The notes under the pieces were generated by a model. That model did not search any database, had not been told where the DNA came from, and saw only the letters and a program-made list of their open reading frames with translations. This document shows, in pieces, positions 1 through 64,000 of a stretch of 64,000 nucleotides of DNA (positions are counted from its first letter, which is position 1; the number at the start of each line of letters is the position of its first letter). The DNA is taken from the sequence record MT446416.1; one strand, written 5' to 3'. Origin of the DNA: Escherichia virus TH47. The position numbers and the translations under genes are program-made.

Positions 1-123
1 ACTGAACTCGTCATATTGGAACATTCCACCAAAAGGTTTAGGACTTCTAAACTCCTTTGCAATGCGATGAATGTTAGATGCAAATTCTAAAACACCATCG
101 TAATCATATTCTGTTGTAATCAT
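1..123 (-). CDS. hypothetical protein, 3' end truncated by window edge
   Basis: ATG at 121-123 (minus) overlapping stop of upstream gene (ATGA); reading frame MITTEYDYDGVLEF... runs off window start. Confidence 0.3.
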   Translation of the reverse strand, partial: MITTEYDYDGVLEFASNIHRIAKEFRSPKPFGGMFQYDEFS

Positions 124-602
124 AGACCATTTTTCTCCATGTACTCAATGATTTCATCTACGAAGTTTAAATCCATATAGAATCTATCATCTGCGTTATT
201 GAGTTCATCTTTAAGTACTGTAAAAATTGTAGAACTAAACACGATTCTCTCATTGTACAAAGTACTGTACTGGAAGAATTCTTCTTCTGATCTAACATTA
301 AATGTGTCATATTCATATTCATCATCATTAAATCTAGGATGATAGTACTTAAAACTATCAGATGTATGGAAACAATATGAGATAAAATCCCCTGATGGTG
401 CATCGTCAAGTACACGAATACCACAGAAATTCTCATCTGTAGTATGCAACAAATTGCTATTCATTGACAAATAATTTTTGTACGCATAAAGTGTGCATCG
501 TGGGAGAATTATATTCTCTTTAACTGTTACAAAGAACTTATGAAGTTTAATGATATTTTGTGCGATTTTTTGTGCATTGCTAAATGATAGGTCTTTGGAC
601 AT
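120..602 (-). CDS. FamA paralog (C-terminal E-E-x-F-F-Q-x-S module), function unknown
   Basis: 160-aa ORF; motif SEEEFFQYSTLYNE near C-terminus. Confidence 0.6.
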   Translation of the reverse strand: MSKDLSFSNAQKIAQNIIKLHKFFVTVKENIILPRCTLYAYKNYLSMNSNLLHTTDENFCGIRVLDDAPSGDFISYCFHTSDSFKYYHPRFNDDEYEYDTFNVRSEEEFFQYSTLYNERIVFSSTIFTVLKDELNNADDRFYMDLNFVDEIIEYMEKNGL

Positions 603-661
603 AGTGATATAACCCTTTACAATTAATATAAAGAGATTATATCACAAAGATTTGGAGGGTG

Positions 662-1213
662 TCAAGAGTTCTCACGAAGTTCTACCATTTCTTTCCATAC
701 TAAATGGTAATCTTCTAAGTCCAGATAGAAGTCTTCATTTAAGTGCTCATATAAGTACTTGTACATGAATAGTACACCTAAATTGTATTCAGTAGTAAGC
801 AATGATTGTTGGAAGTAGTTTTCTGCATTTAGTTCTATATCCATGAACTCGAATCTACCTAGACCTTTTAATGTACGTATCTCAACATGTGAAGTATCTG
901 TTTTACTGAAGCACATAAATCCACCTCTAAATTCGGGATCATATTCACATTCATACTGTGCACTGTTATTATAGAAATCTCTATTACCATCCTTATCTTT
1001 TGGATTAACAACAGATACGTGAAGGTAGTCATCTTTGTACATTGTACGTTCGGGCGTTTTCACGCATTTTAACTTATTTTCTTTAATGTACTTGATAATA
1101 TCAATTATATCTTGTGCAGTACTGATTGCTGCCTCAAATGTATCCAACTTAAGATGATTGTATAGAGTTCCCTCGTTCTTTATTTTATCTAACATAAAAA
1201 CCTCATAGTTCAT
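662..1213 (-). CDS. FamA paralog, function unknown
   Basis: ORF 662-1252; motif AENYFQQSLL; start moved to internal ATG 1213 to avoid 50-nt overlap (alternative start 1252). Confidence 0.5.
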   Translation of the reverse strand: MNYEVFMLDKIKNEGTLYNHLKLDTFEAAISTAQDIIDIIKYIKENKLKCVKTPERTMYKDDYLHVSVVNPKDKDGNRDFYNNSAQYECEYDPEFRGGFMCFSKTDTSHVEIRTLKGLGRFEFMDIELNAENYFQQSLLTTEYNLGVLFMYKYLYEHLNEDFYLDLEDYHLVWKEMVELRENS

Positions 1214-1541
1214 ACATCTTTGATTTGAATTGCATTGTTCCACCAACTTCACATGGATAATTTTCCATAATACGATTCAAAAGTATCTGGTACTGTTGTA
1301 GTACTTCAATTTCCAAATGTATACTACTATCCAGTACTAATGACTCCTGGAACAATTCACCTGTATCTAAACATGAAAAATCATTTATAGTTAGCATTGG
1401 CTTATCATTGGTACGCAATGTAAATGATTCCTCATTTCGGATTAATGTACAGAATTCATTATGTTTTCTGTTATAATCCATTTTAACCAATAATAACTTG
1501 GTGTGAGTTGCGTACATTATTTTTACTAATTCAGTCTTCAT
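1203..1541 (-). CDS. FamA paralog, function unknown
   Basis: 112 aa; motif TGELFQESLVLD. Confidence 0.6.
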   Translation of the reverse strand: MKTELVKIMYATHTKLLLVKMDYNRKHNEFCTLIRNEESFTLRTNDKPMLTINDFSCLDTGELFQESLVLDSSIHLEIEVLQQYQILLNRIMENYPCEVGGTMQFKSKMYEL

Positions 1542-1890
1542 AACGGAATAAAATTCTCCTGTACTGCTCCGGCTTAGTACTCAATCTCTTCACCGGATAA
1601 TTGTCGAAGATCCTTTTCATTTCTTTCTGGATTAAACAAAGAAAATCAAAATTGCAATAGTATTTTTTATCCCATACTAAACTTTCTTGAAATAACTCAT
1701 CTTCTTGCATTAGCGTAGTATCAATTGTATCTTCACGTGTATTTGAGTACGCTTCATGACATTGAAAACCATCTTCTGATAATTCTAATGTATATGCCGC
1801 CATTTCAAACATATCATCATTTGTCTTTAACGAAAGTAAACAACAAACGTATTTTTTCGTTGTGTAGTACGTAATACTAATGGTATTCAT
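1531..1890 (-). CDS. FamA paralog, function unknown
   Basis: 119 aa; motif EDELFQESLVWD. Confidence 0.6.
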   Translation of the reverse strand: MNTISITYYTTKKYVCCLLSLKTNDDMFEMAAYTLELSEDGFQCHEAYSNTREDTIDTTLMQEDELFQESLVWDKKYYCNFDFLCLIQKEMKRIFDNYPVKRLSTKPEQYRRILFRYED

Positions 1891-1895
1891 GGCAT

Positions 1896-2498
1896 TTAAA
1901 CCTCAGTATAAAGCTTACAATAGCTTTCATCGAAATCAAAAATACTTCTCAAGAACTGACAAAGGTCAGTAAAAATATTTACATTTGCTATATACACATT
2001 ATCAAATTCTGTTCTTTCGAAGAATGTATGCATAGAATTTGTAATATATCTCATTGCAGATTCACGCTGCATTGTTATATCATTTGTGAACATTGCATCT
2101 TCATCAGTACTGACCAATTCAATATCAAATGATTTCATATATGGGATGGACCTCCCTAGTGCAAAACTATCACCATATGATGCTTCTACTGCACCTTTAG
2201 AATACACCAATTGATATAAGTCCGAAATAGGGTTATAAAAAGTACGACATATTGATGAACATAATTTATTATCTATCCAAAAGAAAACCCTATTTGAGTT
2301 TCTGTCAAATGCTATACGCAATCCATCACCATCTAACGATATATCACCATCGAGATAAAAAGAGAACTGAACTAATGCTTTTTCTAAGTCCATTCTTTTG
2401 TGATAAATGATTTCTTGCATATAGATAATATCATTTACTAATTTCTTAAAATACAAATGAACCTCAGTACTACAACATTTATTTGCATTTAATAACAT
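1896..2498 (-). CDS. hypothetical protein
   Basis: 200-aa ORF in same operon-like packing; no family motif recognised. Confidence 0.5.
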   Translation of the reverse strand: MLLNANKCCSTEVHLYFKKLVNDIIYMQEIIYHKRMDLEKALVQFSFYLDGDISLDGDGLRIAFDRNSNRVFFWIDNKLCSSICRTFYNPISDLYQLVYSKGAVEASYGDSFALGRSIPYMKSFDIELVSTDEDAMFTNDITMQRESAMRYITNSMHTFFERTEFDNVYIANVNIFTDLCQFLRSIFDFDESYCKLYTEV

Positions 2499-3043
2499 AG
2501 TAGATCCTTATACATTGCATGTATTCTTACAATGTCTCTGTAATAACTCATATCTTCACGATTATCATTAAAAACAGTAACACTGAATACAGCAGTACTA
2601 ATTGAACTATCAACAATGTACTCTTTTAATTTATTATAAAGATATATGCACTTGGCAGATGTATCATCCCACATAAGACTATTTTGAAAGATGTTTTCTT
2701 CTGTGTTAGGATATAAGTACTGCTCAATCTTGTACCCCAATGAACTATCACAGTTTTTATATACAGAAATAGATGGGACATTCATATTGCACATAATACT
2801 AATAACATTATCATTGTATGTAGAAATTAAACTGGTACTGGATGCTACACTTTCATCATAATTCAGTACTGAAATTCTTGCATTATCTGTGCAGTACAGA
2901 TGTTTCATTCCACCTCTCATAGCCATAGTAAGAAATTTATCAGTGAACCATATTCCTTTTGTTTTCAGTATAGTTTCATGCATAAGATAAGTTTCAATGA
3001 AGATTTTTACACGCTCAAATGCCAAGTCAAGTTCATTGTACAT
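2489..3043 (-). CDS. FamA paralog, function unknown
   Basis: motif EENIFQNSLMWDD; internal ATG 3041-3043 preceded by AAGGA chosen as start. Confidence 0.55.
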   Translation of the reverse strand: MYNELDLAFERVKIFIETYLMHETILKTKGIWFTDKFLTMAMRGGMKHLYCTDNARISVLNYDESVASSTSLISTYNDNVISIMCNMNVPSISVYKNCDSSLGYKIEQYLYPNTEENIFQNSLMWDDTSAKCIYLYNKLKEYIVDSSISTAVFSVTVFNDNREDMSYYRDIVRIHAMYKDLLCY

Positions 3044-3224
3044 AACGGATATCCTTCTGTAAAGAATCAATATATTCTTTAACAACTTGTTCCTGATACT
3101 GTGTGCCCAAATACATCAGTACTTTTAATTCTTTGAACTCAGTACTATATGAGTCGGTTTGCATCATTTTAGAAGAATATATATTGAATAGTTTAGCAAT
3201 ATCATCTTGGTCTATTATTTTCAT
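3033..3224 (-). CDS. FamB small protein (LGTxYQE family)
   Basis: 63 aa; motif MYLGTQYQEQ. Confidence 0.55.
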   Translation of the reverse strand: MKIIDQDDIAKLFNIYSSKMMQTDSYSTEFKELKVLMYLGTQYQEQVVKEYIDSLQKDIRYVQ

Positions 3225-3420
3225 ATATTCTCTTCTGGATTAGTTCCTGTAAGTGCTGAATATAACCCTTCATTGCAACATCCTGTTTGTTAGAGCCAAC
3301 GAAGAACAATAGCTTAAAGTCATGGTAATCCATTTTTGGTTTAGTAGTGAACCATATGTCCCACACTGCACTCACAGTTCTCATGTATTCAATTCGATTA
3401 AATGTTTTTGAATACTTCAT
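3202..3420 (-). CDS. FamB-like small protein
   Basis: 72 aa; degenerate motif FFVGSNKQDV, C-terminal YIQHLQELIQ. Confidence 0.45.
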   Translation of the reverse strand: MKYSKTFNRIEYMRTVSAVWDIWFTTKPKMDYHDFKLLFFVGSNKQDVAMKGYIQHLQELIQKRIYENNRPR

Positions 3421-3934
3421 CGATGTTCATCGCCAATAAGTTAATATACAAATTACTGTTAAATGCAATCTGCAATTCCATATAGAACTGAATGATAGCA
3501 TAGTCAGGGTCAGTACACGATAGTTGAAAACACTGTTCGTCAAATGCATTGTAATTGTACTTAGGGATGTGAATTTCACGCTTCAAATCAGGTTGACCCC
3601 ACTTCATCGCATACACACCAATGTTATTGTTCTTTTTCCTTTTCTTAAATGTTAATTGTTGAATATTTCCAGCGTTGTCTAGGAAAATAGTATTATTCGA
3701 CACAGGTGCACCAATAGAAAACAATGATGTATCAATGACGTGTTTCTCACGTATCTCACACTTCTGGAATGCACCATTCCCTTGTAACAGTTTATGGAAA
3801 TCGTACTTCTCACTAATAACTGTACTAGGAACAATTAATCCAGTACTGCATTTTTTCAGTACTGGTACGATAGTGCGAATCTTTTTTGATAAATCTTGTA
3901 ATGCATCATAATCATTAATGTTAATTTTTCTCAA
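3398..3934 (-). CDS. hypothetical protein
   Basis: 178-aa ORF, tight packing with neighbours. Confidence 0.5.
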   Translation of the reverse strand: MRKININDYDALQDLSKKIRTIVPVLKKCSTGLIVPSTVISEKYDFHKLLQGNGAFQKCEIREKHVIDTSLFSIGAPVSNNTIFLDNAGNIQQLTFKKRKKNNNIGVYAMKWGQPDLKREIHIPKYNYNAFDEQCFQLSCTDPDYAIIQFYMELQIAFNSNLYINLLAMNIDEVFKNI

Positions 3935-4377
3935 AAGGATGCCTCTTCTATAGTAACGAAATCAACTAACCTATCAAGTTTTTCAGTGTCTAGATAAAAT
4001 ATATCCAGTACTGACTTCTGATATAGTACACTAAATGTACATAGATTGTCAAGTGTTCCTTCATTATAAACAGTACTTCCCTGGAAGTACCCTTCTTCTG
4101 TACTCAGAGATAAAATATCAGAAATTTTAAAAGATTCTTCATACTCATGACGCTCTATCGTAACTTCATCATATTTTCTGTTCAATGAAATATAATCATA
4201 TGCTATCTCAATAGTACTACAATTATTGCCATCCGTATCAAATAAAGAATCAATTGTAATCTTCGTGCCATTAGAAACTTCTCTTAGTTCATCATCTACA
4301 TAATCAGGATAGTCCTTTAAGAACTGAACAACGCGTAGAATATCATTTGCTTTCTTGATTGCACTTTCGTAACTCAT
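3931..4377 (-). CDS. FamA paralog, function unknown
   Basis: motif EEGYFQGSTVYNE; ATGA overlap with neighbour. Confidence 0.6.
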   Translation of the reverse strand: MSYESAIKKANDILRVVQFLKDYPDYVDDELREVSNGTKITIDSLFDTDGNNCSTIEIAYDYISLNRKYDEVTIERHEYEESFKISDILSLSTEEGYFQGSTVYNEGTLDNLCTFSVLYQKSVLDIFYLDTEKLDRLVDFVTIEEASF

Positions 4378-4817
4378 TTTTTTCTGGACTCCATATATAT
4401 CACCTGATTTAGTTCATATACATAATTTAAATCAATGAATATAGAATTATTAAAGTTCTCTTTCAGAAATGCATTAAAAACTACTAAAGCTCTTAATGCA
4501 CTATTTGGGTATATAGTACTGTACTGGAAGTAAGCATCTTCTGAATTTAAGAATAGTACGTCTTCTTCGGTGAATTCAAAATATTTACCACTTTCATCGA
4601 TTGAATAGAAAGTTCCAGGATTCCATTCGAAGTACTTGAATTCCAAATCATAATCATGGGACTCGTACTTATATTCATTACCTAATCCTAGAATATCTGT
4701 ACCAACACTTATAGTACTAATATATGCCCCTTTGTCGTCTAAGTACTTTACATTATTTTGAAAGAACTTTACTATATTAACTAATTCCTCAGCGTGCTTA
4801 AGATCACTTTCGTACAT
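4374..4817 (-). CDS. FamA paralog, function unknown
   Basis: motif EDAYFQYSTIYP. Confidence 0.6.
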   Translation of the reverse strand: MYESDLKHAEELVNIVKFFQNNVKYLDDKGAYISTISVGTDILGLGNEYKYESHDYDLEFKYFEWNPGTFYSIDESGKYFEFTEEDVLFLNSEDAYFQYSTIYPNSALRALVVFNAFLKENFNNSIFIDLNYVYELNQVIYMESRKK

Positions 4818-5131
4818 TATATTTCAATCTCTATATATTCTTGGGTAATTAAGTAATCCCAGTAGTACTTCACTTGTTTTTGTATCTCAATTAAGGCATG
4901 AAAATTAATTCTCTTATCCCATATAAGTGATTCCTGAAAAAGAAATGTTTCATGATCATCTCTGTAATCACATTCAAGGAAGTCAGGAATATAATCACAA
5001 TCGTGAAGATATTCAATCATTAAAGATTCATTACATCTTCTAACGGCAAGGTGCTGGAAATTATCATGATCGAAGAAATACATTAAACTAATTATACCTG
5101 GAATGTACTGAATACTGTATAAGAATTTCAT
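4817..5131 (-). CDS. FamA paralog, function unknown
   Basis: motif ETFLFQESLIWD. Confidence 0.6.
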   Translation of the reverse strand: MKFLYSIQYIPGIISLMYFFDHDNFQHLAVRRCNESLMIEYLHDCDYIPDFLECDYRDDHETFLFQESLIWDKRINFHALIEIQKQVKYYWDYLITQEYIEIEI

Positions 5132-5571
5132 CGTTTACCCTTATATACTTCACATACATATTCATAATCCAAATAAAATCTTGTACTATCAATACTTTTA
5201 AAGTACCACATTATAACTAAAGTATCTAGTACTTCATCATCATACAAAGTACTATTCTGAAAGTAATACTCTTCACTATCCCACGGACCTTTCAGCACTT
5301 CAAAGTTCAATTTTAAAGGTCTGCTGCGATTATAAAAACGGATTTCACCACCATAAGCATAACTGATAAATTCTGCATCTGGATTGTATTGTGAAAAATC
5401 TGCGGGACTTTTGGAATTCAACCCAAGAATAACTGTAGTTGTAGCAAAATCACTATCCTTGTAGTAGTTACCATTCTCGGCTTTGTATACTTCTTCGAAC
5501 TTCCCAGCCTTGATATCTTCAATATATACCTGTAGTTCTTTTGCTTTATCCAGAGCACTTTGTAATGACAT
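5128..5571 (-). CDS. FamA paralog, function unknown
   Basis: N-term MSLQSALDKAKE shared with next two genes; motif EEYYFQNSTLYDD. Confidence 0.6.
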   Translation of the reverse strand: MSLQSALDKAKELQVYIEDIKAGKFEEVYKAENGNYYKDSDFATTTVILGLNSKSPADFSQYNPDAEFISYAYGGEIRFYNRSRPLKLNFEVLKGPWDSEEYYFQNSTLYDDEVLDTLVIMWYFKSIDSTRFYLDYEYVCEVYKGKR

Positions 5572-6037
5572 TATCTTCCCCTACAGTATTCTCTACGTAT
5601 TCATAATCGAAATAGAAACTACCAGAGCCAATACTTTTAAAGTACCACATAATTACAATAACATCTAATGCTTCTTCATTGTACACAGTACTTTGCTGGA
5701 AGTAATATTCTTCACTATCCCACGGGCCTTCCAGTACTGAATACGGAATGATTGTGTCATCATCATCGTAATCATGGCTGTAAATTATAATATCTTCATC
5801 GCTACAATAACTAATGTACTGATTGTACATATGATATTCACAGTCATCTGTATCACCCGTATCAGTGTGCAGTACTAACGTTTCTGCACATATCTCTGAC
5901 TCATCATAATCGTCACGATCTTTTACAAAAAATTCAGTATCAGATGTTTTATACACACCTGGAACTGAACCTTCTTGTACCATAATCATGTACTCATGAA
6001 TCTTCTTTGCTTCTTTCAATGCACTTTGTAACGACAT
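5546..6037 (-). CDS. FamA paralog, function unknown
   Basis: N-term MSLQSALKEAKK; motif EEYYFQQSTVYNEE; acidic insert. Confidence 0.6.
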   Translation of the reverse strand: MSLQSALKEAKKIHEYMIMVQEGSVPGVYKTSDTEFFVKDRDDYDESEICAETLVLHTDTGDTDDCEYHMYNQYISYCSDEDIIIYSHDYDDDDTIIPYSVLEGPWDSEEYYFQQSTVYNEEALDVIVIMWYFKSIGSGSFYFDYEYVENTVGEDNVITKCSG

Positions 6038-6480
6038 TACAAATCCCCTGTACTTAAATATTCACATGCTCCCCAGTCAAGAAAGAATGGATCGAAATTC
6101 AATTCCTTAAAGTACCACAACACAACCAAGGAATCAAGCATTTCTTGGTTAAAAATAAGACTCTGTTGGAAGTAATACTCTTCAGTACCCCACGGGCCGT
6201 CAAGTACCCCGAAGTCAATAGGTGTATTTGATGTGTCGAAAGTAATCTTAGTACCTGGAATATATACAAAAAAACTAGTATATTGACTACATGAAGAGTA
6301 CTGTATAGTATTGTCTTTATCATGGCCCATAAGTAAAATATCATCAGAGTATGTCTTTATACCTGATAGATAATACTCATTACCAAATGCACTTACTTTA
6401 TCACCATAGAAACCACTTTTTATGTTATCGTGGAAGTGATGTATTTTGTGGGCCAGTTTAAGTGCACTTGCTAAACTCAT
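6037..6480 (-). CDS. FamA paralog, function unknown
   Basis: N-term MSLASALKLAHK; motif EEYYFQQSLIFNQE. Confidence 0.6.
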   Translation of the reverse strand: MSLASALKLAHKIHHFHDNIKSGFYGDKVSAFGNEYYLSGIKTYSDDILLMGHDKDNTIQYSSCSQYTSFFVYIPGTKITFDTSNTPIDFGVLDGPWGTEEYYFQQSLIFNQEMLDSLVVLWYFKELNFDPFFLDWGACEYLSTGDL

Positions 6481-6947
6481 ATATCCTCTTTAATAACTCG
6501 TAGTAGATCCAAGTCCAGATAGAAGCTAGGACAATCGGTATTATTAAAGTACCACAGAATGACAAGCTTGTCAAGCACATATTCCTCGTAGATAGTATTC
6601 TGCTGGAAGTAGAACTCTTCACTTCCCCAGTCATTATCCAGTACTGAATACGGAAGATGTTTTTCTGCTGCACCAGTTATAATGTCAGTATATTGTATTA
6701 AAATATCAGCATCACGACAGAAGCACATGTAATTATCTTCCAGATTAACATCACACCCAGTGAGTGTTGTTTCAGAAGAATCTAAGTTTTCTTCGTACAT
6801 GTGAATGTACTCACTACTGTCATCGTATATCATTCGACAATAAGCTTTACCTTCCTTGAATAGATACCCATTGAGTCGATTGAGTACTATTTCCTTTTTA
6901 CATAAATCAATTAACTTAGCAATTTCTAATGCTCTTGCAAAACTCAT
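6477..6947 (-). CDS. FamA paralog, function unknown
   Basis: N-term MSFARALEIAKL; motif EEFYFQQNTIYEE. Confidence 0.6.
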   Translation of the reverse strand: MSFARALEIAKLIDLCKKEIVLNRLNGYLFKEGKAYCRMIYDDSSEYIHMYEENLDSSETTLTGCDVNLEDNYMCFCRDADILIQYTDIITGAAEKHLPYSVLDNDWGSEEFYFQQNTIYEEYVLDKLVILWYFNNTDCPSFYLDLDLLRVIKEDI

Positions 6948-6948
6948 A

Positions 6949-7134
6949 TCAACTCCTGTGTTGTGTCTTGATATAATCTCGGTACACCATGTGAATATTA
7001 GCTATATACAATTCACTAATATCATATGTACCGAAGTACATGTCATTCCTAATGCTGTTGTTATGTCTAATATCAATTACGAATCGTCGAAGTATTGTAT
7101 TCATGAATGATTCCATTTGTTCTTTTTTATTCAT
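6949..7134 (-). CDS. hypothetical small protein
   Basis: 61-aa ORF filling gap between FamA genes. Confidence 0.35.
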   Translation of the reverse strand: MNKKEQMESFMNTILRRFVIDIRHNNSIRNDMYFGTYDISELYIANIHMVYRDYIKTQHRS

Positions 7135-7475
7135 AGCTTAAAACAATACCTATCTTTGGAATCAGTCTCTATACAGATTCTTCTATATTCTTTCATCTTC
7201 TGTTGGAGTTCAATTACTTCCTCTAGTGTACACAAGTACTTCTTGTCAAATATTAATGACTCTTGAAATATTTCAGCCTCACCCTGTACTGTTGTATAGT
7301 CTTTCATATTTTCTACAACTGTTCCTTTGGTCTGATAATCAATGAAGCTAAAGTAAGAACCATTAAATTTAATGTACTGATCCATTTTGTGTTCATAATC
7401 ACCTTTGTTAAGATTGCAATACACTTCCAGTGAAGTACTAATCTTAGGTATAAACATAGAAAAATCAAATGTCAT
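7131..7475 (-). CDS. FamA paralog, function unknown
   Basis: motif AEIFQESLIFDKKYLCTLEEV. Confidence 0.6.
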   Translation of the reverse strand: MTFDFSMFIPKISTSLEVYCNLNKGDYEHKMDQYIKFNGSYFSFIDYQTKGTVVENMKDYTTVQGEAEIFQESLIFDKKYLCTLEEVIELQQKMKEYRRICIETDSKDRYCFKL

Positions 7476-7831
7476 TCTGGAATTCCTATATTGAATTTGT
7501 ATTCTTGATTAATACTGACATTGCCTTTATTCAAAGCAGCATACTCTTTTATTTCATTTTGTATAGCAATTACTTCTTCAAATGTACACAAGTACTTCTT
7601 ATCAAATACTAATGACTCCTGGAATAGTTCAGCGGCATCCAGTACTGTATAATCCGGCATATCCTGATGCGGATACTGTAATGAATTGTAATCAATGAAT
7701 GTAAATTTACCCTGAGTGTAATGAATGTACTCATTTGCACTGTGCATTAAATCACCTTTGTTTAAATTACAAAAGTACTGAAAACTGTTCTTAAAAGAAT
7801 GTACTGATATTACAAAATCAAATTCCATCAC
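7472..7831 (-). CDS. FamA paralog, function unknown
   Basis: motif AELFQESLVFDKKYLCTFEEV. Confidence 0.6.
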   Translation of the reverse strand: MMEFDFVISVHSFKNSFQYFCNLNKGDLMHSANEYIHYTQGKFTFIDYNSLQYPHQDMPDYTVLDAAELFQESLVFDKKYLCTFEEVIAIQNEIKEYAALNKGNVSINQEYKFNIGIPE

Positions 7832-8204
7832 TCTTCCCTAGATTGAAATGATTACTAAAATTAATTTCACCAGTTTTACACCATTTATCTATACATTCCC
7901 TGTGAATGCATTTAATTCTACGCTGGATTTCAACAATCTCTTCTAATGTACAGATGTACTTCTTGTCAAATACTAATGACTCCTGAAATAGTGCAGCATC
8001 ATCCATTAAGGTATAGTCCAGCATATCGGTTGCTTTACAACTAAATCCAGTGCCAAGATCCATTAAATAAAATTGTGAATTCCAGAACTTTATAACCTTG
8101 CCCCTTGTGTAGTTTAAATCACCTTTGTACAAATTACAACACGTAATCAACTCACCCGTGTACATCCATGTCCCTATACAAAATTCTTTATATTTTATTT
8201 CCAT
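7818..8204 (-). CDS. FamA paralog, function unknown
   Basis: motif AALFQESLVFDKKYICTLEEI; start placed at internal ATG 8202-8204 (MEIKYKEF); upstream extension looks non-coding. Confidence 0.5.
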   Translation of the reverse strand: MEIKYKEFCIGTWMYTGELITCCNLYKGDLNYTRGKVIKFWNSQFYLMDLGTGFSCKATDMLDYTLMDDAALFQESLVFDKKYICTLEEIVEIQRRIKCIHRECIDKWCKTGEINFSNHFNLGKSDGI

Positions 8205-8618
8205 AATAATCTCTACTGTAATTAATAAGGTAAACTCCAATATAAGGAGCACGTTCGCGGCGGGGTATTTTTTTTTGTTTAAGGAAACATGCCCTGTACT
8301 CTGAAAACACATTTTAAAACTTTATATTAAACATATACCTTAACATGTTTTTCAGCGAAAATTTTTTTACCCCCCCCTCCTGTGGCCTGTGAAAACGAAA
8401 CGTCTCTATTTATTCAGCCTAGAAAGCTTGATTTCTTCAATCCTTTTCATCGCACAAAGCCTTAGACTCGTCTTCTCGTATATATATTCAATACTCGTTG
8501 TACTGCATTATCTGTATTATCTGTAACTGCAATCTGAACCAAATATGTATCCTTCAAAATCGAATCCATCATGTATTCAAAACCTTTCACACTATAGCAA
8601 TACACCACTTCCGGCTCT

Positions 8619-8822
8619 TCAAACGTAATCATAATTCCAATCTCCTATCCCATCTAACCTTCTAATATATCTTGCGTAAATTATTTCGAAATATCTGTGC
8701 AACGAAATTACGGATTGCTCATAATCAGCATTCCTGTACATTGTGCATGTAAGAAAATCATTTAAACCGTAATCTAAACTGCACTCCAACTTCTCCTTTG
8801 CAACATCTCTAAAATTATTCAT
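8619..8822 (-). CDS. hypothetical small protein
   Basis: 67-aa ORF after a 300-bp intergenic region. Confidence 0.35.
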   Translation of the reverse strand: MNNFRDVAKEKLECSLDYGLNDFLTCTMYRNADYEQSVISLHRYFEIIYARYIRRLDGIGDWNYDYV

Positions 8823-8975
8823 AATATGTCCTCTGTACAGCGTAGGTGTACTGTGAACTCAGCACCGTTAATATGTAATTTATATTATAAGCACGATTTC
8901 CTCGTTGACTAGCATGACTGGAATAAAGAATATTGTCCACATATGCATCGAACTGTTCTTCAAATAGCTCTTTCA

Positions 8976-9530
8976 TCAGCACCCTTTAATAACTTTCGAA
9001 ATGTAATCTTCTAATACACCAATGTTCTTTGTATTCGTTCGAACTAAAAGATAATTTAAATCCTCGAACTCCTGTGCATAATGCTTAACAGCGTACATGC
9101 ATCGTATTTCAAAATCTGTATAGACCATTTTGTACTGAAATAACATCTCTTCTGAAGCCTCTAAAAGCTCCATAGCTTGTTCTGTATTAAACTTAAAGGG
9201 ATTCTGTACTGATGAACAAAAACACCTGTGTTCGTTCGTCAGTACACCCTGTGATAGATATAATCCTGTACTACCATCTTGTGTTGATACCGAATTAAAA
9301 CCATTACTTGAAACCATTAAATCTGAACTCAATACAAATAATAATTTATCTTCCTTATGAATTAATAAATCTGACTTCAGGGATTTTATTCCTGTACTGG
9401 TTATATCACCTATACTAAGATTGTCACTGAACTTCTCAGCGTTGTTCGCAATGCTCTGGACAAGATTTTTTAATCTCTTAATGGCACTTCTGTCTTTTTC
9501 TAATGTATCTAATAAACTCATTGAACTCAT
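8976..9530 (-). CDS. FamA-like protein
   Basis: motif SEEMLFQYKMVYTD; start at internal ATG 9528-9530 (MSSMSLLD). Confidence 0.5.
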   Translation of the reverse strand: MSSMSLLDTLEKDRSAIKRLKNLVQSIANNAEKFSDNLSIGDITSTGIKSLKSDLLIHKEDKLLFVLSSDLMVSSNGFNSVSTQDGSTGLYLSQGVLTNEHRCFCSSVQNPFKFNTEQAMELLEASEEMLFQYKMVYTDFEIRCMYAVKHYAQEFEDLNYLLVRTNTKNIGVLEDYISKVIKGC

Positions 9531-9540
9531 TGTACTTTCC

Positions 9541-9885
9541 TTACATATTTGTACCGAACAAAACGGAACTTTGAATGCCATTAATCGACACTTCATGTAC
9601 ATATATATTTTGTCTGAATACCTGAAGCAATTGAACTAAACTTTGTTGCATAATAATATGCATCGCTACATTATCAAAGGCCGTTTCGTATTGGAATCGT
9701 GCAGCTTCATCTTCTATGAAATTCGGAACTTGGACTGGATTCTCAAAATTTGTCCTTGTACTGAACTGCACATCATTGTCCTGTACCTTAATACCATATG
9801 CATTATCATTGTCATCAACTACATCAAATTCAATTAAACTACCATCACTTTTTATGTTTACCACACAAACCGAAAATCTACTCAT
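9541..9885 (-). CDS. FamA-like protein
   Basis: motif DEAARFQYETAFDN. Confidence 0.5.
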   Translation of the reverse strand: MSRFSVCVVNIKSDGSLIEFDVVDDNDNAYGIKVQDNDVQFSTRTNFENPVQVPNFIEDEAARFQYETAFDNVAMHIIMQQSLVQLLQVFRQNIYVHEVSINGIQSSVLFGTNM

Positions 9886-10397
9886 AATCCTATTTCCTTT
9901 AAATCTTCCAAAAATGTTTCATAATCACTTAAGGAAAAAAAGATATCCGTATCGATGTTCGCATCTAATACATTATACAAATTCTGCATCTGTAACACAT
10001 CAGGAGCATCAATCAAAGATTGCTGAAAATAGGCAGCTTCATCTTCCAATATATCTCTGAATGTTCTCTCTCGTACTCTGTGGTGTACTGAACCGAACAA
10101 TGTATTATCCTTGAGCATTGGTAGGTATCGGATGTACATGTGTTCTCTTAGCTCAGAACTGATGGAACCCCTGAACTGTAACACGTATTCGAAGCACATA
10201 GCCACATCTTGAAGATAATTAGCACTGTAATTATTGCTGTAAACAATCTTATGACTTCTGAACTCATCATCATTCCTGAACCAATTGTCACCTACTTTTG
10301 TGTACTTATGACTAAGCAATCCACCCTCTAACGCTTTGATGATCTTCAAAATGTTGTACCCATACTCATATGATGTATTGTACTTGTGCTGATACAT
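9882..10397 (-). CDS. FamA paralog, function unknown
   Basis: motif DEAAYFQQSLIDAPD; start at internal ATG 10395-10397 preceded by GAGG; track N-terminus is Cys-rich low complexity. Confidence 0.5.
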   Translation of the reverse strand: MYQHKYNTSYEYGYNILKIIKALEGGLLSHKYTKVGDNWFRNDDEFRSHKIVYSNNYSANYLQDVAMCFEYVLQFRGSISSELREHMYIRYLPMLKDNTLFGSVHHRVRERTFRDILEDEAAYFQQSLIDAPDVLQMQNLYNVLDANIDTDIFFSLSDYETFLEDLKEIGL

Positions 10398-10413
10398 ATG
10401 TGCCTCATCTACC

Positions 10414-10608
10414 TCATTTGGTGTTAAAATATTCACTGAAATGATTATAACACAAAAGCACCACGATGTTAAGCACTCTGTTGTCAAAATCATCTTGTGA
10501 TGCAGGATGCAATGACGCATTGATGTTAAAATTCACTATATCATTGTGGAATTGGTATGTGAACAAATCAAACTTCGTATGCCTTTGTTGGATATCATAA
10601 GCGTTCAT
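10414..10608 (-). CDS. hypothetical small protein
   Basis: 64-aa ORF starting 2 nt after stop of upstream gene. Confidence 0.35.
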   Translation of the reverse strand: MNAYDIQQRHTKFDLFTYQFHNDIVNFNINASLHPASQDDFDNRVLNIVVLLCYNHFSEYFNTK

Positions 10609-10609
10609 A

Positions 10610-11218
10610 TTATATATTCAACCCTTGAATGCAGGAAATAAATTCTTTGTATACATTTTCAGGTAAAGCTCTACTACCATAAAGAACACTAAATTCAGGT
10701 AACATATTCGAAATCTCTTTCGCTAAATTTATTTCATCCCTGAACATTTGCACAGGCATGATATCCTGTACCAATGATAACTGAAAGAAAAATGATTCAA
10801 TATCTTCATGTATCTCTGAATTTAAATAAATCTCTTCTGGAAACTCTTCTGTACTGTAATAATAAAATACGTCAATTCTTTTATCATTATTATTCACAAG
10901 AGGTAAATTTCTTTCGTCTCTCTTATTAATATTTGTTTTCCATGACTCAATGTTATTCGGAACCCAAAACTCATAAGGTGTCTTCTCTCCTGAAATATTA
11001 TCCAGCTTCAATCCATAATATTCACCTTCTCCGTACTTTTGCTTCAAAACAATACCTGCACTACTAATGTTTACAATGTACGGATCAACAATCCCCTCTG
11101 CGGTAAAAGGAATATTTAACTCTGAACCTTCAGGGTACTTAGCATTGAATGCATCTAATGCTTTACTTAGCACTGGAATTGCACTTGTACTGTACTTCAT
11201 TAATTGGTCTATGTTCAT
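10610..11218 (-). CDS. FamA paralog, function unknown
   Basis: motif ESFFFQLSLVQDIM. Confidence 0.6.
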   Translation of the reverse strand: MNIDQLMKYSTSAIPVLSKALDAFNAKYPEGSELNIPFTAEGIVDPYIVNISSAGIVLKQKYGEGEYYGLKLDNISGEKTPYEFWVPNNIESWKTNINKRDERNLPLVNNNDKRIDVFYYYSTEEFPEEIYLNSEIHEDIESFFFQLSLVQDIMPVQMFRDEINLAKEISNMLPEFSVLYGSRALPENVYKEFISCIQGLNI

Positions 11219-11781
11219 TTTAATTCCCCTGTAATCATACTGATATTTGAACGATACATATCGTACACTGTACTTTCTTTCTTGTGCACAATGAAATCAT
11301 AAAGATCAACGAATGCAGAAATAATAATCTTGAATGATTTATTTGGGTACGTCCCAAAATCAACTGTACTCAATTTTGCAACGAGCATAACAACAAAGAT
11401 TTCTTCTGGACTATGCAATGTACTGTACTGAAAATATTCCTCAGCACTCATGGCACTTATTGCATTTATATCTTGTGTTTGTAATGTAATATTAAGATAT
11501 TCAAAAATAGAATAAAACTCTGATTTTGTTTGTATTTTGTATTTTGTTTGTATTTTGTATTTGTCAATTGGGGTATCTCTCATGAACCATAAACGATCTT
11601 GTTCATAAAAAGGAATGATTGAATTTGGGGAAGCCAGAAATACTTCTTCTCTATCAATATCTTTTAACTCAATTTGCATACCGGATGAATTGGCAATAAT
11701 TAATTCATGAAAAATATAATGAACCTTATGTACCATCTCTTGTACTGAATTGAAATCATCTGGTATTTTAAAATTTTCCAT
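11215..11781 (-). CDS. FamA paralog, function unknown
   Basis: motif AEEYFQYSTLHSPEE. Confidence 0.6.
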   Translation of the reverse strand: MENFKIPDDFNSVQEMVHKVHYIFHELIIANSSGMQIELKDIDREEVFLASPNSIIPFYEQDRLWFMRDTPIDKYKIQTKYKIQTKSEFYSIFEYLNITLQTQDINAISAMSAEEYFQYSTLHSPEEIFVVMLVAKLSTVDFGTYPNKSFKIIISAFVDLYDFIVHKKESTVYDMYRSNISMITGELK

Positions 11782-11856
11782 AGGTATCTCCTTAAAAAAT
11801 GATTACATATTGTACCATGCATTTGTACTCGTGTCAAACGAAAAAAAGCCCATATC

Positions 11857-12354
11857 TTACGATACAGGCATGTTTATTTGAATTTCATTGTACAAATCAT
11901 CAATATATAGACATGAAAAAGATACACTATCTTTAACTATATTGTTGTGATAAAGCATTTTAAACACAATATAGAAAAATAAATCAATATCATCATGTAC
12001 TAAATTCTGCTGGAACCACCACTCTTCTGTTAAATCTTGTGCATTAAAATCATCAGGAACTTCAATGAACGACATATCACCATCTTCTTTGTACTCAAAC
12101 CACATGTCGTCATTCGGATAACGTTCATGCTTCTCTGGGTAACAATTGGTGGGATTAAATGCTAAAATATAAAACGCCGTCGAAGAATATTCTTTATTTA
12201 GAAATGAATTATTCCACACCTGATACCTTTCACCAACATCAAACTCTGGTGCTACTGATTTTATTGCACATAATGTACTGTATATTGTTTCTATCTTGTG
12301 AACAAATTTAAAGGCAGCATCTAAACTAAACTCTAAATCATACATGTACTGCAT
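11857..12354 (-). CDS. FamA paralog, function unknown
   Basis: motif EEWWFQQNLVHDDID. Confidence 0.55.
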   Translation of the reverse strand: MQYMYDLEFSLDAAFKFVHKIETIYSTLCAIKSVAPEFDVGERYQVWNNSFLNKEYSSTAFYILAFNPTNCYPEKHERYPNDDMWFEYKEDGDMSFIEVPDDFNAQDLTEEWWFQQNLVHDDIDLFFYIVFKMLYHNNIVKDSVSFSCLYIDDLYNEIQINMPVS

Positions 12355-12674
12355 AAAATTACCTCAACTAAAGCAAGGACTGTATTGAATTCCAAATTAC
12401 TTGTAATTCCTTGAAGGTACATGTACTTTGCTACTACATATTTCTGTACTAAATTATAATTTTTAAATTTCTCAAAATTGTAATTTAGAACAAAATCTGT
12501 ACTCAAAAATAACTTATGCATCTCTAATGCACTTTGATAATATTGGTACAACTCACTGATATCAATACTGGTTAAATTATATTGTTCATATCTATGATAC
12601 GGGATGGCTTCAATTTCAATACTATAAAACCATTCTCTTAACTTATTAATATCAAATGTATTATTCAGCTTCAT
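12333..12674 (-). CDS. hypothetical protein
   Basis: 113-aa ORF, no family motif seen. Confidence 0.45.
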   Translation of the reverse strand: MKLNNTFDINKLREWFYSIEIEAIPYHRYEQYNLTSIDISELYQYYQSALEMHKLFLSTDFVLNYNFEKFKNYNLVQKYVVAKYMYLQGITSNLEFNTVLALVEVILCSTCMI

Positions 12675-13245
12675 AACTCAATACCTCCATTAAGCACTCA
12701 TAAACACCATCAATCGCATAAGCACAAAAATTGAAATTAATTTTGTGATTCTTGTGTAATGGACTATTGTGTACTGTACTAATAAGGACATTATAAAACA
12801 ACAAACGCACTGGTACAAGCATTGAACCTTGGAAAAATTCTTCCTCTGATTTATATGTATTGTACTCTATTGCTTTGTTCGTTTCTTTATCATATTTTAC
12901 CATTACTAACGGGGTATTTTTATTATACCATGCGTACTCTAAATCATTATTTCCAATAACAGCACCAGGGGAGAAATCCAAAAGACCAATAACACTACTT
13001 GCATTTGGTGTATATGGTGTATTGAATCGTTTATCAAAATGACTCGTGCACGCAATATGTGAATTAAAATCAGATGGTTTAAACCCTATGCACGCGTTAA
13101 TTATTCTTGTATATGGTTTTTTATTATGTGCTGCTTTCTGGGCATTATATAAGGCTGCAACAATACAAGCTAACTTTTGCCCCATAAGGATTGCATTAGC
13201 GTAGGTGTACTGAATATCATTGCTGGTACGGTACTTCGAGGTCAT
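12661..13245 (-). CDS. FamA paralog, function unknown
   Basis: motif EEEFFQGSMLVP. Confidence 0.55.
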   Translation of the reverse strand: MTSKYRTSNDIQYTYANAILMGQKLACIVAALYNAQKAAHNKKPYTRIINACIGFKPSDFNSHIACTSHFDKRFNTPYTPNASSVIGLLDFSPGAVIGNNDLEYAWYNKNTPLVMVKYDKETNKAIEYNTYKSEEEFFQGSMLVPVRLLFYNVLISTVHNSPLHKNHKINFNFCAYAIDGVYECLMEVLSYEAE

Positions 13246-13528
13246 AATATTTCCTTTGCCATATCATGGGCTTAAAATCAATAACAGCTTTCTGTATCTT
13301 TTTTAATAATAAGACATCATAACCACCCGTGTCAATCACTAATTGCTGTTGGAACAATTCTTCATCGGATAATGTATTGAAATCTACAAAATAATCTGTA
13401 ACTATCGAATCATTTAAATGTGCCATGTACCAACCTGAACTTCTTGAATAAATCAAATTCCACCCATCGTCATCATCTTCTAATTCAACATAAATCATAT
13501 CTGGGGTATACATCATTTTATACTTCAT
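13217..13528 (-). CDS. FamA paralog, function unknown
   Basis: motif DEELFQQQLVIDTGG. Confidence 0.6.
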   Translation of the reverse strand: MKYKMMYTPDMIYVELEDDDDGWNLIYSRSSGWYMAHLNDSIVTDYFVDFNTLSDEELFQQQLVIDTGGYDVLLLKKIQKAVIDFKPMIWQRKYYDLEVPYQQ

Positions 13529-14024
13529 AACTATATCCTTGCATCAAAATATCATAAACGTTTGAAAGGTACGGAATTTTGATATAAAATTTAAAACCCT
13601 TAATTAAAGGATTCGCGTACAATGAACTGAATAACTTTAGATAATGTATTTGACGAGGACTGTATAATAACGATTTCTGAAATAATTCAGAACTACAATC
13701 TGAACTAATATCAATTAAATCAATTCGTGCTTCTACTTCATCATTTTGTTTCAAATCATAAAAGAAATAATCGTTTGTGTTGACCCACAAATACCCTTCA
13801 CTATTTTCGTATATAACAGGAGATGCTTGTTCTGGATTGCCTTGGGCAAATGCTGCAAAACAAACTTTTGCATTACTTTCATCTTTAAACAAAAACGATA
13901 ATTTATCATATCTATCTTCTATGCGTAAATCACCTATATAAATGTACTTATACATAGAATGATTATTCTTGAGCATAAGCATTACTGTACTAATCTTGTG
14001 TGCTAATAATTCTATCTCATTCAT
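13518..14024 (-). CDS. FamA paralog, function unknown
   Basis: motif SSELFQKSLLYSP; N-term MNEIELLAHKIST and C-term LMQGYSYEV identical to 14096-14650. Confidence 0.6.
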   Translation of the reverse strand: MNEIELLAHKISTVMLMLKNNHSMYKYIYIGDLRIEDRYDKLSFLFKDESNAKVCFAAFAQGNPEQASPVIYENSEGYLWVNTNDYFFYDLKQNDEVEARIDLIDISSDCSSELFQKSLLYSPRQIHYLKLFSSLYANPLIKGFKFYIKIPYLSNVYDILMQGYSYEV

Positions 14025-14039
14025 ATATTATTACCTATT

Positions 14040-14105
14040 GATGGATGCATCATCTTCTAATTCAACATAAATCATATCTTGGGGTATACATCATTTTATA
14101 CTTCA
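14040..14105 (-). pseudogene. duplicated fragment of the 5' end of gene 13217-13528
   Basis: ~65 nt near-identical to 13480-13545 with a 1-nt indel; part of a tandem duplication. Confidence 0.35.
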
Positions 14106-14650
14106 TAACTGTATCCTTGCATTAAAAGATCATAAACTACATGGACTAAATTTAATTGAATATAAAATTTTAAACCTTTAATTAATGGATTCAAATGCAT
14201 TGTACTGAATAACATTAGATACATCATCTCATGCGGTTTTGTGATTAATGATTTTTGAAATACTTCAGCTTCATCATAAGGGTCTATGAACTGAAATTTG
14301 TCTTCATCATAATTTGTATTGGAATGCTGATATATAAAATAATCATCATTGGTATTGTACCACAAATACCCTTCGAATCCTGTACTAACATCTTTGGTCA
14401 ATGGGGATGCTGATACTGGATTTGAACTGATTAATGCACCTACATCAACAATCCCCGTTGTATCATATTCGATTTCATCATCAATGTCAATATCAATGTA
14501 TTTCCTTGCGATATCTGCGTTTATGGACAAATATAAACTACCACCTGTCCTCTGACTCAGGATTCCATCTATCTGCGATATAGGATGGTTGTTATTGAGG
14601 ATAAGCATTATTGTACTAATCTTGTGTGCTAATAATTCTATCTCATTCAT
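14096..14650 (-). CDS. FamA paralog, function unknown (recent duplicate of 13518-14024)
   Basis: motif AEVFQKSLITKP; shared N- and C-termini with 13518-14024. Confidence 0.6.
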   Translation of the reverse strand: MNEIELLAHKISTIMLILNNNHPISQIDGILSQRTGGSLYLSINADIARKYIDIDIDDEIEYDTTGIVDVGALISSNPVSASPLTKDVSTGFEGYLWYNTNDDYFIYQHSNTNYDEDKFQFIDPYDEAEVFQKSLITKPHEMMYLMLFSTMHLNPLIKGLKFYIQLNLVHVVYDLLMQGYSYEV

Positions 14651-14658
14651 AATTTACC

Positions 14659-14835
14659 TTATGGATTCGGGTGCAATAAATGATCTTGATAATTTAAATG
14701 TTCTATTGTAACTAATGAAAGATAATAATTGTAATTATCTATACCACCCTTTAAATGTATATTGTAAAACATCTTGATACTTACTAATAAAGAATCATTT
14801 AAATCATTTATTGCTTTTGTATTAACGTCTTTCAT
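14659..14835 (-). CDS. hypothetical small protein (58 aa)
   Basis: manual translation MKDVNTKAINDLNDSLLVSIKMFYNIHLKGG...; below ORF-track length cutoff. Confidence 0.3.
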   Translation of the reverse strand: MKDVNTKAINDLNDSLLVSIKMFYNIHLKGGIDNYNYYLSLVTIEHLNYQDHLLHPNP

Positions 14836-15032
14836 TAATGTTCTTCTCTTAAAAAACGCTTAATGGCACAATCTAAATAAAAATCATAATACATCATATC
14901 TCGATTCTTAACCCATACACAATAATCTGCATTAATATTTCTTAATAATATATTCATATTATAATCTTCACTCCCTAATCGTGCCATTTGATAGGATACT
15001 CCTTCCCTTGCACTACATAAGATATAATCCAT
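14835..15032 (-). CDS. hypothetical small protein
   Basis: 65-aa ORF. Confidence 0.4.
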   Translation of the reverse strand: MDYILCSAREGVSYQMARLGSEDYNMNILLRNINADYCVWVKNRDMMYYDFYLDCAIKRFLREEH

Positions 15033-15364
15033 CCGTAATGAATAGGACTATTCTTGTCTCCTTTTGGAATAAAATATAAAGATGTACTGGAATTATAACT
15101 GAATAAATCATTATTGTCAAATGTAAAATGAGATAACGTTATCTTCCTTGAACTTGGACTAATAACATTCTTAACACCGAACACTGTATCTTGATATTTC
15201 TCTGAAAATTCAAACAATGCATCTGTAATTAAATCATTGAATTCTATATATAATGGTTTAAAAGAACCATCCTTATCTTGGAACTCCTTATATAAAGAAC
15301 TTCTGGTATTCAAAAGAAATATTACTTTTTTAAGATCCTGAACTATTTCTGGATTCATATTCAT
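14975..15364 (-). CDS. hypothetical protein
   Basis: 129-aa ORF; start uncertain. Confidence 0.45.
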   Translation of the reverse strand: MNMNPEIVQDLKKVIFLLNTRSSLYKEFQDKDGSFKPLYIEFNDLITDALFEFSEKYQDTVFGVKNVISPSSRKITLSHFTFDNNDLFSYNSSTSLYFIPKGDKNSPIHYGWIISYVVQGKEYPIKWHD

Positions 15365-15623
15365 TTATCTCATTCATCTCATTCTGTAACTTATGCATCA
15401 AAATTTGTATATTAATTTTTTTTCCAAGGTGATTGAGAAATTTCTGTACCATTTCTTCTTGTACTGATGTACCAAGATAAAATAACATATTAAATTCCGA
15501 TAATCTCAGAGCAAAATCTTCCTCTCCCCCTCGTAAACAAAAATCCCTGTACTTTGATGCATACAAATAACGGTTTATTTTTTTGTACATTTGGGTCTGC
15601 ATTGTATCTCCTTTTTCAAACAC
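15330..15623 (-). CDS. FamB-like small protein
   Basis: motif FYLGTSVQEE. Confidence 0.5.
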   Translation of the reverse strand: MFEKGDTMQTQMYKKINRYLYASKYRDFCLRGGEEDFALRLSEFNMLFYLGTSVQEEMVQKFLNHLGKKINIQILMHKLQNEMNEINEYESRNSSGS

Positions 15624-15787
15624 CTTATTAGATTATCAACGTATTGGTCCTGTACTATTGTCCCTAGATAAAATGATACTTCGAACTCTGCAAATTTGAT
15701 ATTAAAAGGATCTACATATACATCTTTAATAAACTCTTTGTACTTCAACAAATATTCATTAGGTAAATTCTTATATATCGATTTCAA
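15575..15787 (-). CDS. FamB-like small protein
   Basis: motif FYLGTIVQDQ. Confidence 0.5.
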   Translation of the reverse strand: MKSIYKNLPNEYLLKYKEFIKDVYVDPFNIKFAEFEVSFYLGTIVQDQYVDNLIRCLKKEIQCRPKCTKK

Positions 15788-16082
15788 TGATCCTCCCTGA
15801 CATACCTTGTATTAGCTTATCATACATATCGAGCATAACTTTTTGTATATTAATTAATACTGGCATCGTGCAAATATCAATGTCGTATATTAAGCTGTAC
15901 TGGAATAATTCCTCTTCCTGCATTTGTACTAAATTAGGTAAAAGATAATTGTCTGCCTCTTCATCCTGGTACTTGAAATGCATAACACCATTCGTTTTGT
16001 ACAATAGAATGTCAATATCACCCAATTCATAGGAATAACCAAAAATACATATACTCGATGTTTTTGCTATATTAAATTTCAT
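15771..16082 (-). CDS. FamA paralog, function unknown
   Basis: motif EEELFQYSLIYDID. Confidence 0.6.
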   Translation of the reverse strand: MKFNIAKTSSICIFGYSYELGDIDILLYKTNGVMHFKYQDEEADNYLLPNLVQMQEEELFQYSLIYDIDICTMPVLINIQKVMLDMYDKLIQGMSGRIIEIDI

Positions 16083-16091
16083 ATTATTCTC

Positions 16092-16415
16092 TTATATGTG
16101 GAATTCACATACGTGTTGAACAAAATTCTTTGGAAGATGACAATGTGATATCATCTGCTTTTGTACTTCCTTCATATCTTCGAATGTAAATCCTAAAGAA
16201 TCATCATGTACTAACAAGTACTGAAACTCTTCTTCTTCAGAGATAGAACATAAATTCGGTACTGAAATTGTTTTTGTTTTTCTTGCACCCAATTTCCAAT
16301 GAAAAGAATTATCACATTTTCTGTACTCAAATATCTTCAACCCAGAACCCGTATTAAAATCAGCTACTACAATGTAACAAGAATTCTTACGTACAATACA
16401 ATTGAACTTACGCAT
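16092..16415 (-). CDS. FamA paralog, function unknown
   Basis: motif EEEEFQYLLVHDD; start at ATG 16413-16415 preceded by GGAGA. Confidence 0.55.
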   Translation of the reverse strand: MRKFNCIVRKNSCYIVVADFNTGSGLKIFEYRKCDNSFHWKLGARKTKTISVPNLCSISEEEEFQYLLVHDDSLGFTFEDMKEVQKQMISHCHLPKNFVQHVCEFHI

Positions 16416-16719
16416 TATCTCCACCTCTCCCCGTCTGTACAAGAGTACTGGTACGTTGTCGTTATGGTAGGGACCATGTTTGTAATGGGCATATTATTAA
16501 CAATAACGGTAACAGGCATAAGAATCGTCTCTACTCTACTCTGTCCTGTCTTTGTGCAATTCATCTTCTGCATTTCATCTGAATCCATGAAATACAATAC
16601 AAATGGTGCAATCCCAAGAACAATACACAAGACGATAAGGAAATTTAAAAAATTTAACATAATTTTTACCCTATGATTAACGTTAGTGTACTATATCAGT
16701 AATGAAAAGTACTGTCAAG

Positions 16720-17115
16720 CTAGTATTGCACTGTTCTAATGAAAGTACCTTTACTCATGGATTTAAGCTTATGAACCTCTTCCTGTATACCCTTGAGCAA
16801 CCCTAAAGGTATAGGTACATCATGTACTAAGCTGTACTGAAAGTATTCTTCTTCAGATAAAGTACTAACATCTGGAACGCCAATTTTAGTTATATAATCT
16901 TGATGTGTTGACCAATAAATTATATCTTCAGTAGAATTGTACTCCCCATATACTGAACAATATTGATGAATATCTTTCCTGTACCCTTGAGCAATAAAGA
17001 ACTTATCTACTGCATTACCAGCATTAATAGAATTCACTTCGATTGTCACAGTACTTGAGCTTGTATAACTCTTAATATTATCAGTACTCAACTGTGTGTT
17101 CTTCATAATCACCAT
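16720..17115 (-). CDS. FamA paralog, function unknown
   Basis: motif EEEYFQYSLVHDV. Confidence 0.6.
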   Translation of the reverse strand: MVIMKNTQLSTDNIKSYTSSSTVTIEVNSINAGNAVDKFFIAQGYRKDIHQYCSVYGEYNSTEDIIYWSTHQDYITKIGVPDVSTLSEEEYFQYSLVHDVPIPLGLLKGIQEEVHKLKSMSKGTFIRTVQY

Positions 17116-17425
17116 TAGGCTCCTGTTTAGATTCTTTCATTAGTACTATCATCTTATGTACTAATGGCATAGGAAACTCTAAATCCCATACTAATGATTC
17201 CTGGAAGTATTCCTCTGGTGATAAAGTACTTAAATCTTTAATATCAACGTGCTTGTATATTTTATTTTCGTAATTAACAAATGATATATATAAATCACTA
17301 ACATAAGAATCATAGGTAATTGTGAATGGCTTACCCTTGTAATCCATTACATCTCTACATAGACTACTTTTGATATATGTATGTTCAAATGATTTATATA
17401 CCTTGAGTTTTATATTAGTTTTCAT
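17081..17425 (-). CDS. FamA paralog, function unknown
   Basis: motif PEEYFQESLVWDLE. Confidence 0.6.
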   Translation of the reverse strand: MKTNIKLKVYKSFEHTYIKSSLCRDVMDYKGKPFTITYDSYVSDLYISFVNYENKIYKHVDIKDLSTLSPEEYFQESLVWDLEFPMPLVHKMIVLMKESKQEPNGDYEEHTVEY

Positions 17426-17690
17426 ATTTCTCTTTATTAGCTTGTTTGGTTTTATAGTGAATGAAATCTATTAATGTAATCAAGTACAACGTCAAATAGT
17501 ACTCTTGTTGATCTGTACCTAATGATACAAAGAACTTGTGCTCATAGATTAAAACCTGTTTCTCTTCAAATGGACATTTAATCCTCTGTATAGGCTTAAG
17601 TAAATGATAGTACTTATTAAATCTATGATACATTTCTAGTTCTGTCAGTACTTTCATATTAAACACATACTCCATTAGCAGTAGCATCAC
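17415..17690 (-). CDS. FamB small protein
   Basis: motif VSLGTDQQEY. Confidence 0.55.
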   Translation of the reverse strand: MMLLLMEYVFNMKVLTELEMYHRFNKYYHLLKPIQRIKCPFEEKQVLIYEHKFFVSLGTDQQEYYLTLYLITLIDFIHYKTKQANKEKYEN

Positions 17691-17880
17691 GTAAAGCTGT
17701 CAAATACTTCTGTACGGCTTGCTCTTGCTTATTTGTACCTAAAAGTATATACATCCATAATTCACTGTAATGTACATCTTGTGTATAAGGGTTGTTGTAA
17801 CTTTTTGATACTATAACATCAAATTCAGATGCATGAACCCTTGTGAACTTAAGAATATCTTTTTGTGTTATGATTCTCAT
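17659..17880 (-). CDS. FamB small protein
   Basis: motif ILLGTNKQEQ. Confidence 0.55.
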   Translation of the reverse strand: MRIITQKDILKFTRVHASEFDVIVSKSYNNPYTQDVHYSELWMYILLGTNKQEQAVQKYLTALRDATANGVCV

Positions 17881-18092
17881 ATCTTTTCCTGTATAAGCTT
17901 CTTAAGAATCTCAATATGTGAATTAACAGTTCTTTATTGATGTTGTGTTCCTAAGAGTGTCAGTACTATCATCTCTGAACGCAAAAGATTTTTTTCAAGT
18001 TCACTGATATCAGTTCTTGTATCAAGTACTAAAAATTCTTGACTATTTTTTCTGAATAATGCCAAGTACTCTTGGTTTGATATTACCTTCAT
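17877..18092 (-). pseudogene. FamB member interrupted by in-frame ochre codon
   Basis: frame MKVISNQEYLALF...LLGTQHQ-TAA-RTVNSHIEILKKLIQEKI; TAA at 17934-17936; ATGA overlaps at both ends preserved. Confidence 0.45.
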
Positions 18093-18319
18093 AGTTTATC
18101 CCTGATGCCATTTAAAAGTGCTCTAATATGCTCATTGACAAAACGCTCTTGGGAATCTGTGTCTAGGGTGAGAAGCATTCTTAAATCTGAACTTTTGATA
18201 TGATATTCTAAATCATTATTTGATTCTTGCATCAGTTTCTGAAAGGATGAGAAGTTTGCTGCCATTAGTTCAATGTATTCTGCTGTTCCTAGGGGTTTGT
18301 GTATGTGCTGTCTGTGCAT
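18089..18319 (-). CDS. FamB small protein
   Basis: motif LTLDTDSQER. Confidence 0.5.
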   Translation of the reverse strand: MHRQHIHKPLGTAEYIELMAANFSSFQKLMQESNNDLEYHIKSSDLRMLLTLDTDSQERFVNEHIRALLNGIRDKL

Positions 18320-18531
18320 TTTAATTGTATTACCCTTTTGAGTGTATTAATGTAATTATACACATTGGCTTCTTGATAGTTAGTTCCTAGAGTAGCTTGA
18401 ACGTAGATTTCATTTAACTTAATAATTTTATCCGTATCTGGTAGTTTTGATGTGTTAATGGCAAATAACTTCAAAAACAGTCCATTTATGATTGTTCTGT
18501 ATTCTTCTCCGGTAATGATTCGCATTTGCAT
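18289..18531 (-). CDS. FamB small protein
   Basis: motif ATLGTNYQEA. Confidence 0.55.
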   Translation of the reverse strand: MQMRIITGEEYRTIINGLFLKLFAINTSKLPDTDKIIKLNEIYVQATLGTNYQEANVYNYINTLKRVIQLKCTDSTYTNP

Positions 18532-18737
18532 GTTCTCAGTACTGATTCTTTAAGTTCATTGATGTAGCACTCTACATATTCTTCTTGTAGGTTTGTTCCG
18601 ATATGTAACAGTACTCTTAAATCTGCTCTCAGTACTTCTTTGTCATCTTCATCTATATCAGACAGTGTTATGTTTAAGAATTTACTTGAACTCTCTATAA
18701 GTAATATTACTGAATCACCTTTGCTTAAAATTTTCAT
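18486..18737 (-). CDS. FamB small protein
   Basis: motif LHIGTNLQEE. Confidence 0.55.
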   Translation of the reverse strand: MKILSKGDSVILLIESSSKFLNITLSDIDEDDKEVLRADLRVLLHIGTNLQEEYVECYINELKESVLRTCKCESLPEKNTEQS

Positions 18738-18945
18738 AATCTCTTTTTGCTTTCCTCGCCAAAAGGTACATATACGATTCTTCGTATTGTGCTTGGTAGT
18801 TTGTGTTTAAGAGTCGAAACAACTTCTGTTCTGCTAGAACGAGTTGCTTATCTTCATAACAACGATAGCGTATCAACTTTTTGTATTCGATGTTGATTAC
18901 ATCCATTACTATAAGCCTATGTTCATCATCAGTCAAGTGTTTCAT
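18715..18945 (-). CDS. FamB small protein
   Basis: motif LLNTNYQAQ. Confidence 0.5.
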   Translation of the reverse strand: MKHLTDDEHRLIVMDVINIEYKKLIRYRCYEDKQLVLAEQKLFRLLNTNYQAQYEESYMYLLARKAKRDYENFKQR

Positions 18946-19183
18946 GCTTTTTTCTTTTCCTGATGTTCTTAGTTAAAAGGTATATTAGTTTTCTATTGTA
19001 TTCTTCCTGATAGTTTGTTCCTAATAGTGCAAGAAGTTTTGCTTCAACTAGAGCTAATTGACGTTCTTCAAATGTGTGTTCCAGTATATACTTTGGGTTT
19101 GATTTTTTAGCGTAAGCACTATTAGTTTTCATTACAATCTTATGATATTCATTAACTGTTAGGATTTTTAAATTCTTGAGCAT
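18929..19183 (-). CDS. FamB small protein
   Basis: motif LLGTNYQEE. Confidence 0.55.
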   Translation of the reverse strand: MLKNLKILTVNEYHKIVMKTNSAYAKKSNPKYILEHTFEERQLALVEAKLLALLGTNYQEEYNRKLIYLLTKNIRKRKKHETLD

Positions 19184-19409
19184 GTATCTTTTCCTTTATA
19201 GAGAATTTAAGATATCGAAGCATACTTTCAATGTAATACTCTTGTCTGTCAGTTCCAAGAAAGTACATGAGTTGAATGTATAAAACTTCTGCACTCCTTT
19301 CGGCATGTGACTTGTTTGTGTCGTTTGGAAGTTGATTTGTAAGTTTTCTGGATTTAATTAATCGTTCTTTTAACTCATCGTCTGTTAAGTATATCATTTC
19401 ACTTTTCAT
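19152..19409 (-). CDS. FamB small protein
   Basis: motif FLGTDRQEY; N-term MKSEMIYLTDDE shared with next two genes. Confidence 0.55.
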   Translation of the reverse strand: MKSEMIYLTDDELKERLIKSRKLTNQLPNDTNKSHAERSAEVLYIQLMYFLGTDRQEYYIESMLRYLKFSIKEKIHAQEFKNPNS

Positions 19410-19629
19410 TTACTTTTTCCTTAATACTCATTACAAGATGTTCAATCATATTTTGAACCATAAATTCTTGTTTATCAGTTCCAAGAACGTATGGTAGCTT
19501 CTGAAACAATACATTCGCAGACATTTCATATATTGATTGATTTGGAACGAACTTAAGAGTAATGTTATTGGCTTTTAACATCTTCTCTTGAAATTCTTCA
19601 TTCGTTAAGTATATCATTTCATTTTGCAT
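19399..19629 (-). CDS. FamB small protein
   Basis: motif VLGTDKQEF; N-term MQNEMIYLTNEE. Confidence 0.55.
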   Translation of the reverse strand: MQNEMIYLTNEEFQEKMLKANNITLKFVPNQSIYEMSANVLFQKLPYVLGTDKQEFMVQNMIEHLVMSIKEKVNEK

Positions 19630-19855
19630 TTACTTTTTCCTTAATAGTAATTTTGAGATATTTAATTATACGTTCAATGTGATACTCTTGTCTATCAGTT
19701 CCCAGAAGATATGGTAGTGATTGGAATAAAACTTCTGCACTCCTTTCTGCTGGGGTTTGGTTTGTGTTGTGAGGAAGTTTATTTGTAAGTCTTTTGGATT
19801 TAGATAGTCTTTCTGATAACTCATCATGTGTTAAGTATATCATTTCCTTTTGCAT
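19619..19855 (-). CDS. FamB small protein
   Basis: motif LLGTDRQEY; N-term MQKEMIYLTHDE. Confidence 0.55.
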   Translation of the reverse strand: MQKEMIYLTHDELSERLSKSKRLTNKLPHNTNQTPAERSAEVLFQSLPYLLGTDRQEYHIERIIKYLKITIKEKVNAK

Positions 19856-20083
19856 TTACATTCTCTCATGTGCATTTTGGGTTAAAAGATCAATCCAGAT
19901 TTCCACATATCGTTGTTGGTGTTGCGTCCCTAACAGTACACCTAACTTGGCTTCGGACTCTAATATCATTCTGGTTTTGAACGGTAGACTTTGAAATCCT
20001 ATTGTAGCATCTAATTTGGTAATTGCATATTTGATTCGGATGAATCTTTCTTGTAATGTGATGTTGATCATTTCACAGTACAC
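19856..20083 (-). CDS. FamB small protein
   Basis: motif LLGTQHQQR. Confidence 0.55.
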   Translation of the reverse strand: MYCEMINITLQERFIRIKYAITKLDATIGFQSLPFKTRMILESEAKLGVLLGTQHQQRYVEIWIDLLTQNAHERM

Positions 20084-20346
20084 CTTAGTGGTTGGGTCAT
20101 TTGATAAAAGTACAGCTTACCTTTGATTTCCATTAGTAATTCATTTAATACGCGTTGGACCTCTGGTTCTTGATAGTTTGTCCCTAACAATGCACCCATC
20201 TTTAGCTCACGATACATAATCATCTTCTTACGGTGTTGAATTTCTGGGTTGTGATAGATTTCATTTCGTTTAGTTGAGATTTTAGCCATGCGTTCATGAT
20301 ATTCATCTGAATTTAAATTAATCATTTTTATTCTCCAAAGCATCAC
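20068..20346 (-). CDS. FamB small protein
   Basis: motif LLGTNYQEP. Confidence 0.55.
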   Translation of the reverse strand: MMLWRIKMINLNSDEYHERMAKISTKRNEIYHNPEIQHRKKMIMYRELKMGALLGTNYQEPEVQRVLNELLMEIKGKLYFYQMTQPLRCTVK

Positions 20347-20563
20347 ATTTATTTTCGATACAATTCATGAGTTCTCTAAGATAGTTTTTTACCTTACCTG
20401 ACTGATAGTTCGTCCCTAGGAAGTTGCACAACACGGCTTCTATGATTTTGATTTTCCTGATATCAGGCTTCAATTTTTTGTTATTGAAGATTTGAATCCT
20501 TATATCTCTGGATGCATTTAAACGTTTTTGATATTCATGGTAAGTTAAATTAATCATTTTCAT
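20318..20563 (-). CDS. FamB small protein
   Basis: motif FLGTNYQSG. Confidence 0.55.
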   Translation of the reverse strand: MKMINLTYHEYQKRLNASRDIRIQIFNNKKLKPDIRKIKIIEAVLCNFLGTNYQSGKVKNYLRELMNCIENKCDALENKND

Positions 20564-20778
20564 TTACGTTTAACCTCTCGCTGGAGGGCATCAATTAACA
20601 TCAGTACAGCATTCTCTTGATAGTTTGTTCCTAAGAATGAAAGCATCTTTATATCAGACACTAAAATCAACTTCTTTGAGCGTTCAATAATGTTACTATT
20701 ATAAACGGCGTTACGTGCTGGATAAGTTTTTGCAAGACGAACATAATATTCATCTTTACTTAAATTAATCATTTGCAT
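20560..20778 (-). CDS. FamB small protein
   Basis: motif FLGTNYQEN; ATGA overlap. Confidence 0.55.
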   Translation of the reverse strand: MQMINLSKDEYYVRLAKTYPARNAVYNSNIIERSKKLILVSDIKMLSFLGTNYQENAVLMLIDALQREVKRK

Positions 20779-20987
20779 TTACTTTTAACCTCTTTAATTA
20801 GTGCATCAACCCATAGGTCTACATACATTTGTTGATAGTTTGTCCCCAATAGTGCACCTACATAGAGTTCAGCTTTCATTGCGTGCTTTAGGTCAATAGG
20901 GATGCTCTTATCGTTTGATATCATTCTCCTTCTGCTGCCACATGTTTTCAGAAGCTTAACATATTCGTAACCTATTAATTTTCTCAT
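20769..20987 (-). CDS. FamB small protein
   Basis: motif LLGTNYQQM. Confidence 0.55.
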   Translation of the reverse strand: MRKLIGYEYVKLLKTCGSRRRMISNDKSIPIDLKHAMKAELYVGALLGTNYQQMYVDLWVDALIKEVKSKCK

Positions 20988-21199
20988 TCTTTTGATATCA
21001 CCTTGTTGCGTAAGGCACTTAACAATACGTCAGTGTAGATGTTTTGATAGTTTGTTCCTACGAATACACCCAACTTCATTTCAGCTATTATAACACATTT
21101 GTCCTCTTGTGCAATAGACTTGTCTAAAGAAATACTAACAACTTTCCTTCTTATAGCTTGTAACCTCCAATGATACTGATACTCATTTAGGGTTATCAT
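20984..21199 (-). CDS. FamB small protein
   Basis: motif FVGTNYQNI; ATGA overlap. Confidence 0.55.
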   Translation of the reverse strand: MITLNEYQYHWRLQAIRRKVVSISLDKSIAQEDKCVIIAEMKLGVFVGTNYQNIYTDVLLSALRNKVISKE

Positions 21200-21434
21200 T
21201 CTCTCGTCTCCATATCTCGGTTCTAATGTGTTGGCATTGTGCTTCGATGAACATATCTATTGATTTGGCAATTGCTTTTTTATCAGTGCCTGTCATCAGT
21301 ACAAGCATCTCGGCCTCACAGTGAAGTAAACGCATGATATCATAGGGTAATATTTCAGATACCGTGTCATAGTGTTTCTGTGCCAGTGTCTGCAATAGTT
21401 TACAATACATTTTGTGGTTCATTCTTTGTCGCAT
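21183..21434 (-). CDS. FamB-like small protein
   Basis: divergent motif MTGTDKKAI. Confidence 0.45.
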   Translation of the reverse strand: MRQRMNHKMYCKLLQTLAQKHYDTVSEILPYDIMRLLHCEAEMLVLMTGTDKKAIAKSIDMFIEAQCQHIRTEIWRRENDNPK

Positions 21435-21691
21435 TGTTTATTCCATTCTTTTTTGGCCTTGGTGGTTTTATATTGGATTTGGTTTCTTAATGCTGATAAG
21501 TATCGTTGAATGAACAGATCTTGATAGTTTGTCCCAATGAATTTCATAAGATAAACATCACCGTTGATAACATCCACTTCAGGTACACCATGTAATGCAT
21601 TGTTATTTCTAAGGGTTCTAATAAGAGAGAACAGGGCAGTTTGATACTCAACTCCTGATAAAATCTTCATATTTTGCGTGGATGTATTCAT
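21419..21691 (-). CDS. FamB small protein
   Basis: motif FIGTNYQDL. Confidence 0.55.
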   Translation of the reverse strand: MNTSTQNMKILSGVEYQTALFSLIRTLRNNNALHGVPEVDVINGDVYLMKFIGTNYQDLFIQRYLSALRNQIQYKTTKAKKEWNKQCDKE

Positions 21692-21905
21692 CTAGTTTAT
21701 CCTGTATAACATTCGTTAATTGATCGATATATTCTGTGCAAAACTTATCTTGATATTGAGTCCCCATAAAGTACAGCAACCATAGCTCATCAACTTTAGC
21801 TCGCATTTGGTTCCATGTAAGGGTGGGGTCATCGTAGACTATCCTTGCGACTGGGGTTAGTTTACGAACTATAGTTTCATATTCATCTTGTGTTAAGCGT
21901 CTCAT
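21648..21905 (-). CDS. FamB small protein
   Basis: motif FMGTQYQDK. Confidence 0.55.
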   Translation of the reverse strand: MRRLTQDEYETIVRKLTPVARIVYDDPTLTWNQMRAKVDELWLLYFMGTQYQDKFCTEYIDQLTNVIQDKLDEYIHAKYEDFIRS

Positions 21906-22126
21906 TTACCTAAATCCCTGACATGACATTTTAAGGCCGTGATGTGGTTGTCTACCATAACCTCCTGATAGTTTGTCCCTACAAATGGTATTAATGTTGA
22001 GTCTGTTAGTATAACATACTTTTCATTGGATGTTAGTGATTCATCATCGTAAACTTGAAGTCTAAAGTTCTTCCCTTGTTCTAATCGTTTAAGATATTCT
22101 TGAGTGTTTATGTCTTTCATTTGCAT
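21902..22126 (-). CDS. FamB small protein
   Basis: motif FVGTNYQEV; ATGA overlap. Confidence 0.55.
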   Translation of the reverse strand: MQMKDINTQEYLKRLEQGKNFRLQVYDDESLTSNEKYVILTDSTLIPFVGTNYQEVMVDNHITALKCHVRDLGK

Positions 22127-22335
22127 TTGTCCATAATGTATTTCTTGAGTGCAACTATGTGCTCATGGACATAACTTTCCTGATAGTTTGTCCCCAGTAC
22201 AGCCATCATGCGTACATCGGTGGTGTTTATCTTGTGTTCAAATCGTGTTAAGCCTTTTTTTTGTAAAAGGGTATCGTATTTGTTTAATGCATCAATGATA
22301 ATTCTCATCTTCTCTATATTACTTAAATGTTTCAT
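22117..22335 (-). CDS. FamB small protein
   Basis: motif VLGTNYQES. Confidence 0.55.
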   Translation of the reverse strand: MKHLSNIEKMRIIIDALNKYDTLLQKKGLTRFEHKINTTDVRMMAVLGTNYQESYVHEHIVALKKYIMDKCK

Positions 22336-22547
22336 ATTTTGTTTCTATGGTGCTCCATGAGTGTTTCTGTGTAGTTCTTCATGAATTTATCTTGAAACTG
22401 TGTCCCGATGAATTGTAAGACCCATAGTGCATATATTCGTTCTTCCTTGTCCACCAAAGATAAATGTATATTATTATAAATCCTTTGTTCTTTATCTAGG
22501 GTAGACAGTACACGAGCCTCGTATTCACCTTGTGTTATTTTAATCAT
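22332..22547 (-). CDS. FamB small protein
   Basis: motif FIGTQFQDK; ATGA overlap. Confidence 0.55.
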   Translation of the reverse strand: MIKITQGEYEARVLSTLDKEQRIYNNIHLSLVDKEERIYALWVLQFIGTQFQDKFMKNYTETLMEHHRNKI

Positions 22548-22759
22548 AGTTTGCTCTTAATGTATTTCTTGAGTGCATTTATATACACATTCAAGAAATG
22601 CTCCTGATAGTCTGTTCCCAAGAATGCACCCAATAGTATATCATTTTCCAATACCTCGGCTAAGTTTAAATCAGAAGTCTCTTCATATACTATGAGGATT
22701 TCAAGTTGTCTGGCAGCAACGCGTTCGGTATATTGATGTGAGTTTGTAATGATATTCAT
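22544..22759 (-). CDS. FamB small protein
   Basis: motif FLGTDYQEH; ATGA overlap. Confidence 0.55.
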   Translation of the reverse strand: MNIITNSHQYTERVAARQLEILIVYEETSDLNLAEVLENDILLGAFLGTDYQEHFLNVYINALKKYIKSKL

Positions 22760-22967
22760 AGTTTACTCTTAATGTGGTTCTTGAGTGCAAATAAGTATTC
22801 CCCTACATAATACTCCTGAAAGTCTGTATCCAAAAATGCACCCATGAGTAAATCCTTCTCCATTGCCCTTGATAAGTTAAGGTCTACGCTTGAAAGGTAT
22901 ATCAGTAAGATTTCAGCCTGTGCCGAATTGAAACGTATCTTATATTCTTCTGGTGTTAAAAAATCAT
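22756..22967 (-). pseudogene. FamB member with frameshift after start codon (T6 homopolymer)
   Basis: ATG-ATT-TTT-TAA at 22956-22967 (minus); remaining frame ...ITPEEYKIRFNSAQAEILLIYLSSVDLNLSRAMEKDLLMGAFLDTDFQEYYVGEYLFALKNHIKSKL is a clear FamB protein without an in-frame start. Confidence 0.45.
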
Positions 22968-23170
22968 AGTTTACTCTTTATATCTTTTATTAAATGTAAA
23001 ATCCAATCATTAACAAAACTTTCTTGGAAGTTGGTTCCCAGTCCAGCCATCATCCACCACTCCGATAGAATAAACTTTTTTTCATCCCTAGATAACTCAT
23101 CTGGTATATATATATTCTTTCTATATTCGATCATAAGATTATATAGTTGAAATTGTGTGATAATTTTCAT
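22964..23170 (-). CDS. FamB small protein
   Basis: motif GLGTNFQES. Confidence 0.55.
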   Translation of the reverse strand: MKIITQFQLYNLMIEYRKNIYIPDELSRDEKKFILSEWWMMAGLGTNFQESFVNDWILHLIKDIKSKL

Positions 23171-23364
23171 AGTTTACCCGTTATATCTTCAATTAAATAT
23201 GAAATCCAATCCTTGACATACCTTTCCTGAAAGTTAGTTCCAATGAATAGTGCCATAACCAATTCACGCTTATAGGCCATACCACGTTCATGTGACTTAT
23301 ACATTATCATAGCCATGTTATTGATAAGTCTTTCGTGATGTTCTGCTTGAGTTAAAATACGCAT
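23167..23364 (-). CDS. FamB small protein (first gene of the array)
   Basis: motif FIGTNFQER; preceded by 250-bp intergenic region. Confidence 0.55.
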   Translation of the reverse strand: MRILTQAEHHERLINNMAMIMYKSHERGMAYKRELVMALFIGTNFQERYVKDWISYLIEDITGKL

Positions 23365-23613
23365 AGGGACTCCATTAAAAATAATATCAATCCTATAATA
23401 TACGATTCGTATAAAAAGTCAATAACATTTTATTAGTAATACCCCTTTATCGAAGTCGCTAAGGTTACCCGCAGTTTAGCCCCCTACGCATTTTGCCATA
23501 GTCCAATCCCTTTTTATTCATAAAAGTCAAGGGATTACCTATGCATTTTTTTAACGCTGAAGTTTAAAAATGCCTTGACTTTTTTATGATTCAGTACTAA
23601 ATCCTTTTACGCA

Positions 23614-23823
23614 TTAATCCTTCGTTACGCTTACGATTATCTGTGTATCCCCATAGTCCTGCCATACTTCCACGCCAGCCGCCGACCTGGTTAGTCGTGC
23701 TGTCATCTGCTTAATGGTCTTAGGCTTTAGTGGAACCTGTTGCAGTACTGTACGCATGGCACTATCGACGTTATCATGTACGCCTGCAATAGTACCTAGA
23801 ACGCTGTATACTGTATAGATCAT
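23614..23823 (-). CDS. hypothetical protein
   Basis: 69 aa; AGGAG 9 nt upstream of ATG. Confidence 0.5.
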   Translation of the reverse strand: MIYTVYSVLGTIAGVHDNVDSAMRTVLQQVPLKPKTIKQMTARLTRSAAGVEVWQDYGDTQIIVSVTKD

Positions 23824-23891
23824 GTGTATGTACTCCTGATATAGTTAAGGCCGCTACAAGGCGGCCTATGATGTTTGATGATGTGTAACGC

Positions 23892-24293
23892 TTACAACCC
23901 TAAGATAGTACGTGCTTCGTTACGTTCCTTAGTTTGCTGCATGATGTAAGCTAACTGGTCCTTGCTAATGTATCCCTTGTCCATAGCTTCACGGATAGAT
24001 ACATCATAAGCACCGAACCCCGTGCGAACGATACGCACATCATTCAGGTTAGTGTTATATATACCGCCGAGATCAACGGATTCGAATACTGCATCAACTG
24101 TATATTCGTTGTTACCGTCATTGAAGTTTTCAATCTCAATATTACGGGACACGGCCCAACGTTTACAGCTACCGATAATGCGGCAATATTCCGGTTGCAT
24201 ATGACCATTACTTACAGCGTGCTCAAGGCCAGCTTTACCAAAAGTCCGGGCCAGTACTAAAACGTCAGCGTAAGAAGTGATAGTGAAAGTCAT
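23892..24293 (-). CDS. hypothetical protein
   Basis: start MTFTITSYADV at 24291-24293 after AGGAG; track N-extension MYNVLHREG is translation of the promoter/stem-loop cassette. Confidence 0.55.
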   Translation of the reverse strand: MTFTITSYADVLVLARTFGKAGLEHAVSNGHMQPEYCRIIGSCKRWAVSRNIEIENFNDGNNEYTVDAVFESVDLGGIYNTNLNDVRIVRTGFGAYDVSIREAMDKGYISKDQLAYIMQQTKERNEARTILGL

Positions 24294-24382
24294 GATGATA
24301 CTCCTTAAGTTAGGAGGGAGAACCATTTCCCCCTCTCTATGTAAAACATTATACATGAATCTAAGTACTATGCAAGTACTTT

Positions 24383-24715
24383 TTACATTTTAATACCTGG
24401 ATTCAGGTAGCGGTGAGATCCATACTCTGGGTAGGTTTCAGTCCAGTACTGTAAATCTATAGTACCTTTAGCGTTAATCTTGTCTACCAGCTTATTCATC
24501 TTAGCGTATACTACATTAGCATCGATGCGTTTAAAGCCAGTGGCTTTAGTGAAGTAGTAGTGATTTGCTTCACTATCATTAAGGATATACCGAGCACCGT
24601 TTGCCGTTTGTGCAATAATGATTGAGTATTCTACTTCCCGATCCAGTCCGTCAATGAATACAGATGAAACATTAGTACGGATGAAAGCGTTTACGATAGC
24701 GATTGAAGTACTCAT
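24383..24715 (-). CDS. hypothetical protein
   Basis: 110 aa; AGGAG RBS. Confidence 0.55.
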   Translation of the reverse strand: MSTSIAIVNAFIRTNVSSVFIDGLDREVEYSIIIAQTANGARYILNDSEANHYYFTKATGFKRIDANVVYAKMNKLVDKINAKGTIDLQYWTETYPEYGSHRYLNPGIKM

Positions 24716-24860
24716 TTTGAATCTCCTAACTTTGTGGGCCGTCGCACCATTGCCGCCCTACGAGATACATTATTGCAGTACTGCTATACTTTGTCAATAG
24801 TTTTTTATTAATAGTTTTAGTACTGGCAGTACATCCACCAGCAGATAGTTACTCACCGTT

Positions 24861-24965
24861 ATTAACTATATATTTTAGATACACCTATGCACCCGGTGGG
24901 CTAGTTTTTGTCTATGCGTATATAATAGCAAAGGGACTTACCGGAGTCAATCCCTTTTTTATTCT
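24861..24965. repeat. ~100-nt conserved intergenic element, copy 1 (TATAAT...ATGCACCCGGTGGGCTAG...hairpin+T-run)
   Basis: near-identical copies at 25966-26066, 28698-28800, 32948-33055. Confidence 0.55.
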
Positions 24966-24967
24966 TT

Positions 24968-25225
24968 TTATGAAATATCTTCGATGTAGTCGGCCCATTT
25001 CATTTTTTCAGTACTGTCAATGGCTACCGGATTATTTGGATCAAACCATTCACCATTACCGCAATACATACCCACGGCTACGGTTTTATAGCCATCCTGT
25101 GCCGTATTCCATGACATTGCACGATAGATATGGCCTTTAATTGGTGTTAGTACTGGTAACGTTTTATGGTCTTCTACGTAGGCCATAGCTTGAGGATTTA
25201 CCCGATATTGTGTGAACTGTTCCAT
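24968..25225 (-). CDS. hypothetical protein
   Basis: 85 aa. Confidence 0.5.
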   Translation of the reverse strand: MEQFTQYRVNPQAMAYVEDHKTLPVLTPIKGHIYRAMSWNTAQDGYKTVAVGMYCGNGEWFDPNNPVAIDSTEKMKWADYIEDIS

Positions 25226-25301
25226 TATGTTTCCCCTTGTAGTTAGTAAAGTTATTACATCAGTACTATCAAGCTATGTCAATAGTACTGAAATAAAACT
25301 T

Positions 25302-25526
25302 TTAGATTAGATTATTGATACCTTCGATGGTAGACTCGCTTTCTTCTTTCTCCCATTGTCGGTAGTACTTCCATGTTTCATGATATGTGGCGATTAGTTC
25401 ATCTTTTTGATCCTGGTTACATGCCAGTACTGAATCACGGTGAGCGGTGTTATAGATAGAATCGAATGATTTCTTCTCTTCTGCCAGGTTAGCTACTTCC
25501 CGCATCAGTTCATCAAAGTTAGCCAT
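25302..25526 (-). CDS. hypothetical protein
   Basis: 74 aa; AAGGAG RBS. Confidence 0.5.
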   Translation of the reverse strand: MANFDELMREVANLAEEKKSFDSIYNTAHRDSVLACNQDQKDELIATYHETWKYYRQWEKEESESTIEGINNLI

Positions 25527-25593
25527 TTTAATACTCCTTTTAGTGGGGGAGGATATCTCCCCCTATGCAAAACATTATACGCTTTATTCAGTA

Positions 25594-25857
25594 CTATGCA
25601 AGTACTTTTTTCATATAAACATTAAATTCTACACCGCCGTAACCTTCCACGATGATATGTTTTGCGTTATCACGCTTGCACATAGTGAAACCGTTGTTGA
25701 TATGTTCTGCATTTTCCAGGGCTACATCACCGATAGCGGCACATACAGCACTAATAACAGTATTCCGCAAAGTACTGGTATCATTAGCGGTCATAGTAGT
25801 TTGCAGTACTACGTTGTCATATACGTGTGCATTGATAGTGATTTCAATAGCGTTCAT
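25594..25857 (-). CDS. hypothetical protein
   Basis: start MNAIEITINAH at 25855-25857 after CCAGGAGA; track extension is cassette read-through. Confidence 0.5.
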   Translation of the reverse strand: MNAIEITINAHVYDNVVLQTTMTANDTSTLRNTVISAVCAAIGDVALENAEHINNGFTMCKRDNAKHIIVEGYGGVEFNVYMKKVLA

Positions 25858-25865
25858 GGTGTATC

Positions 25866-25928
25866 TCCTGGACTTGAGGGGAAACCATTTCCCCCTCTCG
25901 ATGTAAAACATTATACGCGAATTGCGAT
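25866..25928 (-). promoter_or_regulatory. sigma70-like promoter (TTGCAT-16-TATAAT) followed by palindromic stem-loop GGGGAAAnnnTTTCCCC and RBS
   Basis: -35 at 25922-25927, -10 at 25900-25905, stem-loop ~25868-25885 (minus-strand sense). Confidence 0.55.
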
Positions 25929-26073
25929 AGTATGCAAGTACTTTTTTAAAATAGTTTTCAGTACTGAATACTTATATAATAGATACATTTATGCACCCGG
26001 TGGGTTAGATTGTTTTCATGCATATATAATAGCAAAGGGACTGACCTGAGTCAATCCATTTTTTTAATCTTTT

Positions 26074-26658
26074 TTATCGTGTTATAGTTACGGCTTTTAC
26101 ATCACGCTTTTTATAGTACTGATTCCAGATATTGCGGGTTAAACCGTAATCAAGTACTTTAATCAAGCCGTTACGATCCTGGCCGATATTCTGTTTTCTG
26201 ATATCTCTTATAGTTAGTGTTGATAAGGTATCATCAACGTGTTGTAGTGCATCAGCAAAGCGGTGCTGGCGTTCAATGGTATTACGTTTAATATTGCACT
26301 TTAATTCGTTGCACGCGTTAACGTGCTTTACGCTGCCTTTGCTTGCAGTACTCAAACGATCCATAACAATAAACATATTATCAGGATCGCTTAAATGCAT
26401 ATGCACCTTAGCAAAGTACTGTTTCATTTGAGGGCGGTCATAATCTAAAAAATTCCATACCTTACATTCAGTTTCATTTTGTTCTACACCCGCATCACAA
26501 TTCGCGACCTTGATCACTAACCGATCATTTAAAGCGAATACTATACGGGAAGAACCCGCACCGATGATCTCAAGACCAGCTAACCGACAAGCTGAAAGGA
26601 TCTCTTTGTTGGTTTCCATTTCTGACAGTGTACGGATAAATTTAGTATAATTACGCAT
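26074..26658 (-). CDS. protein-kinase-like protein (Ser/Thr kinase fold)
   Basis: Gly-rich loop IIGAGSSRIV, VIKV lysine, catalytic-loop-like IRDIRKQN, DFG-like LDYG; start MRNYTKF at 26656-26658 after AAGGAG. Confidence 0.5.
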   Translation of the reverse strand: MRNYTKFIRTLSEMETNKEILSACRLAGLEIIGAGSSRIVFALNDRLVIKVANCDAGVEQNETECKVWNFLDYDRPQMKQYFAKVHMHLSDPDNMFIVMDRLSTASKGSVKHVNACNELKCNIKRNTIERQHRFADALQHVDDTLSTLTIRDIRKQNIGQDRNGLIKVLDYGLTRNIWNQYYKKRDVKAVTITR

Positions 26659-26705
26659 TGCATTTACTCCTTGAATTGATGAAACTATATTACAGTACTT
26701 TACTA

Positions 26706-26933
26706 TCAATGGCAACTACTTTTTTTAACATTAACGGCGTGGATCACTTCCTTAGTGTTTTTAGTACTGAATACTTTTGCCGCTCCTTGTTCGACCGTGA
26801 TGCGATAGCGACCATTAACATCAACCATATTAATAAAGTCCGGCGTGCTGAATGGTGTTGTTTTACATTTCAGTACGGTTAACAGTTCCACCAGCGATGT
26901 AGTTTATTTGATACGTTTTTCTAAAGTAATCAT
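26706..26933 (-). pseudogene. small ORF with in-frame TAA at codon 10
   Basis: ATG 26931-26933 with RBS-like context; TAA at 26904-26906 in frame; downstream frame continues ...TTSLVELLTVLKCKTTPF (track ORF 26706-26891). Confidence 0.3.
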
Positions 26934-26987
26934 TTTGTTTTCCCCCGTGTTGGTATATATACATAGTACTAAAACATTTGAGTACTG

Positions 26988-27242
26988 TCAACGTGAAATT
27001 CTTTTAATAGCAGTATTATACTGCTGGTGCTCATACAAACTAATTTTACCAGTACTCTCGATAACGATTCTATTGTTAGTGTCTACATCGATAACACGCA
27101 GTTTACCGTTGCTTAACTTCCTAGGTAATATGTTACCATTAATAAACTCATTAGCAAGCTGTACGGCCTTTGTGATGATTCTCTGAGGGGCTTTATAGTG
27201 TACCCGCAAGATATTATCTTTAGATAGTTGTACCTTAATCAT
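26988..27242 (-). CDS. hypothetical protein
   Basis: 84 aa; AGGAT RBS. Confidence 0.5.
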   Translation of the reverse strand: MIKVQLSKDNILRVHYKAPQRIITKAVQLANEFINGNILPRKLSNGKLRVIDVDTNNRIVIESTGKISLYEHQQYNTAIKRISR

Positions 27243-27304
27243 TTTAGTTTATCCTATAAAAAAAGCGGGAACTGATCCCGCCGTGTTGTTAGTACTGCTA
27301 GGTA

Positions 27305-27700
27305 TTAGATAACCTGTCGGCGTTTACTGAATACAGTAACACTGTTTCCCTTGCGGTCGTGGCGGATCTCTCGTTGGTTGCGAATCAGTACACTTGGACG
27401 CTTCAAGTTAGCCAGATGATCCGCGTGAGTCCATGCATTCGAATTTACGGAAACTTTAATATCAGAACCCGCGACGAATTCATCTTGAGCGTTAAGAATT
27501 GCCGCCAGTTCTTCAGCTTGTTTTTGTTCTGCTGCTGTCAGTACTGGCTCAGGTGAATTCACAATATCAGAGATTTCTTTGAACTGTACGGCCCAGCGTT
27601 GGCCTTTCGGTGCATCTTTGCCCATGTCTTTAAATAGCTCACCTTCCTCGCGTGCAACAATACGGGCAGCTTCACGGGTAGCGTAGAATTTAGTAATCAT
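27305..27700 (-). CDS. hypothetical protein (paralog of 39218-39481)
   Basis: shared segments ATREAARIVA...FKDMG...RWAV...HDRKGN-VTV. Confidence 0.5.
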   Translation of the reverse strand: MITKFYATREAARIVAREEGELFKDMGKDAPKGQRWAVQFKEISDIVNSPEPVLTAAEQKQAEELAAILNAQDEFVAGSDIKVSVNSNAWTHADHLANLKRPSVLIRNQREIRHDRKGNSVTVFSKRRQVI

Positions 27701-27795
27701 GGTATACATCCTATTAGTTAAGTTAGTACTACAAGCGAGAGTCTATTATAAAGTACTATCTGTGTAATGTCAAATAGTACTTTAAATGGATTCTA

Positions 27796-28119
27796 TTACA
27801 TGTCTTTCTTACGTTTTACATCGTAGTAGCGAACTGTTATTTCTTTGTTAATCTCTTTTTCGATGCGGTGAATAACTTTTTCTTTCGGGTTGAAACCTAT
27901 AACGGTTTCTTTAATGATCTCCAAACCAGTGTATTCGCCTTGCGTACCGTAACCGTATGTAAAGGTTTCGTGTCCCAGGTCTTCCCAGCGGTCGCCAATT
28001 AACGCAGACACGTAGCAAGAGTGGTAAGTATTGCCGTTCCGATCAGTCCAGCGATTAACTTTAATGTCAAAGGAGGTTACAATTTTCAGTTCTACTTTCT
28101 GGGTAAGGATCATAGCCAT
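27796..28119 (-). CDS. hypothetical protein (paralog of 34364-34708)
   Basis: shared YGYG motif and C-terminal DVKRKKD[ML]. Confidence 0.5.
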   Translation of the reverse strand: MAMILTQKVELKIVTSFDIKVNRWTDRNGNTYHSCYVSALIGDRWEDLGHETFTYGYGTQGEYTGLEIIKETVIGFNPKEKVIHRIEKEINKEITVRYYDVKRKKDM

Positions 28120-28206
28120 TTTTATTTCTCTCTTTTAGTTAGGAGGGGAACCATTCCCCTCACTTGATGTAATCTATTATACAGTACTAAGATACTTTGT
28201 CAATAC

Positions 28207-28482
28207 TTAAGTATTGTAAATGTCGTGAATAGTGATAAAGTTTTTACGACCGTAAACCTGTAAATCGGTATCAATGTAGTGTTTATCTAGTACATCCTCG
28301 ACGCTTAACGCGGTGTCGTGGATATCTTCGTAGAATTGAGGATCTACAATCTTGCTTAAGTCATCCGGTGTTAACTTATCGTTAAGCCATTGCACCGCCT
28401 GGATATCTGCTTCACGTTTCCAGTCTTGCAGGTTAGTAGTCAGTACTTGCTCGATTTCGTTAGCTGTCAGTAGAATCCGCAT
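28207..28482 (-). CDS. hypothetical protein
   Basis: 91 aa; preceded by TTGACA-16-TATAAT. Confidence 0.5.
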   Translation of the reverse strand: MRILLTANEIEQVLTTNLQDWKREADIQAVQWLNDKLTPDDLSKIVDPQFYEDIHDTALSVEDVLDKHYIDTDLQVYGRKNFITIHDIYNT

Positions 28483-28536
28483 TTTAATGTTTCCTTATCA
28501 GTGGTTGATGTAAGTATTATACTCGTTTACTTTCTA

Positions 28537-28620
28537 TTGTCAATCTTTTTATCAGGGGAGTTTTTCGTATGTCTTACTCCTGGACTACTTAACGGGGTTA
28601 CTTGTTTCGTTCCCCCGTCC
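28537..28620. repeat. ~80-nt conserved element (ATCAGGGGAGTTTTTCGTATG...CCCCGTCCTGATG), copy 1 of 2
   Basis: second copy at 38537-38622; internal inverted repeats. Confidence 0.5.
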
Positions 28621-28942
28621 TGATGTAAAACATTATACTTGATTTTAAGTACAATGCAAGTACTTTTTAAAAATAGTTTTCAGTACTAGCCACCAGCAAA
28701 TAATAGATACATTTATGCACCCTGTGGGCTGATTTGTTTCTATGCGTATATAATAGCAAAGGGACTTACCGGAGTCAATCCCTTTTTTAATTATTTTTAA
28801 ACTTGTTTTGGGTTGCGATATGTGATAGCGTTCGGGTACATTTGTTTAATGTTATTCCATGCCTGGTTAACATTATAACCACTTGAGCGAATCAGTTGGT
28901 TACTACCGACACCTTGAAACACTACTTCGAATAAGAATTCTT

Positions 28943-29116
28943 TCATGCTTTCACCTCGCGATCTGCTTTACCTTTACGCCACGCTGTTGCTAATTGTTCG
29001 CGTTGCCATAAGTCGAGTGATACGTAAAGTTTTGCATTATCACCCTTCGGATATTCGCCAGTAGTACCAATCCGATAAAACAGATCTTTCAGTACTGTCA
29101 ATTCTACCTGGATCAT
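28943..29116 (-). CDS. hypothetical small protein
   Basis: start MIQVELTVLK at 29114-29116; track N-extension is cassette. Confidence 0.45.
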   Translation of the reverse strand: MIQVELTVLKDLFYRIGTTGEYPKGDNAKLYVSLDLWQREQLATAWRKGKADREVKA

Positions 29117-29134
29117 TATACTTTCCTCTTTGTT

Positions 29135-29195
29135 AGGAGGGGAACTATTCCCCTCTCGATATAAAACATTATACACTTTATTCAGTACTGTGCAA
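29135..29195 (-). promoter_or_regulatory. sigma70-like promoter (TTGCAC-16-TATAAT) plus stem-loop AGGGGAAnnnTTCCCCT
   Basis: -35 29190-29195, -10 29168-29173, stem-loop 29135-29156. Confidence 0.55.
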
Positions 29196-29202
29196 GTACT
29201 TT

Positions 29203-29415
29203 TTAATCTTTCAGCCAATGATCCTGAATGAATTTTTCACCAAATCCCTGTTTCATGGATTCTAACAGGCGTTCACGGTGAGCGTTGGCGAATTGCTCCG
29301 TACTATGCGTTACACCTGGTTGATATCTGGATTCACCATTGGGGGCGATGTATTGCACATCCCACGGTTTAGCGTTAGTATCAGACCATTTACGAACGAT
29401 TAGTTGACCTTGCAT
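29203..29415 (-). CDS. hypothetical protein
   Basis: 70 aa; GAGGAAAG RBS. Confidence 0.5.
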   Translation of the reverse strand: MQGQLIVRKWSDTNAKPWDVQYIAPNGESRYQPGVTHSTEQFANAHRERLLESMKQGFGEKFIQDHWLKD

Positions 29416-29501
29416 TTTTCTTTCCTCTTAGTGGGGAGAATCATTTCTCCCCTTCATGTAAACTATTATACAGTACTATAATCTATTGTCCAGTACTTTT
29501 T

Positions 29502-29690
29502 TTACAGTTTATGAATCAATTCTTTATCTAAGCGATAGCGTACATTATTAATAGTAACGGCATTGTTTTTAATGCTACGCTGTACTGGTCCACCAGCAAT
29601 AACAAACGTTGCCTTATTACCCCGAACAATGATAGCACTTCCTGGATTGCTGTATTCATCTTGTACTAAAATACTTGATAAGTTTTCCAT
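29502..29690 (-). CDS. hypothetical small protein
   Basis: 62 aa. Confidence 0.45.
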   Translation of the reverse strand: MENLSSILVQDEYSNPGSAIIVRGNKATFVIAGGPVQRSIKNNAVTINNVRYRLDKELIHKL

Positions 29691-29777
29691 TTTTATTTCC
29701 TCTTAGTAGGGGAAGATGTTTCCCCTTGATGTAATACAGTATACACTATCTTTCAGTACTGTCAATACTTTTTAGTA

Positions 29778-30134
29778 TTACGATAAAATCATGATAGGAT
29801 ATTCACTATCGATCAGTACTTCGAATCCAAAACCTTCGTACCATTCTTTAAGATTAAAGGCGTTATCTTCTCCCGTATCGCATTCTAAAATGATACAATC
29901 GGAATCATCAGCGGCATCAATAAAGGCATTCATTAATTCGTTACCTTCACCATTGCCCCGACTATCAGGATCAACATAAAGAGAATCAATAAACGCTACA
30001 CGGTCATAATCAAGATCCGGTGCAATGATTCCACGTTTTTCAAACCAGTACTGCAATTGTGCTACTTTGCCCTGTACTTGATAGCCAGTGATCTCGCCAT
30101 TGTCAGTAGTACGCGTGATATGTTGTATTCCCAT
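29778..30134 (-). CDS. possible GNAT-type N-acetyltransferase
   Basis: 118 aa; segment VDPDSRGNGEGNELMNAFIDAA resembles acetyl-CoA-binding motif A; weak. Confidence 0.35.
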   Translation of the reverse strand: MGIQHITRTTDNGEITGYQVQGKVAQLQYWFEKRGIIAPDLDYDRVAFIDSLYVDPDSRGNGEGNELMNAFIDAADDSDCIILECDTGEDNAFNLKEWYEGFGFEVLIDSEYPIMILS

Positions 30135-30197
30135 GATTTCTATCCTCAGTTAAGATATAAAATATTATACACTATCTTTCAGTACTGTCAATACTTT

Positions 30198-30455
30198 TTA
30201 TCTCATAGATCTATGCCAACAATTACGCGGGGGACGTTTAAAAGTACTATCATGATCCTCCTGGCAAGTTATGCAGTACATGCACCCTACAACGGCCTGG
30301 CGTCGATTCTCAGGGATTAAATCACCGCAATCATGACAATGTGTTAGTGATTCTCTTTGTGCGTTAATTTGCTTTCTAGCGTGGTTTACGGCGGCCTGAA
30401 TCACTGCGTTAATCTCGTCTTGTTCGGCCCCGTCTTTCGCGAATCCTACTGCCAT
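30198..30455 (-). CDS. TraR/DksA-family C4 zinc-finger protein
   Basis: CHDCGDLIPENRRQAVVGCMYCITCQ closely parallels TraR CEACGNPIPEARRKIFPGVTLCVECQ. Confidence 0.75.
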   Translation of the reverse strand: MAVGFAKDGAEQDEINAVIQAAVNHARKQINAQRESLTHCHDCGDLIPENRRQAVVGCMYCITCQEDHDSTFKRPPRNCWHRSMR

Positions 30456-30783
30456 TATTTTAACCTCATTATAAAAATACTATATTACTGTAATGCTACA
30501 ATAATACTACTAGTACTAATCTTATTCAAACCACATGATACTACATATCCACCAGCATTACCACGGATAGTAACGCCTTTGTACTGTCTATATAAATTCA
30601 ACTGCGTTTATTGCCTTTGATCAAGAATTGATCAGAATTATACGCCTTATGCTAAATTGATCCAGTACTTTTTGATCATTTATTGATCAATATTATACAG
30701 TTACATTTGTGCACCCTATGGGTTGGTGACGTTCTCGTCTTGATGTAAGTATTATGCCAGTACTGGATGATATTGTCAATAGA

Positions 30784-30981
30784 TTATTTTAACTTTTTTC
30801 TGTCATTGATTAATGCTTTCAGTACTATACTAATGATTTGCAATGATTCATCAATGACTATAAAATTATTATCTTTCATTAGATGATAGTTACCATTGAT
30901 ATTATATTCTAATGAGTACTGTTTACGTTTAATTTTTGATAATGTTTCTATTTGTTTTTGTACTGATTTCATGCTAATCAT
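30784..30981 (-). CDS. hypothetical small protein
   Basis: 65-aa ORF. Confidence 0.35.
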   Translation of the reverse strand: MISMKSVQKQIETLSKIKRKQYSLEYNINGNYHLMKDNNFIVIDESLQIISIVLKALINDRKKLK

Positions 30982-31087
30982 TGTTAAACGTCCTGTAACG
31001 CATTCTAACGATATAAACGGTTTAGTACTGGCATTGTATAGGGTAAATGATTAAAGCCCACCAGCGTTAACTAGTGGGCTATAATCT

Positions 31088-31237
31088 TACATCTTGCGGA
31101 TAATCTTAACAGTATCTTTCACCGATTTACCGTCTTGCTGGCATTGCTCGATCATCGCGTATTGTTCTGCGGTCAGATCCTCGCCAGTTTTTGCCAGTAC
31201 TGCATCGATGAATGAATCCAGTGCGATCATTTTATTT
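31088..31237 (-). CDS. hypothetical small protein (49 aa)
   Basis: manual translation MIALDSFIDAVLAKTGEDLTAEQYAMIEQCQQDGKSVKDTVKIIRKM; GAGAGAAATAAA upstream. Confidence 0.4.
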
Positions 31238-31320
31238 CTCTCTTAGGTTAAGTTAACTACTGTTTATAAAACTTATTATACAGTACTATCAATCTATGTC
31301 AATAGTACTGGTAATATATT

Positions 31321-31572
31321 TTATACGGGCTGTACCGCCAGTGTATTATCTGTTATAACCTGGTACATAACTTTTACAGTACTGTATGCTTCTTTGATGC
31401 TTAGCCCTTGAACTACAGGGACTTCATCAGCACCACCAGGAAGGGTACGCGAGATAACCAGTTTATCATTTTCTGAATGTACACAGTAACGATAGGTCAT
31501 CTGGCGACGGGCTAACGCATCATTCAAGTACTGTAAGTGGCGTTCTACGTTCTCGCGAGTAATACGGGTCAT
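31321..31572 (-). CDS. hypothetical protein
   Basis: start MTRITRENVERH at 31570-31572. Confidence 0.45.
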   Translation of the reverse strand: MTRITRENVERHLQYLNDALARRQMTYRYCVHSENDKLVISRTLPGGADEVPVVQGLSIKEAYSTVKVMYQVITDNTLAVQPV

Positions 31573-31608
31573 GATTGTTTCCTTAATAGTGTGGACTTGA
31601 TAAAACTT

Positions 31609-31636
31609 ATTATACAGTACTATCAATCTTTGTCAA
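31609..31636 (-). promoter_or_regulatory. consensus sigma70 promoter TTGACA-16-TATAAT
   Basis: -35 31631-31636, -10 31609-31614 on minus strand, upstream of 31321-31572. Confidence 0.55.
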
Positions 31637-31655
31637 TAGTACTGTGATAATATTT

Positions 31656-31868
31656 TTAGTTAATGATAGTCAGTGTAAAATTGTAATCCCCTGCCTGGTA
31701 TAGTACTTTGTCGCCGAACGTACCAACACGTTTCATATTGCAATAGATACCCATAACACTTTTTACATCTTTGATATTCCGAACGCCTGTGATATCCTTG
31801 TTGAAATTTTCATGATCAGAAAATAAAACTTGTTTTGCATTTTTCAGTACAGTGCAGATATTAGCCAT
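31656..31868 (-). CDS. hypothetical protein
   Basis: 70 aa. Confidence 0.5.
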   Translation of the reverse strand: MANICTVLKNAKQVLFSDHENFNKDITGVRNIKDVKSVMGIYCNMKRVGTFGDKVLYQAGDYNFTLTIIN

Positions 31869-31962
31869 TTTGTTTTCTCTTTGTTAGTGGGGAGAATCAT
31901 TTCTCCCCTTGATGTAACTTATTATACAGTACTATAATCTATTGTCAAACTATTTTTTAATA

Positions 31963-32301
31963 TTATTCGAAATCTTCTGGACCGGACTGATAATCATCTT
32001 CACCGTATGCACTTTCTAACTTCTCGCCAGTGTGATCATCAGTTAGTGAGTCATCCTCATAGTTCACGTCTACGCCCGTGATGTAAAACTGGCTATCGTC
32101 TGGATCATTGAAATTAATTTTCTGAATGTTTACAATAACTGTATTGATTCCCAGGACACCGCCATCAGCCGTTACAAAGTACTGATAGTTTTCACAACCG
32201 CCTGAATTGAAACCGTAATTAATTTCGGCCCGACCATCATTTAAACGCAGTGCCTGGGCGATGATTTCGTTTTCAAAGTTAGATTGAGCGATTGAGATCA
32301 T
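31963..32301 (-). CDS. hypothetical acidic protein
   Basis: 112 aa, D/E-rich C-terminus. Confidence 0.5.
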   Translation of the reverse strand: MISIAQSNFENEIIAQALRLNDGRAEINYGFNSGGCENYQYFVTADGGVLGINTVIVNIQKINFNDPDDSQFYITGVDVNYEDDSLTDDHTGEKLESAYGEDDYQSGPEDFE

Positions 32302-32365
32302 TTTGTAGTTCCTTGTTTGCTTAAGATGGGACTATTATATAATAGCCCCGTTGTGTTGTCTAGTA

Positions 32366-32833
32366 CTATTTCACGTTAATTTCAAAGTACTGCTCTTTGA
32401 TGTTTTCCTGTTGGTAAATCTCGTTTAATGCTTTAAGATCTAACACCTGTTTACCTGCGGCCCGAATATACTTGTTAAGAGTCGCTAACAGCTTCTCAGG
32501 CGTGTTTGTAGTCTTACGTGTTGGGATCTTATCGTGTCCCATAGCGTAGTACTGTTTACGTGGAATAGTACTGATAACGCTGCGGTACGGTTCCATGATC
32601 AGCTTGTCTGTGTATTCGTCGCTATCCCCGAACTTCATACCGTGGATCGCAAAGGTCATCATCATGCGGTCGTTATCGCGGATATTGTGGGGGCAATCGG
32701 CAAGCTCGCGAGTCAGTGACATAGTGATCCCCACGTCGCCACCCAGCGGTAAAGGTCGGGCGATAAAGAAACCGTTAGGGAATACTTTCAGGAAGTTTTC
32801 TTGTACTGCTGCGACGAATTCGATGCTATTCAT
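32366..32833 (-). CDS. hypothetical protein
   Basis: 155 aa; AAGGAAATG context. Confidence 0.55.
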   Translation of the reverse strand: MNSIEFVAAVQENFLKVFPNGFFIARPLPLGGDVGITMSLTRELADCPHNIRDNDRMMMTFAIHGMKFGDSDEYTDKLIMEPYRSVISTIPRKQYYAMGHDKIPTRKTTNTPEKLLATLNKYIRAAGKQVLDLKALNEIYQQENIKEQYFEINVK

Positions 32834-33499
32834 AATTCATTTCCTTAATTAGTGGGGGAAGTTGTTTCCCCTCTCGATGAAAAACATTATACGCCAATTG
32901 AGATAGTTTGCAAGTACTTTTTAAAAATAGTTTTCAGTACTCAATACTTATATAATAGATACACTTATGCACCCGGTGGGCTAGTGAGCTATCTCTCAAT
33001 GAATATATAATAGCAAAATGGCTGACCGAAGTCAACCACTTTTTTCATTTATTTTTTAGCTTTTAGAATCGCCGCCTTTCGCGTCATGCCTTGCTTAATG
33101 TACTCCTTTACTTTCGCTTTACGTGCTTTCGCTTTATTTGCTTTCGTAAATGCCGAACAACTTTTATAGTTTAAACCTGTTGGATTCATTTAAATCACCA
33201 TAAAGAATAGATAGGTTACTAACAACGCCGCGATCAATGCACCGATCACCGCCGAACTGTAATAAGCAAATGATTTCATTTTTTAGCCTGGAAGTAATGT
33301 TTAATTTGTGCGGCGGTCAGTGCACAATTTCGCAGGAAGTTTTCTGTATAACTGCGGCGAGTACTGAAAGAAAATTGACCTTTGCCGTTGCCGATAGTAA
33401 CATCAAACCGAGCGTTGTATTGTTTCATTTTGATTCTCCTTGTATCAGGGAGGAACCATTTCCCCCCCCTCTATGTAAAACATTATACAGTACTGAAAA

Positions 33500-33709
33500 C
33501 TAATTGCAAGTATTATTTTCTAAAAAATGATTGTATGCTGAATCAACCACTCTTTCGATAACATACGCCAACGGCCCGTATCCAACTACATGACTACAAT
33601 AGAAAGGACTACGATTAGAATCATCGTATGCAAATACTTTTTCAGGATCTGCATCAATCACATACATATTAACCTCTAAGATGTCGATCTTATCCTGTAC
33701 AGTAAGCAT
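33500..33709 (-). CDS. hypothetical small protein
   Basis: start MLTVQDKIDIL at 33707-33709, abutting stop of 33711-33962. Confidence 0.4.
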   Translation of the reverse strand: MLTVQDKIDILEVNMYVIDADPEKVFAYDDSNRSPFYCSHVVGYGPLAYVIERVVDSAYNHFLENNTCN

Positions 33710-33710
33710 A

Positions 33711-33962
33711 TTAATTACCTTTTTCAATGTTTGATAATTCTTCCCAAAAACTTCCCGGATCAATATTATCATAATCCCCTGTAACGTCCTGTAACGCATT
33801 CTCAGGCTGTTTAACGGCTGGGGTAGCCATAGCCATTGCCTGGACTTGTTCGACGCTATAACGCTCATATAGGCGGCATTCTTCCGGTGTTAACATAGCA
33901 TCAATGCGTTTCATTGGTTTAATGATGCTTTCAACTTCATTCAGTACTTGATTAACGTTCAT
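33711..33962 (-). CDS. hypothetical protein
   Basis: 83 aa; GAGGAT RBS. Confidence 0.5.
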   Translation of the reverse strand: MNVNQVLNEVESIIKPMKRIDAMLTPEECRLYERYSVEQVQAMAMATPAVKQPENALQDVTGDYDNIDPGSFWEELSNIEKGN

Positions 33963-34013
33963 GGTATAATCCTCAATATAAGCGGCCTAAATCGACCGCT
34001 AACGATGTTTTGA

Positions 34014-34283
34014 TTAATAGGTGTATGGTTGACGCTCAAACAATGATTGCACGTTGTACGCCCCGCTAATGGGCTTCGCTGGTATGTCGATCTTATATTT
34101 CTCACGCTTAAAGATAATAAAACGGCAATTGTTCTTAACATCAAAATTGATTGAACGTTCCAGGAGTTTTCCATCGTGCACAAATACAAGATAACCGCTC
34201 GCTACTTGTTTTGTAGTACTGGTTGCAACCATTGACCGCCTAACATGCGTACCTGCATCGATTAAAGTACTGATATTTTTCAT
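34014..34283 (-). CDS. hypothetical protein
   Basis: 89 aa; GAGGATAG RBS. Confidence 0.5.
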   Translation of the reverse strand: MKNISTLIDAGTHVRRSMVATSTTKQVASGYLVFVHDGKLLERSINFDVKNNCRFIIFKREKYKIDIPAKPISGAYNVQSLFERQPYTY

Positions 34284-34363
34284 TTTACTATCCTCTTAAT
34301 TTGATTTAATTTCTTTCCCCTATGCAGACACTATATCAAAGTATCTGCATAAAGTAAAGCTAA

Positions 34364-34708
34364 TTAAAGATCTTTTTTGCGTTTAACATCAGTTACCGAA
34401 CTGTAAACAGTGATATTATTGTCACGGCAAAAACGGGAAAGATAAGAACCGCGTAAAAACTCTTTACCTTCCATATTAATAACCTTGCTAAATTCTTCCA
34501 TTGCTACAGTGTCAAAGTGATCCCCATAGCCATATTGGAACGGCACGTTTACTACTTCAATAAATTCGCCATTGATTTCAACATCTACCGTTAAAGAGAA
34601 ATAAGTATTACCATAAGACGCCTGGAACCAACGCCGGGCTGCAATATGTACAACTTCAACAGAAGACAGGTTGATGTTTTGTGCTGTGATAGTGTTGATG
34701 ATAGCCAT
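34364..34708 (-). CDS. hypothetical protein (paralog of 27796-28119)
   Basis: 114 aa; YGYG motif, C-term DVKRKKDL. Confidence 0.5.
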   Translation of the reverse strand: MAIINTITAQNINLSSVEVVHIAARRWFQASYGNTYFSLTVDVEINGEFIEVVNVPFQYGYGDHFDTVAMEEFSKVINMEGKEFLRGSYLSRFCRDNNITVYSSVTDVKRKKDL

Positions 34709-34790
34709 TTTTTGTTTCCTCTTAGTGGGGGAACCATTCCCCTTGATGTAATGTATTATACTTTATCTGATTTACTTTGCAAGTACTTTT

Positions 34791-35018
34791 TTAATTTAAT
34801 TCATCCAGGCAAAGGATACGTTCTACACCTAAATCAGTTAAACTAATAGACGGCACTTGATAGGTTTCAATGTATGCTACACTTGCCCACTGACCGAACT
34901 CATTAACGGCCCAGGTATCCATTGCAAAATGCAATTCCGCACCTGCCTTGTTGGTAATGACTGCAACTACTTGTTCGTTGCCAGTAGTACCAGATACGCG
35001 AGTAATGATAATAGCCAT
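34791..35018 (-). CDS. hypothetical small protein
   Basis: start MAIIITRVSG at 35016-35018; track extension is cassette. Confidence 0.45.
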   Translation of the reverse strand: MAIIITRVSGTTGNEQVVAVITNKAGAELHFAMDTWAVNEFGQWASVAYIETYQVPSISLTDLGVERILCLDELN

Positions 35019-35305
35019 TGTTTTGATTCCTTTTATTTGGAGGGGAAACTGTTTCCCCCCCTCTCGATGTAAAACATTATACGCTAATCTCTTTATAGTG
35101 CAAGTACTTTTTATTACTTTTTGCAAAATACTTTAAACGCTCTCAATCGCTCTATAACAACATTAACGCCACCAGCTAGGGAAATGCATCAGATATTCAG
35201 TTTAATGCGTTAGAATCGTTTCTAGGCGGTGCTGGTGGCCTGGTAAACGGTAAACACAAAAAATCCCACTGTTTAAGGTGGGCTAGTGATTCAGTACTTT
35301 AATTG

Positions 35306-35788
35306 TTATGCTTCAACTTTGCGATGAGCTTCGATCCATTCCTCGCGAGTCAATCCGCTTTCTTTGATAGCATCCAGTACTACCGAAATGCAGTTACCAC
35401 GCACCGGAATCAGATATTCTTCCCCGTTATCAAGTACTACCGCTACACGTTCTTGAATCCATTTTTTAGGCTTAGACTCCGGCTTATCTTCCCCATACTT
35501 AACCGCCAGGGCTTTTTGTGCCATCTCGGTAACTACTTCCATATCCAGCCCATCTACTACCGCCTGGATACTTTCAATTGTTGCTTGTAGTTCTGCTTCA
35601 CGGGCCGCCTTCGCTGCTTCAATCTCTGCCGCTTTATTTGCTTGTAGTTCTTTCGCAGTACTGTAAGCGATGTTAAAATTATTGCGAACCGCTTTCATGG
35701 TATCGTTATCCAGTTCAGCCAGGATCTCTGCCGCTACGTTAGTTTCATTTGCTACCAGTGCTTTGATGAATGATTTGATGTTAGCCAT
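35306..35788 (-). CDS. hypothetical protein, Ala/Glu-rich (coiled-coil-like)
   Basis: start MANIKSFIKAL after GAGGAT; followed by hairpin terminator CCCAC-N-GTGGG + T-run (~35245-35280). Confidence 0.5.
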   Translation of the reverse strand: MANIKSFIKALVANETNVAAEILAELDNDTMKAVRNNFNIAYSTAKELQANKAAEIEAAKAAREAELQATIESIQAVVDGLDMEVVTEMAQKALAVKYGEDKPESKPKKWIQERVAVVLDNGEEYLIPVRGNCISVVLDAIKESGLTREEWIEAHRKVEA

Positions 35789-35939
35789 TAGATAAATCCT
35801 CAATTAAAGTTTAGTTTACGTTCATTAGTGTATCAAAGTTTAATCGACGTGTCCAGTTTTTCGTTCGACTTACTGGCGGTCTACTTAGTGTTCCCCGTCT
35901 TGATGTAATACATTCTACGCCTTTTTGCGGTAATGTCAA

Positions 35940-36500
35940 CTATCTTTTTGAATATTTTTTAATGTATCTCATAATCGCTGGCGGTGTAGTATTATACCTT
36001 TCAGCTAGTATAATTGAGTTAGCATCATGTGAATATGGTTTATACAGTTGTATAACTTCGTTAATCTCTTTTTCAGTTAGTTTTGTCCTAACATGCCTTA
36101 TACCTTCACTCTCATACTTCACTATTTTTTTAATAGGCGTTGCGTCGTCATGTATTCCGGTATCGTGTGCGTGTATTATGTTTTCCTTTCCGGTTGACCA
36201 TTCCAAATTACTGTAATGATTATTACTTTTATTTCTATCCTTATGATTAACCTGGACTTTCTTTCTTTTTGTTTTTTGTGCCCATTCTATTTGTGCAGGT
36301 GTCGGAGGGGGTAGATAGTTGGATGCAACCAATCTTTGAACATACTCAAAATGTTTTGATTTGTCTTCTCTTACAAGCGTTAATCTATGATACCCATCAG
36401 GGCGAATTGTTGGAGAAAGAATATTACTACCATAACGCCTAACATCCCCATACTCACTAATTTCATAAAGGGGATTCTCTTTTAATTGTTTCCATTCCAT
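35940..36500 (-). CDS. HNH-family homing endonuclease
   Basis: N-terminal YEISEYGDVRR...GYHRLTL and LEW-like pattern typical of phage HNH homing endonucleases. Confidence 0.65.
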   Translation of the reverse strand: MEWKQLKENPLYEISEYGDVRRYGSNILSPTIRPDGYHRLTLVREDKSKHFEYVQRLVASNYLPPPTPAQIEWAQKTKRKKVQVNHKDRNKSNNHYSNLEWSTGKENIIHAHDTGIHDDATPIKKIVKYESEGIRHVRTKLTEKEINEVIQLYKPYSHDANSIILAERYNTTPPAIMRYIKKYSKR

Positions 36501-36581
36501 TGATTTGATCCTTTTAGTTTCTCCTTTGTATTATATCACACAAAAACAAAAAAAGCCCACTGTTTAAGGTGGGCTAGTGAT

Positions 36582-36881
36582 TTATAAACAGTTAATTACT
36601 CCTGTGTGCGTTACTTTCTCAGTATCCATTACAGTGACCGAACCGCGTTTAGTACTGGCATCATAATAAATTGTTGTGCTACCTTTCGCATCTTCTTCAT
36701 GGAACGGGCCGTTTTTAAATGCTTCTGGCTGGATCTCTAGATCCTTTAAAACAATATCGCCAGTTCTTTCTTCGGTCATTGCAACAGTGCACTGAATGAA
36801 TTTTTCACTACTTACATCTAACGACGCATTAACAGCGAAAGAGGAAACAGATAAAGCCAGGGAGATGATTGCTACTTTCAT
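36582..36881 (-). CDS. small secreted/periplasmic protein (signal peptide)
   Basis: start MKVAIISLALSVSSFAVNA; hydrophobic core + AxA-like site. Confidence 0.5.
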   Translation of the reverse strand: MKVAIISLALSVSSFAVNASLDVSSEKFIQCTVAMTEERTGDIVLKDLEIQPEAFKNGPFHEEDAKGSTTIYYDASTKRGSVTVMDTEKVTHTGVINCL

Positions 36882-37122
36882 TTGATTATCCTTAGTTACC
36901 AGGGGAACCGTTCCCCCTATGTAAAACATTATACGCGTTTAAAAACTATTATCAAGTACTTTAATATAAAAGTATTTGAAAAATAATTGTTGACAACTGC
37001 ATCCAGTACTGGCATAATACCTACATAAAGACAAAACAGTCTCCAACCCACCGGGTGCATAGATCCGTCTATTAAATGATTCAGTACTGCAAAATAAAGG
37101 GGATCAATTGATCCCCTCTGTA

Positions 37123-37344
37123 TTACTTAGTAAGGTATAAACAGAAGTCACCTTTATTTGCTACGCCGCCAGTGTAACGCGATGAATAGTTAGAAATATC
37201 TTGTACTTCTGCTATTACCAGTGTATCATCATTCATTTCGTCGCAGAAGCAAACGGCTGGATCTTTTACGCCGATATTGTCGGCATGTTCCCGCATAGAT
37301 TTAACCAGTGCTTCCAGTTGAGAAAGAGTAGTGATATTAGCCAT
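37123..37344 (-). CDS. hypothetical small protein
   Basis: start MANITTLSQLEAL at 37342-37344. Confidence 0.45.
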   Translation of the reverse strand: MANITTLSQLEALVKSMREHADNIGVKDPAVCFCDEMNDDTLVIAEVQDISNYSSRYTGGVANKGDFCLYLTK

Positions 37345-37534
37345 TGTATTTTCCTCATTACCAGGGAGAACCATTTCTCCCCTCTATGTAAACTATTATA
37401 CAGTACTGGAAACTAATTGCAAGTACTTAATGGTAAGATCCGCAACGGTTGCAGTAGTTTTATTTGTTCGATCATGATGCTTACTCCTGGTTAAAGGCGG
37501 GAACCATTCCCCGCCATTGTCACAGTACTGAATA

Positions 37535-37774
37535 TTACATTCCAACCATTGCAGCACGGATCGCAGTAGTGCTATACTTGAATCCGTCCGGCGTTGTAGT
37601 AGTACCGTTGGCTTTTAATCTGCGGTACATACATTCCGCTGCAATATCTTTCGTTTTACTTTGAGCGATGCAATTTTGAGCAATCCGGTACAATGATTCA
37701 TCGTTATTGATCCAAAGGCTTACATTCCAATGAGTTTTGTTTTTGTGTCCGTTGTAAGTTTTAGTACTAGCCAT
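37535..37774 (-). CDS. hypothetical protein (paralog of 39563-39790)
   Basis: shared NGHKN-HWNVSLWINNDESLY...AAMVGM. Confidence 0.5.
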   Translation of the reverse strand: MASTKTYNGHKNKTHWNVSLWINNDESLYRIAQNCIAQSKTKDIAAECMYRRLKANGTTTTPDGFKYSTTAIRAAMVGM

Positions 37775-37863
37775 TTTTTAATCCTCTTATATAGTGGGGA
37801 ACTATTCCCCACCTGATGTAAAGTATTATACGCTTTTAAACTTAGTTTGCAAGTACTTTTTAA

Positions 37864-38475
37864 TTAATATGCGATTGATTCTACTACGCCATCAATAACA
37901 TTGAATTGATATTCGTTACCCTCAATCAGTGCCGTAATGTTTTCAGTAGTGAATTGATCCTTATATGCATTCTCTAAATCACGGTAAAACTTGCGTGACA
38001 ATTCACGAATAGTATCAGTTAGTAGTTTCTCAAGCTCATTAACTAACGTTTCTTGTTTTGAGGTTAAATCAGTGTAAGCCGATTCAATGTACCCGCTTAC
38101 AGTGTTCTCATGCGAGTAATGGGAGTGAGATCGCTTTACACTCATCGCCAAATCATCTTCATTCAGCAGGTGACGGATTGAGCGATACTTAGTTAATGCT
38201 CTTACCTTGCGTAAAAACTTCACTGCGTCAACGTGGTCAGTACTGATTGATGCACCGTCACCCTGGGACCAAAAACCACTGAATTGTATTTCAGCGTCAT
38301 TAATGCCATATTCTGGTAGTACTGTTTCTTTATAGTATTCAATTTCACTTTCAGAAAAATAATCGTCGTTTGTGTTTTTTTCACGTTCCCGAACCAGTTC
38401 GATAGCTGACGTTTTTTGTTCTGCGTTCAATTCAGAAAAATCCATAACATAAGTAGTAGTAGTGATAGTTTTCAT
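37864..38475 (-). CDS. hypothetical protein
   Basis: 203 aa; GAGGG RBS. Confidence 0.55.
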   Translation of the reverse strand: MKTITTTTYVMDFSELNAEQKTSAIELVREREKNTNDDYFSESEIEYYKETVLPEYGINDAEIQFSGFWSQGDGASISTDHVDAVKFLRKVRALTKYRSIRHLLNEDDLAMSVKRSHSHYSHENTVSGYIESAYTDLTSKQETLVNELEKLLTDTIRELSRKFYRDLENAYKDQFTTENITALIEGNEYQFNVIDGVVESIAY

Positions 38476-38899
38476 TTTGTAACCCTCATTCAGTAGTTGA
38501 TGTAAGTATTATACGCTTTTAAAAACAATTGTCAAACTATTTTATCAGGGGAGTTTTTCGTATGCCTTACTCCTGGGCTACTCAACGGGGAGTTACTTAT
38601 TTCGTTCCCCGTCCTGATGTAATACATTATACGCCGTTAAACATAGTATGCAAGTACTTTTTAAAATAGTTTTCAGTACTGAATAGTAAAAAGGTATTGA
38701 CAGCACTATCCAGTACTGGCATAATATACCCCATGACAACAGCTAACCCACCGGGTGCACAATTGTAACTGTACTAAACTACTTTTTCTATAGATACACT
38801 CCCGCACCCCGTGGGCCAAATTGTTCGTTTCAATAGATACATTATGCCAGTACTGACAAAATAAGTCAATACTGGCAATTGTAAAGATTTGTAAACTAC

Positions 38900-39130
38900 T
38901 TATACTGCAATCGCGTCCAGGCTATAATAATAATAAGTGCCGTATTGGTGTACTTTATTACCTTTTATTTCAGTACTGAATGAATCCGAACGATTAGCAT
39001 ATGATGTTAATTTAAAGTACTTTGCTTTACTAATACGTTGCCATACACCGCAGATCCGCTGTAAGTAAGTAGTTTTATTAGTGGTAGTATCTTTTACGGT
39101 TTTAACTTCGGTCATATACATATTAGCCAT
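38900..39130 (-). CDS. hypothetical protein
   Basis: start MANMYMTEV at 39128-39130. Confidence 0.45.
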   Translation of the reverse strand: MANMYMTEVKTVKDTTTNKTTYLQRICGVWQRISKAKYFKLTSYANRSDSFSTEIKGNKVHQYGTYYYYSLDAIAV

Positions 39131-39217
39131 TTTTTTAATCCTCTTATGTAGTGGGGAAGTATTCCCCATCTGATATAAAGTATTATACGCTTTTAAACTT
39201 AGTATGCAAGTACTTTT

Positions 39218-39481
39218 TTATAGTACTGCAATCTTTTTAGTACGGTACACGGTAACGCGATTGCCCTTGCGGTCGTGCTTTATTTCTACTACTCGCCGCG
39301 ATACACTATCAGGACTTTTTAACGCCGCCAACCAGTACTGTAAAGATCTGGCTTTACTTTGCTTTACTACCGCCCAACGTTTACCACGTTCCGATTGTCC
39401 GCCCATATCTTTAAACGTCGCCCCGTCCAGACGTGCGGCGATCCGTGCTTGTTCACGCGTCACAAAGTACATAATATTCAT
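39218..39481 (-). CDS. hypothetical protein (paralog of 27305-27700)
   Basis: 87 aa. Confidence 0.5.
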   Translation of the reverse strand: MNIMYFVTREQARIAARLDGATFKDMGGQSERGKRWAVVKQSKARSLQYWLAALKSPDSVSRRVVEIKHDRKGNRVTVYRTKKIAVL

Positions 39482-39562
39482 GCTGTTACCCCATCGTTGA
39501 CGTATAAAAGAAATCTATTATAAAGTACTATCACCGTGCAATAGTACTTTAAATATATTCTA

Positions 39563-39790
39563 TTACATTCCAACCATCGCCGCACGCACGCTTGATTTGC
39601 TATAACGTGCCCCATCAGGCGTGTGAGTACCTAAAAGGCGTAACATCCGCTCAACCGCTTTATCTCGCGTGTTGGTGCTTTTAATACTTTCCAGGGCCAA
39701 TTGGTACAGTGATTCATCGTTATTGATCCAAAGGCTTACATTCCAATGGTTGTAGTTTTTATGGCCGTTGAAAGTTTTAGTAGTAGTCAT
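39563..39790 (-). CDS. hypothetical protein (paralog of 37535-37774)
   Basis: 75 aa. Confidence 0.5.
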   Translation of the reverse strand: MTTTKTFNGHKNYNHWNVSLWINNDESLYQLALESIKSTNTRDKAVERMLRLLGTHTPDGARYSKSSVRAAMVGM

Positions 39791-39883
39791 TTTTAATTCC
39801 TCTTAAGTGCAGCGGGAACCATTCCCGCTCTCGATGTAATACATTATACGCTATTTGATAGTACTGTCAAACTAATTTTTAAC

Positions 39884-40246
39884 TTATTCGTAAATTTTGC
39901 CACTGTCAGCCCATACCAGGAAACGAGGCATATTATCCCATGCATCTTGTTTTAAATTTAAACCGTGTAATACTTCTGTACTTTCCATTCCTGGTACTGG
40001 TTTACTATACACCGCGAACATTTCACCCATATACTGATAAGCCATCGTTAAATCACTGGCGATCATCTTATGGATCATCGCATCAAGCATCACGGTAGCG
40101 GCGTATTGTTCACGCTTAAGCGGCAACATTGCAATAAGTCCACGATAAGCTGAAATGTGAATTTTTACCGTTTCTGCCGGAAGATCTTTCATCTCGTCGC
40201 GGAAGTTAACCAGGTTAGCAATAATTTTATTGATTTGTGTCGCCAT
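39884..40246 (-). CDS. hypothetical protein (first gene downstream of the 2-kb control region)
   Basis: 120 aa; preceded by TTGCAT-N16-TATAAT and stem-loop. Confidence 0.55.
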   Translation of the reverse strand: MATQINKIIANLVNFRDEMKDLPAETVKIHISAYRGLIAMLPLKREQYAATVMLDAMIHKMIASDLTMAYQYMGEMFAVYSKPVPGMESTEVLHGLNLKQDAWDNMPRFLVWADSGKIYE

Positions 40247-40380
40247 CGTTTTTAATCTCTCTTAAAGTGCAGCGGGAACCATTCCCGCTCTCGATGTAAT
40301 ACATTATACGCCGTTAAACATAGTATGCAAGTACTTTCTACAAATACTTTTAAAATAGTTTTCTTTCTATATAGGGGAAC

Positions 40381-40436
40381 TATCTTTCAGTACTATCTTT
40401 CAGTACTATCATTCAGTACTATCATTCAGTACTGAA
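40381..40436. repeat. four tandem 12-13-bp repeats (TTCAGTACTATCWT)
   Basis: ctttcagtactat x2, cattcagtactat x2 read directly. Confidence 0.7.
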
Positions 40437-40596
40437 TCAATCCACTAAATCATCCCTATACCCCGTAAAACGGCCTCAGACGCATTCTAACGCATTAATA
40501 CACCTAAGCTATACATTTGCACCATTCCAATCATTCCAGGGCTTTACGGGCCGTTGAAACGCGTTAAATTATTTTCAATTATTTTGTTTTTAGGTA

Positions 40597-40624
40597 TTGA
40601 CTTGATCCTGAAAAAGCGTATAAT
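40597..40624 (+). promoter_or_regulatory. plus-strand sigma70-like promoter TTGACT-16-TATAAT
   Basis: -35 40597-40602, -10 40619-40624; no convincing ORF downstream. Confidence 0.5.
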
Positions 40625-40937
40625 TACTACATAAGCCGGACACAAGGCACTAACCCACAGGGTGCGGAATTACGCCCAAAATTCAAGATATAAAAAAAGG
40701 ATACACTCCCGCACCCTAGCAGGTCAACGCACTTTCTCAGTACTGAAATATAGTACCATAGTACTTGCCAGGATAGCAAGCAAATTAATTAAAACTTTTT
40801 TGCTTCCAGGGTATTGCTTTATTTTTTCAGTACTGTATAATAGTTTCATCAAGTCGAGAAAGACTCAAGCCCACCGGGTGCATAGTTACGCCCAAAATTC
40901 AGTACTGAAAAAATTTTTAAAATATCTGTCCAGGCCG

Positions 40938-40966
40938 TTGACATTGCCCCCAGTTTATAAGATAAT
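40938..40966 (+). promoter_or_regulatory. plus-strand sigma70-like promoter TTGACA-17-GATAAT
   Basis: -35 40938-40943, -10 40961-40966; followed by palindromic GGGGAAnnnTCCCC hairpins and iteron-like repeats. Confidence 0.5.
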
Positions 40967-41060
40967 GATTCCAGATTCAGAAAAATCTAACTCCAGATAC
41001 TGCGGGGAAACTATCCCCACGCGGTAGGGGAACTATTGGAAAAAACAAAATAAAATTTTG

Positions 41061-41175
41061 ATTTAGCCGTCTATACTTCCAGACGTGTAACCATCTAGCC
41101 GTTTAGCCGTCCAAACGTCTAGCCATCCAGCCATCCAGAAATCTAGCCGTTTAGCCGTCTAGATGGATAGCCATC
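41061..41175. repeat. iteron-like direct repeats (TAGCCGT / TAGCCAT / CCAGCCAT)
   Basis: at least 8 copies of 7-8-bp units within ~115 bp, locally GC-richer. Confidence 0.6.
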
Positions 41176-42109
41176 TTTACTTCCATACTTCTGGAGGTCT
41201 AGACATATCTACGTCCAAAATCCACCCAGGGTTACTACACCCAAAATCCGTCAGTACTATACCATAGATCTATCTTTTGAAAGGGAGTATTCAGTACTGC
41301 CATCATAGCCCTCACTATGTTACCCTAGGAGGATGAAGACTATCATGTAGTACTGAATACTGTTAGAGGGAATCCACCAGCTTGTGCTGGTGGCATAATG
41401 CTTTAGATTAAAATCAGTACTGACACCATTCTGTTAATATCAGTACTGTTATTACGATTTTCATATGAGGTTCAAAAAGATGTACCACCACAGGAGGAAC
41501 TATCTTTTCTGTACTGTCTCACGACAGGAGGTAGAGTAAATGAATTGTTCGCAGCAACTCATCTCTCTATGTAGAACATTATACAGTACTGAATCATAAT
41601 GTCAATAACTTTCTTTCACCATTCAGTACTGATATTCTTGAGAACTACCCGTCTACAAACATCATTATATCCCACAAATCATAAACGTCCCAACGTAAAT
41701 TTCAACTTTCGAAGATCCAACTTTTATTTCATAGGTACTCCAAAATTTTTAGGATCGAGATTTAGGATGGAGTACTAACCAACTTTTTGCTGGAGCCTCA
41801 AGGGGTAATTGAATTTTACCCCGAAGGGTAAAAGGGTAATTGAAATTAAGGTGAAAGTAATAATTCAGTACTAATCATTGCGTGATTACTTTTGATTACA
41901 TTTGATGTAATTTGCAAAATGGAAAAGGAGCTTGGAAACTAAAAAGTACGGTAGACTTCCTCTGCCTACTTAGTGGGATATCGACACCTTCAGTACTGAA
42001 TACTTTTGGGGCAGTACTGCTACGTTCTTGATTAAACGTGCACATTCCTGTACTCTATTACACTCTAGTACTCACTACTGATCAGTACTGATCACTACAG
42101 TGATTATAA

Positions 42110-42157
42110 ATGATTACTTAAATGTTTATATATGATTACTTATGATTACTTATGACA
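42110..42157. repeat. tandem ATGATTACTT repeats
   Basis: three to four copies read directly. Confidence 0.6.
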
Positions 42158-42312
42158 AAGAGAAGCCAAAAGCTTCTCTGTAGAGTTACGGGGTTTAGCC
42201 TGGAGAGAATCCTAGTGATCGCATTTGTCCAGGCTGAATTTTAACAATTCGCCTGTACATAAAGGTTGTTCACTAGGAGCTTCCCCAGTCTCTATGTGCT
42301 CTATATGTTGAA

Positions 42313-42522
42313 TTACTTCCTATATATAAGTATTAACATATAGTAGTACTGATTATGCTGTACATTCTCTTTAATATTATAAGGGTCTATAGCAATCTCG
42401 GTACATCTGTTAAATGCATATCTATTAAATGCCAGTACTATTAGATTGTTAACCCATGCTTGTTCGTTTTCTTTTAGTTTACTTATATAGTACTCTTTAT
42501 ACTCTTTATACTCTTTATGCAT
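42313..42522 (-). CDS. FamC small protein
   Basis: N-term MHKEYKEYKEYYISKL, C-term LILIYRK. Confidence 0.5.
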   Translation of the reverse strand: MHKEYKEYKEYYISKLKENEQAWVNNLIVLAFNRYAFNRCTEIAIDPYNIKENVQHNQYYYMLILIYRK

Positions 42523-42535
42523 AGTATTATCTCTA

Positions 42536-42718
42536 TTAATATGATAGTACTAGTGTTAGTACTGAGCACAATTGTTCTTTATAGTTCTTAGGGTATATAG
42601 AATCTTTTATGCACTCATTGAAGTGCCATAGGTATAATCTTGGGTCGCATTCTTTATATATTTTTACGGGGACGAATGTTAGTTTTCTTATATAGAAGTC
42701 TTTATGTTCTTTATTCAT
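42536..42718 (-). CDS. FamC small protein
   Basis: N-term MNKEHKDFYIRKL. Confidence 0.5.
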   Translation of the reverse strand: MNKEHKDFYIRKLTFVPVKIYKECDPRLYLWHFNECIKDSIYPKNYKEQLCSVLTLVLSY

Positions 42719-42920
42719 ATAGGAATAGTATACCTATGATGCCTGAGTACAGGTTAGTACTGTTATTATTGTCGTTTGCGTTTAAAGTCATTTGAATACA
42801 ATTATTGTAGCATAATCTGCCGAAATATGTATCAGTACTTAAAGGTGGTGTAGTTCTTAGAAACATTTGTTCTGATGTACTGAGGTGTTTGGAGTAGTAT
42901 TCTTTATGTTCTTTATTCAT
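42711..42920 (-). CDS. FamC small protein
   Basis: N-term MNKEHKEYYSKHL. Confidence 0.5.
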   Translation of the reverse strand: MNKEHKEYYSKHLSTSEQMFLRTTPPLSTDTYFGRLCYNNCIQMTLNANDNNNSTNLYSGIIGILFLYE

Positions 42921-42925
42921 ATTAG

Positions 42926-43111
42926 TTAGTGTCTGTATATAAGTAATAGTAAGAATACGTACTGCACCTGTTCATCTTTAGTATTGAGTACTGTACGTAT
43001 TGCGTCATGGAACAAGAATATAGTACTTGGGTCATTAGAATTTAAGGGGTTTACGGGGACGGCGTGTTTGTAGTTCCCTTTAACAAATTGTATATAGTAT
43101 TCTTTATACAT
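42926..43111 (-). CDS. FamC small protein
   Basis: N-term MYKEYYIQFV, C-term LLLLIYRH. Confidence 0.5.
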   Translation of the reverse strand: MYKEYYIQFVKGNYKHAVPVNPLNSNDPSTIFLFHDAIRTVLNTKDEQVQYVFLLLLIYRH

Positions 43112-43112
43112 A

Positions 43113-43292
43113 TTAGTACCTGAATATTAGGGCGAGAATGTAGTACATATAATTTTGGTTCACAGCACAGTCAGTATGGTCAATGAATTGTTGGGTCTTT
43201 TTCTTATCCTTGAAATCTATTGGGTTTAGTAGTATAAGCATTTGGGAGTTTATATCCAGATGGCTTACGTAGAATTCTTTATAGTTATTCAT
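43113..43292 (-). CDS. FamC small protein (59 aa)
   Basis: manual translation MNNYKEFYVSHLDINSQMLILLNPIDF...ILALIFRY; below track cutoff. Confidence 0.45.
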   Translation of the reverse strand: MNNYKEFYVSHLDINSQMLILLNPIDFKDKKKTQQFIDHTDCAVNQNYMYYILALIFRY

Positions 43293-43491
43293 AGAAGAAT
43301 ATTAGTCCTATTACACCTGAGTACATAATATTTTTGTTATTGTATTCTAATGCGTCTAGAGTACTACGTATACAATTATTAAAGCAATCTCTGGCGTGTT
43401 GTGTATCTAAACGTAAAGGTGATACACTCCTTAGAAACATTTGTTCTTCGTTGCTGAGGTATTTGGTGTAGAATTCTTTCTGTTCGTTCAT
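43285..43491 (-). CDS. FamC small protein
   Basis: N-term MNEQKEFYTKYL. Confidence 0.5.
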   Translation of the reverse strand: MNEQKEFYTKYLSNEEQMFLRSVSPLRLDTQHARDCFNNCIRSTLDALEYNNKNIMYSGVIGLIFFYE

Positions 43492-43501
43492 ATTGGCCTC
43501 T

Positions 43502-43690
43502 TTAGTACACGAAAGCTAGGTACAGTACATGATACAGTACTTGATTATAGTTGTAATAATTTATCACGCATTTAGTGCACGTAATGAAGTAGTCTTTTTC
43601 GTAGTTTATTTCTATACCGCGAGGTTCATCTTCTAACAGATTACCTTGAAGGTGCGGTGGTAAATCTTTTATGTAGTATTCTTTATACAT
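43502..43690 (-). CDS. FamC small protein
   Basis: start MYKEYYIKDL at 43688-43690. Confidence 0.5.
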   Translation of the reverse strand: MYKEYYIKDLPPHLQGNLLEDEPRGIEINYEKDYFITCTKCVINYYNYNQVLYHVLYLAFVY

Positions 43691-43691
43691 A

Positions 43692-43882
43692 TTAGTACCT
43701 GAATATAAGTAGGATAGTGTTATATAGTTGGTCATAACTACTACTATTTTCTATACTGCGTTCTATGCAGTTATTGAATCCCAGTACTGCCAAATCGTTA
43801 TCCAGGGGGGGACTTTATATCTGGCGTAGTATTCAAAAATGCTGGGGAGAAATTGTGTGTAGTATTCTTTGTGGTTGTTCAT
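43692..43882 (-). pseudogene. FamC member with frameshift at a C7/G7 homopolymer
   Basis: MNNHKEYYTQFLPSIFEYYARYKVPP... then second frame ...FNNCIERSIENSSSYDQLYNTILLIFRY; shift at run ~43803-43812. Confidence 0.4.
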
Positions 43883-43892
43883 ATTGTTCTCT

Positions 43893-44075
43893 TTAGTACT
43901 TATATATTAGGGCGAGGATGTAGTACAGTTTATATATTCTATCCTCGTACATTAGGGTGTACTTAGTACATTCTTGAAACATTGTTTTTGCGTCATCTTT
44001 TATGCCCAATGCAACGTTTGGTATATGGCTCTGTAGATGCATTGGAAGTTTCTCTATGTAGTATTCTTTATACAT
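43893..44075 (-). CDS. FamC small protein
   Basis: start MYKEYYIEKLPMHLQ at 44073-44075. Confidence 0.5.
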   Translation of the reverse strand: MYKEYYIEKLPMHLQSHIPNVALGIKDDAKTMFQECTKYTLMYEDRIYKLYYILALIYKY

Positions 44076-44739
44076 AGTTTGAAATATACGTAATGAGGTG
44101 ATGAATTTTCTTATCAGTACTGATAAGTTCCTGTACATGTTTTGTTAGTTTGTACGCGTTTTTATAGAGTCCTGGATTATCGATTACAGTACTGTACATG
44201 AATTCTTCTTCTGGTGTTAATTCTTTGTTTTGTAGTTCTTTTAGGAATTGCAGTACTGTAATAGTTTCTTCTGTACGTTGCTGTTGGAAGAAATGCATGT
44301 TATCGTGTACTTTTTCTGAACCAATGCAGTACATATCGCCGATTTGGAATTGTGCTGTACGGATATCATGGGTGCTATTACAATTCCCGAAGAAGTATAC
44401 ATTCCCGAAAGATAGAATTATAGTGCACGGGATATTATCCAGGTGCATATAGATATAGATAGATGCGTCCTCTAGTGCTTTTGTGCTGGTATTAGTACTC
44501 AATACTTTTAAATCAGTATTATAGATATTCATATAATGAACAGCTATATTATTTTTCTTCATGTACAATTCAAGGTTCTTTGATACGTTAACTCCATTTG
44601 TACTGGTTTTTTTACTTTTCTTTAGGTTCTTTAGTACATTAGGGTGATAAGTATATGCATTAGTAATAGATTCAGCCTGGATGGATTGCAAGTACTTAAA
44701 GTGCTGTAGGTATCGTTTACTTTGTGGATTGAGTTTCAT
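44068..44739 (-). CDS. hypothetical protein, paralog of 53657-54307, with FamA-like C-terminal segment
   Basis: 223 aa; shared KKNNIAVHYMN/CNST segments; C-terminal EEEFMYSTVIDNPG. Confidence 0.5.
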   Translation of the reverse strand: MKLNPQSKRYLQHFKYLQSIQAESITNAYTYHPNVLKNLKKSKKTSTNGVNVSKNLELYMKKNNIAVHYMNIYNTDLKVLSTNTSTKALEDASIYIYMHLDNIPCTIILSFGNVYFFGNCNSTHDIRTAQFQIGDMYCIGSEKVHDNMHFFQQQRTEETITVLQFLKELQNKELTPEEEFMYSTVIDNPGLYKNAYKLTKHVQELISTDKKIHHLITYISNYV

Positions 44740-44750
44740 ATTGGTTTCCT

Positions 44751-44930
44751 TTATATAGATGCGAGTGCGAGGATTTCCCTGTAGGGATTATCTTGTGTTA
44801 GTGCGTGATGAATGCAGCTATTGAGATTAATATTTTTAGTACTGTTAGTTGCTAGGTTGTAGTACTTCACGAAGGTGTCGTACATGAAACGGTCTTTAAT
44901 GCTTATGTGTTCTATATAGTATTCTTGCAT
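44751..44930 (-). CDS. FamC small protein
   Basis: start MQEYYIEHISIKDRF at 44928-44930. Confidence 0.45.
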   Translation of the reverse strand: MQEYYIEHISIKDRFMYDTFVKYYNLATNSTKNINLNSCIHHALTQDNPYREILALASI

Positions 44931-44994
44931 ATTATTCCTTAGATTTAGATTAGTTTTAGTACTTCTCTGTACGTGTACTTTTCGTTTTGTGCTT

Positions 44995-45117
44995 CTACTG
45001 TACATGATAGAAAGTATCGTTTTTATCTCTTTTGTTCCCGACTGTGTAGTACCTTTGGAATTGATTATAAATGTATCTATCTTTGTGCTGAAGTTTATAG
45101 ATATAGAATTCTTGCAT
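44995..45117 (-). pseudogene. truncated FamC remnant (40 codons)
   Basis: MQEFYIYKLQHKDRYIYNQFQRYYTVGNKRDKNDTFYHVQ then stop. Confidence 0.3.
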
Positions 45118-45125
45118 AGAGTACC

Positions 45126-45311
45126 TTAGATAGAGATTAGTTTTAGTACTTCAATATATGTGCGGTACTCTGCTTTAATTAAATTTGTACACACTGTAAG
45201 GGAACTTCTTTGTATAAGTTTATTGCCGCTTTTATACGCATTTCTCCACACATAGAGATGAGATCTTTCTGGCATAGATAGTTTATTTGTATAGTACTCA
45301 AATGTATTCAT
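45126..45311 (-). CDS. FamC small protein
   Basis: start MNTFEYYTNKLSMPE at 45309-45311. Confidence 0.45.
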   Translation of the reverse strand: MNTFEYYTNKLSMPERSHLYVWRNAYKSGNKLIQRSSLTVCTNLIKAEYRTYIEVLKLISI

Positions 45312-45321
45312 AGTATTCTCT

Positions 45322-45507
45322 TTACATATCAATAAGTTTCAGTACTGCTCTGTACGTGTACTTAGTTGTTAGTGTTTCTTTTATAGCAGTACAGAAGTAA
45401 TGTTGTTTGTCTCTAGTACTGACGCGTTTGTAGTACCATACATGGGAGTTGTGGCTGTACTTGTCCCTGTCGGATAGTTTTTGGTAATAGTAGCTTTTAT
45501 GATTCAT
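45322..45507 (-). CDS. FamC small protein
   Basis: N-term MNHKSYYYQKL. Confidence 0.45.
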   Translation of the reverse strand: MNHKSYYYQKLSDRDKYSHNSHVWYYKRVSTRDKQHYFCTAIKETLTTKYTYRAVLKLIDM

Positions 45508-45728
45508 TGTAATGTAATTAGCCTTATTATGTTAAAGTACTCGGTCCCTGGTACACCTTGTAGAATATTATCAACTACATTTATTTGGTGCAGGATGAGT
45601 ACATTCGGTGCGGATCTTTTAAGGTTTTTTTAAAGTACTGAATTCTTGTTTAAGGATGTTCTGCACATCTTTAGGGAGAATATCTAAGTAGTACTGATGA
45701 ATGTTCATAGTTTTCATATAGTACTCTT

Positions 45729-45914
45729 TTAGAACTTAAAGATGAGGTTCATGATAGATAAGTACTTAGTTTCAGGAAATTGATGTTCTATTGCATAACG
45801 TGTCGCCAGTCTGAAGTCAAATTTATAAAAGGGAGTATTCATATCCAGAGGTTCATTGGGGAATGAATCTCGGTATTGCTTGTGCAGCTTACTACAGTAG
45901 AATTCTTTATACAT
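45729..45914 (-). CDS. FamC small protein
   Basis: N-term MYKEFYCSKL. Confidence 0.45.
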   Translation of the reverse strand: MYKEFYCSKLHKQYRDSFPNEPLDMNTPFYKFDFRLATRYAIEHQFPETKYLSIMNLIFKF

Positions 45915-45915
45915 A

Positions 45916-46128
45916 TTAGTGCTCGATTAATAGGGTAAGGATGTAATAGTATTGCATACTTTCTACCCCTTGTAAAGCATTTCTTATTTTATTATTCCTG
46001 TACGAGTTCAAGAGTTTAGGACAATGTTTGAGGTTTATATAATTATTTTGTGTATACAGTAGGCTTTCTCGTAGACCTTTTGTTGGTAGTGCATCGATGT
46101 AGTACTGTTCAATGTTCATAGTGTTCAT
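45916..46128 (-). CDS. FamC-like small protein
   Basis: N-term MNTMNIEQYYIDAL. Confidence 0.45.
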   Translation of the reverse strand: MNTMNIEQYYIDALPTKGLRESLLYTQNNYINLKHCPKLLNSYRNNKIRNALQGVESMQYYYILTLLIEH

Positions 46129-46352
46129 AGAGCTACCAGTACTAAGATTTTTGATAATTGTTTATTGCTATCCCCGCAGATGTTGCTGTGTAAAATACTC
46201 GCGGTGAGGGTATCAAGTGCACTGTTCAGCATAAGGTTACATCCAGTACTGTTATGTGTTTTTAGCTCTATCAGCCACGAACTATCCGCGAGAAACTTCG
46301 CGTACTCTAGTTCAGTTAGAGTATTGATGTAGTACTTAAGTGTAGTTGTCAT
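46125..46352 (-). CDS. FamC-like small protein (first gene of the array)
   Basis: N-term MTTTLKYYINTL. Confidence 0.45.
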   Translation of the reverse strand: MTTTLKYYINTLTELEYAKFLADSSWLIELKTHNSTGCNLMLNSALDTLTASILHSNICGDSNKQLSKILVLVAL

Positions 46353-46455
46353 GTACAGTTCTCCTTATATTCCTTCTATAGTACACCAGTACTGAAAGGA
46401 TGTCAAGGGTTTTGTTTATGGGGTAAATATGATATAATGAATAAAGGAGGGAAAT

Positions 46456-47577
46456 ATGTTACCTTTTGTTAGAATGTTTGATTATGGAAATGAAGCACCT
46501 GATCCTAGTTCGGGATTTCGAATAATAAGTACAGGAGACGCATTACTATTAATTACTGAGAGTGGTGATTTGTGGGTGCGTGGTTATAACCGTTATGGCA
46601 AGTTAGGTATAGGTAATAACACCACTACCTATGTACTTGATTGGACGAAGGTTAGAAGTGATGTGAAGTTTGCGTGTGGTAGTGGATTGGTAACAGTTAT
46701 CTTTACTAAGGATAATCGTATATTGTACTGTGGTGACAAATGGTTTGAAACGGGTGGTGTTGGTAGTGCACAGATTTTCACATGGACAGATGTTACGCAC
46801 CAATTTGGGGTAGTAGATTTGAGTACAGTAAGGGATATGAAAATGTCTTATTACACGATTGGATTATTGACTACTAATAATCAATTATACGCTAAGGGAT
46901 TTGATAATAACCTATCATTTGGTGGGGTTACTAATAAGGCGACTGCTGTGTTTATTGCGAATAATGTACAAGAGTTGTATACGAGTTTAGTTAGTACTAT
47001 CTACGTTGATACAAGTGGTATATTACATCGTTGTGGCATGAGTGATAACGGTTCGTTGGGTAATAATGGTAGTTTAACTTCGTATCTAAGTTATTCACAG
47101 CCTGGTATGACGATTAAGGACATTGGAATGATGACTACGAACACTGGGTTATTATATACTGATTCTAGTGCACGCACGAGATATTTTATTGCTGGACAGA
47201 ACTTGAATAAACAGATGGGTAATGCGGCGTCTGCGAGTGCCATTACGAGTACTTACACAGAGCTTTCTGGTAGTGTTGATAAGTTTTCTTCTTTATGGGA
47301 GAATGATGGGATATTGATGACATTTGCTGTGGGTAAGAACACTAATCAGTTATTTTATGCTGGGACGAATACTTTTCATGCGAGTGGTGGTGAATCTTCA
47401 TATGCGGATACATATGAGTTAGTCCCGATGGTGTTTAATGACATACAGGAAGTGTTATGTGCACAGCGTTTATCGGTGGTACATGATTCTACGAAGTGGT
47501 ATTACTGTGGTGATGCTAATTCAATGTATGGTTTACCGGACGTAAGTACTTTTACTGAGTTACCGTTGCCCTTTTAA
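46456..47577 (+). CDS. RCC1-like repeat (beta-propeller) protein, FamD copy 1
   Basis: N-term MLPFVRMFDYGN; repeats GYNRYGKLGIGN etc.; AGGAGGG RBS; TATAAT 46434-46439. Confidence 0.8.
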   Translation: MLPFVRMFDYGNEAPDPSSGFRIISTGDALLLITESGDLWVRGYNRYGKLGIGNNTTTYVLDWTKVRSDVKFACGSGLVTVIFTKDNRILYCGDKWFETGGVGSAQIFTWTDVTHQFGVVDLSTVRDMKMSYYTIGLLTTNNQLYAKGFDNNLSFGGVTNKATAVFIANNVQELYTSLVSTIYVDTSGILHRCGMSDNGSLGNNGSLTSYLSYSQPGMTIKDIGMMTTNTGLLYTDSSARTRYFIAGQNLNKQMGNAASASAITSTYTELSGSVDKFSSLWENDGILMTFAVGKNTNQLFYAGTNTFHASGGESSYADTYELVPMVFNDIQEVLCAQRLSVVHDSTKWYYCGDANSMYGLPDVSTFTELPLPF

Positions 47578-47585
47578 TAATAGGT

Positions 47586-47615
47586 CAGTACTGAAATATG
47601 TACTGGTATTTTTTG
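47586..47615 (+). terminator. intrinsic terminator hairpin + T-run
   Basis: CAGTAC-N8-GTACTG followed by TTTTTTG. Confidence 0.55.
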
Positions 47616-47654
47616 TAAATACTATATAATTATTTTAATTTTGGAGATTTAATC

Positions 47655-48824
47655 ATGTTACCTTTTGTTAGAATGTTTGATTATGGGAATGTAGCACCTG
47701 CACCACCGAAATTTAAAAAAATACTCACCAATAACTACAACGTTGCAGTTTTAACAAGCAGTGGGGATTTATATGTACGTGGGAATAATCAAAACGGTCA
47801 ATTGGGTTTAGGTCACAAAGAAAAAGTTACTACATGGACGTTTAGTACTTCTGGTGTTCAAGATTTTTGGTTTGGTAGTTCAACACTAGTGGTTAAAAAA
47901 ACCGATGATGAAATATGGTACAGTGGACAGTCAACCTCTGTTGGTATGCCAGGGGCATCTGTATCGGGGTGGACTTCTGCCATGCCGACATTCAATACAT
48001 TAACATTACCAATATTAGATATGGCAGTTAGTAATCAGACTACAAGTGTATTACTATCAGACCGAACAATATGGAGTACTGGGGTAGGAAGTAATGGTCA
48101 ATTGGGTAATGGAACTGCGACGAACAACATTTCAGGTAAATTCGTCAAAAGTACTGTTTCGACAGAAGAAGAACAATTACCAGTTAAATTGTTTGCCAGT
48201 AATTTAATGCATGGATATGTTACCGAGAACGGCTGGTTATACTACACTGGGCAACCCAATGCAGTTAGCACTAATGGCAGTGCGGTATATAGTGTTTATA
48301 CTAGTGCTCCTATTAGTCTAAGGAATACCATTAATATCAAGTACTATACAAATAATGGAACTTCGATGGCGATGGCTATTGGTACAGATCCAAATGGTAA
48401 GACCGTACTTGCTAATGGTGGCCCTAGGATATTTGGTGCACAGGCTGACGGAGTAAATGGTCAACTAAGTAATATTAGGCCATTTGCTGTTCAAACCGAA
48501 TCATTGATGCCTCCTGGGGATTTGGTAAGTATTGCTCATAATACTTCATATTATAACCAAGTTATTGCTACAACAGATGGTATATATTGTTGCGGCTACA
48601 ACCAATCTACACACGCTGGTATGTTAGGCATTGGTACATCTACTAACGCATTAGTATATACCAAAGCAATCGTACCTGATGGTTTTGATTATAGTAAATC
48701 GCAAATGGCAGGTGAGTATAACCGTACTTATATAACTGATGGTAATTTTGTATATAGTACAGGGACAGATGTCACATATGGTGGCATTAATAGCTTAGAA
48801 TTTGTAATAGATTCACCATTATAA
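47655..48824 (+). CDS. RCC1-like repeat protein, FamD copy 2
   Basis: N-term MLPFVRMFDYGN; GNNQNGQLGLGH, GSNGQLGNG. Confidence 0.8.
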   Translation: MLPFVRMFDYGNVAPAPPKFKKILTNNYNVAVLTSSGDLYVRGNNQNGQLGLGHKEKVTTWTFSTSGVQDFWFGSSTLVVKKTDDEIWYSGQSTSVGMPGASVSGWTSAMPTFNTLTLPILDMAVSNQTTSVLLSDRTIWSTGVGSNGQLGNGTATNNISGKFVKSTVSTEEEQLPVKLFASNLMHGYVTENGWLYYTGQPNAVSTNGSAVYSVYTSAPISLRNTINIKYYTNNGTSMAMAIGTDPNGKTVLANGGPRIFGAQADGVNGQLSNIRPFAVQTESLMPPGDLVSIAHNTSYYNQVIATTDGIYCCGYNQSTHAGMLGIGTSTNALVYTKAIVPDGFDYSKSQMAGEYNRTYITDGNFVYSTGTDVTYGGINSLEFVIDSPL

Positions 48825-48830
48825 AAAGAA

Positions 48831-48861
48831 AAGCCAGTACTTGATACTGGCTTTTCTTTTT
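48831..48861 (+). terminator. intrinsic terminator (AGCCAGTAC-TTGA-TACTGGCT + T-run)
   Basis: hairpin read directly; same element after copies 3 and 6. Confidence 0.6.
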
Positions 48862-48868
48862 GTATTAA

Positions 48869-48884
48869 ATATAGTATAATGAAT
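48869..48884 (+). promoter_or_regulatory. -10-only promoter-like motif TATAATGAATA (T4-late-like?)
   Basis: TATAAT 48875-48880, ~17 nt upstream of ATG, RBS AAGGAGGG; no good -35. Confidence 0.4.
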
Positions 48885-48897
48885 AAAGGAGGGAATT

Positions 48898-50007
48898 ATG
48901 TTACCTTTTGTTAGAATGTTTGATTACGGGAATATTGCACCTGAAGCTCCAAAGATAAAGAAAGTACTGTGCGGTCGTGATAATTTGTACGTCCTCTATG
49001 GCGATGGCTCACTTTATGGTTGTGGGGATAATGCGTATTTTCAGTTAAACGTTAAAAATGCAGCAACAAGAAATACTTGGATATTAATTTCAGAAGGTGT
49101 TACTGATGTATGGGCTGGGGCGTACAATATTCTTTATCTCAAGGGTGAAGAATTCATAATGCATGGAGTTACCACACAATTAGGCACAGGAGATACTATG
49201 ATTCCGTTGGGTGGTTTGAATGTTACTTCTTCATTTCCACATATATCTAATATTAAAATGATATCAATTGGTGCAGATACAATGCACTACGTTGATGCTA
49301 GTGGTTCGATTGTTTATGGTAGAGGCATGAATGGTAACTATTCACTCGGTGGTGGGTATTCCACGGCTCAGAGTACTTTTGTTTCAGTTATTAATACCGG
49401 AGCTAATACAGTCCTTGATATATTGGGTACACAGAATAACACATTAATATTAACATCAAATGGTGAACTTCTCGGTTGTGGGAGTAGTGGGTATGGTTCA
49501 CTTGGCGTAAGTCCAGGACAGTATACTACACTAGTAAGCAGGTTAACCAGTGTTAAACTGTTTGGTGGTAACAGTACTGGTACTCTTGCTTATTCAGCCA
49601 GCAATATATACAACGCAGGTTGGCAGTATGTTGGTCAACTTGGTAACGGTATTACAACGAACACACTACTATATCCATTTGCATTAAACTCCACTACTAT
49701 TGATAGTAAGATACATAAAATATCAAAATCAAGTACAACTTCACGTGTTAATATGTACGCAACAACCGAAGGAAAGATATATAGTACTGGTGAATTTGGT
49801 AGAAATGGTTCTGGTGGTAGTTTGAGTAGATTCACCAATACACTAACTTTAGATAATTACAACCCAGAAAAATCAGCATTATACACATGTGCAAATTTTA
49901 GTATAGTATTTGATGGTAATAATCAAATTTATGCTTGTGGTTCTTTTTTGTATGTGCCAGGTCCTATTACCACGAACTCATGGTCTGCAATTACAATGCC
50001 GAAATGA
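48898..50007 (+). CDS. RCC1-like repeat protein, FamD copy 3
   Basis: N-term MLPFVRMFDYGN. Confidence 0.8.
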   Translation: MLPFVRMFDYGNIAPEAPKIKKVLCGRDNLYVLYGDGSLYGCGDNAYFQLNVKNAATRNTWILISEGVTDVWAGAYNILYLKGEEFIMHGVTTQLGTGDTMIPLGGLNVTSSFPHISNIKMISIGADTMHYVDASGSIVYGRGMNGNYSLGGGYSTAQSTFVSVINTGANTVLDILGTQNNTLILTSNGELLGCGSSGYGSLGVSPGQYTTLVSRLTSVKLFGGNSTGTLAYSASNIYNAGWQYVGQLGNGITTNTLLYPFALNSTTIDSKIHKISKSSTTSRVNMYATTEGKIYSTGEFGRNGSGGSLSRFTNTLTLDNYNPEKSALYTCANFSIVFDGNNQIYACGSFLYVPGPITTNSWSAITMPK

Positions 50008-50021
50008 TACTATAAAACTAT

Positions 50022-50050
50022 GCCAGTACTTGATACTGGCTTTTCTTTTT
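50022..50050 (+). terminator. intrinsic terminator (GCCAGTAC-TTGA-TACTGGC + T-run)
   Basis: read directly. Confidence 0.6.
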
Positions 50051-50085
50051 GATTAAATATAGTATAAAGAATAAAGGAGGGAATT

Positions 50086-51243
50086 ATGTTACCTTTTGCT
50101 AGAATGGTTAAGTACGGAAATAGAGTTCCAGTACCTGTTGGGATTAAGAAGATAAACTCTGTCGGTACTAGTCAGATGATATTGACGAATACAGGCGACG
50201 TGTATGCATATGGTCAAAACACCAACTGGAGATTTGGTAGTGGTAGTTCTAGTGAGATTAGTGGGGGAGTTCCACAGATGGTAATGCAGGGTGTATCGGA
50301 TATGATATGTCATCCCAGATGTACATTATTAATAATGTCTGATGGACGTTATCTTGCTGCTGGGAACTCTACAGTACTGGGAGGTAGTTCAGGATTGAAT
50401 TATGTAGATGTTAGTTCTAAGTTCGCTACATTAGGAACTATCAAGAAAATTGATTTTACCCGAAGGAACAGTACTTCGTATACAGTATATGCATTAAACA
50501 CTGATGGTGATTTATATGGTATTGGATATGGAAACCGTGGTCAATTGGGGTTAGGTAAAAATAATAGTTTAGGTGCATTTACGAAGATAAACACCAATTG
50601 CAGGAATTTTGTAAGTTGTTCTTATGAGACGATAGTGGCTCTTAAGAATGATAATACTGCGTGGTTCTGTGGAAATTATTCGTTTATTAGTGGTAATACT
50701 GATGTTACTACATTTACTAACCTTGGTGATACTGCAATACTTAATATCTACGGTAATGGTTTAAATGGTGAGTTGTTATACACAAAAAGTGATGGTTTAT
50801 ATTTCCGTGGTTTAGCGTCGAACCGATATGGTTATTCATTCAGTTTAGAACAGCGTGCAATTAATAGCAAGATTACATTGCCGTTTGCTTATGATGTAAG
50901 TACGTTTAAGATTCTCACAGATGAACAGACAACAACCGTCAGTGTGTGGATTTCCAATTCAGACGTTCATTATGGGGTTGGTGCAAATAGCAGTAACACT
51001 AACAGAATGGGATTCACCAACCCAACTATGCCAGGTGCTGGTTCAAACTTTACATTACAGGATTTCAGTTCAGTGCAGGGCACTATTGAGACTGTTGTTA
51101 GTGCAAGTTATTATACAACTCTTATAAACTCTAATGGGAAAGTATTTGGCAGTGGGCCTTTTGATGATGATTCTTTAACTTATTTTCCTGGGAATAATCC
51201 AAAACTGATGAACTACACAGAAATTAAATTGAATATAAATTAG
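50086..51243 (+). CDS. RCC1-like repeat protein, FamD copy 4
   Basis: N-term MLPFARMVKYGN; GYGNRGQLGLGK. Confidence 0.8.
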   Translation: MLPFARMVKYGNRVPVPVGIKKINSVGTSQMILTNTGDVYAYGQNTNWRFGSGSSSEISGGVPQMVMQGVSDMICHPRCTLLIMSDGRYLAAGNSTVLGGSSGLNYVDVSSKFATLGTIKKIDFTRRNSTSYTVYALNTDGDLYGIGYGNRGQLGLGKNNSLGAFTKINTNCRNFVSCSYETIVALKNDNTAWFCGNYSFISGNTDVTTFTNLGDTAILNIYGNGLNGELLYTKSDGLYFRGLASNRYGYSFSLEQRAINSKITLPFAYDVSTFKILTDEQTTTVSVWISNSDVHYGVGANSSNTNRMGFTNPTMPGAGSNFTLQDFSSVQGTIETVVSASYYTTLINSNGKVFGSGPFDDDSLTYFPGNNPKLMNYTEIKLNIN

Positions 51244-51255
51244 GAGAGAATAATT

Positions 51256-52416
51256 ATGTTACCTTTTGCTAGAATGGTTAAGTACGGAAACATTGCACCA
51301 TCCCCTGCTGCCATTAAAAAATTAGTTACCGGATATAACTGGGTTATGGTATTGGGTAGTAATGGTAAATTATATACCCGTGGTGCCAATTCAAGTGGTC
51401 AGTTGGGTTTAGGAGACAATACAGCCAGAACATCATGGACATTAACTGCATCGGATGTCATTGATGTATGGTGTGGTCAGTATGCCACAATGATTCACAA
51501 ATCAGATGGTACATATCAATACACAGGGAAACAATACAATGTGTGTATGGGTACATCATCTGTTAATGCATGGACTTCTATGCAAACTCTTATTAATCAA
51601 GTTAATTCTCAAGGAACAATTACAGAAATATCACTAGGAAATAACTTCATTTCAATACTTATGAGTAATGGGACCATTTGGTGTGGTGGTTATAACACAG
51701 GAGGACAGCTTGGCAATGCTTCTTATTCTAACAGTTTTACTACATTAGTAAAATCAATTATACCAAGTGGTGCGGTTCCGAAAAGGATTATTGCAGGTAT
51801 AAACATGTGTTCATTTATTGCCGAAAGTGGTAGATTATATTACACAGGTGAAGTTAATGGTGATACTAACAGTACTTCAACCGTGAGTTTTTATAATGTA
51901 TTCACATTGTCAGATAGATTACCAGCAACTGTTAGTACTATAGCATTTATAAGTACTGTTAATGATATGGTGCAAGGTATTGCAAGAAACAAAAGCACGT
52001 CAGTTGTTTCAGTGTACACAGGTGGTGATCAATTATATGGACAGGCTGCTACTGGTACTGATACTACAACAAAAATATTGACAACTGTTGTGGCAAATCA
52101 ACCACAAGGAAATATATTAGATATAGGATATGGGTACGGATATTACTCTAACTTTGTTATTACTGACACAGGTGTATACGTTGCTGGTAATAACTCAGCG
52201 ACTTCATACTATGGACAATTAAGTACAGGTTCAACTACTAACGTATTAACTTACACTAAGTCTATTACTCCTGATTTAAATTTCAATGATGTTAAAATCC
52301 AAAGTTGCTATGGTAAAACATATATGACAGATGGAAACAAAATATATTCAAGTGGTACTAACCTAGTATCTGGTGGTACTGCTAGTACTATATTTGTTGA
52401 AGATTCACCAATTTAA
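51256..52416 (+). CDS. RCC1-like repeat protein, FamD copy 5
   Basis: N-term MLPFARMVKYGN; GANSSGQLGLGD, GYNTGGQLGNAS; no terminator between copies 4 and 5. Confidence 0.8.
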   Translation: MLPFARMVKYGNIAPSPAAIKKLVTGYNWVMVLGSNGKLYTRGANSSGQLGLGDNTARTSWTLTASDVIDVWCGQYATMIHKSDGTYQYTGKQYNVCMGTSSVNAWTSMQTLINQVNSQGTITEISLGNNFISILMSNGTIWCGGYNTGGQLGNASYSNSFTTLVKSIIPSGAVPKRIIAGINMCSFIAESGRLYYTGEVNGDTNSTSTVSFYNVFTLSDRLPATVSTIAFISTVNDMVQGIARNKSTSVVSVYTGGDQLYGQAATGTDTTTKILTTVVANQPQGNILDIGYGYGYYSNFVITDTGVYVAGNNSATSYYGQLSTGSTTNVLTYTKSITPDLNFNDVKIQSCYGKTYMTDGNKIYSSGTNLVSGGTASTIFVEDSPI

Positions 52417-52422
52417 AATAAT

Positions 52423-52450
52423 GCCAGTACTCTGTACTGGTATTCTTATT
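52423..52450 (+). terminator. intrinsic terminator hairpin
   Basis: GCCAGTAC-TCT-GTACTGG followed by T-rich tract. Confidence 0.5.
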
Positions 52451-52486
52451 TGTATTAAATATAGTATAATGAATAAAGGAGGAATT

Positions 52487-53623
52487 ATGTTACCTTTTGC
52501 AAGAATGGTTAAGTACGGGAATATAAAAGTAAAGAGTACTATCCAAAAAGTTATCCTTGGTGGTGGTGGTCAATGTGTGGTAACATTACTCAGTGATGGT
52601 AGAGTGTATGGACGTGGTTACAACACTACACATGGGTTAGGTACTGGTACAACAACATTCGTAAGTGATTGGGTATTAATGGGCGATAATATTGTTGATA
52701 TCCATTCAAATGGTGTTCCTGGCACATTCCTTATCACCAAAGAAAATAGAATTTTGTATTCTGGTTGGGCGACACCAATCAATGGTACAACTGCACATTA
52801 TACACGTTTCACTGATTTAACATCAACTGTATTTGCTGCGGTGGATGTTAGTAATATTAAAACAATTACTGGAAATATTAATGCTACAATGGTCCTGTTG
52901 AATGATGGTTCTCTTTATGGTAGTGGTGCAAATACAGGTGTTATTGGTAATGGTAGAAATGTTGCATTATCAACACAAACATATGTAACTAATGATGTGA
53001 GAGAAGTAAAAACATATGGATCCATGACTACTATAACAAAAAATAACAATCAAATACTGGGTAGTGGTCTTTTATACCACGGCGTGAACGGTACAAATTC
53101 AATAATAAACACGTCTTCATATACATTACTGTACACATTACCGAGTTCTGATTGTTTTCAATTTGCATTTGATGAATATACATTTGGATATGTTGACCCT
53201 AGCACTAATACTTCTTATATAAGAGGTATACCAATAAATGGTTCATTGGGTAATGGTGTTACTAATAATACAGCAGTTACAACATGGGTTACTAAAGTTT
53301 GGAATACACCAATTGATAGTTCTATACCTAATAAATCACATACACTTAACCATGTCTCCTTGTTCAATGATGGAAACTTATGGACAACTGGTGCATCTAA
53401 TGTCGGTTATTCCAATGGTACAAATAGCACAACAGCTAATACTTGGACCAGTTCATCTAATTTACCATTCAACACCAATAACATCACAGACTATGCGTTG
53501 GGTAGTAATATTACTGTGGTGGTAATCGACTACAGGTCTATGTACATACTAGCTAACAACTTAATTGCTGGAACTACATCAACCACTTACAAATTTGAGC
53601 CATATAATTCTCCACCAGTTTAA
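52487..53623 (+). CDS. RCC1-like repeat protein, FamD copy 6
   Basis: start MLPFARMVKYGN at 52487 after AAGGAGG; track N-extension from 52373 rejected. Confidence 0.75.
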   Translation: MLPFARMVKYGNIKVKSTIQKVILGGGGQCVVTLLSDGRVYGRGYNTTHGLGTGTTTFVSDWVLMGDNIVDIHSNGVPGTFLITKENRILYSGWATPINGTTAHYTRFTDLTSTVFAAVDVSNIKTITGNINATMVLLNDGSLYGSGANTGVIGNGRNVALSTQTYVTNDVREVKTYGSMTTITKNNNQILGSGLLYHGVNGTNSIINTSSYTLLYTLPSSDCFQFAFDEYTFGYVDPSTNTSYIRGIPINGSLGNGVTNNTAVTTWVTKVWNTPIDSSIPNKSHTLNHVSLFNDGNLWTTGASNVGYSNGTNSTTANTWTSSSNLPFNTNNITDYALGSNITVVVIDYRSMYILANNLIAGTTSTTYKFEPYNSPPV

Positions 53624-53629
53624 TATAAT

Positions 53630-53659
53630 GCCAGTACTTGAGTACTGGCTTTTCTTTTA
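53630..53659. terminator. bidirectional hairpin terminator between convergent genes
   Basis: GCCAGTACTTGAGTACTGGC + TTTTCTTTT. Confidence 0.55.
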
Positions 53660-54307
53660 CATATTATATAATGTGAATGCAGTCACTTTACCAGTTGTTG
53701 TTAGTTCATTATAAAGATACTCCAAGATTCTCGCACACTCTAAGTATATCTCGATATCATCATGAATAAGTGAGTACTGGAATAGCTGTTCTTCAGATAA
53801 TTTGTATTGACTCCCTCTTAATGAATTGAGAATATCTTTCACATCATCAAGTACTGGGTAAAGTACGAAATCTTCATCATATTTTGAAGCAATAAATTCA
53901 AATCCACCACCATCAGTACTAGATATACCAATCAGTACTTTATCAATCAAGTTAATGTTTATATAACGGTTGTGATTTGGGTGAATTGAAATCTCAAACA
54001 TACGAGTACTGTTACAATCAACATCAATATACAAATATACATCATTGAATTTATAAGTTAAGCAACCATACTCAATGTAATCAGAGCAAATAATTGATGA
54101 ATTTTTTCTCGTCTCTGCGTAATGCATATTGATATTCTTTTTACGCATAAGTAATTCGAACTTTGCACTAAACTTACCACCAGTAAGATAATTAGTATTA
54201 GGACGTTTGTAACTGGCAACTGGCCTATGGGATGATGAAAAGTATCTTTTTGTGAATCGTTTCTGTTTAGTGAAATATTCTTGATAGAACTTATTTCTTT
54301 TATTCAT
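53657..54307 (-). CDS. hypothetical protein, paralog of 44068-44739, with FamA C-terminal module
   Basis: motif SEEQLFQYSLIHDDIEIY; start MNKRNKFYQEYF at 54305-54307 after GAGG. Confidence 0.5.
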   Translation of the reverse strand: MNKRNKFYQEYFTKQKRFTKRYFSSSHRPVASYKRPNTNYLTGGKFSAKFELLMRKKNINMHYAETRKNSSIICSDYIEYGCLTYKFNDVYLYIDVDCNSTRMFEISIHPNHNRYININLIDKVLIGISSTDGGGFEFIASKYDEDFVLYPVLDDVKDILNSLRGSQYKLSEEQLFQYSLIHDDIEIYLECARILEYLYNELTTTGKVTAFTLYNM

Positions 54308-54385
54308 GAGTGCCTCAATTAAATTGCTGTAAAATTGTACGTTATAAAATGAGTAAATAAAGTATAACACAAGGAGATTTTTATT

Positions 54386-55510
54386 ATGTTACCTTTCGTA
54401 TTGTTATTTGATTATGGGAACGAAAAACAAGAAAGTTCTTATGATGTTAGTGTATATGGAAACAATAACTACATTTTAAATAAACAAACTGGAAACCTTT
54501 TTGCATCTGGTGCTGCGGCATTTATGGGTGATAACACCGTTAAGTATTATATTACCCAAATCGAATCAAATGTTCATAGCTGTGAGATAGGCTTCCTATC
54601 ATCATGGATAATTAAGAAGGACAAAACTGTTTTCATTTTAGGAAACAAAAGTTCAATTGGTCTAACCGATTCGACCACATCATGGTTTGAAATTACAAAT
54701 TTATTTTCTGCTGTTCCTGAAATATGGGACAACCTATTTGAATGTAAAGTTCAATTGGGATATAACTGCATACGTGTTATGACACCACTAGGTTCAATCT
54801 ATGCGATTGGCACAAACACTTATGGTGCATTGGGTACTGGTACTACATCCTCATCAACTTCGTTCGTTAAAAGTGGTGCTGTGGATGCTGTACGCATGGA
54901 ATCAACTGAACGTTCAGTTTTCTATCAAAACAGTTCTGGAAAATGGTTTGGATGTGGTGATAACACATATGGTATACTAGGTCTAGGAACTACCGCCAGT
55001 CGTGTAAACTCATACACCGCACCAGTATGGACTAATGCAGAAGCTGTTAGCTTCTCTAACCGTGGTATCATATACAGCCTCAATGGTACTCTATACTCAT
55101 GTGGTGACAAAGTTAATGGTCAGCTAGGGGATGGATATACACAAAGCATAGACGCTGCCAGGAGCACACCATACACCATAGGAACCGCATTCCAAATTGG
55201 TAAGGCAATAACATCAGCTACACAAGCATCAGCCAACGTATTCATTGGTAAAGATAATAAGTTCTATGGTACTGGTAGTATTGCTGCTGGTATAAATGGT
55301 AGTGCTAGTGCTACATTAAGTAAAGTTACTGCGTTATCAGCATCACTACCACCTGACATTACATACAATGATATTATAACATTTAATACAGGGACCGTAA
55401 CTTTTATTCAAGCAAAAGGACAACTATATTATGTTGGTAGAAGAACTTACATAGATAATAGTTCAGACGTTACCACACAGTTCAGTTTAATTGGTGGCTT
55501 AGATAATTAA
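54386..55510 (+). CDS. RCC1-like repeat protein, FamD copy 7 (most divergent)
   Basis: N-term MLPFVLLFDYGN; GTNTYGALGTGT, GDNTYGILGLGT, GDKVNGQLGDGY. Confidence 0.8.
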   Translation: MLPFVLLFDYGNEKQESSYDVSVYGNNNYILNKQTGNLFASGAAAFMGDNTVKYYITQIESNVHSCEIGFLSSWIIKKDKTVFILGNKSSIGLTDSTTSWFEITNLFSAVPEIWDNLFECKVQLGYNCIRVMTPLGSIYAIGTNTYGALGTGTTSSSTSFVKSGAVDAVRMESTERSVFYQNSSGKWFGCGDNTYGILGLGTTASRVNSYTAPVWTNAEAVSFSNRGIIYSLNGTLYSCGDKVNGQLGDGYTQSIDAARSTPYTIGTAFQIGKAITSATQASANVFIGKDNKFYGTGSIAAGINGSASATLSKVTALSASLPPDITYNDIITFNTGTVTFIQAKGQLYYVGRRTYIDNSSDVTTQFSLIGGLDN

Positions 55511-55515
55511 AATTA

Positions 55516-55547
55516 ATCCAGTACTATAATAGTACTGGATTTTTTAT
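55516..55547. terminator. bidirectional hairpin terminator
   Basis: ATCCAGTACTATAATAGTACTGGAT + TTTTTT between convergent genes. Confidence 0.6.
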
Positions 55548-55918
55548 TATAACATACGTTTTTTACGAATAGTATTGTGGATATTTTTTAAGTAGTTCAC
55601 ACCTTTACACAACCCATAAAATACACCAGCACATACACCAAATACAGGTATCATACATGCAAACATCGTTATCAATTCCCACATCTCCATGCCATCTTGA
55701 TTCGGTCCAAGGTCAAAGATAACAACCGAAACCAAACCTGTGATACTTAGCATATAATATGCCATGAAGATAAAAAAAGAAACAATACCAACATCAGAGC
55801 GAACTGAATTTAGCATATTATATACTGGGGTTACACAGAAGTAATACAATAACCAAACCAAAGAGCCTAAACTAAACACAATAATAGTAATGATCGAAAA
55901 TATTTCACGATAACTCAT
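55547..55918 (-). CDS. FamE small multi-TM membrane protein
   Basis: 123 aa, several hydrophobic helices; last of seven tandem paralogs. Confidence 0.6.
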   Translation of the reverse strand: MSYREIFSIITIIVFSLGSLVWLLYYFCVTPVYNMLNSVRSDVGIVSFFIFMAYYMLSITGLVSVVIFDLGPNQDGMEMWELITMFACMIPVFGVCAGVFYGLCKGVNYLKNIHNTIRKKRML

Positions 55919-55919
55919 T

Positions 55920-56282
55920 TTAGTTCCTCTTACCTAAACGCTCATGGATTTCGGAAATCTTATTATACATCCACGCCATCAACTCAACGGATGCACAGAG
56001 AATAACCACACACAGTGTTAGTGAACATACCATAATACCAAATGTTATAAAATTCAAACTCGATGTTAATAATGCAACCAGCATTAGAATAAAACCAAAA
56101 TTGAATGCTGTACTCAACACAGTATATGCTGGACTATATCTCCTTTGTATTACATCATATATATTTGATAATGGTCGCTTATGGAAGTACTTCCCAATGC
56201 ACACGAATGCATTCAGTGAGAAGATAAATGTATACGCCATTACCATTAATTGACCAATAAAAGATAATTCAATATTATTCAT
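55920..56282 (-). CDS. FamE small membrane protein
   Basis: 120 aa, hydrophobic. Confidence 0.6.
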   Translation of the reverse strand: MNNIELSFIGQLMVMAYTFIFSLNAFVCIGKYFHKRPLSNIYDVIQRRYSPAYTVLSTAFNFGFILMLVALLTSSLNFITFGIMVCSLTLCVVILCASVELMAWMYNKISEIHERLGKRN

Positions 56283-56283
56283 G

Positions 56284-56655
56284 TTATCCTCGTTTGCGGT
56301 ATTTGATGCTTTGGTGCATTCTCTGAAAATGTGGAACTAATACATATTGTACGGTTTGCCAAATTACCATCAGATTATGGACAGCACCACCGAGTAGACC
56401 AAACATTAGACAGATAATTACCAGTACTGGATCACCATCTACCATACCCCATTTGAATATATGTAAAATCCATACAGTGATAAGTAGTAATAAACTAATC
56501 CAATACGTAGTAAAAAATCCCGCATGTAATTCATAATCATCAGCAATTTCATCGTATACGGTTTCCAAGAAGGATACACAGAAGAACTTGCCAATAATAA
56601 CAATTGTACTAATAAACAACATAGCAGTTAATATAATAAGTGCAATTTCCATCAC
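56284..56655 (-). CDS. FamE small membrane protein
   Basis: 123 aa, hydrophobic. Confidence 0.6.
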   Translation of the reverse strand: MMEIALIILTAMLFISTIVIIGKFFCVSFLETVYDEIADDYELHAGFFTTYWISLLLLITVWILHIFKWGMVDGDPVLVIICLMFGLLGGAVHNLMVIWQTVQYVLVPHFQRMHQSIKYRKRG

Positions 56656-56966
56656 ATCCCTCGTTTACGCTTTTGATTGCGTCTAAATTCGGTTAGCCCA
56701 CGAATAATCGGTGGCATCAGACTACATAAAAAAATAACAGTTGTTGGCAATAACATGAAGTCAATCATTGCTGTATTAACAGGTGGATCACATACCAAAT
56801 AATACAAACACGTAATACTAATTATGGTTGACCCAATAAAAAGAATACAAAATTCTTTTATCTGTTTTTCAACATAATCAAACATCTTCAATACAAATAA
56901 AAATCCAACCCAACACATAATAAAATAGAATGAATACAACGTGTAAATCAATGTTACGATATCCAT
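56652..56966 (-). CDS. FamE small membrane protein
   Basis: 104 aa; ATGA overlap. Confidence 0.6.
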   Translation of the reverse strand: MDIVTLIYTLYSFYFIMCWVGFLFVLKMFDYVEKQIKEFCILFIGSTIISITCLYYLVCDPPVNTAMIDFMLLPTTVIFLCSLMPPIIRGLTEFRRNQKRKRGM

Positions 56967-57304
56967 TAGTACCTCGCATCAGGAACTTTAGAACGCAATT
57001 TATGAACGGCTGGGATCAACAACAAACTTACATATGCAATAGTTGAACCCCAATAGAATACTAATATAATTGGTTCACCATTAGAACGTAAACCTCTACT
57101 AATCATTGAGTAGTGAATAATAGGCATAAACATCGCCATAAAAAACCATGCGTGTAATTTTAATTGCAGCATGTTATCAGAGATGAATACTGAAATTGGT
57201 CGTTTAAAGAACCACATCAGAAAGTAGAACCCAGCACTAACAATATAGTACATAGTACTAACTTTCATATACCACGGCATTAAGTGTAAAAAATATTCCA
57301 TCAT
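56966..57304 (-). CDS. FamE small membrane protein
   Basis: 112 aa. Confidence 0.6.
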   Translation of the reverse strand: MMEYFLHLMPWYMKVSTMYYIVSAGFYFLMWFFKRPISVFISDNMLQLKLHAWFFMAMFMPIIHYSMISRGLRSNGEPIILVFYWGSTIAYVSLLLIPAVHKLRSKVPDARY

Positions 57305-57648
57305 TCCTCCGGTATCTTGTTTCGAAGTTCAATCATAACACAACAAAGTTTAATGAACAAGTAAAAAACTACACATATCATACCTATGGTTCCATAAACG
57401 ACTGAAAAAGCTGGTAGTGCTTTTCCGGCGAGAACAGCCACAACACATGCTATAAATGTTGATGCAAACAATGATTGATTAATGAAAGAATTCATAAAAT
57501 CTTCACCATTACGCTTATAGAATTGTCGTTTAAAATACCATCCTAGAAACATAACTACCCAAAATGTTACATAACCTGTTAGAATAATCCCTGCAATTGA
57601 ATGTGCAACAGAACTACTCTTTAAAAACTCAAGATAAGATTCAAACAT
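57301..57648 (-). CDS. FamE small membrane protein
   Basis: 115 aa; ATGA overlap. Confidence 0.6.
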   Translation of the reverse strand: MFESYLEFLKSSSVAHSIAGIILTGYVTFWVVMFLGWYFKRQFYKRNGEDFMNSFINQSLFASTFIACVVAVLAGKALPAFSVVYGTIGMICVVFYLFIKLCCVMIELRNKIPEE

Positions 57649-57986
57649 TAGAAGTCCCCACGAATTTTTGCTCTACCATTAATGATGAGATTAAACAAGT
57701 ATATCAGCACCCAAATTAGTAATCCAAGGAATACAATATATTGTGATATTGAGTTCAACTGTGGATTAGCACAATAAATTAAGTGTGCGATAAGACCAAC
57801 AATTGCAAACATACCTTGGATAATAGTGAAAAGAAGTAGTGAAATGTTTCCATCAGGATACAGTTTGAAAACGATTTTCTTTTTAAAATACCATAGTACT
57901 ACAACTAGTGCATGATAAAAGAAAAAACCAAACAGATAAATCAAAGTAATACTAAGCATTGTATCTGAATTAAAAAACTCAAGCAT
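57648..57986 (-). CDS. FamE small membrane protein
   Basis: 112 aa; first of seven. Confidence 0.6.
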   Translation of the reverse strand: MLEFFNSDTMLSITLIYLFGFFFYHALVVVLWYFKKKIVFKLYPDGNISLLLFTIIQGMFAIVGLIAHLIYCANPQLNSISQYIVFLGLLIWVLIYLFNLIINGRAKIRGDF

Positions 57987-58053
57987 ATCGTATCTCCGGT
58001 GGTGAATATTAAGTTATAGTACTACACTATGGTAGTACTGTCAATACATGTAA

Positions 58054-58824
58054 TTAAATTTTCTCAAGGAACAAGTTTTCGCACTGCTCTTCCCAATCAT
58101 ACGGGTTGTTGTTGTATACTGCTGAAATCAACAGAGGCATACGCAGTGAAGGAGCACGAAGTGCATCTTCATGTTTCAGCATCCAATTCAGGATTGCTTT
58201 GCTACCATTACTATTAACACCTTTAGTTGACAGGATGTTGGTCTTGTTCATTACGTTTTCAATGTGAATCATGATATCGCTTTTAGTCTGGATCTGTAAG
58301 TCAACATACACAGAGCGAGACATAAGAGCAGCATAGTGAGCAGACATTTTGGTTTTAGCTTTAGCATTCAGTGCTAAATCTTTGTTAGTAATGAATACGA
58401 TACGACCGTTAAAATCAAAGCTGTTAGGGATACCGTTGGTAGTTAAGTACTTAGAGCTAGTCATGTAAGACACAGTACGTTTACCGCTGTCCAGTACTGC
58501 TTTGAGCAGGTTCATACCGTCTTCTGAATCAAAGATGCTGTCCATATCATCCAGTACTAATACGTTAGTGCTGTGACGATTCTTGTACAGAACTTCATAC
58601 AGAGCAAGAGTAGTCATCTTACCACTGATAGTAACTACGTTCCATTCTGCTGCGTCATGAGCTTTCTGGAGGCGTTGTGACAGGGTGTAAGTCTTACCAA
58701 CACCAGGTGCACCGCTGACAACCATACTTTTTACAGTACTGCTATCATCGAGCAAACACTCAAGAGCAACCATCATGGAGTTGAAGTTTTTCTGGATTTG
58801 AATGCTACGTGCTTCTCTGGTCAT
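58054..58824 (-). CDS. P-loop NTPase (AAA-type ATPase-like)
   Basis: Walker A VVSGAPGVGKTYT, Walker B-like VLVLDDMD. Confidence 0.65.
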   Translation of the reverse strand: MTREARSIQIQKNFNSMMVALECLLDDSSTVKSMVVSGAPGVGKTYTLSQRLQKAHDAAEWNVVTISGKMTTLALYEVLYKNRHSTNVLVLDDMDSIFDSEDGMNLLKAVLDSGKRTVSYMTSSKYLTTNGIPNSFDFNGRIVFITNKDLALNAKAKTKMSAHYAALMSRSVYVDLQIQTKSDIMIHIENVMNKTNILSTKGVNSNGSKAILNWMLKHEDALRAPSLRMPLLISAVYNNNPYDWEEQCENLFLEKI

Positions 58825-58865
58825 TTCGTTATCCTCATCAGTTGATGAAATAATTATAGCAAAAA

Positions 58866-58885
58866 GGGCTGACCGAAGTCAACCC
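58866..58885 (-). terminator. terminator-promoter cassette: UUCG-tetraloop hairpin + T-run with -35 (TTGAC) inside the stem and TGcTATAAT -10
   Basis: minus strand reads GGGTTGACTTCGGTCAGCCCTTTTTGCTATAAT; repeated at 60313-60331, 61118-61137, 61701-61719, 63286-63305, 33019-33040. Confidence 0.6.
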
Positions 58886-58895
58886 TTTTGTATTG

Positions 58896-60044
58896 TTATT
58901 TCTTGTCTAAGATTTGTACTTCACCATAAATCTGTACGATTTGCTTTTCTGGATTACCTTCGATAAGTTTTAGAAAAGATTTCAGTACTGCAACGTGGTC
59001 TTCATAGTATGCAATCCTAATGAAGTTGTAACCGTTGTTGATGGCGTACTCAGTTTTTATTGCGTCTTTTATCTTTCTTTGTTCAAAAGCACTTTTGCCG
59101 CCCCATAATTTGATTGATTGAAAATGTTGTACTCCATCATATTCCAGAAGGATTCGTTTACTTTCAATAAATCGATCAAAAGGTAATGGCTTTTTGAACT
59201 TACAATCAATGAAGCGTTTCTCTTTTATGGTATCATCTTCTAACATACCATCAATATCAACTAAATTCTTACTCTCACCTGATGAACAGGTAGGACATGA
59301 AGACTCAGATGATATATAGTTATGATATGATGGATAAAATGGGTTATTACAATCATTACACTGTAAATGTAATTTTGTTTTTGATGTTTCATAAACACCT
59401 CCCACAAATCCAATAAAGGTATTATTACAAACTGCGTTTCTTTTATCTATTTCATATTTGACTACTAGAATATTCAAACGAATCTTTTTTGCCGAGCTGT
59501 AATCACGACATTCAACACAATTATGACCATTAAGAAAATCATAAATGTTCTCACATAAACGAGTATGGTTGTTTTTACATTTGTACCAAAATTTAGATTT
59601 GAATTTTGTAGTAAATTCACCTTCAAATTTGATAAATGTAATAGATTCACGTTTACACTCTTTTTGTATTTCTTTTAATGCATCAGATTCAGATATTTTG
59701 ATAGTGTTTTGGTACTCTTTTCTTTTCTTCTTACCACATATCTGACATCCACCAGAGATAAGATAACTTTTCAGTGAACTTGTACATAAAGTGCTGCATG
59801 TTCCACATCTAAACAGAACTTTATTCTTTTCTAGTCCAAAAAATTGATTACTGTTTGATATCTGTAAGCCAAAAATAGTATCTTCTTTTTCAATGGCTTT
59901 TAGTTTAATTTCATCAATTCTAACGATAGTTTTTTTATTTTTTACAGGAACATTTTCTATTTTCATGTACTCAAATTTAGTACATAATTCTTCAATAATA
60001 TAAACTTTCTCACCATCTTCATTTAAATAGTACTTTTCAAACAT
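58896..60044 (-). CDS. zinc-ribbon repeat protein with C-terminal endonuclease-like domain (homing-endonuclease-like)
   Basis: three Cx2C...Cx2C repeats; C-terminal EYDGVQHF...IRIAY resembles PD-(D/E)xK / Vsr-like endonuclease. Confidence 0.5.
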   Translation of the reverse strand: MFEKYYLNEDGEKVYIIEELCTKFEYMKIENVPVKNKKTIVRIDEIKLKAIEKEDTIFGLQISNSNQFFGLEKNKVLFRCGTCSTLCTSSLKSYLISGGCQICGKKKRKEYQNTIKISESDALKEIQKECKRESITFIKFEGEFTTKFKSKFWYKCKNNHTRLCENIYDFLNGHNCVECRDYSSAKKIRLNILVVKYEIDKRNAVCNNTFIGFVGGVYETSKTKLHLQCNDCNNPFYPSYHNYISSESSCPTCSSGESKNLVDIDGMLEDDTIKEKRFIDCKFKKPLPFDRFIESKRILLEYDGVQHFQSIKLWGGKSAFEQRKIKDAIKTEYAINNGYNFIRIAYYEDHVAVLKSFLKLIEGNPEKQIVQIYGEVQILDKK

Positions 60045-60060
60045 TACTCAATACTCCTTT

Positions 60061-60273
60061 TCAGTACTGAACCCGTCCAGCACCATTAATCTTAGCCTGA
60101 ATCTTATCTTTTTCGACAAGACCTTCTTTGTAATCGATGGACGTATTATCGCACTGAATTACATCTAAGTCAAGTACTTCTTGTGTACTTAATGAAGTAT
60201 TGTCTGCAATTTGTTGTAAAGTAATGATATCAGTACCGAAGAATTCTGCTAAACGTATAAAAGATAATTTCAT
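60061..60273 (-). CDS. hypothetical small protein
   Basis: 70 aa; AAGAGG RBS. Confidence 0.45.
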   Translation of the reverse strand: MKLSFIRLAEFFGTDIITLQQIADNTSLSTQEVLDLDVIQCDNTSIDYKEGLVEKDKIQAKINGAGRVQY

Positions 60274-60325
60274 GTGTTACCTCTTAAGTTGATGAAATAA
60301 TTATAGCAAAAAGGGCCGACCGAAG

Positions 60326-60595
60326 TCAACCATGTTTGAAAGGATTTTTTAATGGTTTTAGTACTGTATGTATTCTGCTGTGTAGTTCTTCTTCCCACAA
60401 AACATTTACATTATAAACTAAATCATTGTAATCACTGTACTCAAATATAAAATCATACTTTTCATCAAAAGTATGAGAAATCAATTTCATTTTCATCAGT
60501 ACAATAGAACTTTTAAATTTATATGTTTCTTTTTCTTCTCCGGTTTTTGAGATTGGTATATTTTTTACAAATTCTTTGAATTCATCATCAGTCAT
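60326..60595 (-). CDS. hypothetical protein
   Basis: 89 aa. Confidence 0.4.
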   Translation of the reverse strand: MTDDEFKEFVKNIPISKTGEEKETYKFKSSIVLMKMKLISHTFDEKYDFIFEYSDYNDLVYNVNVLWEEELHSRIHTVLKPLKNPFKHG

Positions 60596-60613
60596 AGTTT
60601 AACCATATATTAT

Positions 60614-60835
60614 TTAACCAGTATTAGTCCCAATATAGTCACTCCATAAATTATATATATTGTTTTCAACACAATCATCATCGCTTAATTCTATCATTGA
60701 TGATATAAGTACTGATACGGTTTGTGTGTTCAAATCGGTATCGCGATGTTTCAACCACCATTTCAGGGTGAGGGTGAGTGTTCGTGCTGTGTTTGGATTA
60801 TTTGTAAATTTATATCTGGTGGTATCGAGAATCAT
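60614..60835 (-). CDS. hypothetical small protein
   Basis: 73 aa. Confidence 0.4.
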   Translation of the reverse strand: MILDTTRYKFTNNPNTARTLTLTLKWWLKHRDTDLNTQTVSVLISSMIELSDDDCVENNIYNLWSDYIGTNTG

Positions 60836-60883
60836 TTTAAATCTTCTTTCATTTAATTATATAAACAAAGTACTCATGTAATT

Positions 60884-61081
60884 TTAATTACTTTTGTATA
60901 TTGAATCACATTGTCTACTCAATAGTTTATAGTATGCTTTACCACGAGGAAATAGTTTACGTGTATGTTCTCCTTTTCCCCACGGTCCTAAATATGTTTT
61001 ACGCGTGTCATGATTATTAAAGTTCTTTGATACAGTTGATTTTGTACCAATAGGATCTTTCTTACTAAAATAGATAGACAT
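60884..61081 (-). CDS. hypothetical small protein
   Basis: 65 aa. Confidence 0.4.
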   Translation of the reverse strand: MSIYFSKKDPIGTKSTVSKNFNNHDTRKTYLGPWGKGEHTRKLFPRGKAYYKLLSRQCDSIYKSN

Positions 61082-61143
61082 TATAAAGTTTTCTCTTTAC
61101 TAAGTTTATGTATTAACGGACTGACCGAAGTCAACCCTTTCCT

Positions 61144-61659
61144 TTAATAATTATTCATTTCATCTTTGATTTGTTCTTCAATTTCGTCGAACATATCAGT
61201 ACTAGATTCTATATTACTACTTACGTCCTGCATATCTTTAACGTACTGTGGGCGTTCAACGTCAGTAAATTTATACCACTTAGGCTTCATCTGGAGCTTC
61301 TCAATCAAACGCTCACGAGACATTTTAATCTCTGACTCCGATGGTACGTAGTCATTACAAAACTCAGCAGGGAAGCCGCTAATGTCGTTTACTTCAGTGT
61401 TTTGAATCTTCATACCACGACGCAAACATTCATTAACAATATCAATATGACGCTTCTGTAAGTACAATAACTTGTTGTAGAAGAATGTTACATGACCTGA
61501 ACCTAACAGGTAAGTACTGTTAATTTTGAAATCACGGACTCGCTTACGTGCTTGAACATGTTTTTGTACAGCACCAAACACACGTGGGAGTTCACGATAT
61601 TCAGCCATCAGATGTTGGTCAGCAAGTTCTTTAACGTGTACTAAGTTAATGCGTGTCAT
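61144..61659 (-). CDS. denV: pyrimidine-dimer DNA glycosylase / endonuclease V
   Basis: [30 protein letters not shown]...KRVRDFKI...GHVTFFY closely matches phage T4 endonuclease V as recalled; longer C-terminal acidic tail. Confidence 0.85.
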
Positions 61660-61728
61660 GTATTCATCCTCTCGTTTCGATGAAATGATTATAGCAAAAA
61701 GGGCTGACCGAAGTCAACCTTTTTCTTA

Positions 61729-63243
61729 TTATTGTTTTACCCCGCCCCACTTTTCATAGATTGCAATAATCTTATACAAGTTTGTGATGTTAGTTGTTTC
61801 CGTGTAACCATCTTTCATTTCATTTTTGGTAAGTACACCTTTACCAAAAATCCTCTTACACTCCTGTTCTGCTGACCTACAACTTTTGGGAGTGCTGAAA
61901 TGATAATACAACATTGAAGAAACTTTATATATACATTTATTGTCTTGGTGCTTCTGGCGGCGACCATGAACCTTTTCAATTCCATATTTCAATGCAATAG
62001 GTAACTCACCATCATAGATCACATGAATGTATGCAAATTGTTGATTATGATTAGAACATTCGGGGCAACCGGAACCACCAAGGTGAGCATTTGGAGTTAT
62101 TTTGAACTCACCATGTTCGCTACATTCAACCTTAACTAATTTATGTGCATTCACATAATTCGTTTTAGGATATGTGTACTTCCCATTATGTACTTTAGAT
62201 GCCTTTTCAATAAATTCAGGTGTACTAGAACGTTCACATCCTGAACATTTAGAACAACCATTTTTTTCATGTAGATGGTGTGTTGGTTGCTGCGTGAACA
62301 CACCATGTTCTTTACAAACAATCGATACTTTAGTTTTTAAGTTTTTATATTTAACTAAAGAATAATCATATTTGTCTCCATGTATTTCATGTGCTTTTTT
62401 GATGAACGTTTCGGTAGTTAACGCCATCTTTCCACTACACTCTAAACAACCATTGCCAGCCACATGTTTACTGGCAAGTTGCTCAAAATCACCATGTTCT
62501 GGACATGTAATTATAACTTTTCCACGTCCATTTATATAGATAGTTTTATCATATGAATATTTGTCACCGTGAACTTCTTTACATTTTTTGATGAAATCCG
62601 GGGTGTCTTTATATCTATACGTACCACTACATTTAGCACATTTAAAACCACTTAGGTGGTTTGCTGGGGTTTGTTCAAAATCACCATGTTCTTTGCATGT
62701 TATTGTAACTTTGGTTTTTGAGTTGATGTACACAACTTTATCGTATGTGTACTCAAAATTATGTTTAACATTTGCCTTCATGATAAAGTGCTCATTCGTA
62801 GAAACTCTTCCCAAGTGTACAATTGAACCGTCTTTATTCATCTTAGTGCATAAATTACATCCACGTTTTTTTCTTAAATGATCACTAACTCTTTTCTCAA
62901 AATCACCATGTTCTGGACATGTTATAATTACTCTAGAAGAATTAGAAACATCATCTTGTACCTTATCATAAAGGTACACATCACCAAAAATAGCACGAGA
63001 CTGTTCGATGAATTTAGCTTTACCCTTTCGAAAGTGTAGTCCATTTTTTGTATATCTACATTTTTTGCAGCCAGATGACCGTAAATGAGTTCCAGCAATT
63101 TGTTCGAACTCACCATGTTCTGGACATGTAATAATCACTGAGGTTCTTGAATTAACATAAACCACTTTAGTATAATCGTACTTAAAATTATGCAATTTAT
63201 TCGCTTGTTTTACAAACTCTTCTTTATTCATTGCGACTGGCAT
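61729..63243 (-). CDS. multi-zinc-ribbon protein (6-7 tandem CxEHGxF...HL...GCxxC repeats), possible nuclease
   Basis: repeats ITCPEHGEFEQ...; C-terminal VIY-N9-YGI...RR loosely GIY-YIG-like (weak); start MPVAMNKEE with same upstream context as denV. Confidence 0.5.
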   Translation of the reverse strand: MPVAMNKEEFVKQANKLHNFKYDYTKVVYVNSRTSVIITCPEHGEFEQIAGTHLRSSGCKKCRYTKNGLHFRKGKAKFIEQSRAIFGDVYLYDKVQDDVSNSSRVIITCPEHGDFEKRVSDHLRKKRGCNLCTKMNKDGSIVHLGRVSTNEHFIMKANVKHNFEYTYDKVVYINSKTKVTITCKEHGDFEQTPANHLSGFKCAKCSGTYRYKDTPDFIKKCKEVHGDKYSYDKTIYINGRGKVIITCPEHGDFEQLASKHVAGNGCLECSGKMALTTETFIKKAHEIHGDKYDYSLVKYKNLKTKVSIVCKEHGVFTQQPTHHLHEKNGCSKCSGCERSSTPEFIEKASKVHNGKYTYPKTNYVNAHKLVKVECSEHGEFKITPNAHLGGSGCPECSNHNQQFAYIHVIYDGELPIALKYGIEKVHGRRQKHQDNKCIYKVSSMLYYHFSTPKSCRSAEQECKRIFGKGVLTKNEMKDGYTETTNITNLYKIIAIYEKWGGVKQ

Positions 63244-63298
63244 TGTATTCATCCTCTCGTCTTGATGAAATAATTATAGCAAAAAGGGCTGACCGAAG

Positions 63299-63712
63299 TC
63301 AACCCTTTTTTCTTTCAATCAAACATAGTCTACCAGAATGTACCATGCGATGGTGATTAGAACAAAGAATCATACACTTTCGAATTTCATCTTTGATAGA
63401 TTCTCGACTTTTACTGAACATAGAACTTGGTGTATGTTCTTTGGTATTAGGATCAAGATGGTGAAAGTCTAAACATTCTGGATACTTCATCATACAAATA
63501 CTACAACCATAAAATGATTTAACTCTGGTCATGAAATCTTTATTTTTTCTTTTGATTTCTTCAAGTTTTTTGACCTCAGTTTTTTTATTTCTGGTTTTCT
63601 TACTGGTAATATTTCTACAATCGTTGCATGTATTTCTATGTTTCCCAGTATCACTTCTTATACCAAATTCACTAATGTTTTTTTCAATATTACATGTAAT
63701 ACACTTCTTCAT
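63299..63712 (-). CDS. HNH endonuclease
   Basis: Cys pairs plus DFHHLDPNTKEH...CSNHHRMVH HNH motif. Confidence 0.65.
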   Translation of the reverse strand: MKKCITCNIEKNISEFGIRSDTGKHRNTCNDCRNITSKKTRNKKTEVKKLEEIKRKNKDFMTRVKSFYGCSICMMKYPECLDFHHLDPNTKEHTPSSMFSKSRESIKDEIRKCMILCSNHHRMVHSGRLCLIERKKG

Positions 63713-63724
63713 TGTTTAATCCAT

Positions 63725-63994
63725 TTATTCAACAATACCCAACTTCACAATCTCATACCCGTCCAGATAGCCGTAGTAACACTCAGGTGTTTCATAAGAT
63801 GAACCATCATGGATGCCCTGGCATTGACTTTTGGAATTCTCAAGCAATCGTTGCAGTACTGATACGTCATCATGAACGTAATACAAGTTAGCATATAGGT
63901 CAGTTACAATACAGTACTCCAACATGTCAAATGTATCAATCGAAATTTCAACCTTAGCAAATCGTTTCTTTTCTTTATTACACAATGCGTACAT
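63725..63994 (-). CDS. hypothetical protein
   Basis: 89-aa ORF near window end. Confidence 0.4.
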   Translation of the reverse strand: MYALCNKEKKRFAKVEISIDTFDMLEYCIVTDLYANLYYVHDDVSVLQRLLENSKSQCQGIHDGSSYETPECYYGYLDGYEIVKLGIVE

Positions 63995-64000
63995 ATTAAT

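What the first reader, a model, noticed from the sequence alone, without database searches (positions are those of the whole stretch)
120..17425. FamA: ~35 proteins sharing a C-terminal module whose core (E-E-x-[YF]-F-Q-x-S) resembles a 3C/TEV-type protease site
Most genes in the first 17 kb, plus 44068-44739 and 53657-54307, end with a ~45-aa module containing acidic-acidic-x-aromatic-F-Q-x-S-[LT]-[VI]-[YW]-D and a hydrophobic helix, with variable N-terminal domains. Conserved C-terminal module plus variable N-terminus is the architecture of polymorphic effector or targeting families. The core also matches the TEV-type cleavage consensus E-x-x-Y-x-Q-[SG]; most likely it is just a structural core, but a processing site is a testable alternative.
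Basis: partly seen in the sequence, partly recalled or inferred. Interest (0 to 1): 0.75.

Follow-up and report, generated by a model that had tools for sequence, protein, structure and literature searches.

The report
Early multigene family of jumbo phages
The first 17 kb of this giant E. coli phage genome holds about thirty copies of one small, uncharacterised protein family whose shared "E-E-x-Y-F-Q-x-S" signature is predicted to be a core helix, not a protease cutting site; the proteins are probably made early in infection to act on host proteins.

Summary
An HMM of the C-terminal module finds 31 complete members in the window, all on the minus strand: 29 in 120-17425, plus 44068-44739 and 53657-54370. 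There is also one member cut by the left edge and one probable degenerate copy.

The window is an Asteriusvirus jumbo coliphage of the PBECO4/121Q group. The array runs past the window: 41 members in fEgEco12, 38 in 121Q, 24-26 in Klebsiella phage RaK2.

The TEV/3C reading is not supported.
- Only 1 of 31 members fits E-x-x-Y-x-Q-[GS].
- The residue after Q is mostly Y, Q or E; the conserved Ser sits one position further on.
- In two AlphaFold models the motif is an N-capped helix in the most confident part of a compact single domain.
- No 3C-like protease was found or is annotated.

The "variable N-terminal domain" is predicted to be the beta-sheet of that same domain.

No match was found in Pfam, NCBIfam or PDB. 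PHROGs splits the family into at least 9 "unknown function" groups.

The genes lie just inside the ~21-kb terminal repeat, behind near-consensus sigma-70 promoters. They overlap by 1-4 nt, evolve under purifying selection (dN/dS about 0.3), and are absent from two virion proteomes.

Best reading: an early, non-structural family of diversified binders for host takeover or anti-defence. That function is inferred, not shown.

The parts
1..123 (-). N-terminal 41 codons of a further FamA member that runs off the left edge of the window
   Evidence: The translation aligns with the N-terminus of fEgEco12 g132, which is an HMM hit carrying MTEEMYFQGSCIHD.
120..602 (-). FamA long-class member, 160 aa (SEEEFFQYSTLYN)
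   Evidence: HMM E = 1.2e-16; motif.
636..665 (-). Perfect sigma-70-type promoter (TTGACA-18-TATAAT, with TG extension), 34 nt upstream of the 602 start
662..1252 (-). FamA long-class member (NAENYFQQSLL); the true start is probably internal
   Evidence: HMM E = 1.2e-15.
1203..1541 (-). FamA short-class member, 112 aa (TGELFQESLVLD)
   Evidence: HMM E = 1.7e-12; alignment A3.
1531..1890 (-). FamA short-class member, 119 aa (EDELFQESLVWD); this is the protein modelled for the short class
   Evidence: HMM E = 1.5e-15. AF2 pLDDT 84, pTM 0.79, motif within helix 63-72.
2489..3085 (-). FamA divergent long-class member (TEENIFQNSLMWD); start probably at 3043
   Evidence: Seed HMM E = 1.5e-4; iterated HMM E = 6e-11.
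3398..3934 (-). Probable degenerate FamA member, 178 aa (FDEQCFQLSCTD ... LYINL)
   Evidence: Motif visible. Only the N-terminal helix aligns weakly to A2 (E = 0.015). Below the HMM threshold.
3931..4377 (-). FamA long-class member, 148 aa (TEEGYFQGSTVYN). It is the only window member that fits the strict TEV consensus, and it is the protein modelled for the long class
   Evidence: HMM E = 5.2e-18. AF2 pLDDT 75.8, pTM 0.74, motif within helix 94-100. TEV count.
4374..4817 (-). FamA long-class member, 147 aa (SEDAYFQYSTIY)
   Evidence: HMM E = 2.9e-17.
4817..5131 (-). FamA short-class member, 104 aa (HETFLFQESLIWD)
   Evidence: HMM E = 5e-13.
5128..5571 (-). FamA long-class member, 147 aa (SEEYYFQNSTLYD)
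   Evidence: HMM E = 1.1e-21.
5546..6037 (-). FamA long-class member, 163 aa (SEEYYFQQSTVYN), net charge -29
   Evidence: HMM E = 8e-23; charge.
6037..6480 (-). FamA long-class member, 147 aa (TEEYYFQQSLIFN)
   Evidence: HMM E = 1.7e-19.
6477..6947 (-). FamA long-class member, 156 aa (SEEFYFQQNTIYE)
   Evidence: HMM E = 2.4e-18.
7131..7475 (-). FamA short-class member, 114 aa (GEAEIFQESLIFD)
   Evidence: HMM E = 9e-9.
7472..7831 (-). FamA short-class member, 119 aa (DAAELFQESLVFD)
   Evidence: HMM E = 3.6e-14.
7818..8312 (-). FamA short-class member (DDAALFQESLVFD); start probably at 8204
   Evidence: HMM E = 2.3e-15; alignment A3.
8976..9602 (-). FamA long-class member (SEEMLFQYKMVYT)
   Evidence: HMM E = 1.1e-15.
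9541..9885 (-). FamA divergent member, 114 aa (EDEAARFQYETAFD)
   Evidence: HMM E = 1.4e-9.
9882..10520 (-). FamA long-class member (EDEAAYFQQSLID); true start probably at 10397
   Evidence: HMM E = 5.5e-14. The PHROG match begins at residue 42.
10444..10472 (-). Sigma-70-type promoter (11/12 match), 47 nt upstream of the probable 10397 start
10610..11218 (-). FamA long-class member, 202 aa (IESFFFQLSLVQD)
   Evidence: HMM E = 2.5e-14.
11215..11781 (-). FamA long-class member, 188 aa (SAEEYFQYSTLHS)
   Evidence: HMM E = 9.7e-18.
11809..11869 (-). Terminator-like hairpin (11869-11848) followed by a sigma-70-type promoter (11837-11809, 11/12 match, with TG extension) in the gap before the 11781 start
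11857..12354 (-). FamA long-class member, 165 aa (TEEWWFQQNLVHD)
   Evidence: HMM E = 1e-17.
12661..13245 (-). FamA long-class member, 194 aa (SEEEFFQGSMLV)
   Evidence: HMM E = 6.1e-17.
13217..13528 (-). FamA short-class member, 103 aa (SDEELFQQQLVID)
   Evidence: HMM E = 1.1e-12.
13518..14024 (-). FamA long-class member, 168 aa (CSSELFQKSLLYS)
   Evidence: HMM E = 1.4e-17.
14096..14650 (-). FamA long-class member, 184 aa (DEAEVFQKSLIT)
   Evidence: HMM E = 2.8e-11.
15771..16082 (-). FamA short-class member, 103 aa (QEEELFQYSLIYD)
   Evidence: HMM E = 2e-15.
16092..16442 (-). FamA short-class member (SEEEEFQYLLVHD); start probably at 16415
   Evidence: HMM E = 1.6e-7.
16690..16718 (-). Sigma-70-type promoter (11/12 match, with TG extension) in an intergenic gap, 30 nt before the small hydrophobic ORF 16415-16660
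16720..17115 (-). FamA short-class member, 131 aa (SEEEYFQYSLVHD)
   Evidence: HMM E = 2.1e-12.
17081..17425 (-). FamA short-class member, 114 aa (SPEEYFQESLVWD)
   Evidence: HMM E = 3e-11.
44068..44739 (-). Outlying FamA member, 223 aa (TPEEEFMYSTVID). It is the only member with M in place of Q
   Evidence: HMM E = 1.7e-9; motif.
53657..54370 (-). Outlying FamA member among the RCC1-like genes (SEEQLFQYSLIHD); likely ATG start at 54307
   Evidence: HMM E = 1.6e-9. P0068 (216 aa) matches 54307-53660.

Best explanation
FamA is a lineage-specific multigene family of Rak2-like jumbo phages. The window holds 31 complete genes, and a whole genome holds more than 40.

**The protein (predicted).** Each product is a small (about 100-210 aa), mostly acidic protein with no Pfam or NCBIfam domain match. 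It is predicted to fold as one compact alpha+beta domain:
- a sequence-variable four-stranded beta-meander;
- then the conserved helix [ST]-E-E-x-[YL]-F-Q-x-S-[LT]-[VI]-[YFHW]-D;
- then a second helix and a beta-strand that probably returns to the sheet.

The long class adds one N-terminal and one C-terminal helix. In the motif, Ser/Thr-Glu-Glu looks like a helix N-cap. By helical periodicity, Phe and the Leu/Val residues that follow it would form the hydrophobic face packing on the sheet. The motif is therefore read as the structural core of the fold, not a 3C/TEV cleavage site.

**The genes.** They sit in one co-directional, tightly packed, translationally coupled array just inside the ~21-kb direct terminal repeat. 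Near-consensus host sigma-70 promoters lie upstream, and the products are absent from virions.

**Most likely function (inferred, not shown).** The proteins are made early in infection. They would use a conserved scaffold with diversified beta-sheet and loop surfaces to bind, and probably inhibit, different host proteins, serving host takeover or anti-defence. The expansion and strain-to-strain turnover of the array would reflect that conflict.
For: **Family and its size**
- 31 members in the window, 41 in fEgEco12, 38 in 121Q and 24-26 in RaK2.

**Single-domain fold with a helical motif**
- The long-class AF2 model has pLDDT 75.8 and pTM 0.74. The motif lies in helix 94-100, within the 10-residue blocks of highest pLDDT (96 and 91).
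- The short-class model has pLDDT 84 and pTM 0.79. The motif lies in helix 63-72, in the block of highest pLDDT (96).
- The two classes align by hhalign at 88% probability and E = 2.9e-6, extending into the beta region.
- A TPR-like protein containing AEGYFQQSLVI was the only unrelated hit in 1.84 billion representatives, which suits a helical motif.

**Early, host-RNAP transcription**
- The minus strand carries 30 sites matching at least 11/12 of the sigma-70 consensus, against 2.8 expected (maximum 8 in 60 simulations).
- Seven of these lie in 1-17 kb, where about 0.8 would be expected, and none lies on the plus strand there. At least four sit in intergenic gaps 28-47 nt before a start codon.
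- The array begins about 6-10 kb beyond the 20,993-bp terminal repeat of fEgEco12 (PMC13070987).
- The equivalent region of phage CBB is proposed to be early/host-takeover on promoter grounds (PMC5259590).
- Terminal-repeat genes of the related phage PA5oct are early by RNA-seq (PMC7318152).

**Operon-like packing**
- 17 of 30 junctions between neighbouring members overlap, mostly by 1-4 nt.

**Non-structural**
- None of the RaK2 ORFs in the array region is among its 54 virion proteins (PMC3622015 Table S3).
- No gene in the gp348-548 range of phAPEC6, which contains the array, is among its 62 virion proteins (PMC7247149 Table 1).

**Functional genes with individual identities**
- Gene order is colinear with 121Q.
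- dN/dS is 0.33 for the N-terminal part and 0.26 for the module, at dS 0.66.

**Other properties**
- The proteins are acidic, with a median pI of 4.8.
- Array content varies between strains: relatives cover 46-80% of the region.
Against: - No experiment and no homologue of known function bears on the proposed role, so the binder/inhibitor function is inference from position, architecture and analogy.
- Promoter evidence is consensus matching only. Three of the seven strong sites in the array lie inside ORFs, and the total count of weaker promoter-like sites is not above chance (102 against 116.5).
- The fold rests on AlphaFold models built from shallow alignments of 17 and 33 sequences. One region of the long-class model is below pLDDT 50.
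- An invariant Gln is unusual for a purely structural role.
- dN/dS of about 0.3 shows constraint, not the positive selection that an arms race might predict.
Confidence: 0.55

Rival explanations
1. Common-partner docking module. The conserved helix, with its invariant Phe-Gln, binds one shared partner. Candidates include the phage's own ClpA-like/ClpP protease, host RNA polymerase or another hub. The variable sheet binds different clients, so the family would act as adaptors, comparable to poxvirus ankyrin-PRANC/F-box proteins.
For: - F is invariant and Q nearly so across three phage lineages, while nearly everything else varies.
- An invariant polar Gln suggests more than packing.
- RaK2 encodes a ClpA-like protein (ORF069) and ClpP (ORF489) (PMC3622015 Table S2).
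- The conserved-module-plus-variable-part logic holds at the sequence level.
Against: - The motif lies in the most confidently predicted, apparently core, helix of a single domain.
- S/T-E-E fits a helix N-cap, and the hydrophobic periodicity fits a buried face.
- No partner has been identified, and no interaction was tested.
Confidence: 0.12
2. Processing site. A 3C/TEV-like or other Gln-specific protease cleaves after F-Q and releases the N-terminal part from the C-terminal module.
For: - The sequence resembles E-N-L-Y-F-Q-[GS] and L-E-V-L-F-Q-G-P.
- A few members fit the strict TEV consensus: 3931-4377 (EEGYFQG) in the window, 2 of 41 in fEgEco12 (including g132, EEMYFQG) and 2 of 26 in RaK2.
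Against: - The strict consensus is met in only 1/31, 2/41 and 2/26 members.
- P1' is mostly Y, Q or E, not G/S/A, and the conserved Ser is at P2'.
- P3 is not conserved in RaK2, where it is Y, L, A, E, R, K, W, M or I.
- The motif is helical, at the highest pLDDT, inside a single domain.
- RaK2's annotated proteases are only a T4 gp21-like prohead protease, ClpP and one putative peptidase.
- From general knowledge, no Gln-specific processing protease is known in tailed phages.
Confidence: 0.03
3. Neutral or selfish gene amplification. The array would be duplicated filler with no individual functions, kept only by the duplication dynamics of a large genome.
For: - Tandem organisation, with recent duplicates such as 5128-6947, 7131-8312 and 13518-14650.
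- Array content varies between strains.
- At least one degenerate copy, 3398-3934.
Against: - Orthologues are retained in colinear order between species at dS 0.66, with dN/dS of 0.26-0.33 in both halves.
- Reading frames are intact in all the genomes examined.
- The family is conserved in a second genus, RaK2, with a weaker tblastn match (E = 6e-3) in the Munch-like Salmonella phages.
Confidence: 0.1
4. Virion-internal or ejected proteins. The shared module would target them to the capsid, and the prohead protease would trim them at the S-E-E site, as with T4 internal proteins or phiKZ inner-body proteins.
For: - S/T-E-E resembles the S/A/G-x-E and L/I-x-E cleavage motifs of the phiKZ gp175 and T4 gp21 proteases (from general knowledge).
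- These phages encode a gp21-like prohead protease.
- phAPEC6 has a capsid inner body (PMC7247149 abstract).
Against: - No member from the array region appears in the RaK2 virion proteome of 54 proteins or the phAPEC6 proteome of 62 proteins.
- The genes lie in a sigma-70-promoter early region, and no T4-type late promoter TATAAATA occurs in the window.
Confidence: 0.03

Closest known systems
Terminal multigene families and early host-takeover modules of large DNA viruses: the Bacillus phage SPO1 terminal-redundancy host-takeover genes, T5 pre-early genes, poxvirus and ASFV multigene families, and the ~35-copy zinc-ribbon expansion of phage G (PMC7824862)
   Same: - Dozens of small paralogous genes in co-directional tandem arrays next to a genome end or terminal repeat.
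- Host-type promoters upstream.
- Non-structural products.
- Array content that varies between strains.
   Different: - There is no sequence or confident fold relationship to any of these families.
- Early timing and a role in host interaction are inferred here, not measured.
TEV NIa and picornavirus 3C protease recognition sites (E-N-L-Y-F-Q-[G/S]; L-E-V-L-F-Q-G-P)
   Same: The string [E]-[E]-x-[Y/L]-F-Q, with an acidic residue five positions before the Gln.
   Different: - The residue after Gln is Y, Q or E rather than G or S, and the Ser is one position later.
- P3 is not conserved in RaK2.
- The motif is a buried-looking helix inside a domain, not an exposed linker.
- No cognate protease was found.
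PHROG families phrog_9317, 12674, 13866, 15629, 30978, 19795, 28680, 34359 and 29152 (all 'unknown function')
   Same: These are the same proteins. Individual FamA members hit them at E from 1e-31 to 1e-119, with weak cross-hits between the groups.
   Different: PHROGs treats them as separate, unannotated families. The shared module and fold that unite them, and the RaK2 copies, are not recorded there.
TPR-type helical repeats
   Same: The only non-family hit of the module profile among 1.84 billion proteins is a TPR-like repeat protein carrying KLDEAEGYFQQSLVI. It shows the same helix-forming string.
   Different: FamA has one copy of the motif, embedded in an alpha+beta domain, and no repeat architecture. 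No TPR Pfam hit was obtained.
Tandem arrays of polymorphic-toxin immunity proteins (for example the SUKH and Imm families) and phage anti-defence proteins such as Ocr-like acidic inhibitors
   Same: Small, acidic, cytoplasmic alpha+beta proteins found in tandem paralogous arrays. They have a conserved scaffold with divergent surfaces, and a plausible role in neutralising host proteins.
   Different: - No sequence match in Pfam or NCBIfam.
- The resemblance is by analogy only.

Membership tests
3C/TEV-type protease cleavage site | Sequence consensus E-x-x-Y-x-Q-[G/S] (TEV), or a small P1' residue (G/S/A) after Gln (3C/3CL) | tested here: not met
   The strict TEV consensus is met in 1/31 window members, 2/41 in fEgEco12 and 2/26 in RaK2. 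P1' in the window is Y (9), Q (7), E (5), N (2), G (2), K (2). The conserved Ser is at P2'. P3 varies in RaK2.
3C/TEV-type protease cleavage site | The site lies in an exposed, extended or flexible segment between folded units | tested here: not met
   In both AF2 models the motif is helical (residues 94-100 and 63-72). It falls in the highest-pLDDT block (96) of each single-domain model, which have pTM 0.74 and 0.79. This is a prediction, not an experiment.
3C/TEV-type protease cleavage site | A cognate chymotrypsin-fold (PA clan) protease encoded by the virus | tested here: inconclusive
   RaK2 annotation lists only a gp21-like prohead protease, ClpP, a ClpA-like protein and one putative peptidase. 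tblastn with TEV protease found no jumbo-phage hit at E <= 10.
3C/TEV-type protease cleavage site | Cleavage products observed in infected cells | not testable with these tools
   This needs N-terminomics or intact-mass proteomics of infected cells.
Polymorphic toxin or effector family | A conserved trafficking or secretion domain joined to variable toxin domains, with recognisable toxin or secretion domains | tested here: not met
   No Pfam or NCBIfam domain of any kind was found. The conserved part is C-terminal. The variable part is predicted to be the beta-sheet of the same small domain.
Polymorphic toxin or effector family | Rapid swapping or diversification of the variable part between strains | tested here: not met
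   Orthologous N-terminal parts are conserved: 69% amino-acid identity and dN/dS 0.33 against 121Q, only slightly above the module's 0.26.
Already described protein domain (Pfam, NCBIfam, PDB) | A significant match to a curated model or a solved structure | tested here: not met
Early terminal multigene family of a large virus (SPO1/T5-type host-takeover region) | Tandem, co-directional paralogues adjacent to the genome end or terminal repeat | tested here: met
   In fEgEco12 the order is terminal repeat (1-20,993), then tiny genes, then the FamA array from about 27 to 55 kb, all on one strand.
Early terminal multigene family of a large virus (SPO1/T5-type host-takeover region) | Transcription by host RNA polymerase immediately after infection | tested here: inconclusive
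   Near-consensus sigma-70 sites are enriched on the coding strand: 7 against about 0.8 expected in the array, and 30 against 2.8 in the window. Supporting literature concerns CBB and PA5oct only. No transcript data exist for this phage.
Early terminal multigene family of a large virus (SPO1/T5-type host-takeover region) | Products act on host proteins or host defences | not testable with these tools
   This needs interaction, toxicity or deletion experiments.
Capsid-targeted internal proteins processed by the prohead protease (T4 IP / phiKZ inner-body type) | Presence in purified virions | tested here: not met
   The family is absent from the published virion proteomes of RaK2 (54 proteins) and phAPEC6 (62 proteins, with gene numbers mapped).

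The most novel reading that the evidence does not exclude
The invariant Phe-Gln helix may be a docking element for one shared partner, for example the phage-encoded ClpA-like/ClpP protease or a host hub such as RNA polymerase. The variable beta-sheets would then recruit different host proteins. On this reading the 40-plus paralogues form a phage-encoded adaptor library for targeted degradation or inhibition of host factors. That would be the bacterial-virus counterpart of the poxvirus ankyrin/F-box and BTB-Kelch families.
Probability: 0.1. Interest if true: 0.8.

Novelty: new member of a known kind. Interest (0 to 1): 0.4.

Why it matters
This is probably one of the largest paralogous families in these ~350-kb phages: more than 40 of the roughly 670 genes in fEgEco12, or about 6%. 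It is shared by at least two genera of Rak2-like jumbo phages (Escherichia/Salmonella Asteriusvirus and Klebsiella Alcyoneusvirus), with a weaker match in the Munch-like Salmonella phages.

The family is annotated only as "hypothetical protein" and is split across many PHROGs. It has no Pfam, NCBIfam or PDB counterpart.

Recognising it as one fold family, placed in the likely early region, gives a defined set of candidates for host-takeover or anti-defence factors. Several of these phages are being developed for therapy. It also removes an attractive but misleading "TEV-site" reading.

Tried and rejected
- **Pfam and NCBIfam scans** of ten members gave nothing usable.
- **Word-indexed homologue search** with the module profile returned only 34 hits, all hypothetical proteins, nearly all on phage-sized (~350-kb) or E. 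coli contigs.
- **Exhaustive profile search** of 1.84 billion representatives returned only 74 clusters, all family members except one TPR-like false positive.
- **Foldseek against afdb50** could not be run because the library was unavailable.
- **Foldseek against BFVD** returned only uncharacterised proteins of RaK2, SP27 and 121Q, with weaker matches in fHe-Yen9-04 and GAP32.
- **Context for a divergent metagenomic relative (P0086)** was sought and not found: no phage record and no IMG/VR locus.
This is a weak negative, because tblastn cannot see distant PA-clan proteases.
- **ORF 1896-2498** was tested as a hidden member and rejected (hhalign E = 0.27).
- **The prohead-protease/internal-protein idea** was considered and rejected on the published virion proteomes.
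- **The SUKH/immunity-protein idea** remains an analogy only, with no detectable similarity.
- **A T4-type late promoter (TATAAATA)** was searched for; none occurs in the window.

Full report
**What the window is.** Megablast of the first 18 kb matches 35 jumbo phage records, 31 from Escherichia and 4 from Salmonella. The best matches are WPEC3, CMSTMSU and fEgEco12 at 93-95% identity over 76-80% of the query. The PBECO4/121Q group covers only 46-58%. The window therefore comes from an Asteriusvirus, a Rak2-like jumbo myovirus of about 350-385 kb. All annotated features under the match are "hypothetical protein".

**Check of the observation.** The region 120-17425 is packed with minus-strand ORFs of 100-210 aa.
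- A relaxed motif scan of all six frames places the FQ core 44-76 residues before the stop codon in ORF after ORF on that strand.
- An HMM built from 27 seed modules finds 30 ORFs at E from 8e-23 to 1.6e-7, plus 2489-3085 at 1.5e-4. The next ORF scores E = 0.036. Twenty-nine of these lie in 120-17425; the other two are 44068-44739 and 53657-54370.
- Anchored on FQ, the consensus is [ST]-E-E-x-[YL]-F-Q-x-S-[LT]-[VIL]-[YFHW]-D, with F in 31/31, Q in 30/31 and S in 25/31.
- The first 123 bases encode the N-terminus of one more member that runs off the window. ORF 3398-3934 carries a decayed motif, DEQCFQLSCTD.
- BLAST of the parts upstream of the motif links only recent tandem duplicates, while the C-terminal parts link 28 of 31. 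The "variable N-terminus" description therefore holds at sequence level.

**The array is larger than the window and older than the genus.**
- In fEgEco12 the same HMM finds 41 members, and the array continues about 10 kb beyond the window's left edge. In 121Q there are 38 in colinear order.
- Foldseek of the long-class model against viral predicted structures returned uncharacterised proteins of Klebsiella phage RaK2 with consecutive accessions (four of them among the top 14 hits), alongside SP27 and 121Q proteins, with weaker hits in Yersinia fHe-Yen9-04 and Cronobacter GAP32.
- Fetching the RaK2 region and scanning it gives 24-26 members with the motif [ST]-E-E-x-x-F-Q-Y-S-T-[LIV]-Y.
- A RaK2 member also weakly matches the Munch/7t3/SE_PL Salmonella phages (E = 6e-3).
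- Outside this group the module is essentially absent. A profile search of 1.84 billion representative proteins found only 74 clusters, all 55-241 aa. Every one carries the module at its C-terminus except one TPR-like protein with repeats of KLDEAEGYFQQSLVI.

**Is it a known domain?** No.
- Pfam and NCBIfam give nothing.
- PDB sequence profiles give nothing.
- PHROGs holds the members in at least nine separate "unknown function" families with weak cross-hits. By full-length BLASTP the window's members split into clusters of 10, 4, 3 and 2 plus singletons, which may explain why the unity of the family has not been noted.
- The RaK2 paper says only that about 10% of its gene products are paralogues (PMC3622015).
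- A broad comparative review of jumbo phages, searched by keyword, shows no mention of this family (PMC7824862).

**Structure.** Two AlphaFold models were made from paralogue and orthologue alignments.
- *Long class* (3931-4377, 148 aa): pLDDT 75.8, pTM 0.74. It has an N-terminal helix (3-22), a poorly predicted stretch (32-55) and four strands (56-84). These are followed by helices 85-92 and 94-100, helix 106-121, strand 126-130 (the conserved F-Y-L-D) and helix 131-147. Helix 94-100 is E-E-G-Y-F-Q-G itself.
- *Short class* (1531-1890, 119 aa): pLDDT 84, pTM 0.79. It has four main strands (3-46) and a short fifth (52-54), helix 63-72 (E-D-E-L-F-Q-E-S-L-V), helix 81-96 and strand 110-116.
- In both models the motif sits in the most confident block (pLDDT 96).
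- The two classes align profile-to-profile at 88% probability over 51 columns that include the strands before the motif.
- The full-length alignment of 17 long members also shows a shared N-terminal helix and a conserved Tyr in the sheet.

My reading is one small alpha+beta domain. The "variable N-terminal domain" is the beta-sheet of that domain, and the conserved module is its helical core plus one returning strand. That the last strand pairs with the N-terminal sheet is inferred, because coordinates could not be inspected. S/T-E-E at the start of the helix fits a helix N-cap (general knowledge). The spacing of F, L and V fits a buried face.

**The protease-site idea.**
- The strict consensus occurs in 1/31 window members, 2/41 in fEgEco12 and 2/26 in RaK2. 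P1' is mostly Y, Q or E. P3 is not conserved in RaK2.
- A helical, high-confidence position inside a domain is not where 3C-type sites are found.
- RaK2's functional table lists only a T4 gp21-like prohead protease, ClpP, a ClpA-like protein and one putative peptidase. The Sharanji paper mentions only the prohead protease.
- A full profile scan of a complete genome could not be done, so the absence of a protease is not proven. Taken together, the reading is very unlikely (about 3%).

**Where and when the genes are expressed.**
- fEgEco12 has a 20,993-bp direct terminal repeat (PMC13070987). From that end, on one strand, the order is repeat genes, then about 40 tiny genes, then the FamA array from about 27 to 55 kb, then ribonucleotide reductase and other genes.
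- The minus strand of the window carries 30 sites matching at least 11 of 12 positions of TTGACA-N16-18-TATAAT. First-order Markov simulations give 2.8 on average and at most 8.
- Eighteen of these lie at 24-42 kb, which corresponds to the terminal repeat; eleven of the eighteen are perfect matches.
- Seven lie in the FamA array, where about 0.8 would be expected, and none lies on the opposite strand there. Those at 665, 10472, 11837 and 16718 sit in intergenic gaps 28-47 nt before a start codon. The one at 11837 directly follows a terminator-like hairpin.
- The overall count of weaker promoter-like sites is not above chance, so only the strong sites carry weight.
- Seventeen of 30 junctions between neighbouring members overlap, typically by 1 or 4 nt.
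- The CBB paper reached the same "early, host takeover" proposal for its equivalent region of short hypothetical ORFs, from RpoD-like promoters. RNA-seq of the related phage PA5oct shows its terminal-repeat genes are early.
- No T4-type late promoter is present in the window.

**Not virion proteins.** None of the RaK2 ORFs in the array region is among its 54 virion proteins identified by mass spectrometry. None of phAPEC6 gp348-548, which includes the array at about gp405c-466c, is among its 62. This also argues against a capsid-targeting role or prohead-protease trimming at S-E-E.

**Selection.** For 26 pairs of window members and their best matches in 121Q, aligned over at least 80% of their length:
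- dS is 0.66;
- dN/dS is 0.33 upstream of the motif and 0.26 in the module;
- amino-acid identity is 69% and 74% respectively.

Against fEgEco12 the ratios are 0.37 and 0.36. Each paralogue is therefore kept as an individual, constrained gene. The N-terminal parts are not swapped or free-running, which again differs from polymorphic effector systems. Array content still varies between strains, and tandem duplicates exist. The proteins are mostly acidic, with a median pI of 4.8 and net charge down to -29.

**Most likely mechanism.**
- *Shown or predicted here:* a real, large, constrained gene family. It has a predicted single-domain fold with the motif as a core helix. It sits beside the terminal repeat behind strong host-type promoters and is absent from virions.
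- *Inferred:* early expression, and a role as a diversified set of small binders or inhibitors of host proteins for host takeover or anti-defence. This rests on analogy with early terminal gene modules of SPO1 and T5 and with multigene families of large eukaryotic viruses.
- *Confidence:* about 0.55 overall, higher for the structural and family statements and lower for the function.
- *Main rival (about 0.12):* the invariant F-Q helix docks a shared partner, so the family works as adaptors. The phage's own ClpA-like/ClpP pair makes this worth testing.

**Novelty and interest.** Paralogue expansions of small early genes are a known feature of large phages, so this is a new member of a known kind rather than a new kind of system. 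The family itself appears undescribed and its fold has no confident match. The TEV-like appearance is coincidental. Interest is moderate (0.4): it is a good, well-delimited target set for functional work on therapeutic jumbo coliphages, but no surprising mechanism is in evidence.

Noticed in passing
window 17659-23364 (minus strand), plus 3033-3224, 15330-15623 and 15575-15787: A second, separate paralogous family: 27 tiny ORFs of about 50-100 aa linked by BLASTP. Many carry an L-G-T-[DN]-x-Q-E motif, and some also carry V-L-F-Q-x-L-P. They lie in a tight tandem array between the terminal-repeat region and FamA, with three copies interspersed inside the FamA array. They correspond to fEgEco12 g057-g095. 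The FamA HMM does not detect them.
   Followed up: partly
window about 24000-42000, minus strand: Eighteen sites match at least 11/12 of the sigma-70 consensus; eleven of them are perfect TTGACA-16/17-TATAAT. They are spread among the small genes of the region that corresponds to the ~21-kb direct terminal repeat of fEgEco12. This is a very dense set of strong host-type early promoters.
   Followed up: partly
window 46456-55510, plus strand: Seven paralogous proteins of 369-416 aa with RCC1-like repeats; the four scanned match Pfam RCC1, RCC1_2 and the RCC1-like domain. Similarly sized proteins annotated as 'DNA condensation protein' in phAPEC6 (gp003-010, gp549, gp551) are virion-associated by mass spectrometry; orthology to the window's genes was not checked. 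The two outlying FamA members (44068-44739 and 53657-54370) lie beside and among these genes on the opposite strand.
   Followed up: partly
window about 42000-46000: GC skew changes sign and the coding strand switches here. By colinearity with fEgEco12, its physical left genome end maps near window position 45800. The source record therefore appears to be opened elsewhere than at the physical end.
   Followed up: no
window 26074-26715, minus strand: A 213-aa protein inside the terminal-repeat region with a weak protein-kinase match (Pfam Pkinase, E = 0.0018, below the cut-off). A gene at the corresponding position of fEgEco12 (g044) is annotated as 'serine/threonine-protein kinase PRP4'. It may be an early phage kinase.
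   Followed up: no
window 58054-63252, minus strand: A run of genes, each preceded by the same TTGACT-18-TATAAT promoter (at 58882, 60329, 61717 and 63302). They include an AAA/STAND-like NTPase (58054-58824), two zinc-ribbon/treble-clef proteins (58896-60044 and 61729-63252) and a DenV-like pyrimidine-dimer glycosylase (61144-61659; Pfam PF03013, E = 9e-15).
   Followed up: no
window 55547-57986, minus strand: Seven consecutive ORFs of 104-123 aa, abutting or overlapping by a few bases. BLASTP at E < 1e-4 does not link them to each other or to FamA. One of them (56284-56655) was the best non-member hit of the FamA HMM, at E = 0.036. They may be another very divergent small-protein array.
   Followed up: no
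window 16415-16660, minus strand: An 81-aa ORF with a strongly hydrophobic N-terminal segment (MLNFLNFLIVLCIVLGIAPFVLYF), directly downstream of the 16718 promoter and inside the FamA array. It may be a small membrane protein.
   Followed up: no
P0057 (metagenomic protein, not in the window): The only unrelated hit of the module profile among 1.84 billion proteins. It is a TPR-like repeat protein with three copies of KLDEAEGYFQQSLVI, showing that this string is a common helix-forming pattern.
   Followed up: yes
P0069, P0071, P0076, P0082, P0086, P0089, P0090, P0092 (metagenomic proteins): Divergent FamA-like proteins with no tblastn match to the window or to fEgEco12. The one tested (P0086) also has no match in the phage record collection or in IMG/VR. 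They point to unsequenced relatives of the Rak2-like phages that carry the same family.
   Followed up: partly

Follow-up and report, generated by a model that had tools for sequence, protein, structure and literature searches.

The hexamer AGTACT is a DNA-level signal that is maintained by selection across the genomes of RaK2-like jumbo phages: its enrichment is independent of coding, it is strictly palindromic, and its sites are conserved, evenly spaced, spread through the clade and placed at defined positions in early promoters. In our best reading, which we hold tentatively, AGTACT may be a clade-specific tag of phage DNA to which a conserved dimeric protein, encoded by the phage, binds and that also serves as an operator of early promoters.

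Results

The window, that is, the whole stretch of 64,000 bases that was analysed (from an Asteriusvirus-type jumbo coliphage, GC 34.9%), includes an early region of about 18.5 kb that corresponds to the terminal repeat. AGTACT occurs 269 times in it (1..64000), compared with expectations of 21.5, 20.7, 47.3 and 105.5 under Markov models of order 0, 1, 2 and 3, respectively, and the over-representation claimed in the original prediction is therefore stronger than was stated there (269 versus about 21). When all 4,096 hexamers were ranked, the three most enriched were GTACTG, CAGTAC and AGTACT, and the preferred form of the site was CAGTACTG, found in 65 of the 269 sites where 0.7-7.2 copies were expected. 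With the window divided into coding and intergenic DNA by our own ORF calls, 181 sites were coding, compared with 58.5±6.1 under within-gene synonymous-codon shuffling (300 shuffles, maximum 75) and 23.6±4.5 under codon-order shuffling, and they were distributed over codon phases 0/1/2 as 73/46/62. The intergenic DNA, 9.8 kb in all, contained 86 sites, compared with 3.3-4.0 (order 0/1) or 12.1 (order 2) expected, which gives densities of 9.1 per kb for intergenic and 3.3 per kb for coding DNA. The excess that had been claimed for both coding and non-coding DNA thus persists in each against shuffled and Markov backgrounds, and because it remains when codon usage and dinucleotides are modelled, and all three phases are used, the enrichment is not accounted for by coding, codon usage or dinucleotide composition.

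The consensus is an 8 bp palindrome, hAGTACTd, outside which there is no sequence information. At the position 5' of the core, C is preferred (44-50%) and G avoided; at the position 3' of it, G is preferred (47-52%) and C avoided, and each of the two avoided bases is present in about 8-9% of sites. These preferences are symmetric and the two sides are independent, as expected of a twofold-symmetric reader on duplex DNA. Since no information extends past ±1 of the hexamer, AGTACT is not a dispersed repeat, and since single-mismatch variants at the inner positions are not enriched, its recognition is strict. The form GAGTACTC was found in 0 copies in the window and in 6 of 977 sites in the related genome fEgEco12. 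When the palindromes were masked, 5-mers that retain one end (AGTAC[^T] and [^A]GTACT) were still about 2-fold enriched and showed the 5' flank preference of the palindrome, whereas GTAC without both end bases was not enriched (1.12-fold). Many other palindromes have been wholly eliminated from the phage genome, for instance GCGC (0 of 215 expected), CCATGG (0 of 50) and CTGCAG (0 of 43).

The unique genome of fEgEco12 contains 977 AGTACT sites versus about 111 expected, and samples of RaK2, GAP32, CBB, Munch and fHe-Yen9-04, all of the RaK2-like clade, were 6–11-fold enriched. Structural-gene regions were enriched in every other clade genome sampled. In contrast to the phage density of about 2.8 per kb, E. 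coli has 0.06 per kb (3 sites in a 50 kb sample of K-12), and the unrelated coliphage phi92 avoids AGTACT (1 versus 15 expected). That the trait is clade-wide though the hosts differ points to a conserved phage factor. Outside the terminal repeat, coding and intergenic DNA are equally dense in sites (2-3 per kb), whereas in the terminal repeat of fEgEco12 the densities are 11.9 per kb intergenic and 4.0 per kb coding; AGTACT is densest in the terminal repeat of CBB, too.

Between the window and fEgEco12, 88.8% of AGTACT sites were kept, compared with 74.2% of adjacent control hexamers. Across genera, at 57-72% protein identity, approximately 6-60% of the sites lay at exactly orthologous nucleotides, where chance would give about 0.01-0.05 shared sites per pair. 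These comparisons indicate that the sites are under purifying selection. Losses and gains of sites showed no excess of C-to-T changes: among 21 single-base differences at sites, 5 were C-to-T or G-to-A, which is a small sample and about what is expected for transitions at two of six positions. The sites are also more evenly spaced than random ones. At 60-330 kb of fEgEco12, the coefficient of variation (CV) of the gaps was 0.878 versus 0.999±0.039, and the largest gap, 1,976 bp, was shorter than the 2,276 bp that marked the 5th percentile of simulations; in samples from other genera the CV was below 1 in six of six (combined z = -3.2).

The equivalent of the direct terminal repeat (23461..41970, minus strand), whose boundaries were set by matching the experimentally defined repeat ends of fEgEco12 (PMC13070987), carries early genes and 123 AGTACT sites, or 6.6 per kb compared with 3.2 per kb elsewhere in the window. 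The highest density outside the repeat is found in the unique DNA that adjoins its end (41971..46400, 39 sites in 4.4 kb), and a like pattern occurs at 345-353.7 kb of fEgEco12. Genuine Chi sites cluster in the terminal repeat, near the physical DNA ends. Many of the early genes have a sigma-70-type promoter cassette upstream, and the intergenic regions of the repeat are made of families of duplicated cassettes with AGTACT at fixed places, so that the promoter placements, being partly inherited by cassette duplication, are not independent events. For example, the cassette at 31270..31315 (minus strand) reads AGTACT-A-TTGACA-(16)-TATAAT; another AGTACT stands one base upstream of its -10 element, the two sites start 22 bp apart, and a near-identical copy lies at 31604-31650. 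The cassette at 37390..37435 (minus strand), a member of repeat family D1 (16 copies), reads AGTAC-TTGCAA followed by AGTACTG-TATAAT, and the last T of AGTACT doubles as part of the -35 element. In the plus-strand promoter at 38697..38725, TTGACA-(17)-CATAAT, the spacer ends in CAGTACTGG and the AGTACT site supplies the TG of the extended -10 element. Relative to the -10 hexamer, AGTACT starts at -7/-8 in 14 cases, at -17 in 4 and at -27 to -29 in 10; the sites border on one of the two promoter elements, -35 or -10, or overlap with it, and hardly ever fall in mid-spacer, and pairs are spaced by 11-13 and 20-24 bp. In another class of promoters, a different palindrome, TGACTTCGGTCA, lies across the -35 element, and operator-like palindromes are therefore a habit of these cassettes.

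The sites that had been seen in promoter spacers are thus correctly described, and the tandem array that had been placed at 40381-40436 is real: it consists of four TCAGTACTATCWT units of period 13 at 40379..40433 (Tandem Repeats Finder: 4.2 copies, 97% matches), has AGTACT at 40389, 40402, 40415 and 40428, and is situated upstream of the repeat's first early promoter. The terminator stems are not supported, as a single terminator-like hairpin (41415..41448, minus strand) involves the motif, by way of two mutually complementary copies of CAGTACTG that are 26 bp apart, and terminator-like matches in the window were no more numerous than in shuffles (15 versus 11.7±3.7). The suggestion that AGTACT is a building block of regulatory cassettes holds for the minority of sites at fixed places in the duplicated promoter cassettes of the terminal repeat and fails for the rest, because two thirds of the sites in the window are intragenic, across all three phases, and structural-gene regions are enriched in every other clade genome sampled.

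Two regions of the window, unmentioned in the original prediction, are free of AGTACT. Island 1 (7775..16216, minus strand, 8.4 kb) has 46 TGTACT versus 1 AGTACA on the plus strand; since its genes are on the minus strand, the sense strand reads AGTACA, and the orientation of the variant is fixed. The variant sites are distributed over the codon phases as 17/15/10, paralogy accounts for a few of them at most, the pattern is kept in SP27 and fEgEco12, and 82% of the variant sites are conserved versus 70% of local controls. Island 2 (18637..23592, minus strand) consists of tandemly arrayed paralogues from a 25-member family whose proteins are roughly 75 aa long; it contains 9 AGTACA, the majority of which fall at nearly the same residue (43-47) of the paralogues. 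In CBB, no oriented block adjoins the repeat, which indicates that the polarity is a property of the gene block and is not positional, as an origin would be. Beyond 20-60 kb of fEgEco12, the strand bias of half-sites is slight at most; outside island 1, half-sites leave the gaps between palindromes unfilled, and the spacing per strand is no more regular than with half-sites placed randomly.

Discussion

The original prediction had proposed a site for a phage-encoded DNA-binding protein, which fits the findings and is our best reading. We infer that this reader is a protein dimer, phage-encoded and repressing. It would be a conserved, twofold-symmetric, sequence-specific phage protein with AGTACT as its binding site, and it would occupy phage DNA roughly evenly along all 350 kb, marking it selectively since AGTACT is far rarer in the E. 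coli sample (0.06 versus about 2.8 per kb). In the terminal repeat, the extra sites lie against or inside the core of strong early promoters; binding there would overlap the sigma-70 contacts at -35 and -10, so that these sites could act as operators, in the simplest form by switching off early transcription. Short palindromes with a GTAC centre are bound by dimers in other systems: SlmA binds GTGAGTACTCAC (PMC3020112), while TGTACA is the target of YefM and GTAC cores are that of Phd (PMC1802561). YefM sites occur as pairs 12 bp apart that cover the -10 element (PMC1802561), and the AGTACT pairs, 11-13 and 20-24 bp apart, similarly adjoin -10 or -35. These operators differ from AGTACT, however, in having few sites per genome and longer flanking symmetry, compared with about 1,000 sites of 8 bp; furthermore, the flanks of SlmA sites are avoided around AGTACT, and no relatives of Phd or YefM were found in the fEgEco12 ORFs with approximate query sequences.

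Some features sit less easily with a dimer. A strict 6-8 bp site without graded mismatch enrichment resembles an enzyme site more than a typical operator, the one-base asymmetric variant that takes the place of the palindrome in island 1, in a single orientation, is not accounted for by a symmetric dimer, and there is no explanation for a regulator's need of sites at even intervals within late structural genes.

Alternatively, AGTACT might be read on one strand by a tracking or template-reading enzyme, such as a T4-type primase or a Chi-like nuclease attenuator, the palindrome being the cheapest means of putting the signal on both strands. This is unlikely in our view, although the oriented GTACTG and CAGTAC head the ranking of enriched hexamers, one-end 5-mers remain enriched after masking when GTAC without its ends is not, recognition is strict, the variant in island 1 keeps strictly to one orientation (46 to 1), and the spacing is even, with all gaps below 2 kb over 270 kb and equal coding and intergenic densities. 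In the primase version, GTACTG would combine one cryptic base with a primer template of five bases, much as in the T7 pentanucleotides (GGGTC, TGGTC, GTGTC), which are short, strict, strand-specific and likewise composed of a cryptic base and a primer template; GTACTG would suit a 5-nt primer of the T4 type. However, to our knowledge the T7 sites, unlike AGTACT, are neither enriched nor palindromic, and known primases specify just 2-3 bases. In the nuclease version, density peaks beside the physical DNA ends, where host Chi sites also cluster, would fit an end-entering nuclease. Chi (GCTGGTGG), which is read by RecBCD, is also an over-represented short motif that tags self DNA, and the oriented variant and the density near DNA ends recall its polarity and function; Chi is asymmetric, though, and its orientation tracks replication genome-wide, whereas AGTACT is palindromic with a bias confined to one gene block. 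We know of no cognate nuclease for AGTACT, and there is no AddAB- or RecBCD-like phage nuclease among the annotations. Neither version explains the fixed placement against -35 and -10, and the behaviour of half-sites outside island 1, which neither fill gaps nor space more regularly than random, their slight strand bias and the absence of an oriented block beside the CBB repeat all argue against one-strand reading.

The original prediction's other proposal, a modification enzyme, is weakened; it is improbable that AGTACT or its GTAC core is a target of phage DNA modification whose sites persist as protected or as an epigenetic mark. About 1,000 AGTACT sites tolerated in a genome purged of many other palindromes need protection or lack enemies, and the avoidance by phi92 suggests restriction pressure on AGTACT in E. 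coli, the source of the ScaI isoschizomer Eco255I. Furthermore, Asteriusvirus, RaK2 and GAP32 have a C5-methyltransferase, and AGTACT has one cytosine per strand. However, protection accounts for tolerance and not for 9-12-fold enrichment, conservation or even spacing, and the methyltransferase, which is DNMT3-like, has a target-recognition region that is minimal and a 50%-identical homologue in phi92 despite the avoidance there. The lack of excess C-to-T changes, the reported CpG methylation of RaK2 DNA (PMC3622015) and the cutting of fEgEco12 DNA as predicted by ten enzymes (PMC13070987) also count against modification. ScaI-type restriction-modification has the identical 6 bp specificity and a similarly enzyme-sharp definition, but phages normally avoid restriction targets, as phi92 does, whereas AGTACT is enriched 9-12-fold here. 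Slightly more doubtful still is that AGTACT is the preferred cleavage or binding site of the phage T4-type type II topoisomerase (subunits g418 and g419), with sites spread for supercoiling and decatenation and concentrated at the heaviest transcription. The twofold symmetry with a 4 bp core, the even spacing and the excess in a region packed with strong promoters would suit it, and cuts at A/GTAC/T would produce a 5' stagger of 4 bases, as is typical for enzymes of this kind; however, the type II topoisomerase and gyrase preferences known to us are long and degenerate, not strict hexamers, and neither the oriented variant of island 1 nor the exact abutment to promoter hexamers is explained. 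It is very improbable that the enrichment is a functionless by-product of codon or dipeptide bias, cassette spread, or mutation or repair bias such as that by which VSP repair creates CCWGG in E. coli. Cassette duplication does contribute to the excess in the intergenic DNA of the terminal repeat, and amino-acid sequence alone lifts the coding expectation from 23.6 to 58.5. Nevertheless, the excess over shuffled sequence is still 3-fold (synonymous) to 8-fold (codon order) and all phases are used, flanks are dissimilar beyond 8 bp, single-mismatch neighbours are not depleted (order-2 ratios 0.82-1.41), unlike under a repair drive, spacing is under-dispersed, and conservation exceeds the local background and extends across genera; a 5 kb tandem array of duplicated genes has 0 sites, and nothing therefore seeds AGTACT quickly. 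Least probable of all is binding by a host protein, for which SlmA, a nucleoid-occlusion factor, is the candidate: AGTACT is the central hexamer of its site (PMC3020112), and all clade hosts are enterobacteria. In fEgEco12, however, the full site has 0 copies and TGAGTACTCA has 2, the required flanks (G before, C after) are those that AGTACT avoids most strongly, GAGTACTC being so rare, and the host genome sample is itself very poor in AGTACT.

A parallel to AGTACT is HIP1 (GCGATCGC) of cyanobacteria, a highly iterated palindrome of cellular chromosomes with methylated sub-sites. Both are short, strict palindromes in many-fold genome-wide excess, in coding and non-coding DNA, clade-conserved and of unsettled function; AGTACT differs in that it is carried by a clade of virulent phages whose genomes are otherwise cleared of palindromes, in its additional sites at defined early-promoter positions and in having no known modification. 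The DNA uptake sequences of Neisseria (DUS) and Haemophilus (USS) likewise tag DNA as "self"; they occur about once per kb and are much less common in foreign DNA, more evenly spaced than chance, intragenic in all frames and able to shape protein sequence, but they are non-palindromic, 9-12 nt long and read by a competence pilus protein, whereas AGTACT is a phage palindrome of 6-8 bp.

Enrichment of AGTACT in the window

The original prediction held, by eye, that the palindrome AGTACT is over-represented in both coding and non-coding DNA, and exact counting bore this out. The window contains 269 copies, versus 21.5, 20.7, 47.3 and 105.5 expected under Markov models of orders 0, 1, 2 and 3, respectively. 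No hexamer in the window is more enriched than GTACTG, CAGTAC and AGTACT, and the preferred flanked form CAGTACTG occurs 65 times versus 7 or fewer expected. When the window was split into coding and intergenic DNA by our own ORF calls, 181 sites were found inside genes, compared with 58.5±6.1 after shuffling of synonymous codons within each gene and 23.6±4.5 after shuffling of codon order, which rules out codon or dipeptide bias as the cause. These results show that both synonymous choice and amino acid sequence have been bent towards AGTACT, and the coding sites occupy all codon phases (73, 46 and 62 sites in phases 0, 1 and 2). The claimed concentration in intergenic DNA was equally evident (86 sites in 9.8 kb versus approximately 4 expected), and the tandem array was recovered at 40379-40433 with a period of 13 bp, but the association with terminator stems found no support in the window. 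No Rfam match to a known RNA family was obtained anywhere in the window. A many-fold excess of a strict short palindrome over Markov and codon-aware backgrounds is a HIP1-like property.

Reference genome and terminal repeat

By megablast, the window falls within the Asteriusvirus jumbo coliphages (PBECO4, 121Q, phAPEC6, G17, CMSTMSU and fEgEco12), with a mosaic identity of 87-97% to their records and no identical record. The whole genome of fEgEco12 (374,733 bp), for which direct terminal repeats of 20,993 bp were experimentally confirmed (PMC13070987), was used as the reference for comparison. In the alignment, the window is inverted relative to fEgEco12, and 23,461-41,970 is the equivalent of the terminal repeat, with small early genes on the minus strand, many of which have an upstream sigma-70-type promoter cassette. 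Positions 1-23,460 correspond to the DNA following the repeat and 41,971-64,000 to the far end of the unique sequence, including an array of seven paralogous RCC1-like genes on the plus strand (46456-55510; ~370-390 aa each). These paralogues are labelled "chromosome condensation regulator" in related records, a name that reflects the repeat fold and is not evidence for DNA binding. Cutting of the genome ends at AGTACT was rejected, as the repeat boundaries read ...CCCACTA/AGTAGGCAG... and ...GGTAACCT/TAGCGAC... (slashes mark the boundaries).

Distribution in the genome, the clade and the host

The fEgEco12 genome contains 1,115 AGTACT sites in total, or 977 per unique genome versus approximately 111 expected. 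Outside the site-free islands described below, replication, structural and accessory regions all have 2-3 sites per kb, and outside the repeat the coding density equals the intergenic density. Within the repeat there are 11.9 sites per kb of intergenic and 4.0 per kb of coding DNA, and the 8 kb of unique DNA adjoining the repeat has a density similar to that of the repeat. AGTACT is common to every RaK2-like jumbo phage genome sampled, with a 6-11-fold enrichment in the samples from other genera: 95 sites versus 8.5 expected in RaK2, 84 versus 12.4 in GAP32 and 65 versus 11.3 in Munch (40 kb each), and 81 versus 8.9 in fHe-Yen9-04 and 83 versus 10.7 in CBB (35 kb each). The densest AGTACT in CBB is also found in its own terminal repeat. 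Thus, as for HIP1, the motif is genome-wide, present in coding and non-coding DNA and common to a clade.

Only 3 sites were found in 50 kb sampled from E. coli K-12 (0.06 per kb), so that the phage, at 2.76 per kb, is ~45-fold denser in them. With its even spacing and its much higher density in the phage's own DNA than in foreign DNA, AGTACT behaves in the manner of an uptake-sequence-like self-tag. The unrelated coliphage phi92 (60-100 kb sampled) has 1 site versus 15 expected, which suggests that there is real restriction pressure on AGTACT in E. coli hosts. In phages, avoidance of short palindromes is to be expected, and the 354 kb of fEgEco12 contain no copy of GCGC (215 expected), CCATGG (50), CTGCAG (43), GCATGC (44), CGTACG (22) or about ten others; hexamer palindromes with zero copies number eight in the window and more than a dozen in these 354 kb. 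GCGC and several hexamer palindromes are likewise missing from the fHe-Yen9-04 and CBB samples. This loss of palindromes is extreme restriction-site avoidance, and it suggests that the phage DNA is largely unmodified.

Anatomy of the motif

Information is limited to eight positions and is close to zero beyond one base on either side of the hexamer. The core hexamer is invariant, with a preference for C and against G at position -1 and for G and against C at position +6; these preferences are symmetric, and each is statistically independent of the other. Of the 977 sites in fEgEco12, 221 are flanked by C and G and 6 by G and C. Since nothing outside the eight positions is informative, AGTACT is not a dispersed repeat of the REP or MITE kind, and the true repeats among its contexts are the terminal-repeat cassettes only. 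No depletion was seen for any of the 18 single-mismatch variants (order-2 observed/expected 0.82-1.41), nor any enrichment for those at the inner positions. Recognition is accordingly strict, without the signature of a repair drive, and a VSP-like process was ruled out because no one-mismatch precursor is depleted. After masking of the palindromes, the half-site 5-mers AGTAC[^T] and [^A]GTACT are still approximately 2-fold enriched with the 5' flank preference unchanged, and GTAC lacking both ends shows no enrichment. Paired AGTACT sites 11-13 bp apart also exist.

Conservation and spacing

Between the window and fEgEco12, which are 92.8% identical over aligned bases, 88.8% of AGTACT sites are kept versus 74.2% of neighbouring control hexamers, with an equal margin over the controls in coding and intergenic DNA. 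There is also turnover: 27 sites are intact in the window only and 18 in fEgEco12 only. In cross-genus orthologues of four large genes (57-72% protein identity), approximately 6-60% of the sites lie at the identical nucleotide, where chance would give approximately 0.01-0.05 shared sites per pair, and the density is held in orthologues where the positions differ. Furthermore, the gaps between sites in fEgEco12 60-330 kb are under-dispersed (CV 0.878 versus 0.999±0.039), short gaps are fewer than expected, and the largest gap is 1,976 bp, where the 5th percentile of the simulations is 2,276 bp. The CV of the gaps is below 1 in all six samples from other genera (combined z = -3.2). We consider it very likely that AGTACT is a selected, DNA-level signal that is read by a conserved factor of this phage clade.

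Islands without AGTACT

Two stretches of the window have no AGTACT. In the second (18,637-23,592), the motif is simply absent, and the stretch is a tandem array belonging to a 25-member paralogue family (PHROG 4148; ~70-90 aa), which lies mostly in one head-to-tail array at 17659-23364 with outliers at 3033-3224 and 15330-15602; paralogy is accepted as the explanation of this island. The first island (7,775-16,216) is of another kind, as its plus strand has 0 AGTACT, 46 TGTACT and 1 AGTACA, meaning that the sense strand reads AGTACA. These variant sites (5.5 per kb) are found in all three phases and in mostly unrelated genes, so that paralogy was rejected here. Since the islands recur in SP27 and fEgEco12, which were sequenced independently, an assembly or base-calling artefact was rejected; in both genomes, the pattern of the first island is kept, and its variant sites are conserved above the local background. 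The orientation bias is weaker across fEgEco12 20-60 kb, and elsewhere none was seen. The genes of the first island have no relatives outside Asteriusvirus in the phage collection or IMG/VR. CBB has no oriented block, which argues against a position effect beside the repeat, such as that of a replication origin. As the first island shows, almost the same word is read in these phages in an asymmetric way that depends on direction.

Promoters and cassettes of the terminal repeat

The intergenic regions of the repeat consist of families of duplicated cassettes, for instance 16 copies of a 63-nt unit, in which an A-tract, the -35 element, a 16-17 bp spacer, the -10 element, a hairpin in the 5'-UTR and the Shine-Dalgarno sequence follow one another. 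AGTACT starts at -7 or -8 relative to the -10 hexamer in 14 cases, at -17 in 4 and at -27 to -29 in 10, although these placements are not independent events because the cassettes are paralogous. It thus adjoins the -35 or -10 element, or shares a base with the -35, and almost never lies in mid-spacer; at CATAAT -10 elements, the site provides the TG of an extended -10. In the 16-copy family, AGTACT is conserved about as well as the -10 hexamer. Although it takes three registers in the cassettes, AGTACT is not itself a sigma-70 promoter element, given that two thirds of the sites in the window are inside genes and that intergenic DNA outside the repeat is no richer in it than coding DNA.

Possible readers of AGTACT

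The mechanism that we favour, while giving it somewhat less than an even chance, is a twofold-symmetric phage protein, as the candidate reader, which binds AGTACT and has an additional operator role at early promoters. Such a protein would occupy phage DNA selectively because AGTACT is so much denser there than in the host sample, would bind at roughly even intervals along the phage genome, and would act as an operator-binding factor at early promoters through overlap with the sigma-70 contacts. Among the fEgEco12 ORFs, phmmer with YefM and Phd sequences gave no match below E = 0.2, a weak test for a Phd/YefM homologue. A rather doubtful but more far-reaching reading is that AGTACT is a self-identification barcode, a word of 6-8 bp with a strict definition that is set every ~400 bp on both strands, by which a conserved phage machine separates phage from host DNA. 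In that case, the orientation-locked block of variants would imply a barcode reader sensitive to strand or direction. If true, this would be either an equivalent, encoded by the phage, of Chi or of uptake-sequence recognition, or a system for priming at specific sequences, and the reader would be something other than an ordinary transcription factor.

The remaining rivals are, in order of weight, a strand-reading enzyme, modification, topoisomerase II, a by-product and SlmA. An enzyme that reads one strand, such as the primase or a Chi-like nuclease attenuator, would best account for the oriented block, the strict recognition and the spacing, and the enrichment of oriented 5-6-mers would suit a primase site. 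However, it misfits the promoter placement as well as the failure of half-sites to make up for gaps between palindromes (outside the first island, no evidence of such filling was found), and we consider it unlikely. A polar motif of the Chi or KOPS kind was rejected because the main motif is palindromic and, in addition, because the oriented variants stay within 20-60 kb of fEgEco12, with no oriented block in CBB. That AGTACT is a modification target is improbable. A C5-cytosine methyltransferase of 286-297 aa is indeed found in Asteriusvirus, RaK2 and GAP32 (g455 of fEgEco12, L007:29943-30803; ORF194 of RaK2, L010:16708-17601; both positions counted within the named segment), with homologues widespread in unrelated phages. 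Yet this enzyme of the clade is of the C5, DNMT3-like type, its closest solved relatives by sequence being the catalytic domains of mammalian DNMT3A/B (E = 1e-23), before M.HhaI and M.HaeIII. The modification reading is further weakened by the report of methylated CpG in RaK2 (PMC3622015), by the phi92 homologue, which accompanies avoidance of AGTACT, and by the substitution spectrum. We see little chance that AGTACT is a topoisomerase II site, and it is very improbable that its enrichment is a functionless by-product. Binding by the host factor SlmA is the least credible of all: its full 12 bp palindrome GTGAGTACTCAC was found 0 times, and the flanks that it requires, GAGTACTC, are the most avoided combination (6 of 977).

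Relation to known systems and implications

Among known phenomena, AGTACT comes closest to HIP1, uptake sequences and Chi, from which it differs in being viral, in having a promoter-linked layer and in its oriented variant. A full-text literature search, with few subscription journals covered, found no description of the motif, and it is unmentioned in the genome papers of CBB, fEgEco12, Sharanji and RaK2. About a thousand conserved, evenly spaced copies in a palindrome-avoiding clade point to an unrecognised core function of this widespread group of jumbo phages, in which most genes have no assigned function. The motif bears on the shut-off of approximately 60 strong early promoters, on how these phages discriminate their own unmodified DNA from host DNA, and on the vulnerability of therapeutic Asteriusvirus phages to ScaI-type restriction. 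It also offers an experimental handle: an oligonucleotide of 8 bp can serve as bait for the reader protein, and synonymous recoding of the sites is possible.

Other features of the window

A second class of promoters has no AGTACT and instead carries the palindrome TGACTTCGGTCA, of the form TGAC-N4-GTCA, over the -35. The promoters of this family are strong and sigma-70-like (GGTTGACTTCGGTCAGCCC...TATAAT or TATTAT), with -35 elements on the minus strand at 63302, 61717, 61134, 58882, 33035, 28778, 26054 and 24950, and the palindrome may be the operator of a different regulator. Many early genes of the repeat (23461-41970) have a G+C-rich hairpin of the GGGGAAnnnTTCCCC type between promoter and ribosome-binding site. 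A repeated element with GCCCACCGGGTGCA is present at 37014-37067, 40644-40697 and 40837-40913, with similar copies near 24.87, 25.98, 28.70 and 32.98 kb; these elements follow closely on consensus promoters, in some cases on the plus strand where no ORF is obvious, and may be small RNAs.

The window contains ten E. coli Chi octamers versus fewer than 1 expected, all within the terminal-repeat equivalent; read on the plus strand, they are CCACCAGC at 24835, 26888, 28690, 29590, 30549, 31058, 35169 and 41374, and GCTGGTGG at 35231 and 41386. Eight of the ten have the same polarity as the early genes, and the repeat of CBB (9311-21020 of the sampled segment, L017) has 7 copies of GCTGGTGG. The Chi octamers in the terminal repeat probably protect the linear genome end against RecBCD. 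Finally, a degenerate array of approximately 12 copies of the 8-bp unit TAGCCGTC is located at 41064-41162, some 0.8 kb in from the left end of the terminal repeat, and may serve packaging or replication as an array of binding sites.

Follow-up and report, generated by a model that had tools for sequence, protein, structure and literature searches.

Two members of a tandem gene family in Escherichia virus TH47 are interrupted as written, one by an in-frame TAA and the other by a frameshift in a run of T residues, and the question is whether these genes have decayed, are rescued by recoding or have been recorded wrongly. The window, which is the whole 64,000-nucleotide stretch analysed (record MT446416.1), comes from an E. 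coli jumbo phage of the Asteriusvirus type and is 87-96% identical to members of the 121Q/PBECO4 group. The family, called FamB here, corresponds to PHROG 4148, whose function is unknown. A family HMM scan of six-frame segments and the ORF list gave the array, and the features discussed below are these:

17415..23364, minus strand: tandem array of FamB (PHROG 4148) genes, 27 copies, of which 25 are intact and 2 lesioned
17877..18092, minus strand: FamB member with a premature ochre codon, seen on translation; a full-length PHROG 4148 match once repaired
17934..17936, minus strand: in-frame TAA at the Glu codon of the LGT(N/Q)xQE motif; GAG in relatives, GAA in 121Q
22756..22967, minus strand: FamB member frameshifted at codon 4; frame 0 reads MIF-stop, and the -1 frame holds the whole family sequence with no start codon of its own
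22958..22963, minus strand: T6 run (A6 on the plus strand); T7 in seven relatives, ATTATATT in six
15330..15787, minus strand: two divergent FamB relatives whose matches are confined to the C-terminal half of the profile (HMM positions 31-68 and 36-68)

FamB proteins are about 70 aa long, and a confident fold prediction gives them four putative helices. Both interrupted genes, once repaired, resemble the PHROG 4148 proteins of Asteriusvirus (121Q gp319-gp341 and the homologues in PBECO4, WPEC5 and fEgEco12) in size and in the LGTNYQE motif. The layout of the window array is likewise that of its relatives, with tandem genes and ATGA overlaps; a check of the junctions showed that most neighbors overlap by ATGA or by 10-44 nt.

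The first-pass annotation had placed an in-frame TAA at 17934-17936, and translation of gene 17877-18092 confirmed it as codon 53 of 72, the gene reading MKVISNQEYLALFRKNSQEFLVLDTRTDISELEKNLLRSEMIVLTLLGTQHQ-stop-RTVNSHIEILKKLIQEKI-stop. The stop aligns with the Q-E position of the motif, where helix 4 begins in the model, and the 52-aa product encoded as written would lack this last helix. The segment as written covers only positions 1-52 of the window-family HMM. Replacing the stop with Glu yields a match to PHROG 4148 with E = 2.5e-20 (residues 1-71 on profile positions 1-71 of 74).

Gene 22756-22967 had been described as ATG ATT TTT TAA with a -1 frame that restores FamB, and this too agreed with the translation. 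As written, the gene encodes a 3-aa peptide. The +1 frame is closed, and the -1 frame reads DFLTPEEYKIRFNSAQAEILLIYLSSVDLNLSRAMEKDLLMGAFLDTDFQEYYVGEYLFALKNHIKSKL up to its terminal stop with no internal stop. Addition of one T gives MIFLTPEEY... and a match to PHROG 4148 with E = 1.4e-21 (residues 1-70 on profile positions 1-71 of 74). An alternative in-frame start was sought and rejected; there is none upstream in the -1 frame, and the only candidate, Met36, would give a 35-aa fragment. Both repaired proteins align with the 25 intact copies of the window, and since both match PHROG 4148 from end to end, these are real lesions in recognizable family members and not chance ORF fragments.

The two lesions are specific to the lineage of the window. 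They are absent from all 13 usable relatives (12 GenBank isolates and one 76-kb metagenome contig), in which the orthologues are intact at 216 nt for gene 17877-18092 and 213-216 nt for gene 22756-22967. The orthologous DNA is 86-92% identical and uninterrupted, whereas the window copies are interrupted. Intact annotated CDSs occupy the syntenic positions, for example WPEC5_CDS0651 and CDS0673, and 121Q gp339 and gp322. In a metagenome scan, the TAA site was GAG in all three contigs found. A pattern scan of IMG/VR returned only 121Q itself and no match to the gene 22756-22967 pattern; a pattern scan of genome contigs gave no match, megablast against complete E. coli genomes and plasmids matched no independent assembly, and an exact-sequence look-up of the truncated 52-aa ORF and its neighbor matched nothing. 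Outside the window, T6 occurs only in the CMSTMSU record, which is marked UNVERIFIED and has 29 disrupted genes in 12 kb.

Comparison of the repaired genes with their orthologues gave dN/dS values of 0.18-0.46. Downstream of the TAA, gene 17877-18092 differs from A4 and 121Q by four synonymous and zero or one non-synonymous changes. The low dN/dS and the mostly synonymous differences show that both frames were under selection until very recently. Each gene carries a disabling lesion that is absent from orthologues under purifying selection, as is expected of a pseudogene. Neither gene shows decay beyond its single lesion, a condition that would look the same under sequence error or functional read-through.

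We consider it probable that both lesions are recent, lineage-specific loss-of-function mutations in the redundant 27-copy FamB array. In gene 17877-18092, a G to T change would have converted a conserved Glu codon (GAA/GAG) to TAA, and in gene 22756-22967 a T7 run at codons 2-4 would have lost one T. Both changes are probably tolerated because the FamB copies are highly redundant and subject to turnover. With products of 52 aa lacking helix 4 and of 3 aa, both genes are most likely non-functional, and we infer that the truncated products are inactive. The genes downstream of the lesions keep Shine-Dalgarno-like sequences of their own, so polarity should be limited.

Other dead or truncated copies occur in the group. 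The 121Q gene gp321 (KM507819), a different FamB member, carries an independent AAA to TAA change at codon 15. Like gene 17877-18092, it is a well-conserved FamB copy altered to TAA by a single-base change, and SP27, vB_Ec-M-J and WPEC5 carry intact orthologues of it. It differs in array member and in position, and an ATG two codons downstream has led to annotation of a 49-aa remnant. A 5'-truncated FamB copy and a 26-aa remnant are common to PBECO4, JP4 and G17. The window itself has three further lesions of its own in small genes, at 8406-8632 (an extra AT), 26690-26933 (A6 to A7) and 40670-40849. Over 33.6 kb, the window lineage has accumulated about 1,598 substitutions, and their spectrum is unremarkable. 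Had these been neutral, about 80 should have been nonsense changes; three were observed, and the persistence of a few of them in dispensable genes calls for no special explanation. A systematic base-calling artefact in A-rich context was considered as the source of two GAA to TAA changes and was rejected, as the 81 G>T sites have no common context.

The decay of the two genes has to be weighed against sequencing or assembly error, in which case the true genome would have Glu (GAA) and T7 and both genes would be intact. We regard this as unlikely, although it is the T6 site that is the more suspect, because T6 and T7 differ by one base of homopolymer length, the most frequent type of consensus error, and the sole other T6 record, CMSTMSU, is full of homopolymer indels. 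The warning of the first-pass annotation about homopolymer error still holds for the T run. Length differences break further small genes of the window (the A6 to A7 and extra AT changes), and each FamB lesion stands alone in its gene. Mid-gene lesions affect about 5 of about 93 genes compared in the window and 0-1 of about 120 when WPEC5 is compared with fEgEco12, a much closer pair that makes the comparison unfair; a less polished assembly could account for the excess. Against error, the change at the TAA is a substitution, a less typical form of consensus error, and the substitutions of the window lineage show no systematic G>T excess and no shared context. Across 13 larger genes at 51-59 kb, about 8.5 kb in all, there are no frameshifts or stops, and the 12-kb array region has two robust disruptions in the window compared with 29 in CMSTMSU. 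Moreover, the well-studied reference 121Q carries a comparable nonsense codon in FamB. We infer that both changes are genuine mutations and not errors.

The first-pass annotation had left a choice between decay of the array and expression by ochre suppression or -1 frameshifting. Decay agrees with all of the comparisons, among them the absence of the lesions from the 13 relatives and the independent dead or truncated copies; programmed recoding, by which full-length proteins would be made through suppression or read-through at TAA and -1 slippage on U UUU UAA, we judge extremely unlikely. The family match remains perfect past both lesions, and the P-site tRNA-Phe could mechanistically slip from one UUU to the UUU that overlaps it while a slowly decoded stop codon occupies the A site, which would restore exactly the ancestral MIFLTPEEY.... 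Neither site is conserved, however, as both reading frames run uninterrupted past these sites in 13 of 13 usable relatives, and signals for recoding are absent. Among 144 ORFs of the window, TAA is not avoided as a terminator (TAA 87, TGA 50, TAG 7); it is the commonest, and efficient ochre suppression would therefore lengthen most of the proteins. There are no tRNA genes in the 64-kb window, and the tRNA cluster of fEgEco12 (Ser, Met, Asn and two Thr only) contained no suppressor. Published accounts list two Ser, Met, Asn and two Thr tRNAs for fEgEco12 (PMC13070987) and Thr, Asn, Met, Arg, Gly and two Ser tRNAs for Sharanji (PMC11895373), with no suppressor reported in either. RNA folding downstream of the frameshift site was unexceptional (MFE -12.9 kcal/mol, z = -0.78; 48 of 200 shuffles fold as well), as was that downstream of the TAA (z = -1.70 relative to shuffles, not significant).

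Programmed -1 frameshifting is exemplified by A AAA AAG of E. coli dnaX and by the G/GT sites of phage tail chaperones. Like these, gene 22756-22967 has a stretch of one repeated base that would let a tRNA re-pair at -1. In frame 0 (AUG AUU UUU UAA) the heptamer departs from the canonical X XXY YYZ because the A-site codon is a stop, and only a single-tRNA P-site slip beside that stop is possible. The gene differs further in having no in-frame canonical heptamer, stimulatory structure, positive upstream Shine-Dalgarno stimulator or conservation, and ribosomes would have to shift at codon 3 just to produce the normal protein. Large phages that reassign stop codons or use suppressor tRNAs recode TAG or TGA. 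Gene 17877-18092 resembles them in having an in-frame stop within a conserved phage gene, but the codon is TAA, the main terminator, and it is a single, unconserved occurrence for which no suppressor tRNA was found in the window or in the tRNA cluster of fEgEco12. The other lesions of the window involve TGA and different indels, so no single recoding rule fits all.

The T run might instead be a slippage-prone on/off contingency locus, with a mixed T6/T7 population of which the record shows the off state, which we hold to be very unlikely. Homopolymers are hot spots for replication slippage, and the T7 run at codons 2-4 is kept in seven relatives, with T6 in one other record, CMSTMSU. In six relatives, however, ATTATATT interrupts the run and the protein starts in the same way (MIIL...), so there is no conservation of the run as such. 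A T7 run is short for efficient phase variation, and the T6 of CMSTMSU is most simply an error. Continued low-level expression of the lesioned copies, of gene 22756-22967 by a stop-stimulated -1 P-site slip or T6/T7 switching and of gene 17877-18092 by near-cognate read-through, is similarly very doubtful. If it occurred, the array would be undergoing copy-by-copy tuning and not plain decay.

As recently inactivated genes, the two FamB members would exemplify birth-and-death turnover in a redundant accessory array of a jumbo phage. For annotation, both loci are best flagged as pseudogenes or possible errors and not as recoding candidates. The array may merit study as a separate question. It comprises 21-30 tandem copies in the group (27 in the window) and adjoins the terminal repeat in the left-end accessory region of the jumbo coliphage genome. 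FamB had no sequence or structural relatives outside Asteriusvirus and matched no Pfam family, and a scan for promoters and terminators did no better than shuffles. The divergent FamB pair at 15330..15787 is present as the same pair in all relatives.

Translation of all frames concerned bore out the first-pass annotation's coordinates for, and description of, two disrupted genes of FamB, a family of small proteins encoded in a tandem array. Gene 1 (17877-18092, minus strand) encodes a 71-codon protein with a single internal TAA at codon 53 (17934-17936). Gene 2 (22756-22967, minus strand) opens with ATG ATT TTT TAA; after a -1 shift the frame is open to the end (DFLTPEEYKIRF...KSKL), and the remaining alternative frame of 22756-22967 is closed. 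One extra T, making T7 of the T6 at 22958-22963, yields MIFLTPEEY...

Megablast searches with the 17-24 kb segment and both window ends matched only Asteriusvirus jumbo phages of E. coli and Salmonella, among them 121Q, PBECO4, WPEC5, fEgEco12, vB_Ec-M-J, SP27 and JP4. Identity was 87-96% and no matching record was identical; the window phage is therefore a new relative within this group. E. coli complete genomes and plasmids did not contain it, and exact look-ups with two of its proteins gave no match. The comparison used syntenic orthologues in 13 GenBank records plus a 76-kb metagenome contig. At the TAA site of gene 1 all relatives have Glu, mostly GAG (GAA in 121Q); in the alignment this residue is the E of an LGTxxQE motif, and in the AlphaFold2 model it is the first residue of helix 4. 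The T-run of gene 2 is T7 (MIFL...) in seven relatives and ATTATATT (MIIL...) in six, with the frame kept in all 13. Among the syntenic records a T6 recurred only in CMSTMSU (MH494197), which is flagged "UNVERIFIED" and in which 29 genes of the same 12-kb region are disrupted, mostly through homopolymer indels. Obvious homopolymer deletions affect its gene 1 copy also, and the record is unsuitable for arguing that a lesion is shared. Its locus has 19 annotated CDSs, compared to about 45 in relatives. As both sites are intact in the trustworthy relatives, the two lesions are confined to the window genome.

When the genes were repaired (Glu for the stop in gene 1, one T added in gene 2), dN/dS against orthologues was 0.18-0.46. 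The 18 codons 3' of the gene 1 TAA showed 4 synonymous and 0-1 non-synonymous differences from A4 and 121Q. Both frames were thus under purifying selection through nearly all of the roughly 10% divergence, and each lesion is therefore recent; this pattern would fit sequence error or read-through equally and is not decisive alone.

Three further small genes carry lesions specific to the window, and all are intact in WPEC5 and fEgEco12:
8406-8632, minus strand: small gene with one extra AT unit (ATATATA to ATATATATA) relative to WPEC5 and fEgEco12, frameshifted at about codon 50
26690-26933, minus strand: 80-aa gene with GAA to TAA at codon 10 (26904-26906) and an A6 to A7 frameshift near the 3' end
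40670-40849, minus strand: 59-aa ORF with TTA to TGA at codon 42 (40724-40726), Leu in WPEC5 and fEgEco12
The product of the gene at 8406-8632 is 74 aa long in WPEC5 and 71 aa in fEgEco12, and the protein from 26690-26933 is identical in these two phages. The ORF at 40670-40849 lies in the terminal-repeat-homologous region and is uncertain as a real gene.

Decay was also seen elsewhere in the family. In 121Q (KM507819) the gp321 locus (6273-6482, minus strand), a FamB member other than genes 1 and 2, has AAA to TAA at codon 15 and is annotated from an internal ATG (49 aa); SP27, vB_Ec-M-J and WPEC5 carry undamaged orthologues of it. PBECO4, JP4, G17 and a metagenome contig have in common a 5'-truncated copy, and several genomes keep a 26-aa C-terminal remnant between two intact copies. 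Both are older family remnants, located in the relatives' loci as follows:
L007/L008/L017: ~10312-10515 and ~8474-8551
L011: 2303-2506
L005: 8267-8344
The truncated copy covers profile positions 30-72 and is annotated as a 52-aa CDS. An ENA metagenome protein of 154 aa (P0001) joins two adjacent copies in frame, showing that junction changes can merge copies as well; its halves are orthologues of window 18929-19183 and 18715-18945. Copy number ranged from 21 to 30 among the genomes compared.

The first-pass annotation had offered either pseudogenes or expression through ochre suppression or -1 frameshifting. Intact orthologues and decay in relatives favor the former, while TAA usage, tRNAs and RNA structure lend the latter no support. 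TAA is the commonest terminator of window ORFs (87 of 144; TGA 50, TAG 7), so an efficient ochre suppressor would lengthen most proteins. No suppressor tRNA gene was found: ARAGORN detected no tRNA genes within the 64-kb window, the fEgEco12 cluster (Ser(GCU), Met, Asn and two Thr) lacks one, and none is in the published tRNA lists of Sharanji and fEgEco12 (PMC11895373, PMC13070987). RNA structure 3' of the two sites was no better than in shuffled controls (z = -0.78 and -1.70). AUG AUU UUU UAA in gene 2 does not fit the canonical X XXY YYZ heptamer; the one conceivable event is a P-site slip of tRNA-Phe beside the stop, which would produce the ancestral protein, and nothing suggests selection for it. 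Because the remaining lesions involve another stop codon (TGA) and other indels, no single decoding rule rescues all. Leaky or programmed functional expression in any form is very improbable.

Sporadic sequence error is a less remote explanation, and isolated errors, especially at the homopolymer, are possible. Robust disruptions of the 12-kb array region number 2 in the window, compared with 0-1 for relatives that are well sequenced and 29 for CMSTMSU, so errors do not pervade the record as a whole; we regard error as rather unlikely. The roughly 1,598 window-lineage substitutions in a 33.6 kb three-way alignment have an ordinary spectrum, and the 81 G>T changes have no common context. About 6% of such substitutions make stops, so that about 80 would be expected if neutral; 3 were seen, and it is to be expected that dispensable genes retain a few nonsense changes. 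No stop or frameshift occurs in 13 larger genes located at 51-59 kb, a number insufficient to show that large genes are spared. Our best estimate is that both genes have probably lost their function through genuine, recent mutations in an array whose copies are redundant and turn over, an ordinary phenomenon.

More interesting than the lesions is the array itself, with its many copies, position beside the terminal repeat, confidently predicted fold and absence of relatives outside the genus, although a PHROG entry without known function already exists for it. A profile made from intact copies found:
17415-23364, minus strand: 27 FamB copies in a row
15330-15787: two divergent half-matches
FamB corresponds to PHROG 4148 ("unknown function") and has no Pfam match. 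Profile search of 5.8 billion proteins returned 74 homologues, all "hypothetical" and none with a Pfam domain; their named sources are without exception E. coli/Salmonella jumbo-phage or E. coli-assembly records. One copy, modeled by AlphaFold2 with 25 intact window paralogues as input, forms four helices (pLDDT 97, very confident). Most adjacent copies are joined by ATGA or 10-44 nt overlaps, and the Shine-Dalgarno-like AAGAG or AGGA of each next gene sits in the last codons of the preceding one. Both fEgEco12 and vB_Ec-M-J have the array start immediately inside a direct terminal repeat of about 21 kb, with the genes read away from the genome end (for fEgEco12, PMC13070987). The array start marks the inner edge of this repeat, known from annotation or measurement in vB_Ec-M-J, fEgEco12 and Sharanji. 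The stretches concerned are:
~24000-44000: window
1-21000: L019, the fEgEco12 locus
from 11392: L004, a relative's locus
The repeat-homologous part of the window contains many very small genes with spacers of about 60-100 nt, whereas array genes overlap; this spacing suggests that they may be individually promoted early genes. Other tandem paralogue families adjoin FamB at 15771-17425 and 12000-15400 (both minus strand). One encodes proteins of about 105-130 aa with a common motif, ...EEE(Y/F)FQ(Y/E)SL(V/I)(H/W)D..., and a weak match to PHROG 13866; another encodes 168-184-aa proteins with the N-terminus MNEIELLAHKIST...
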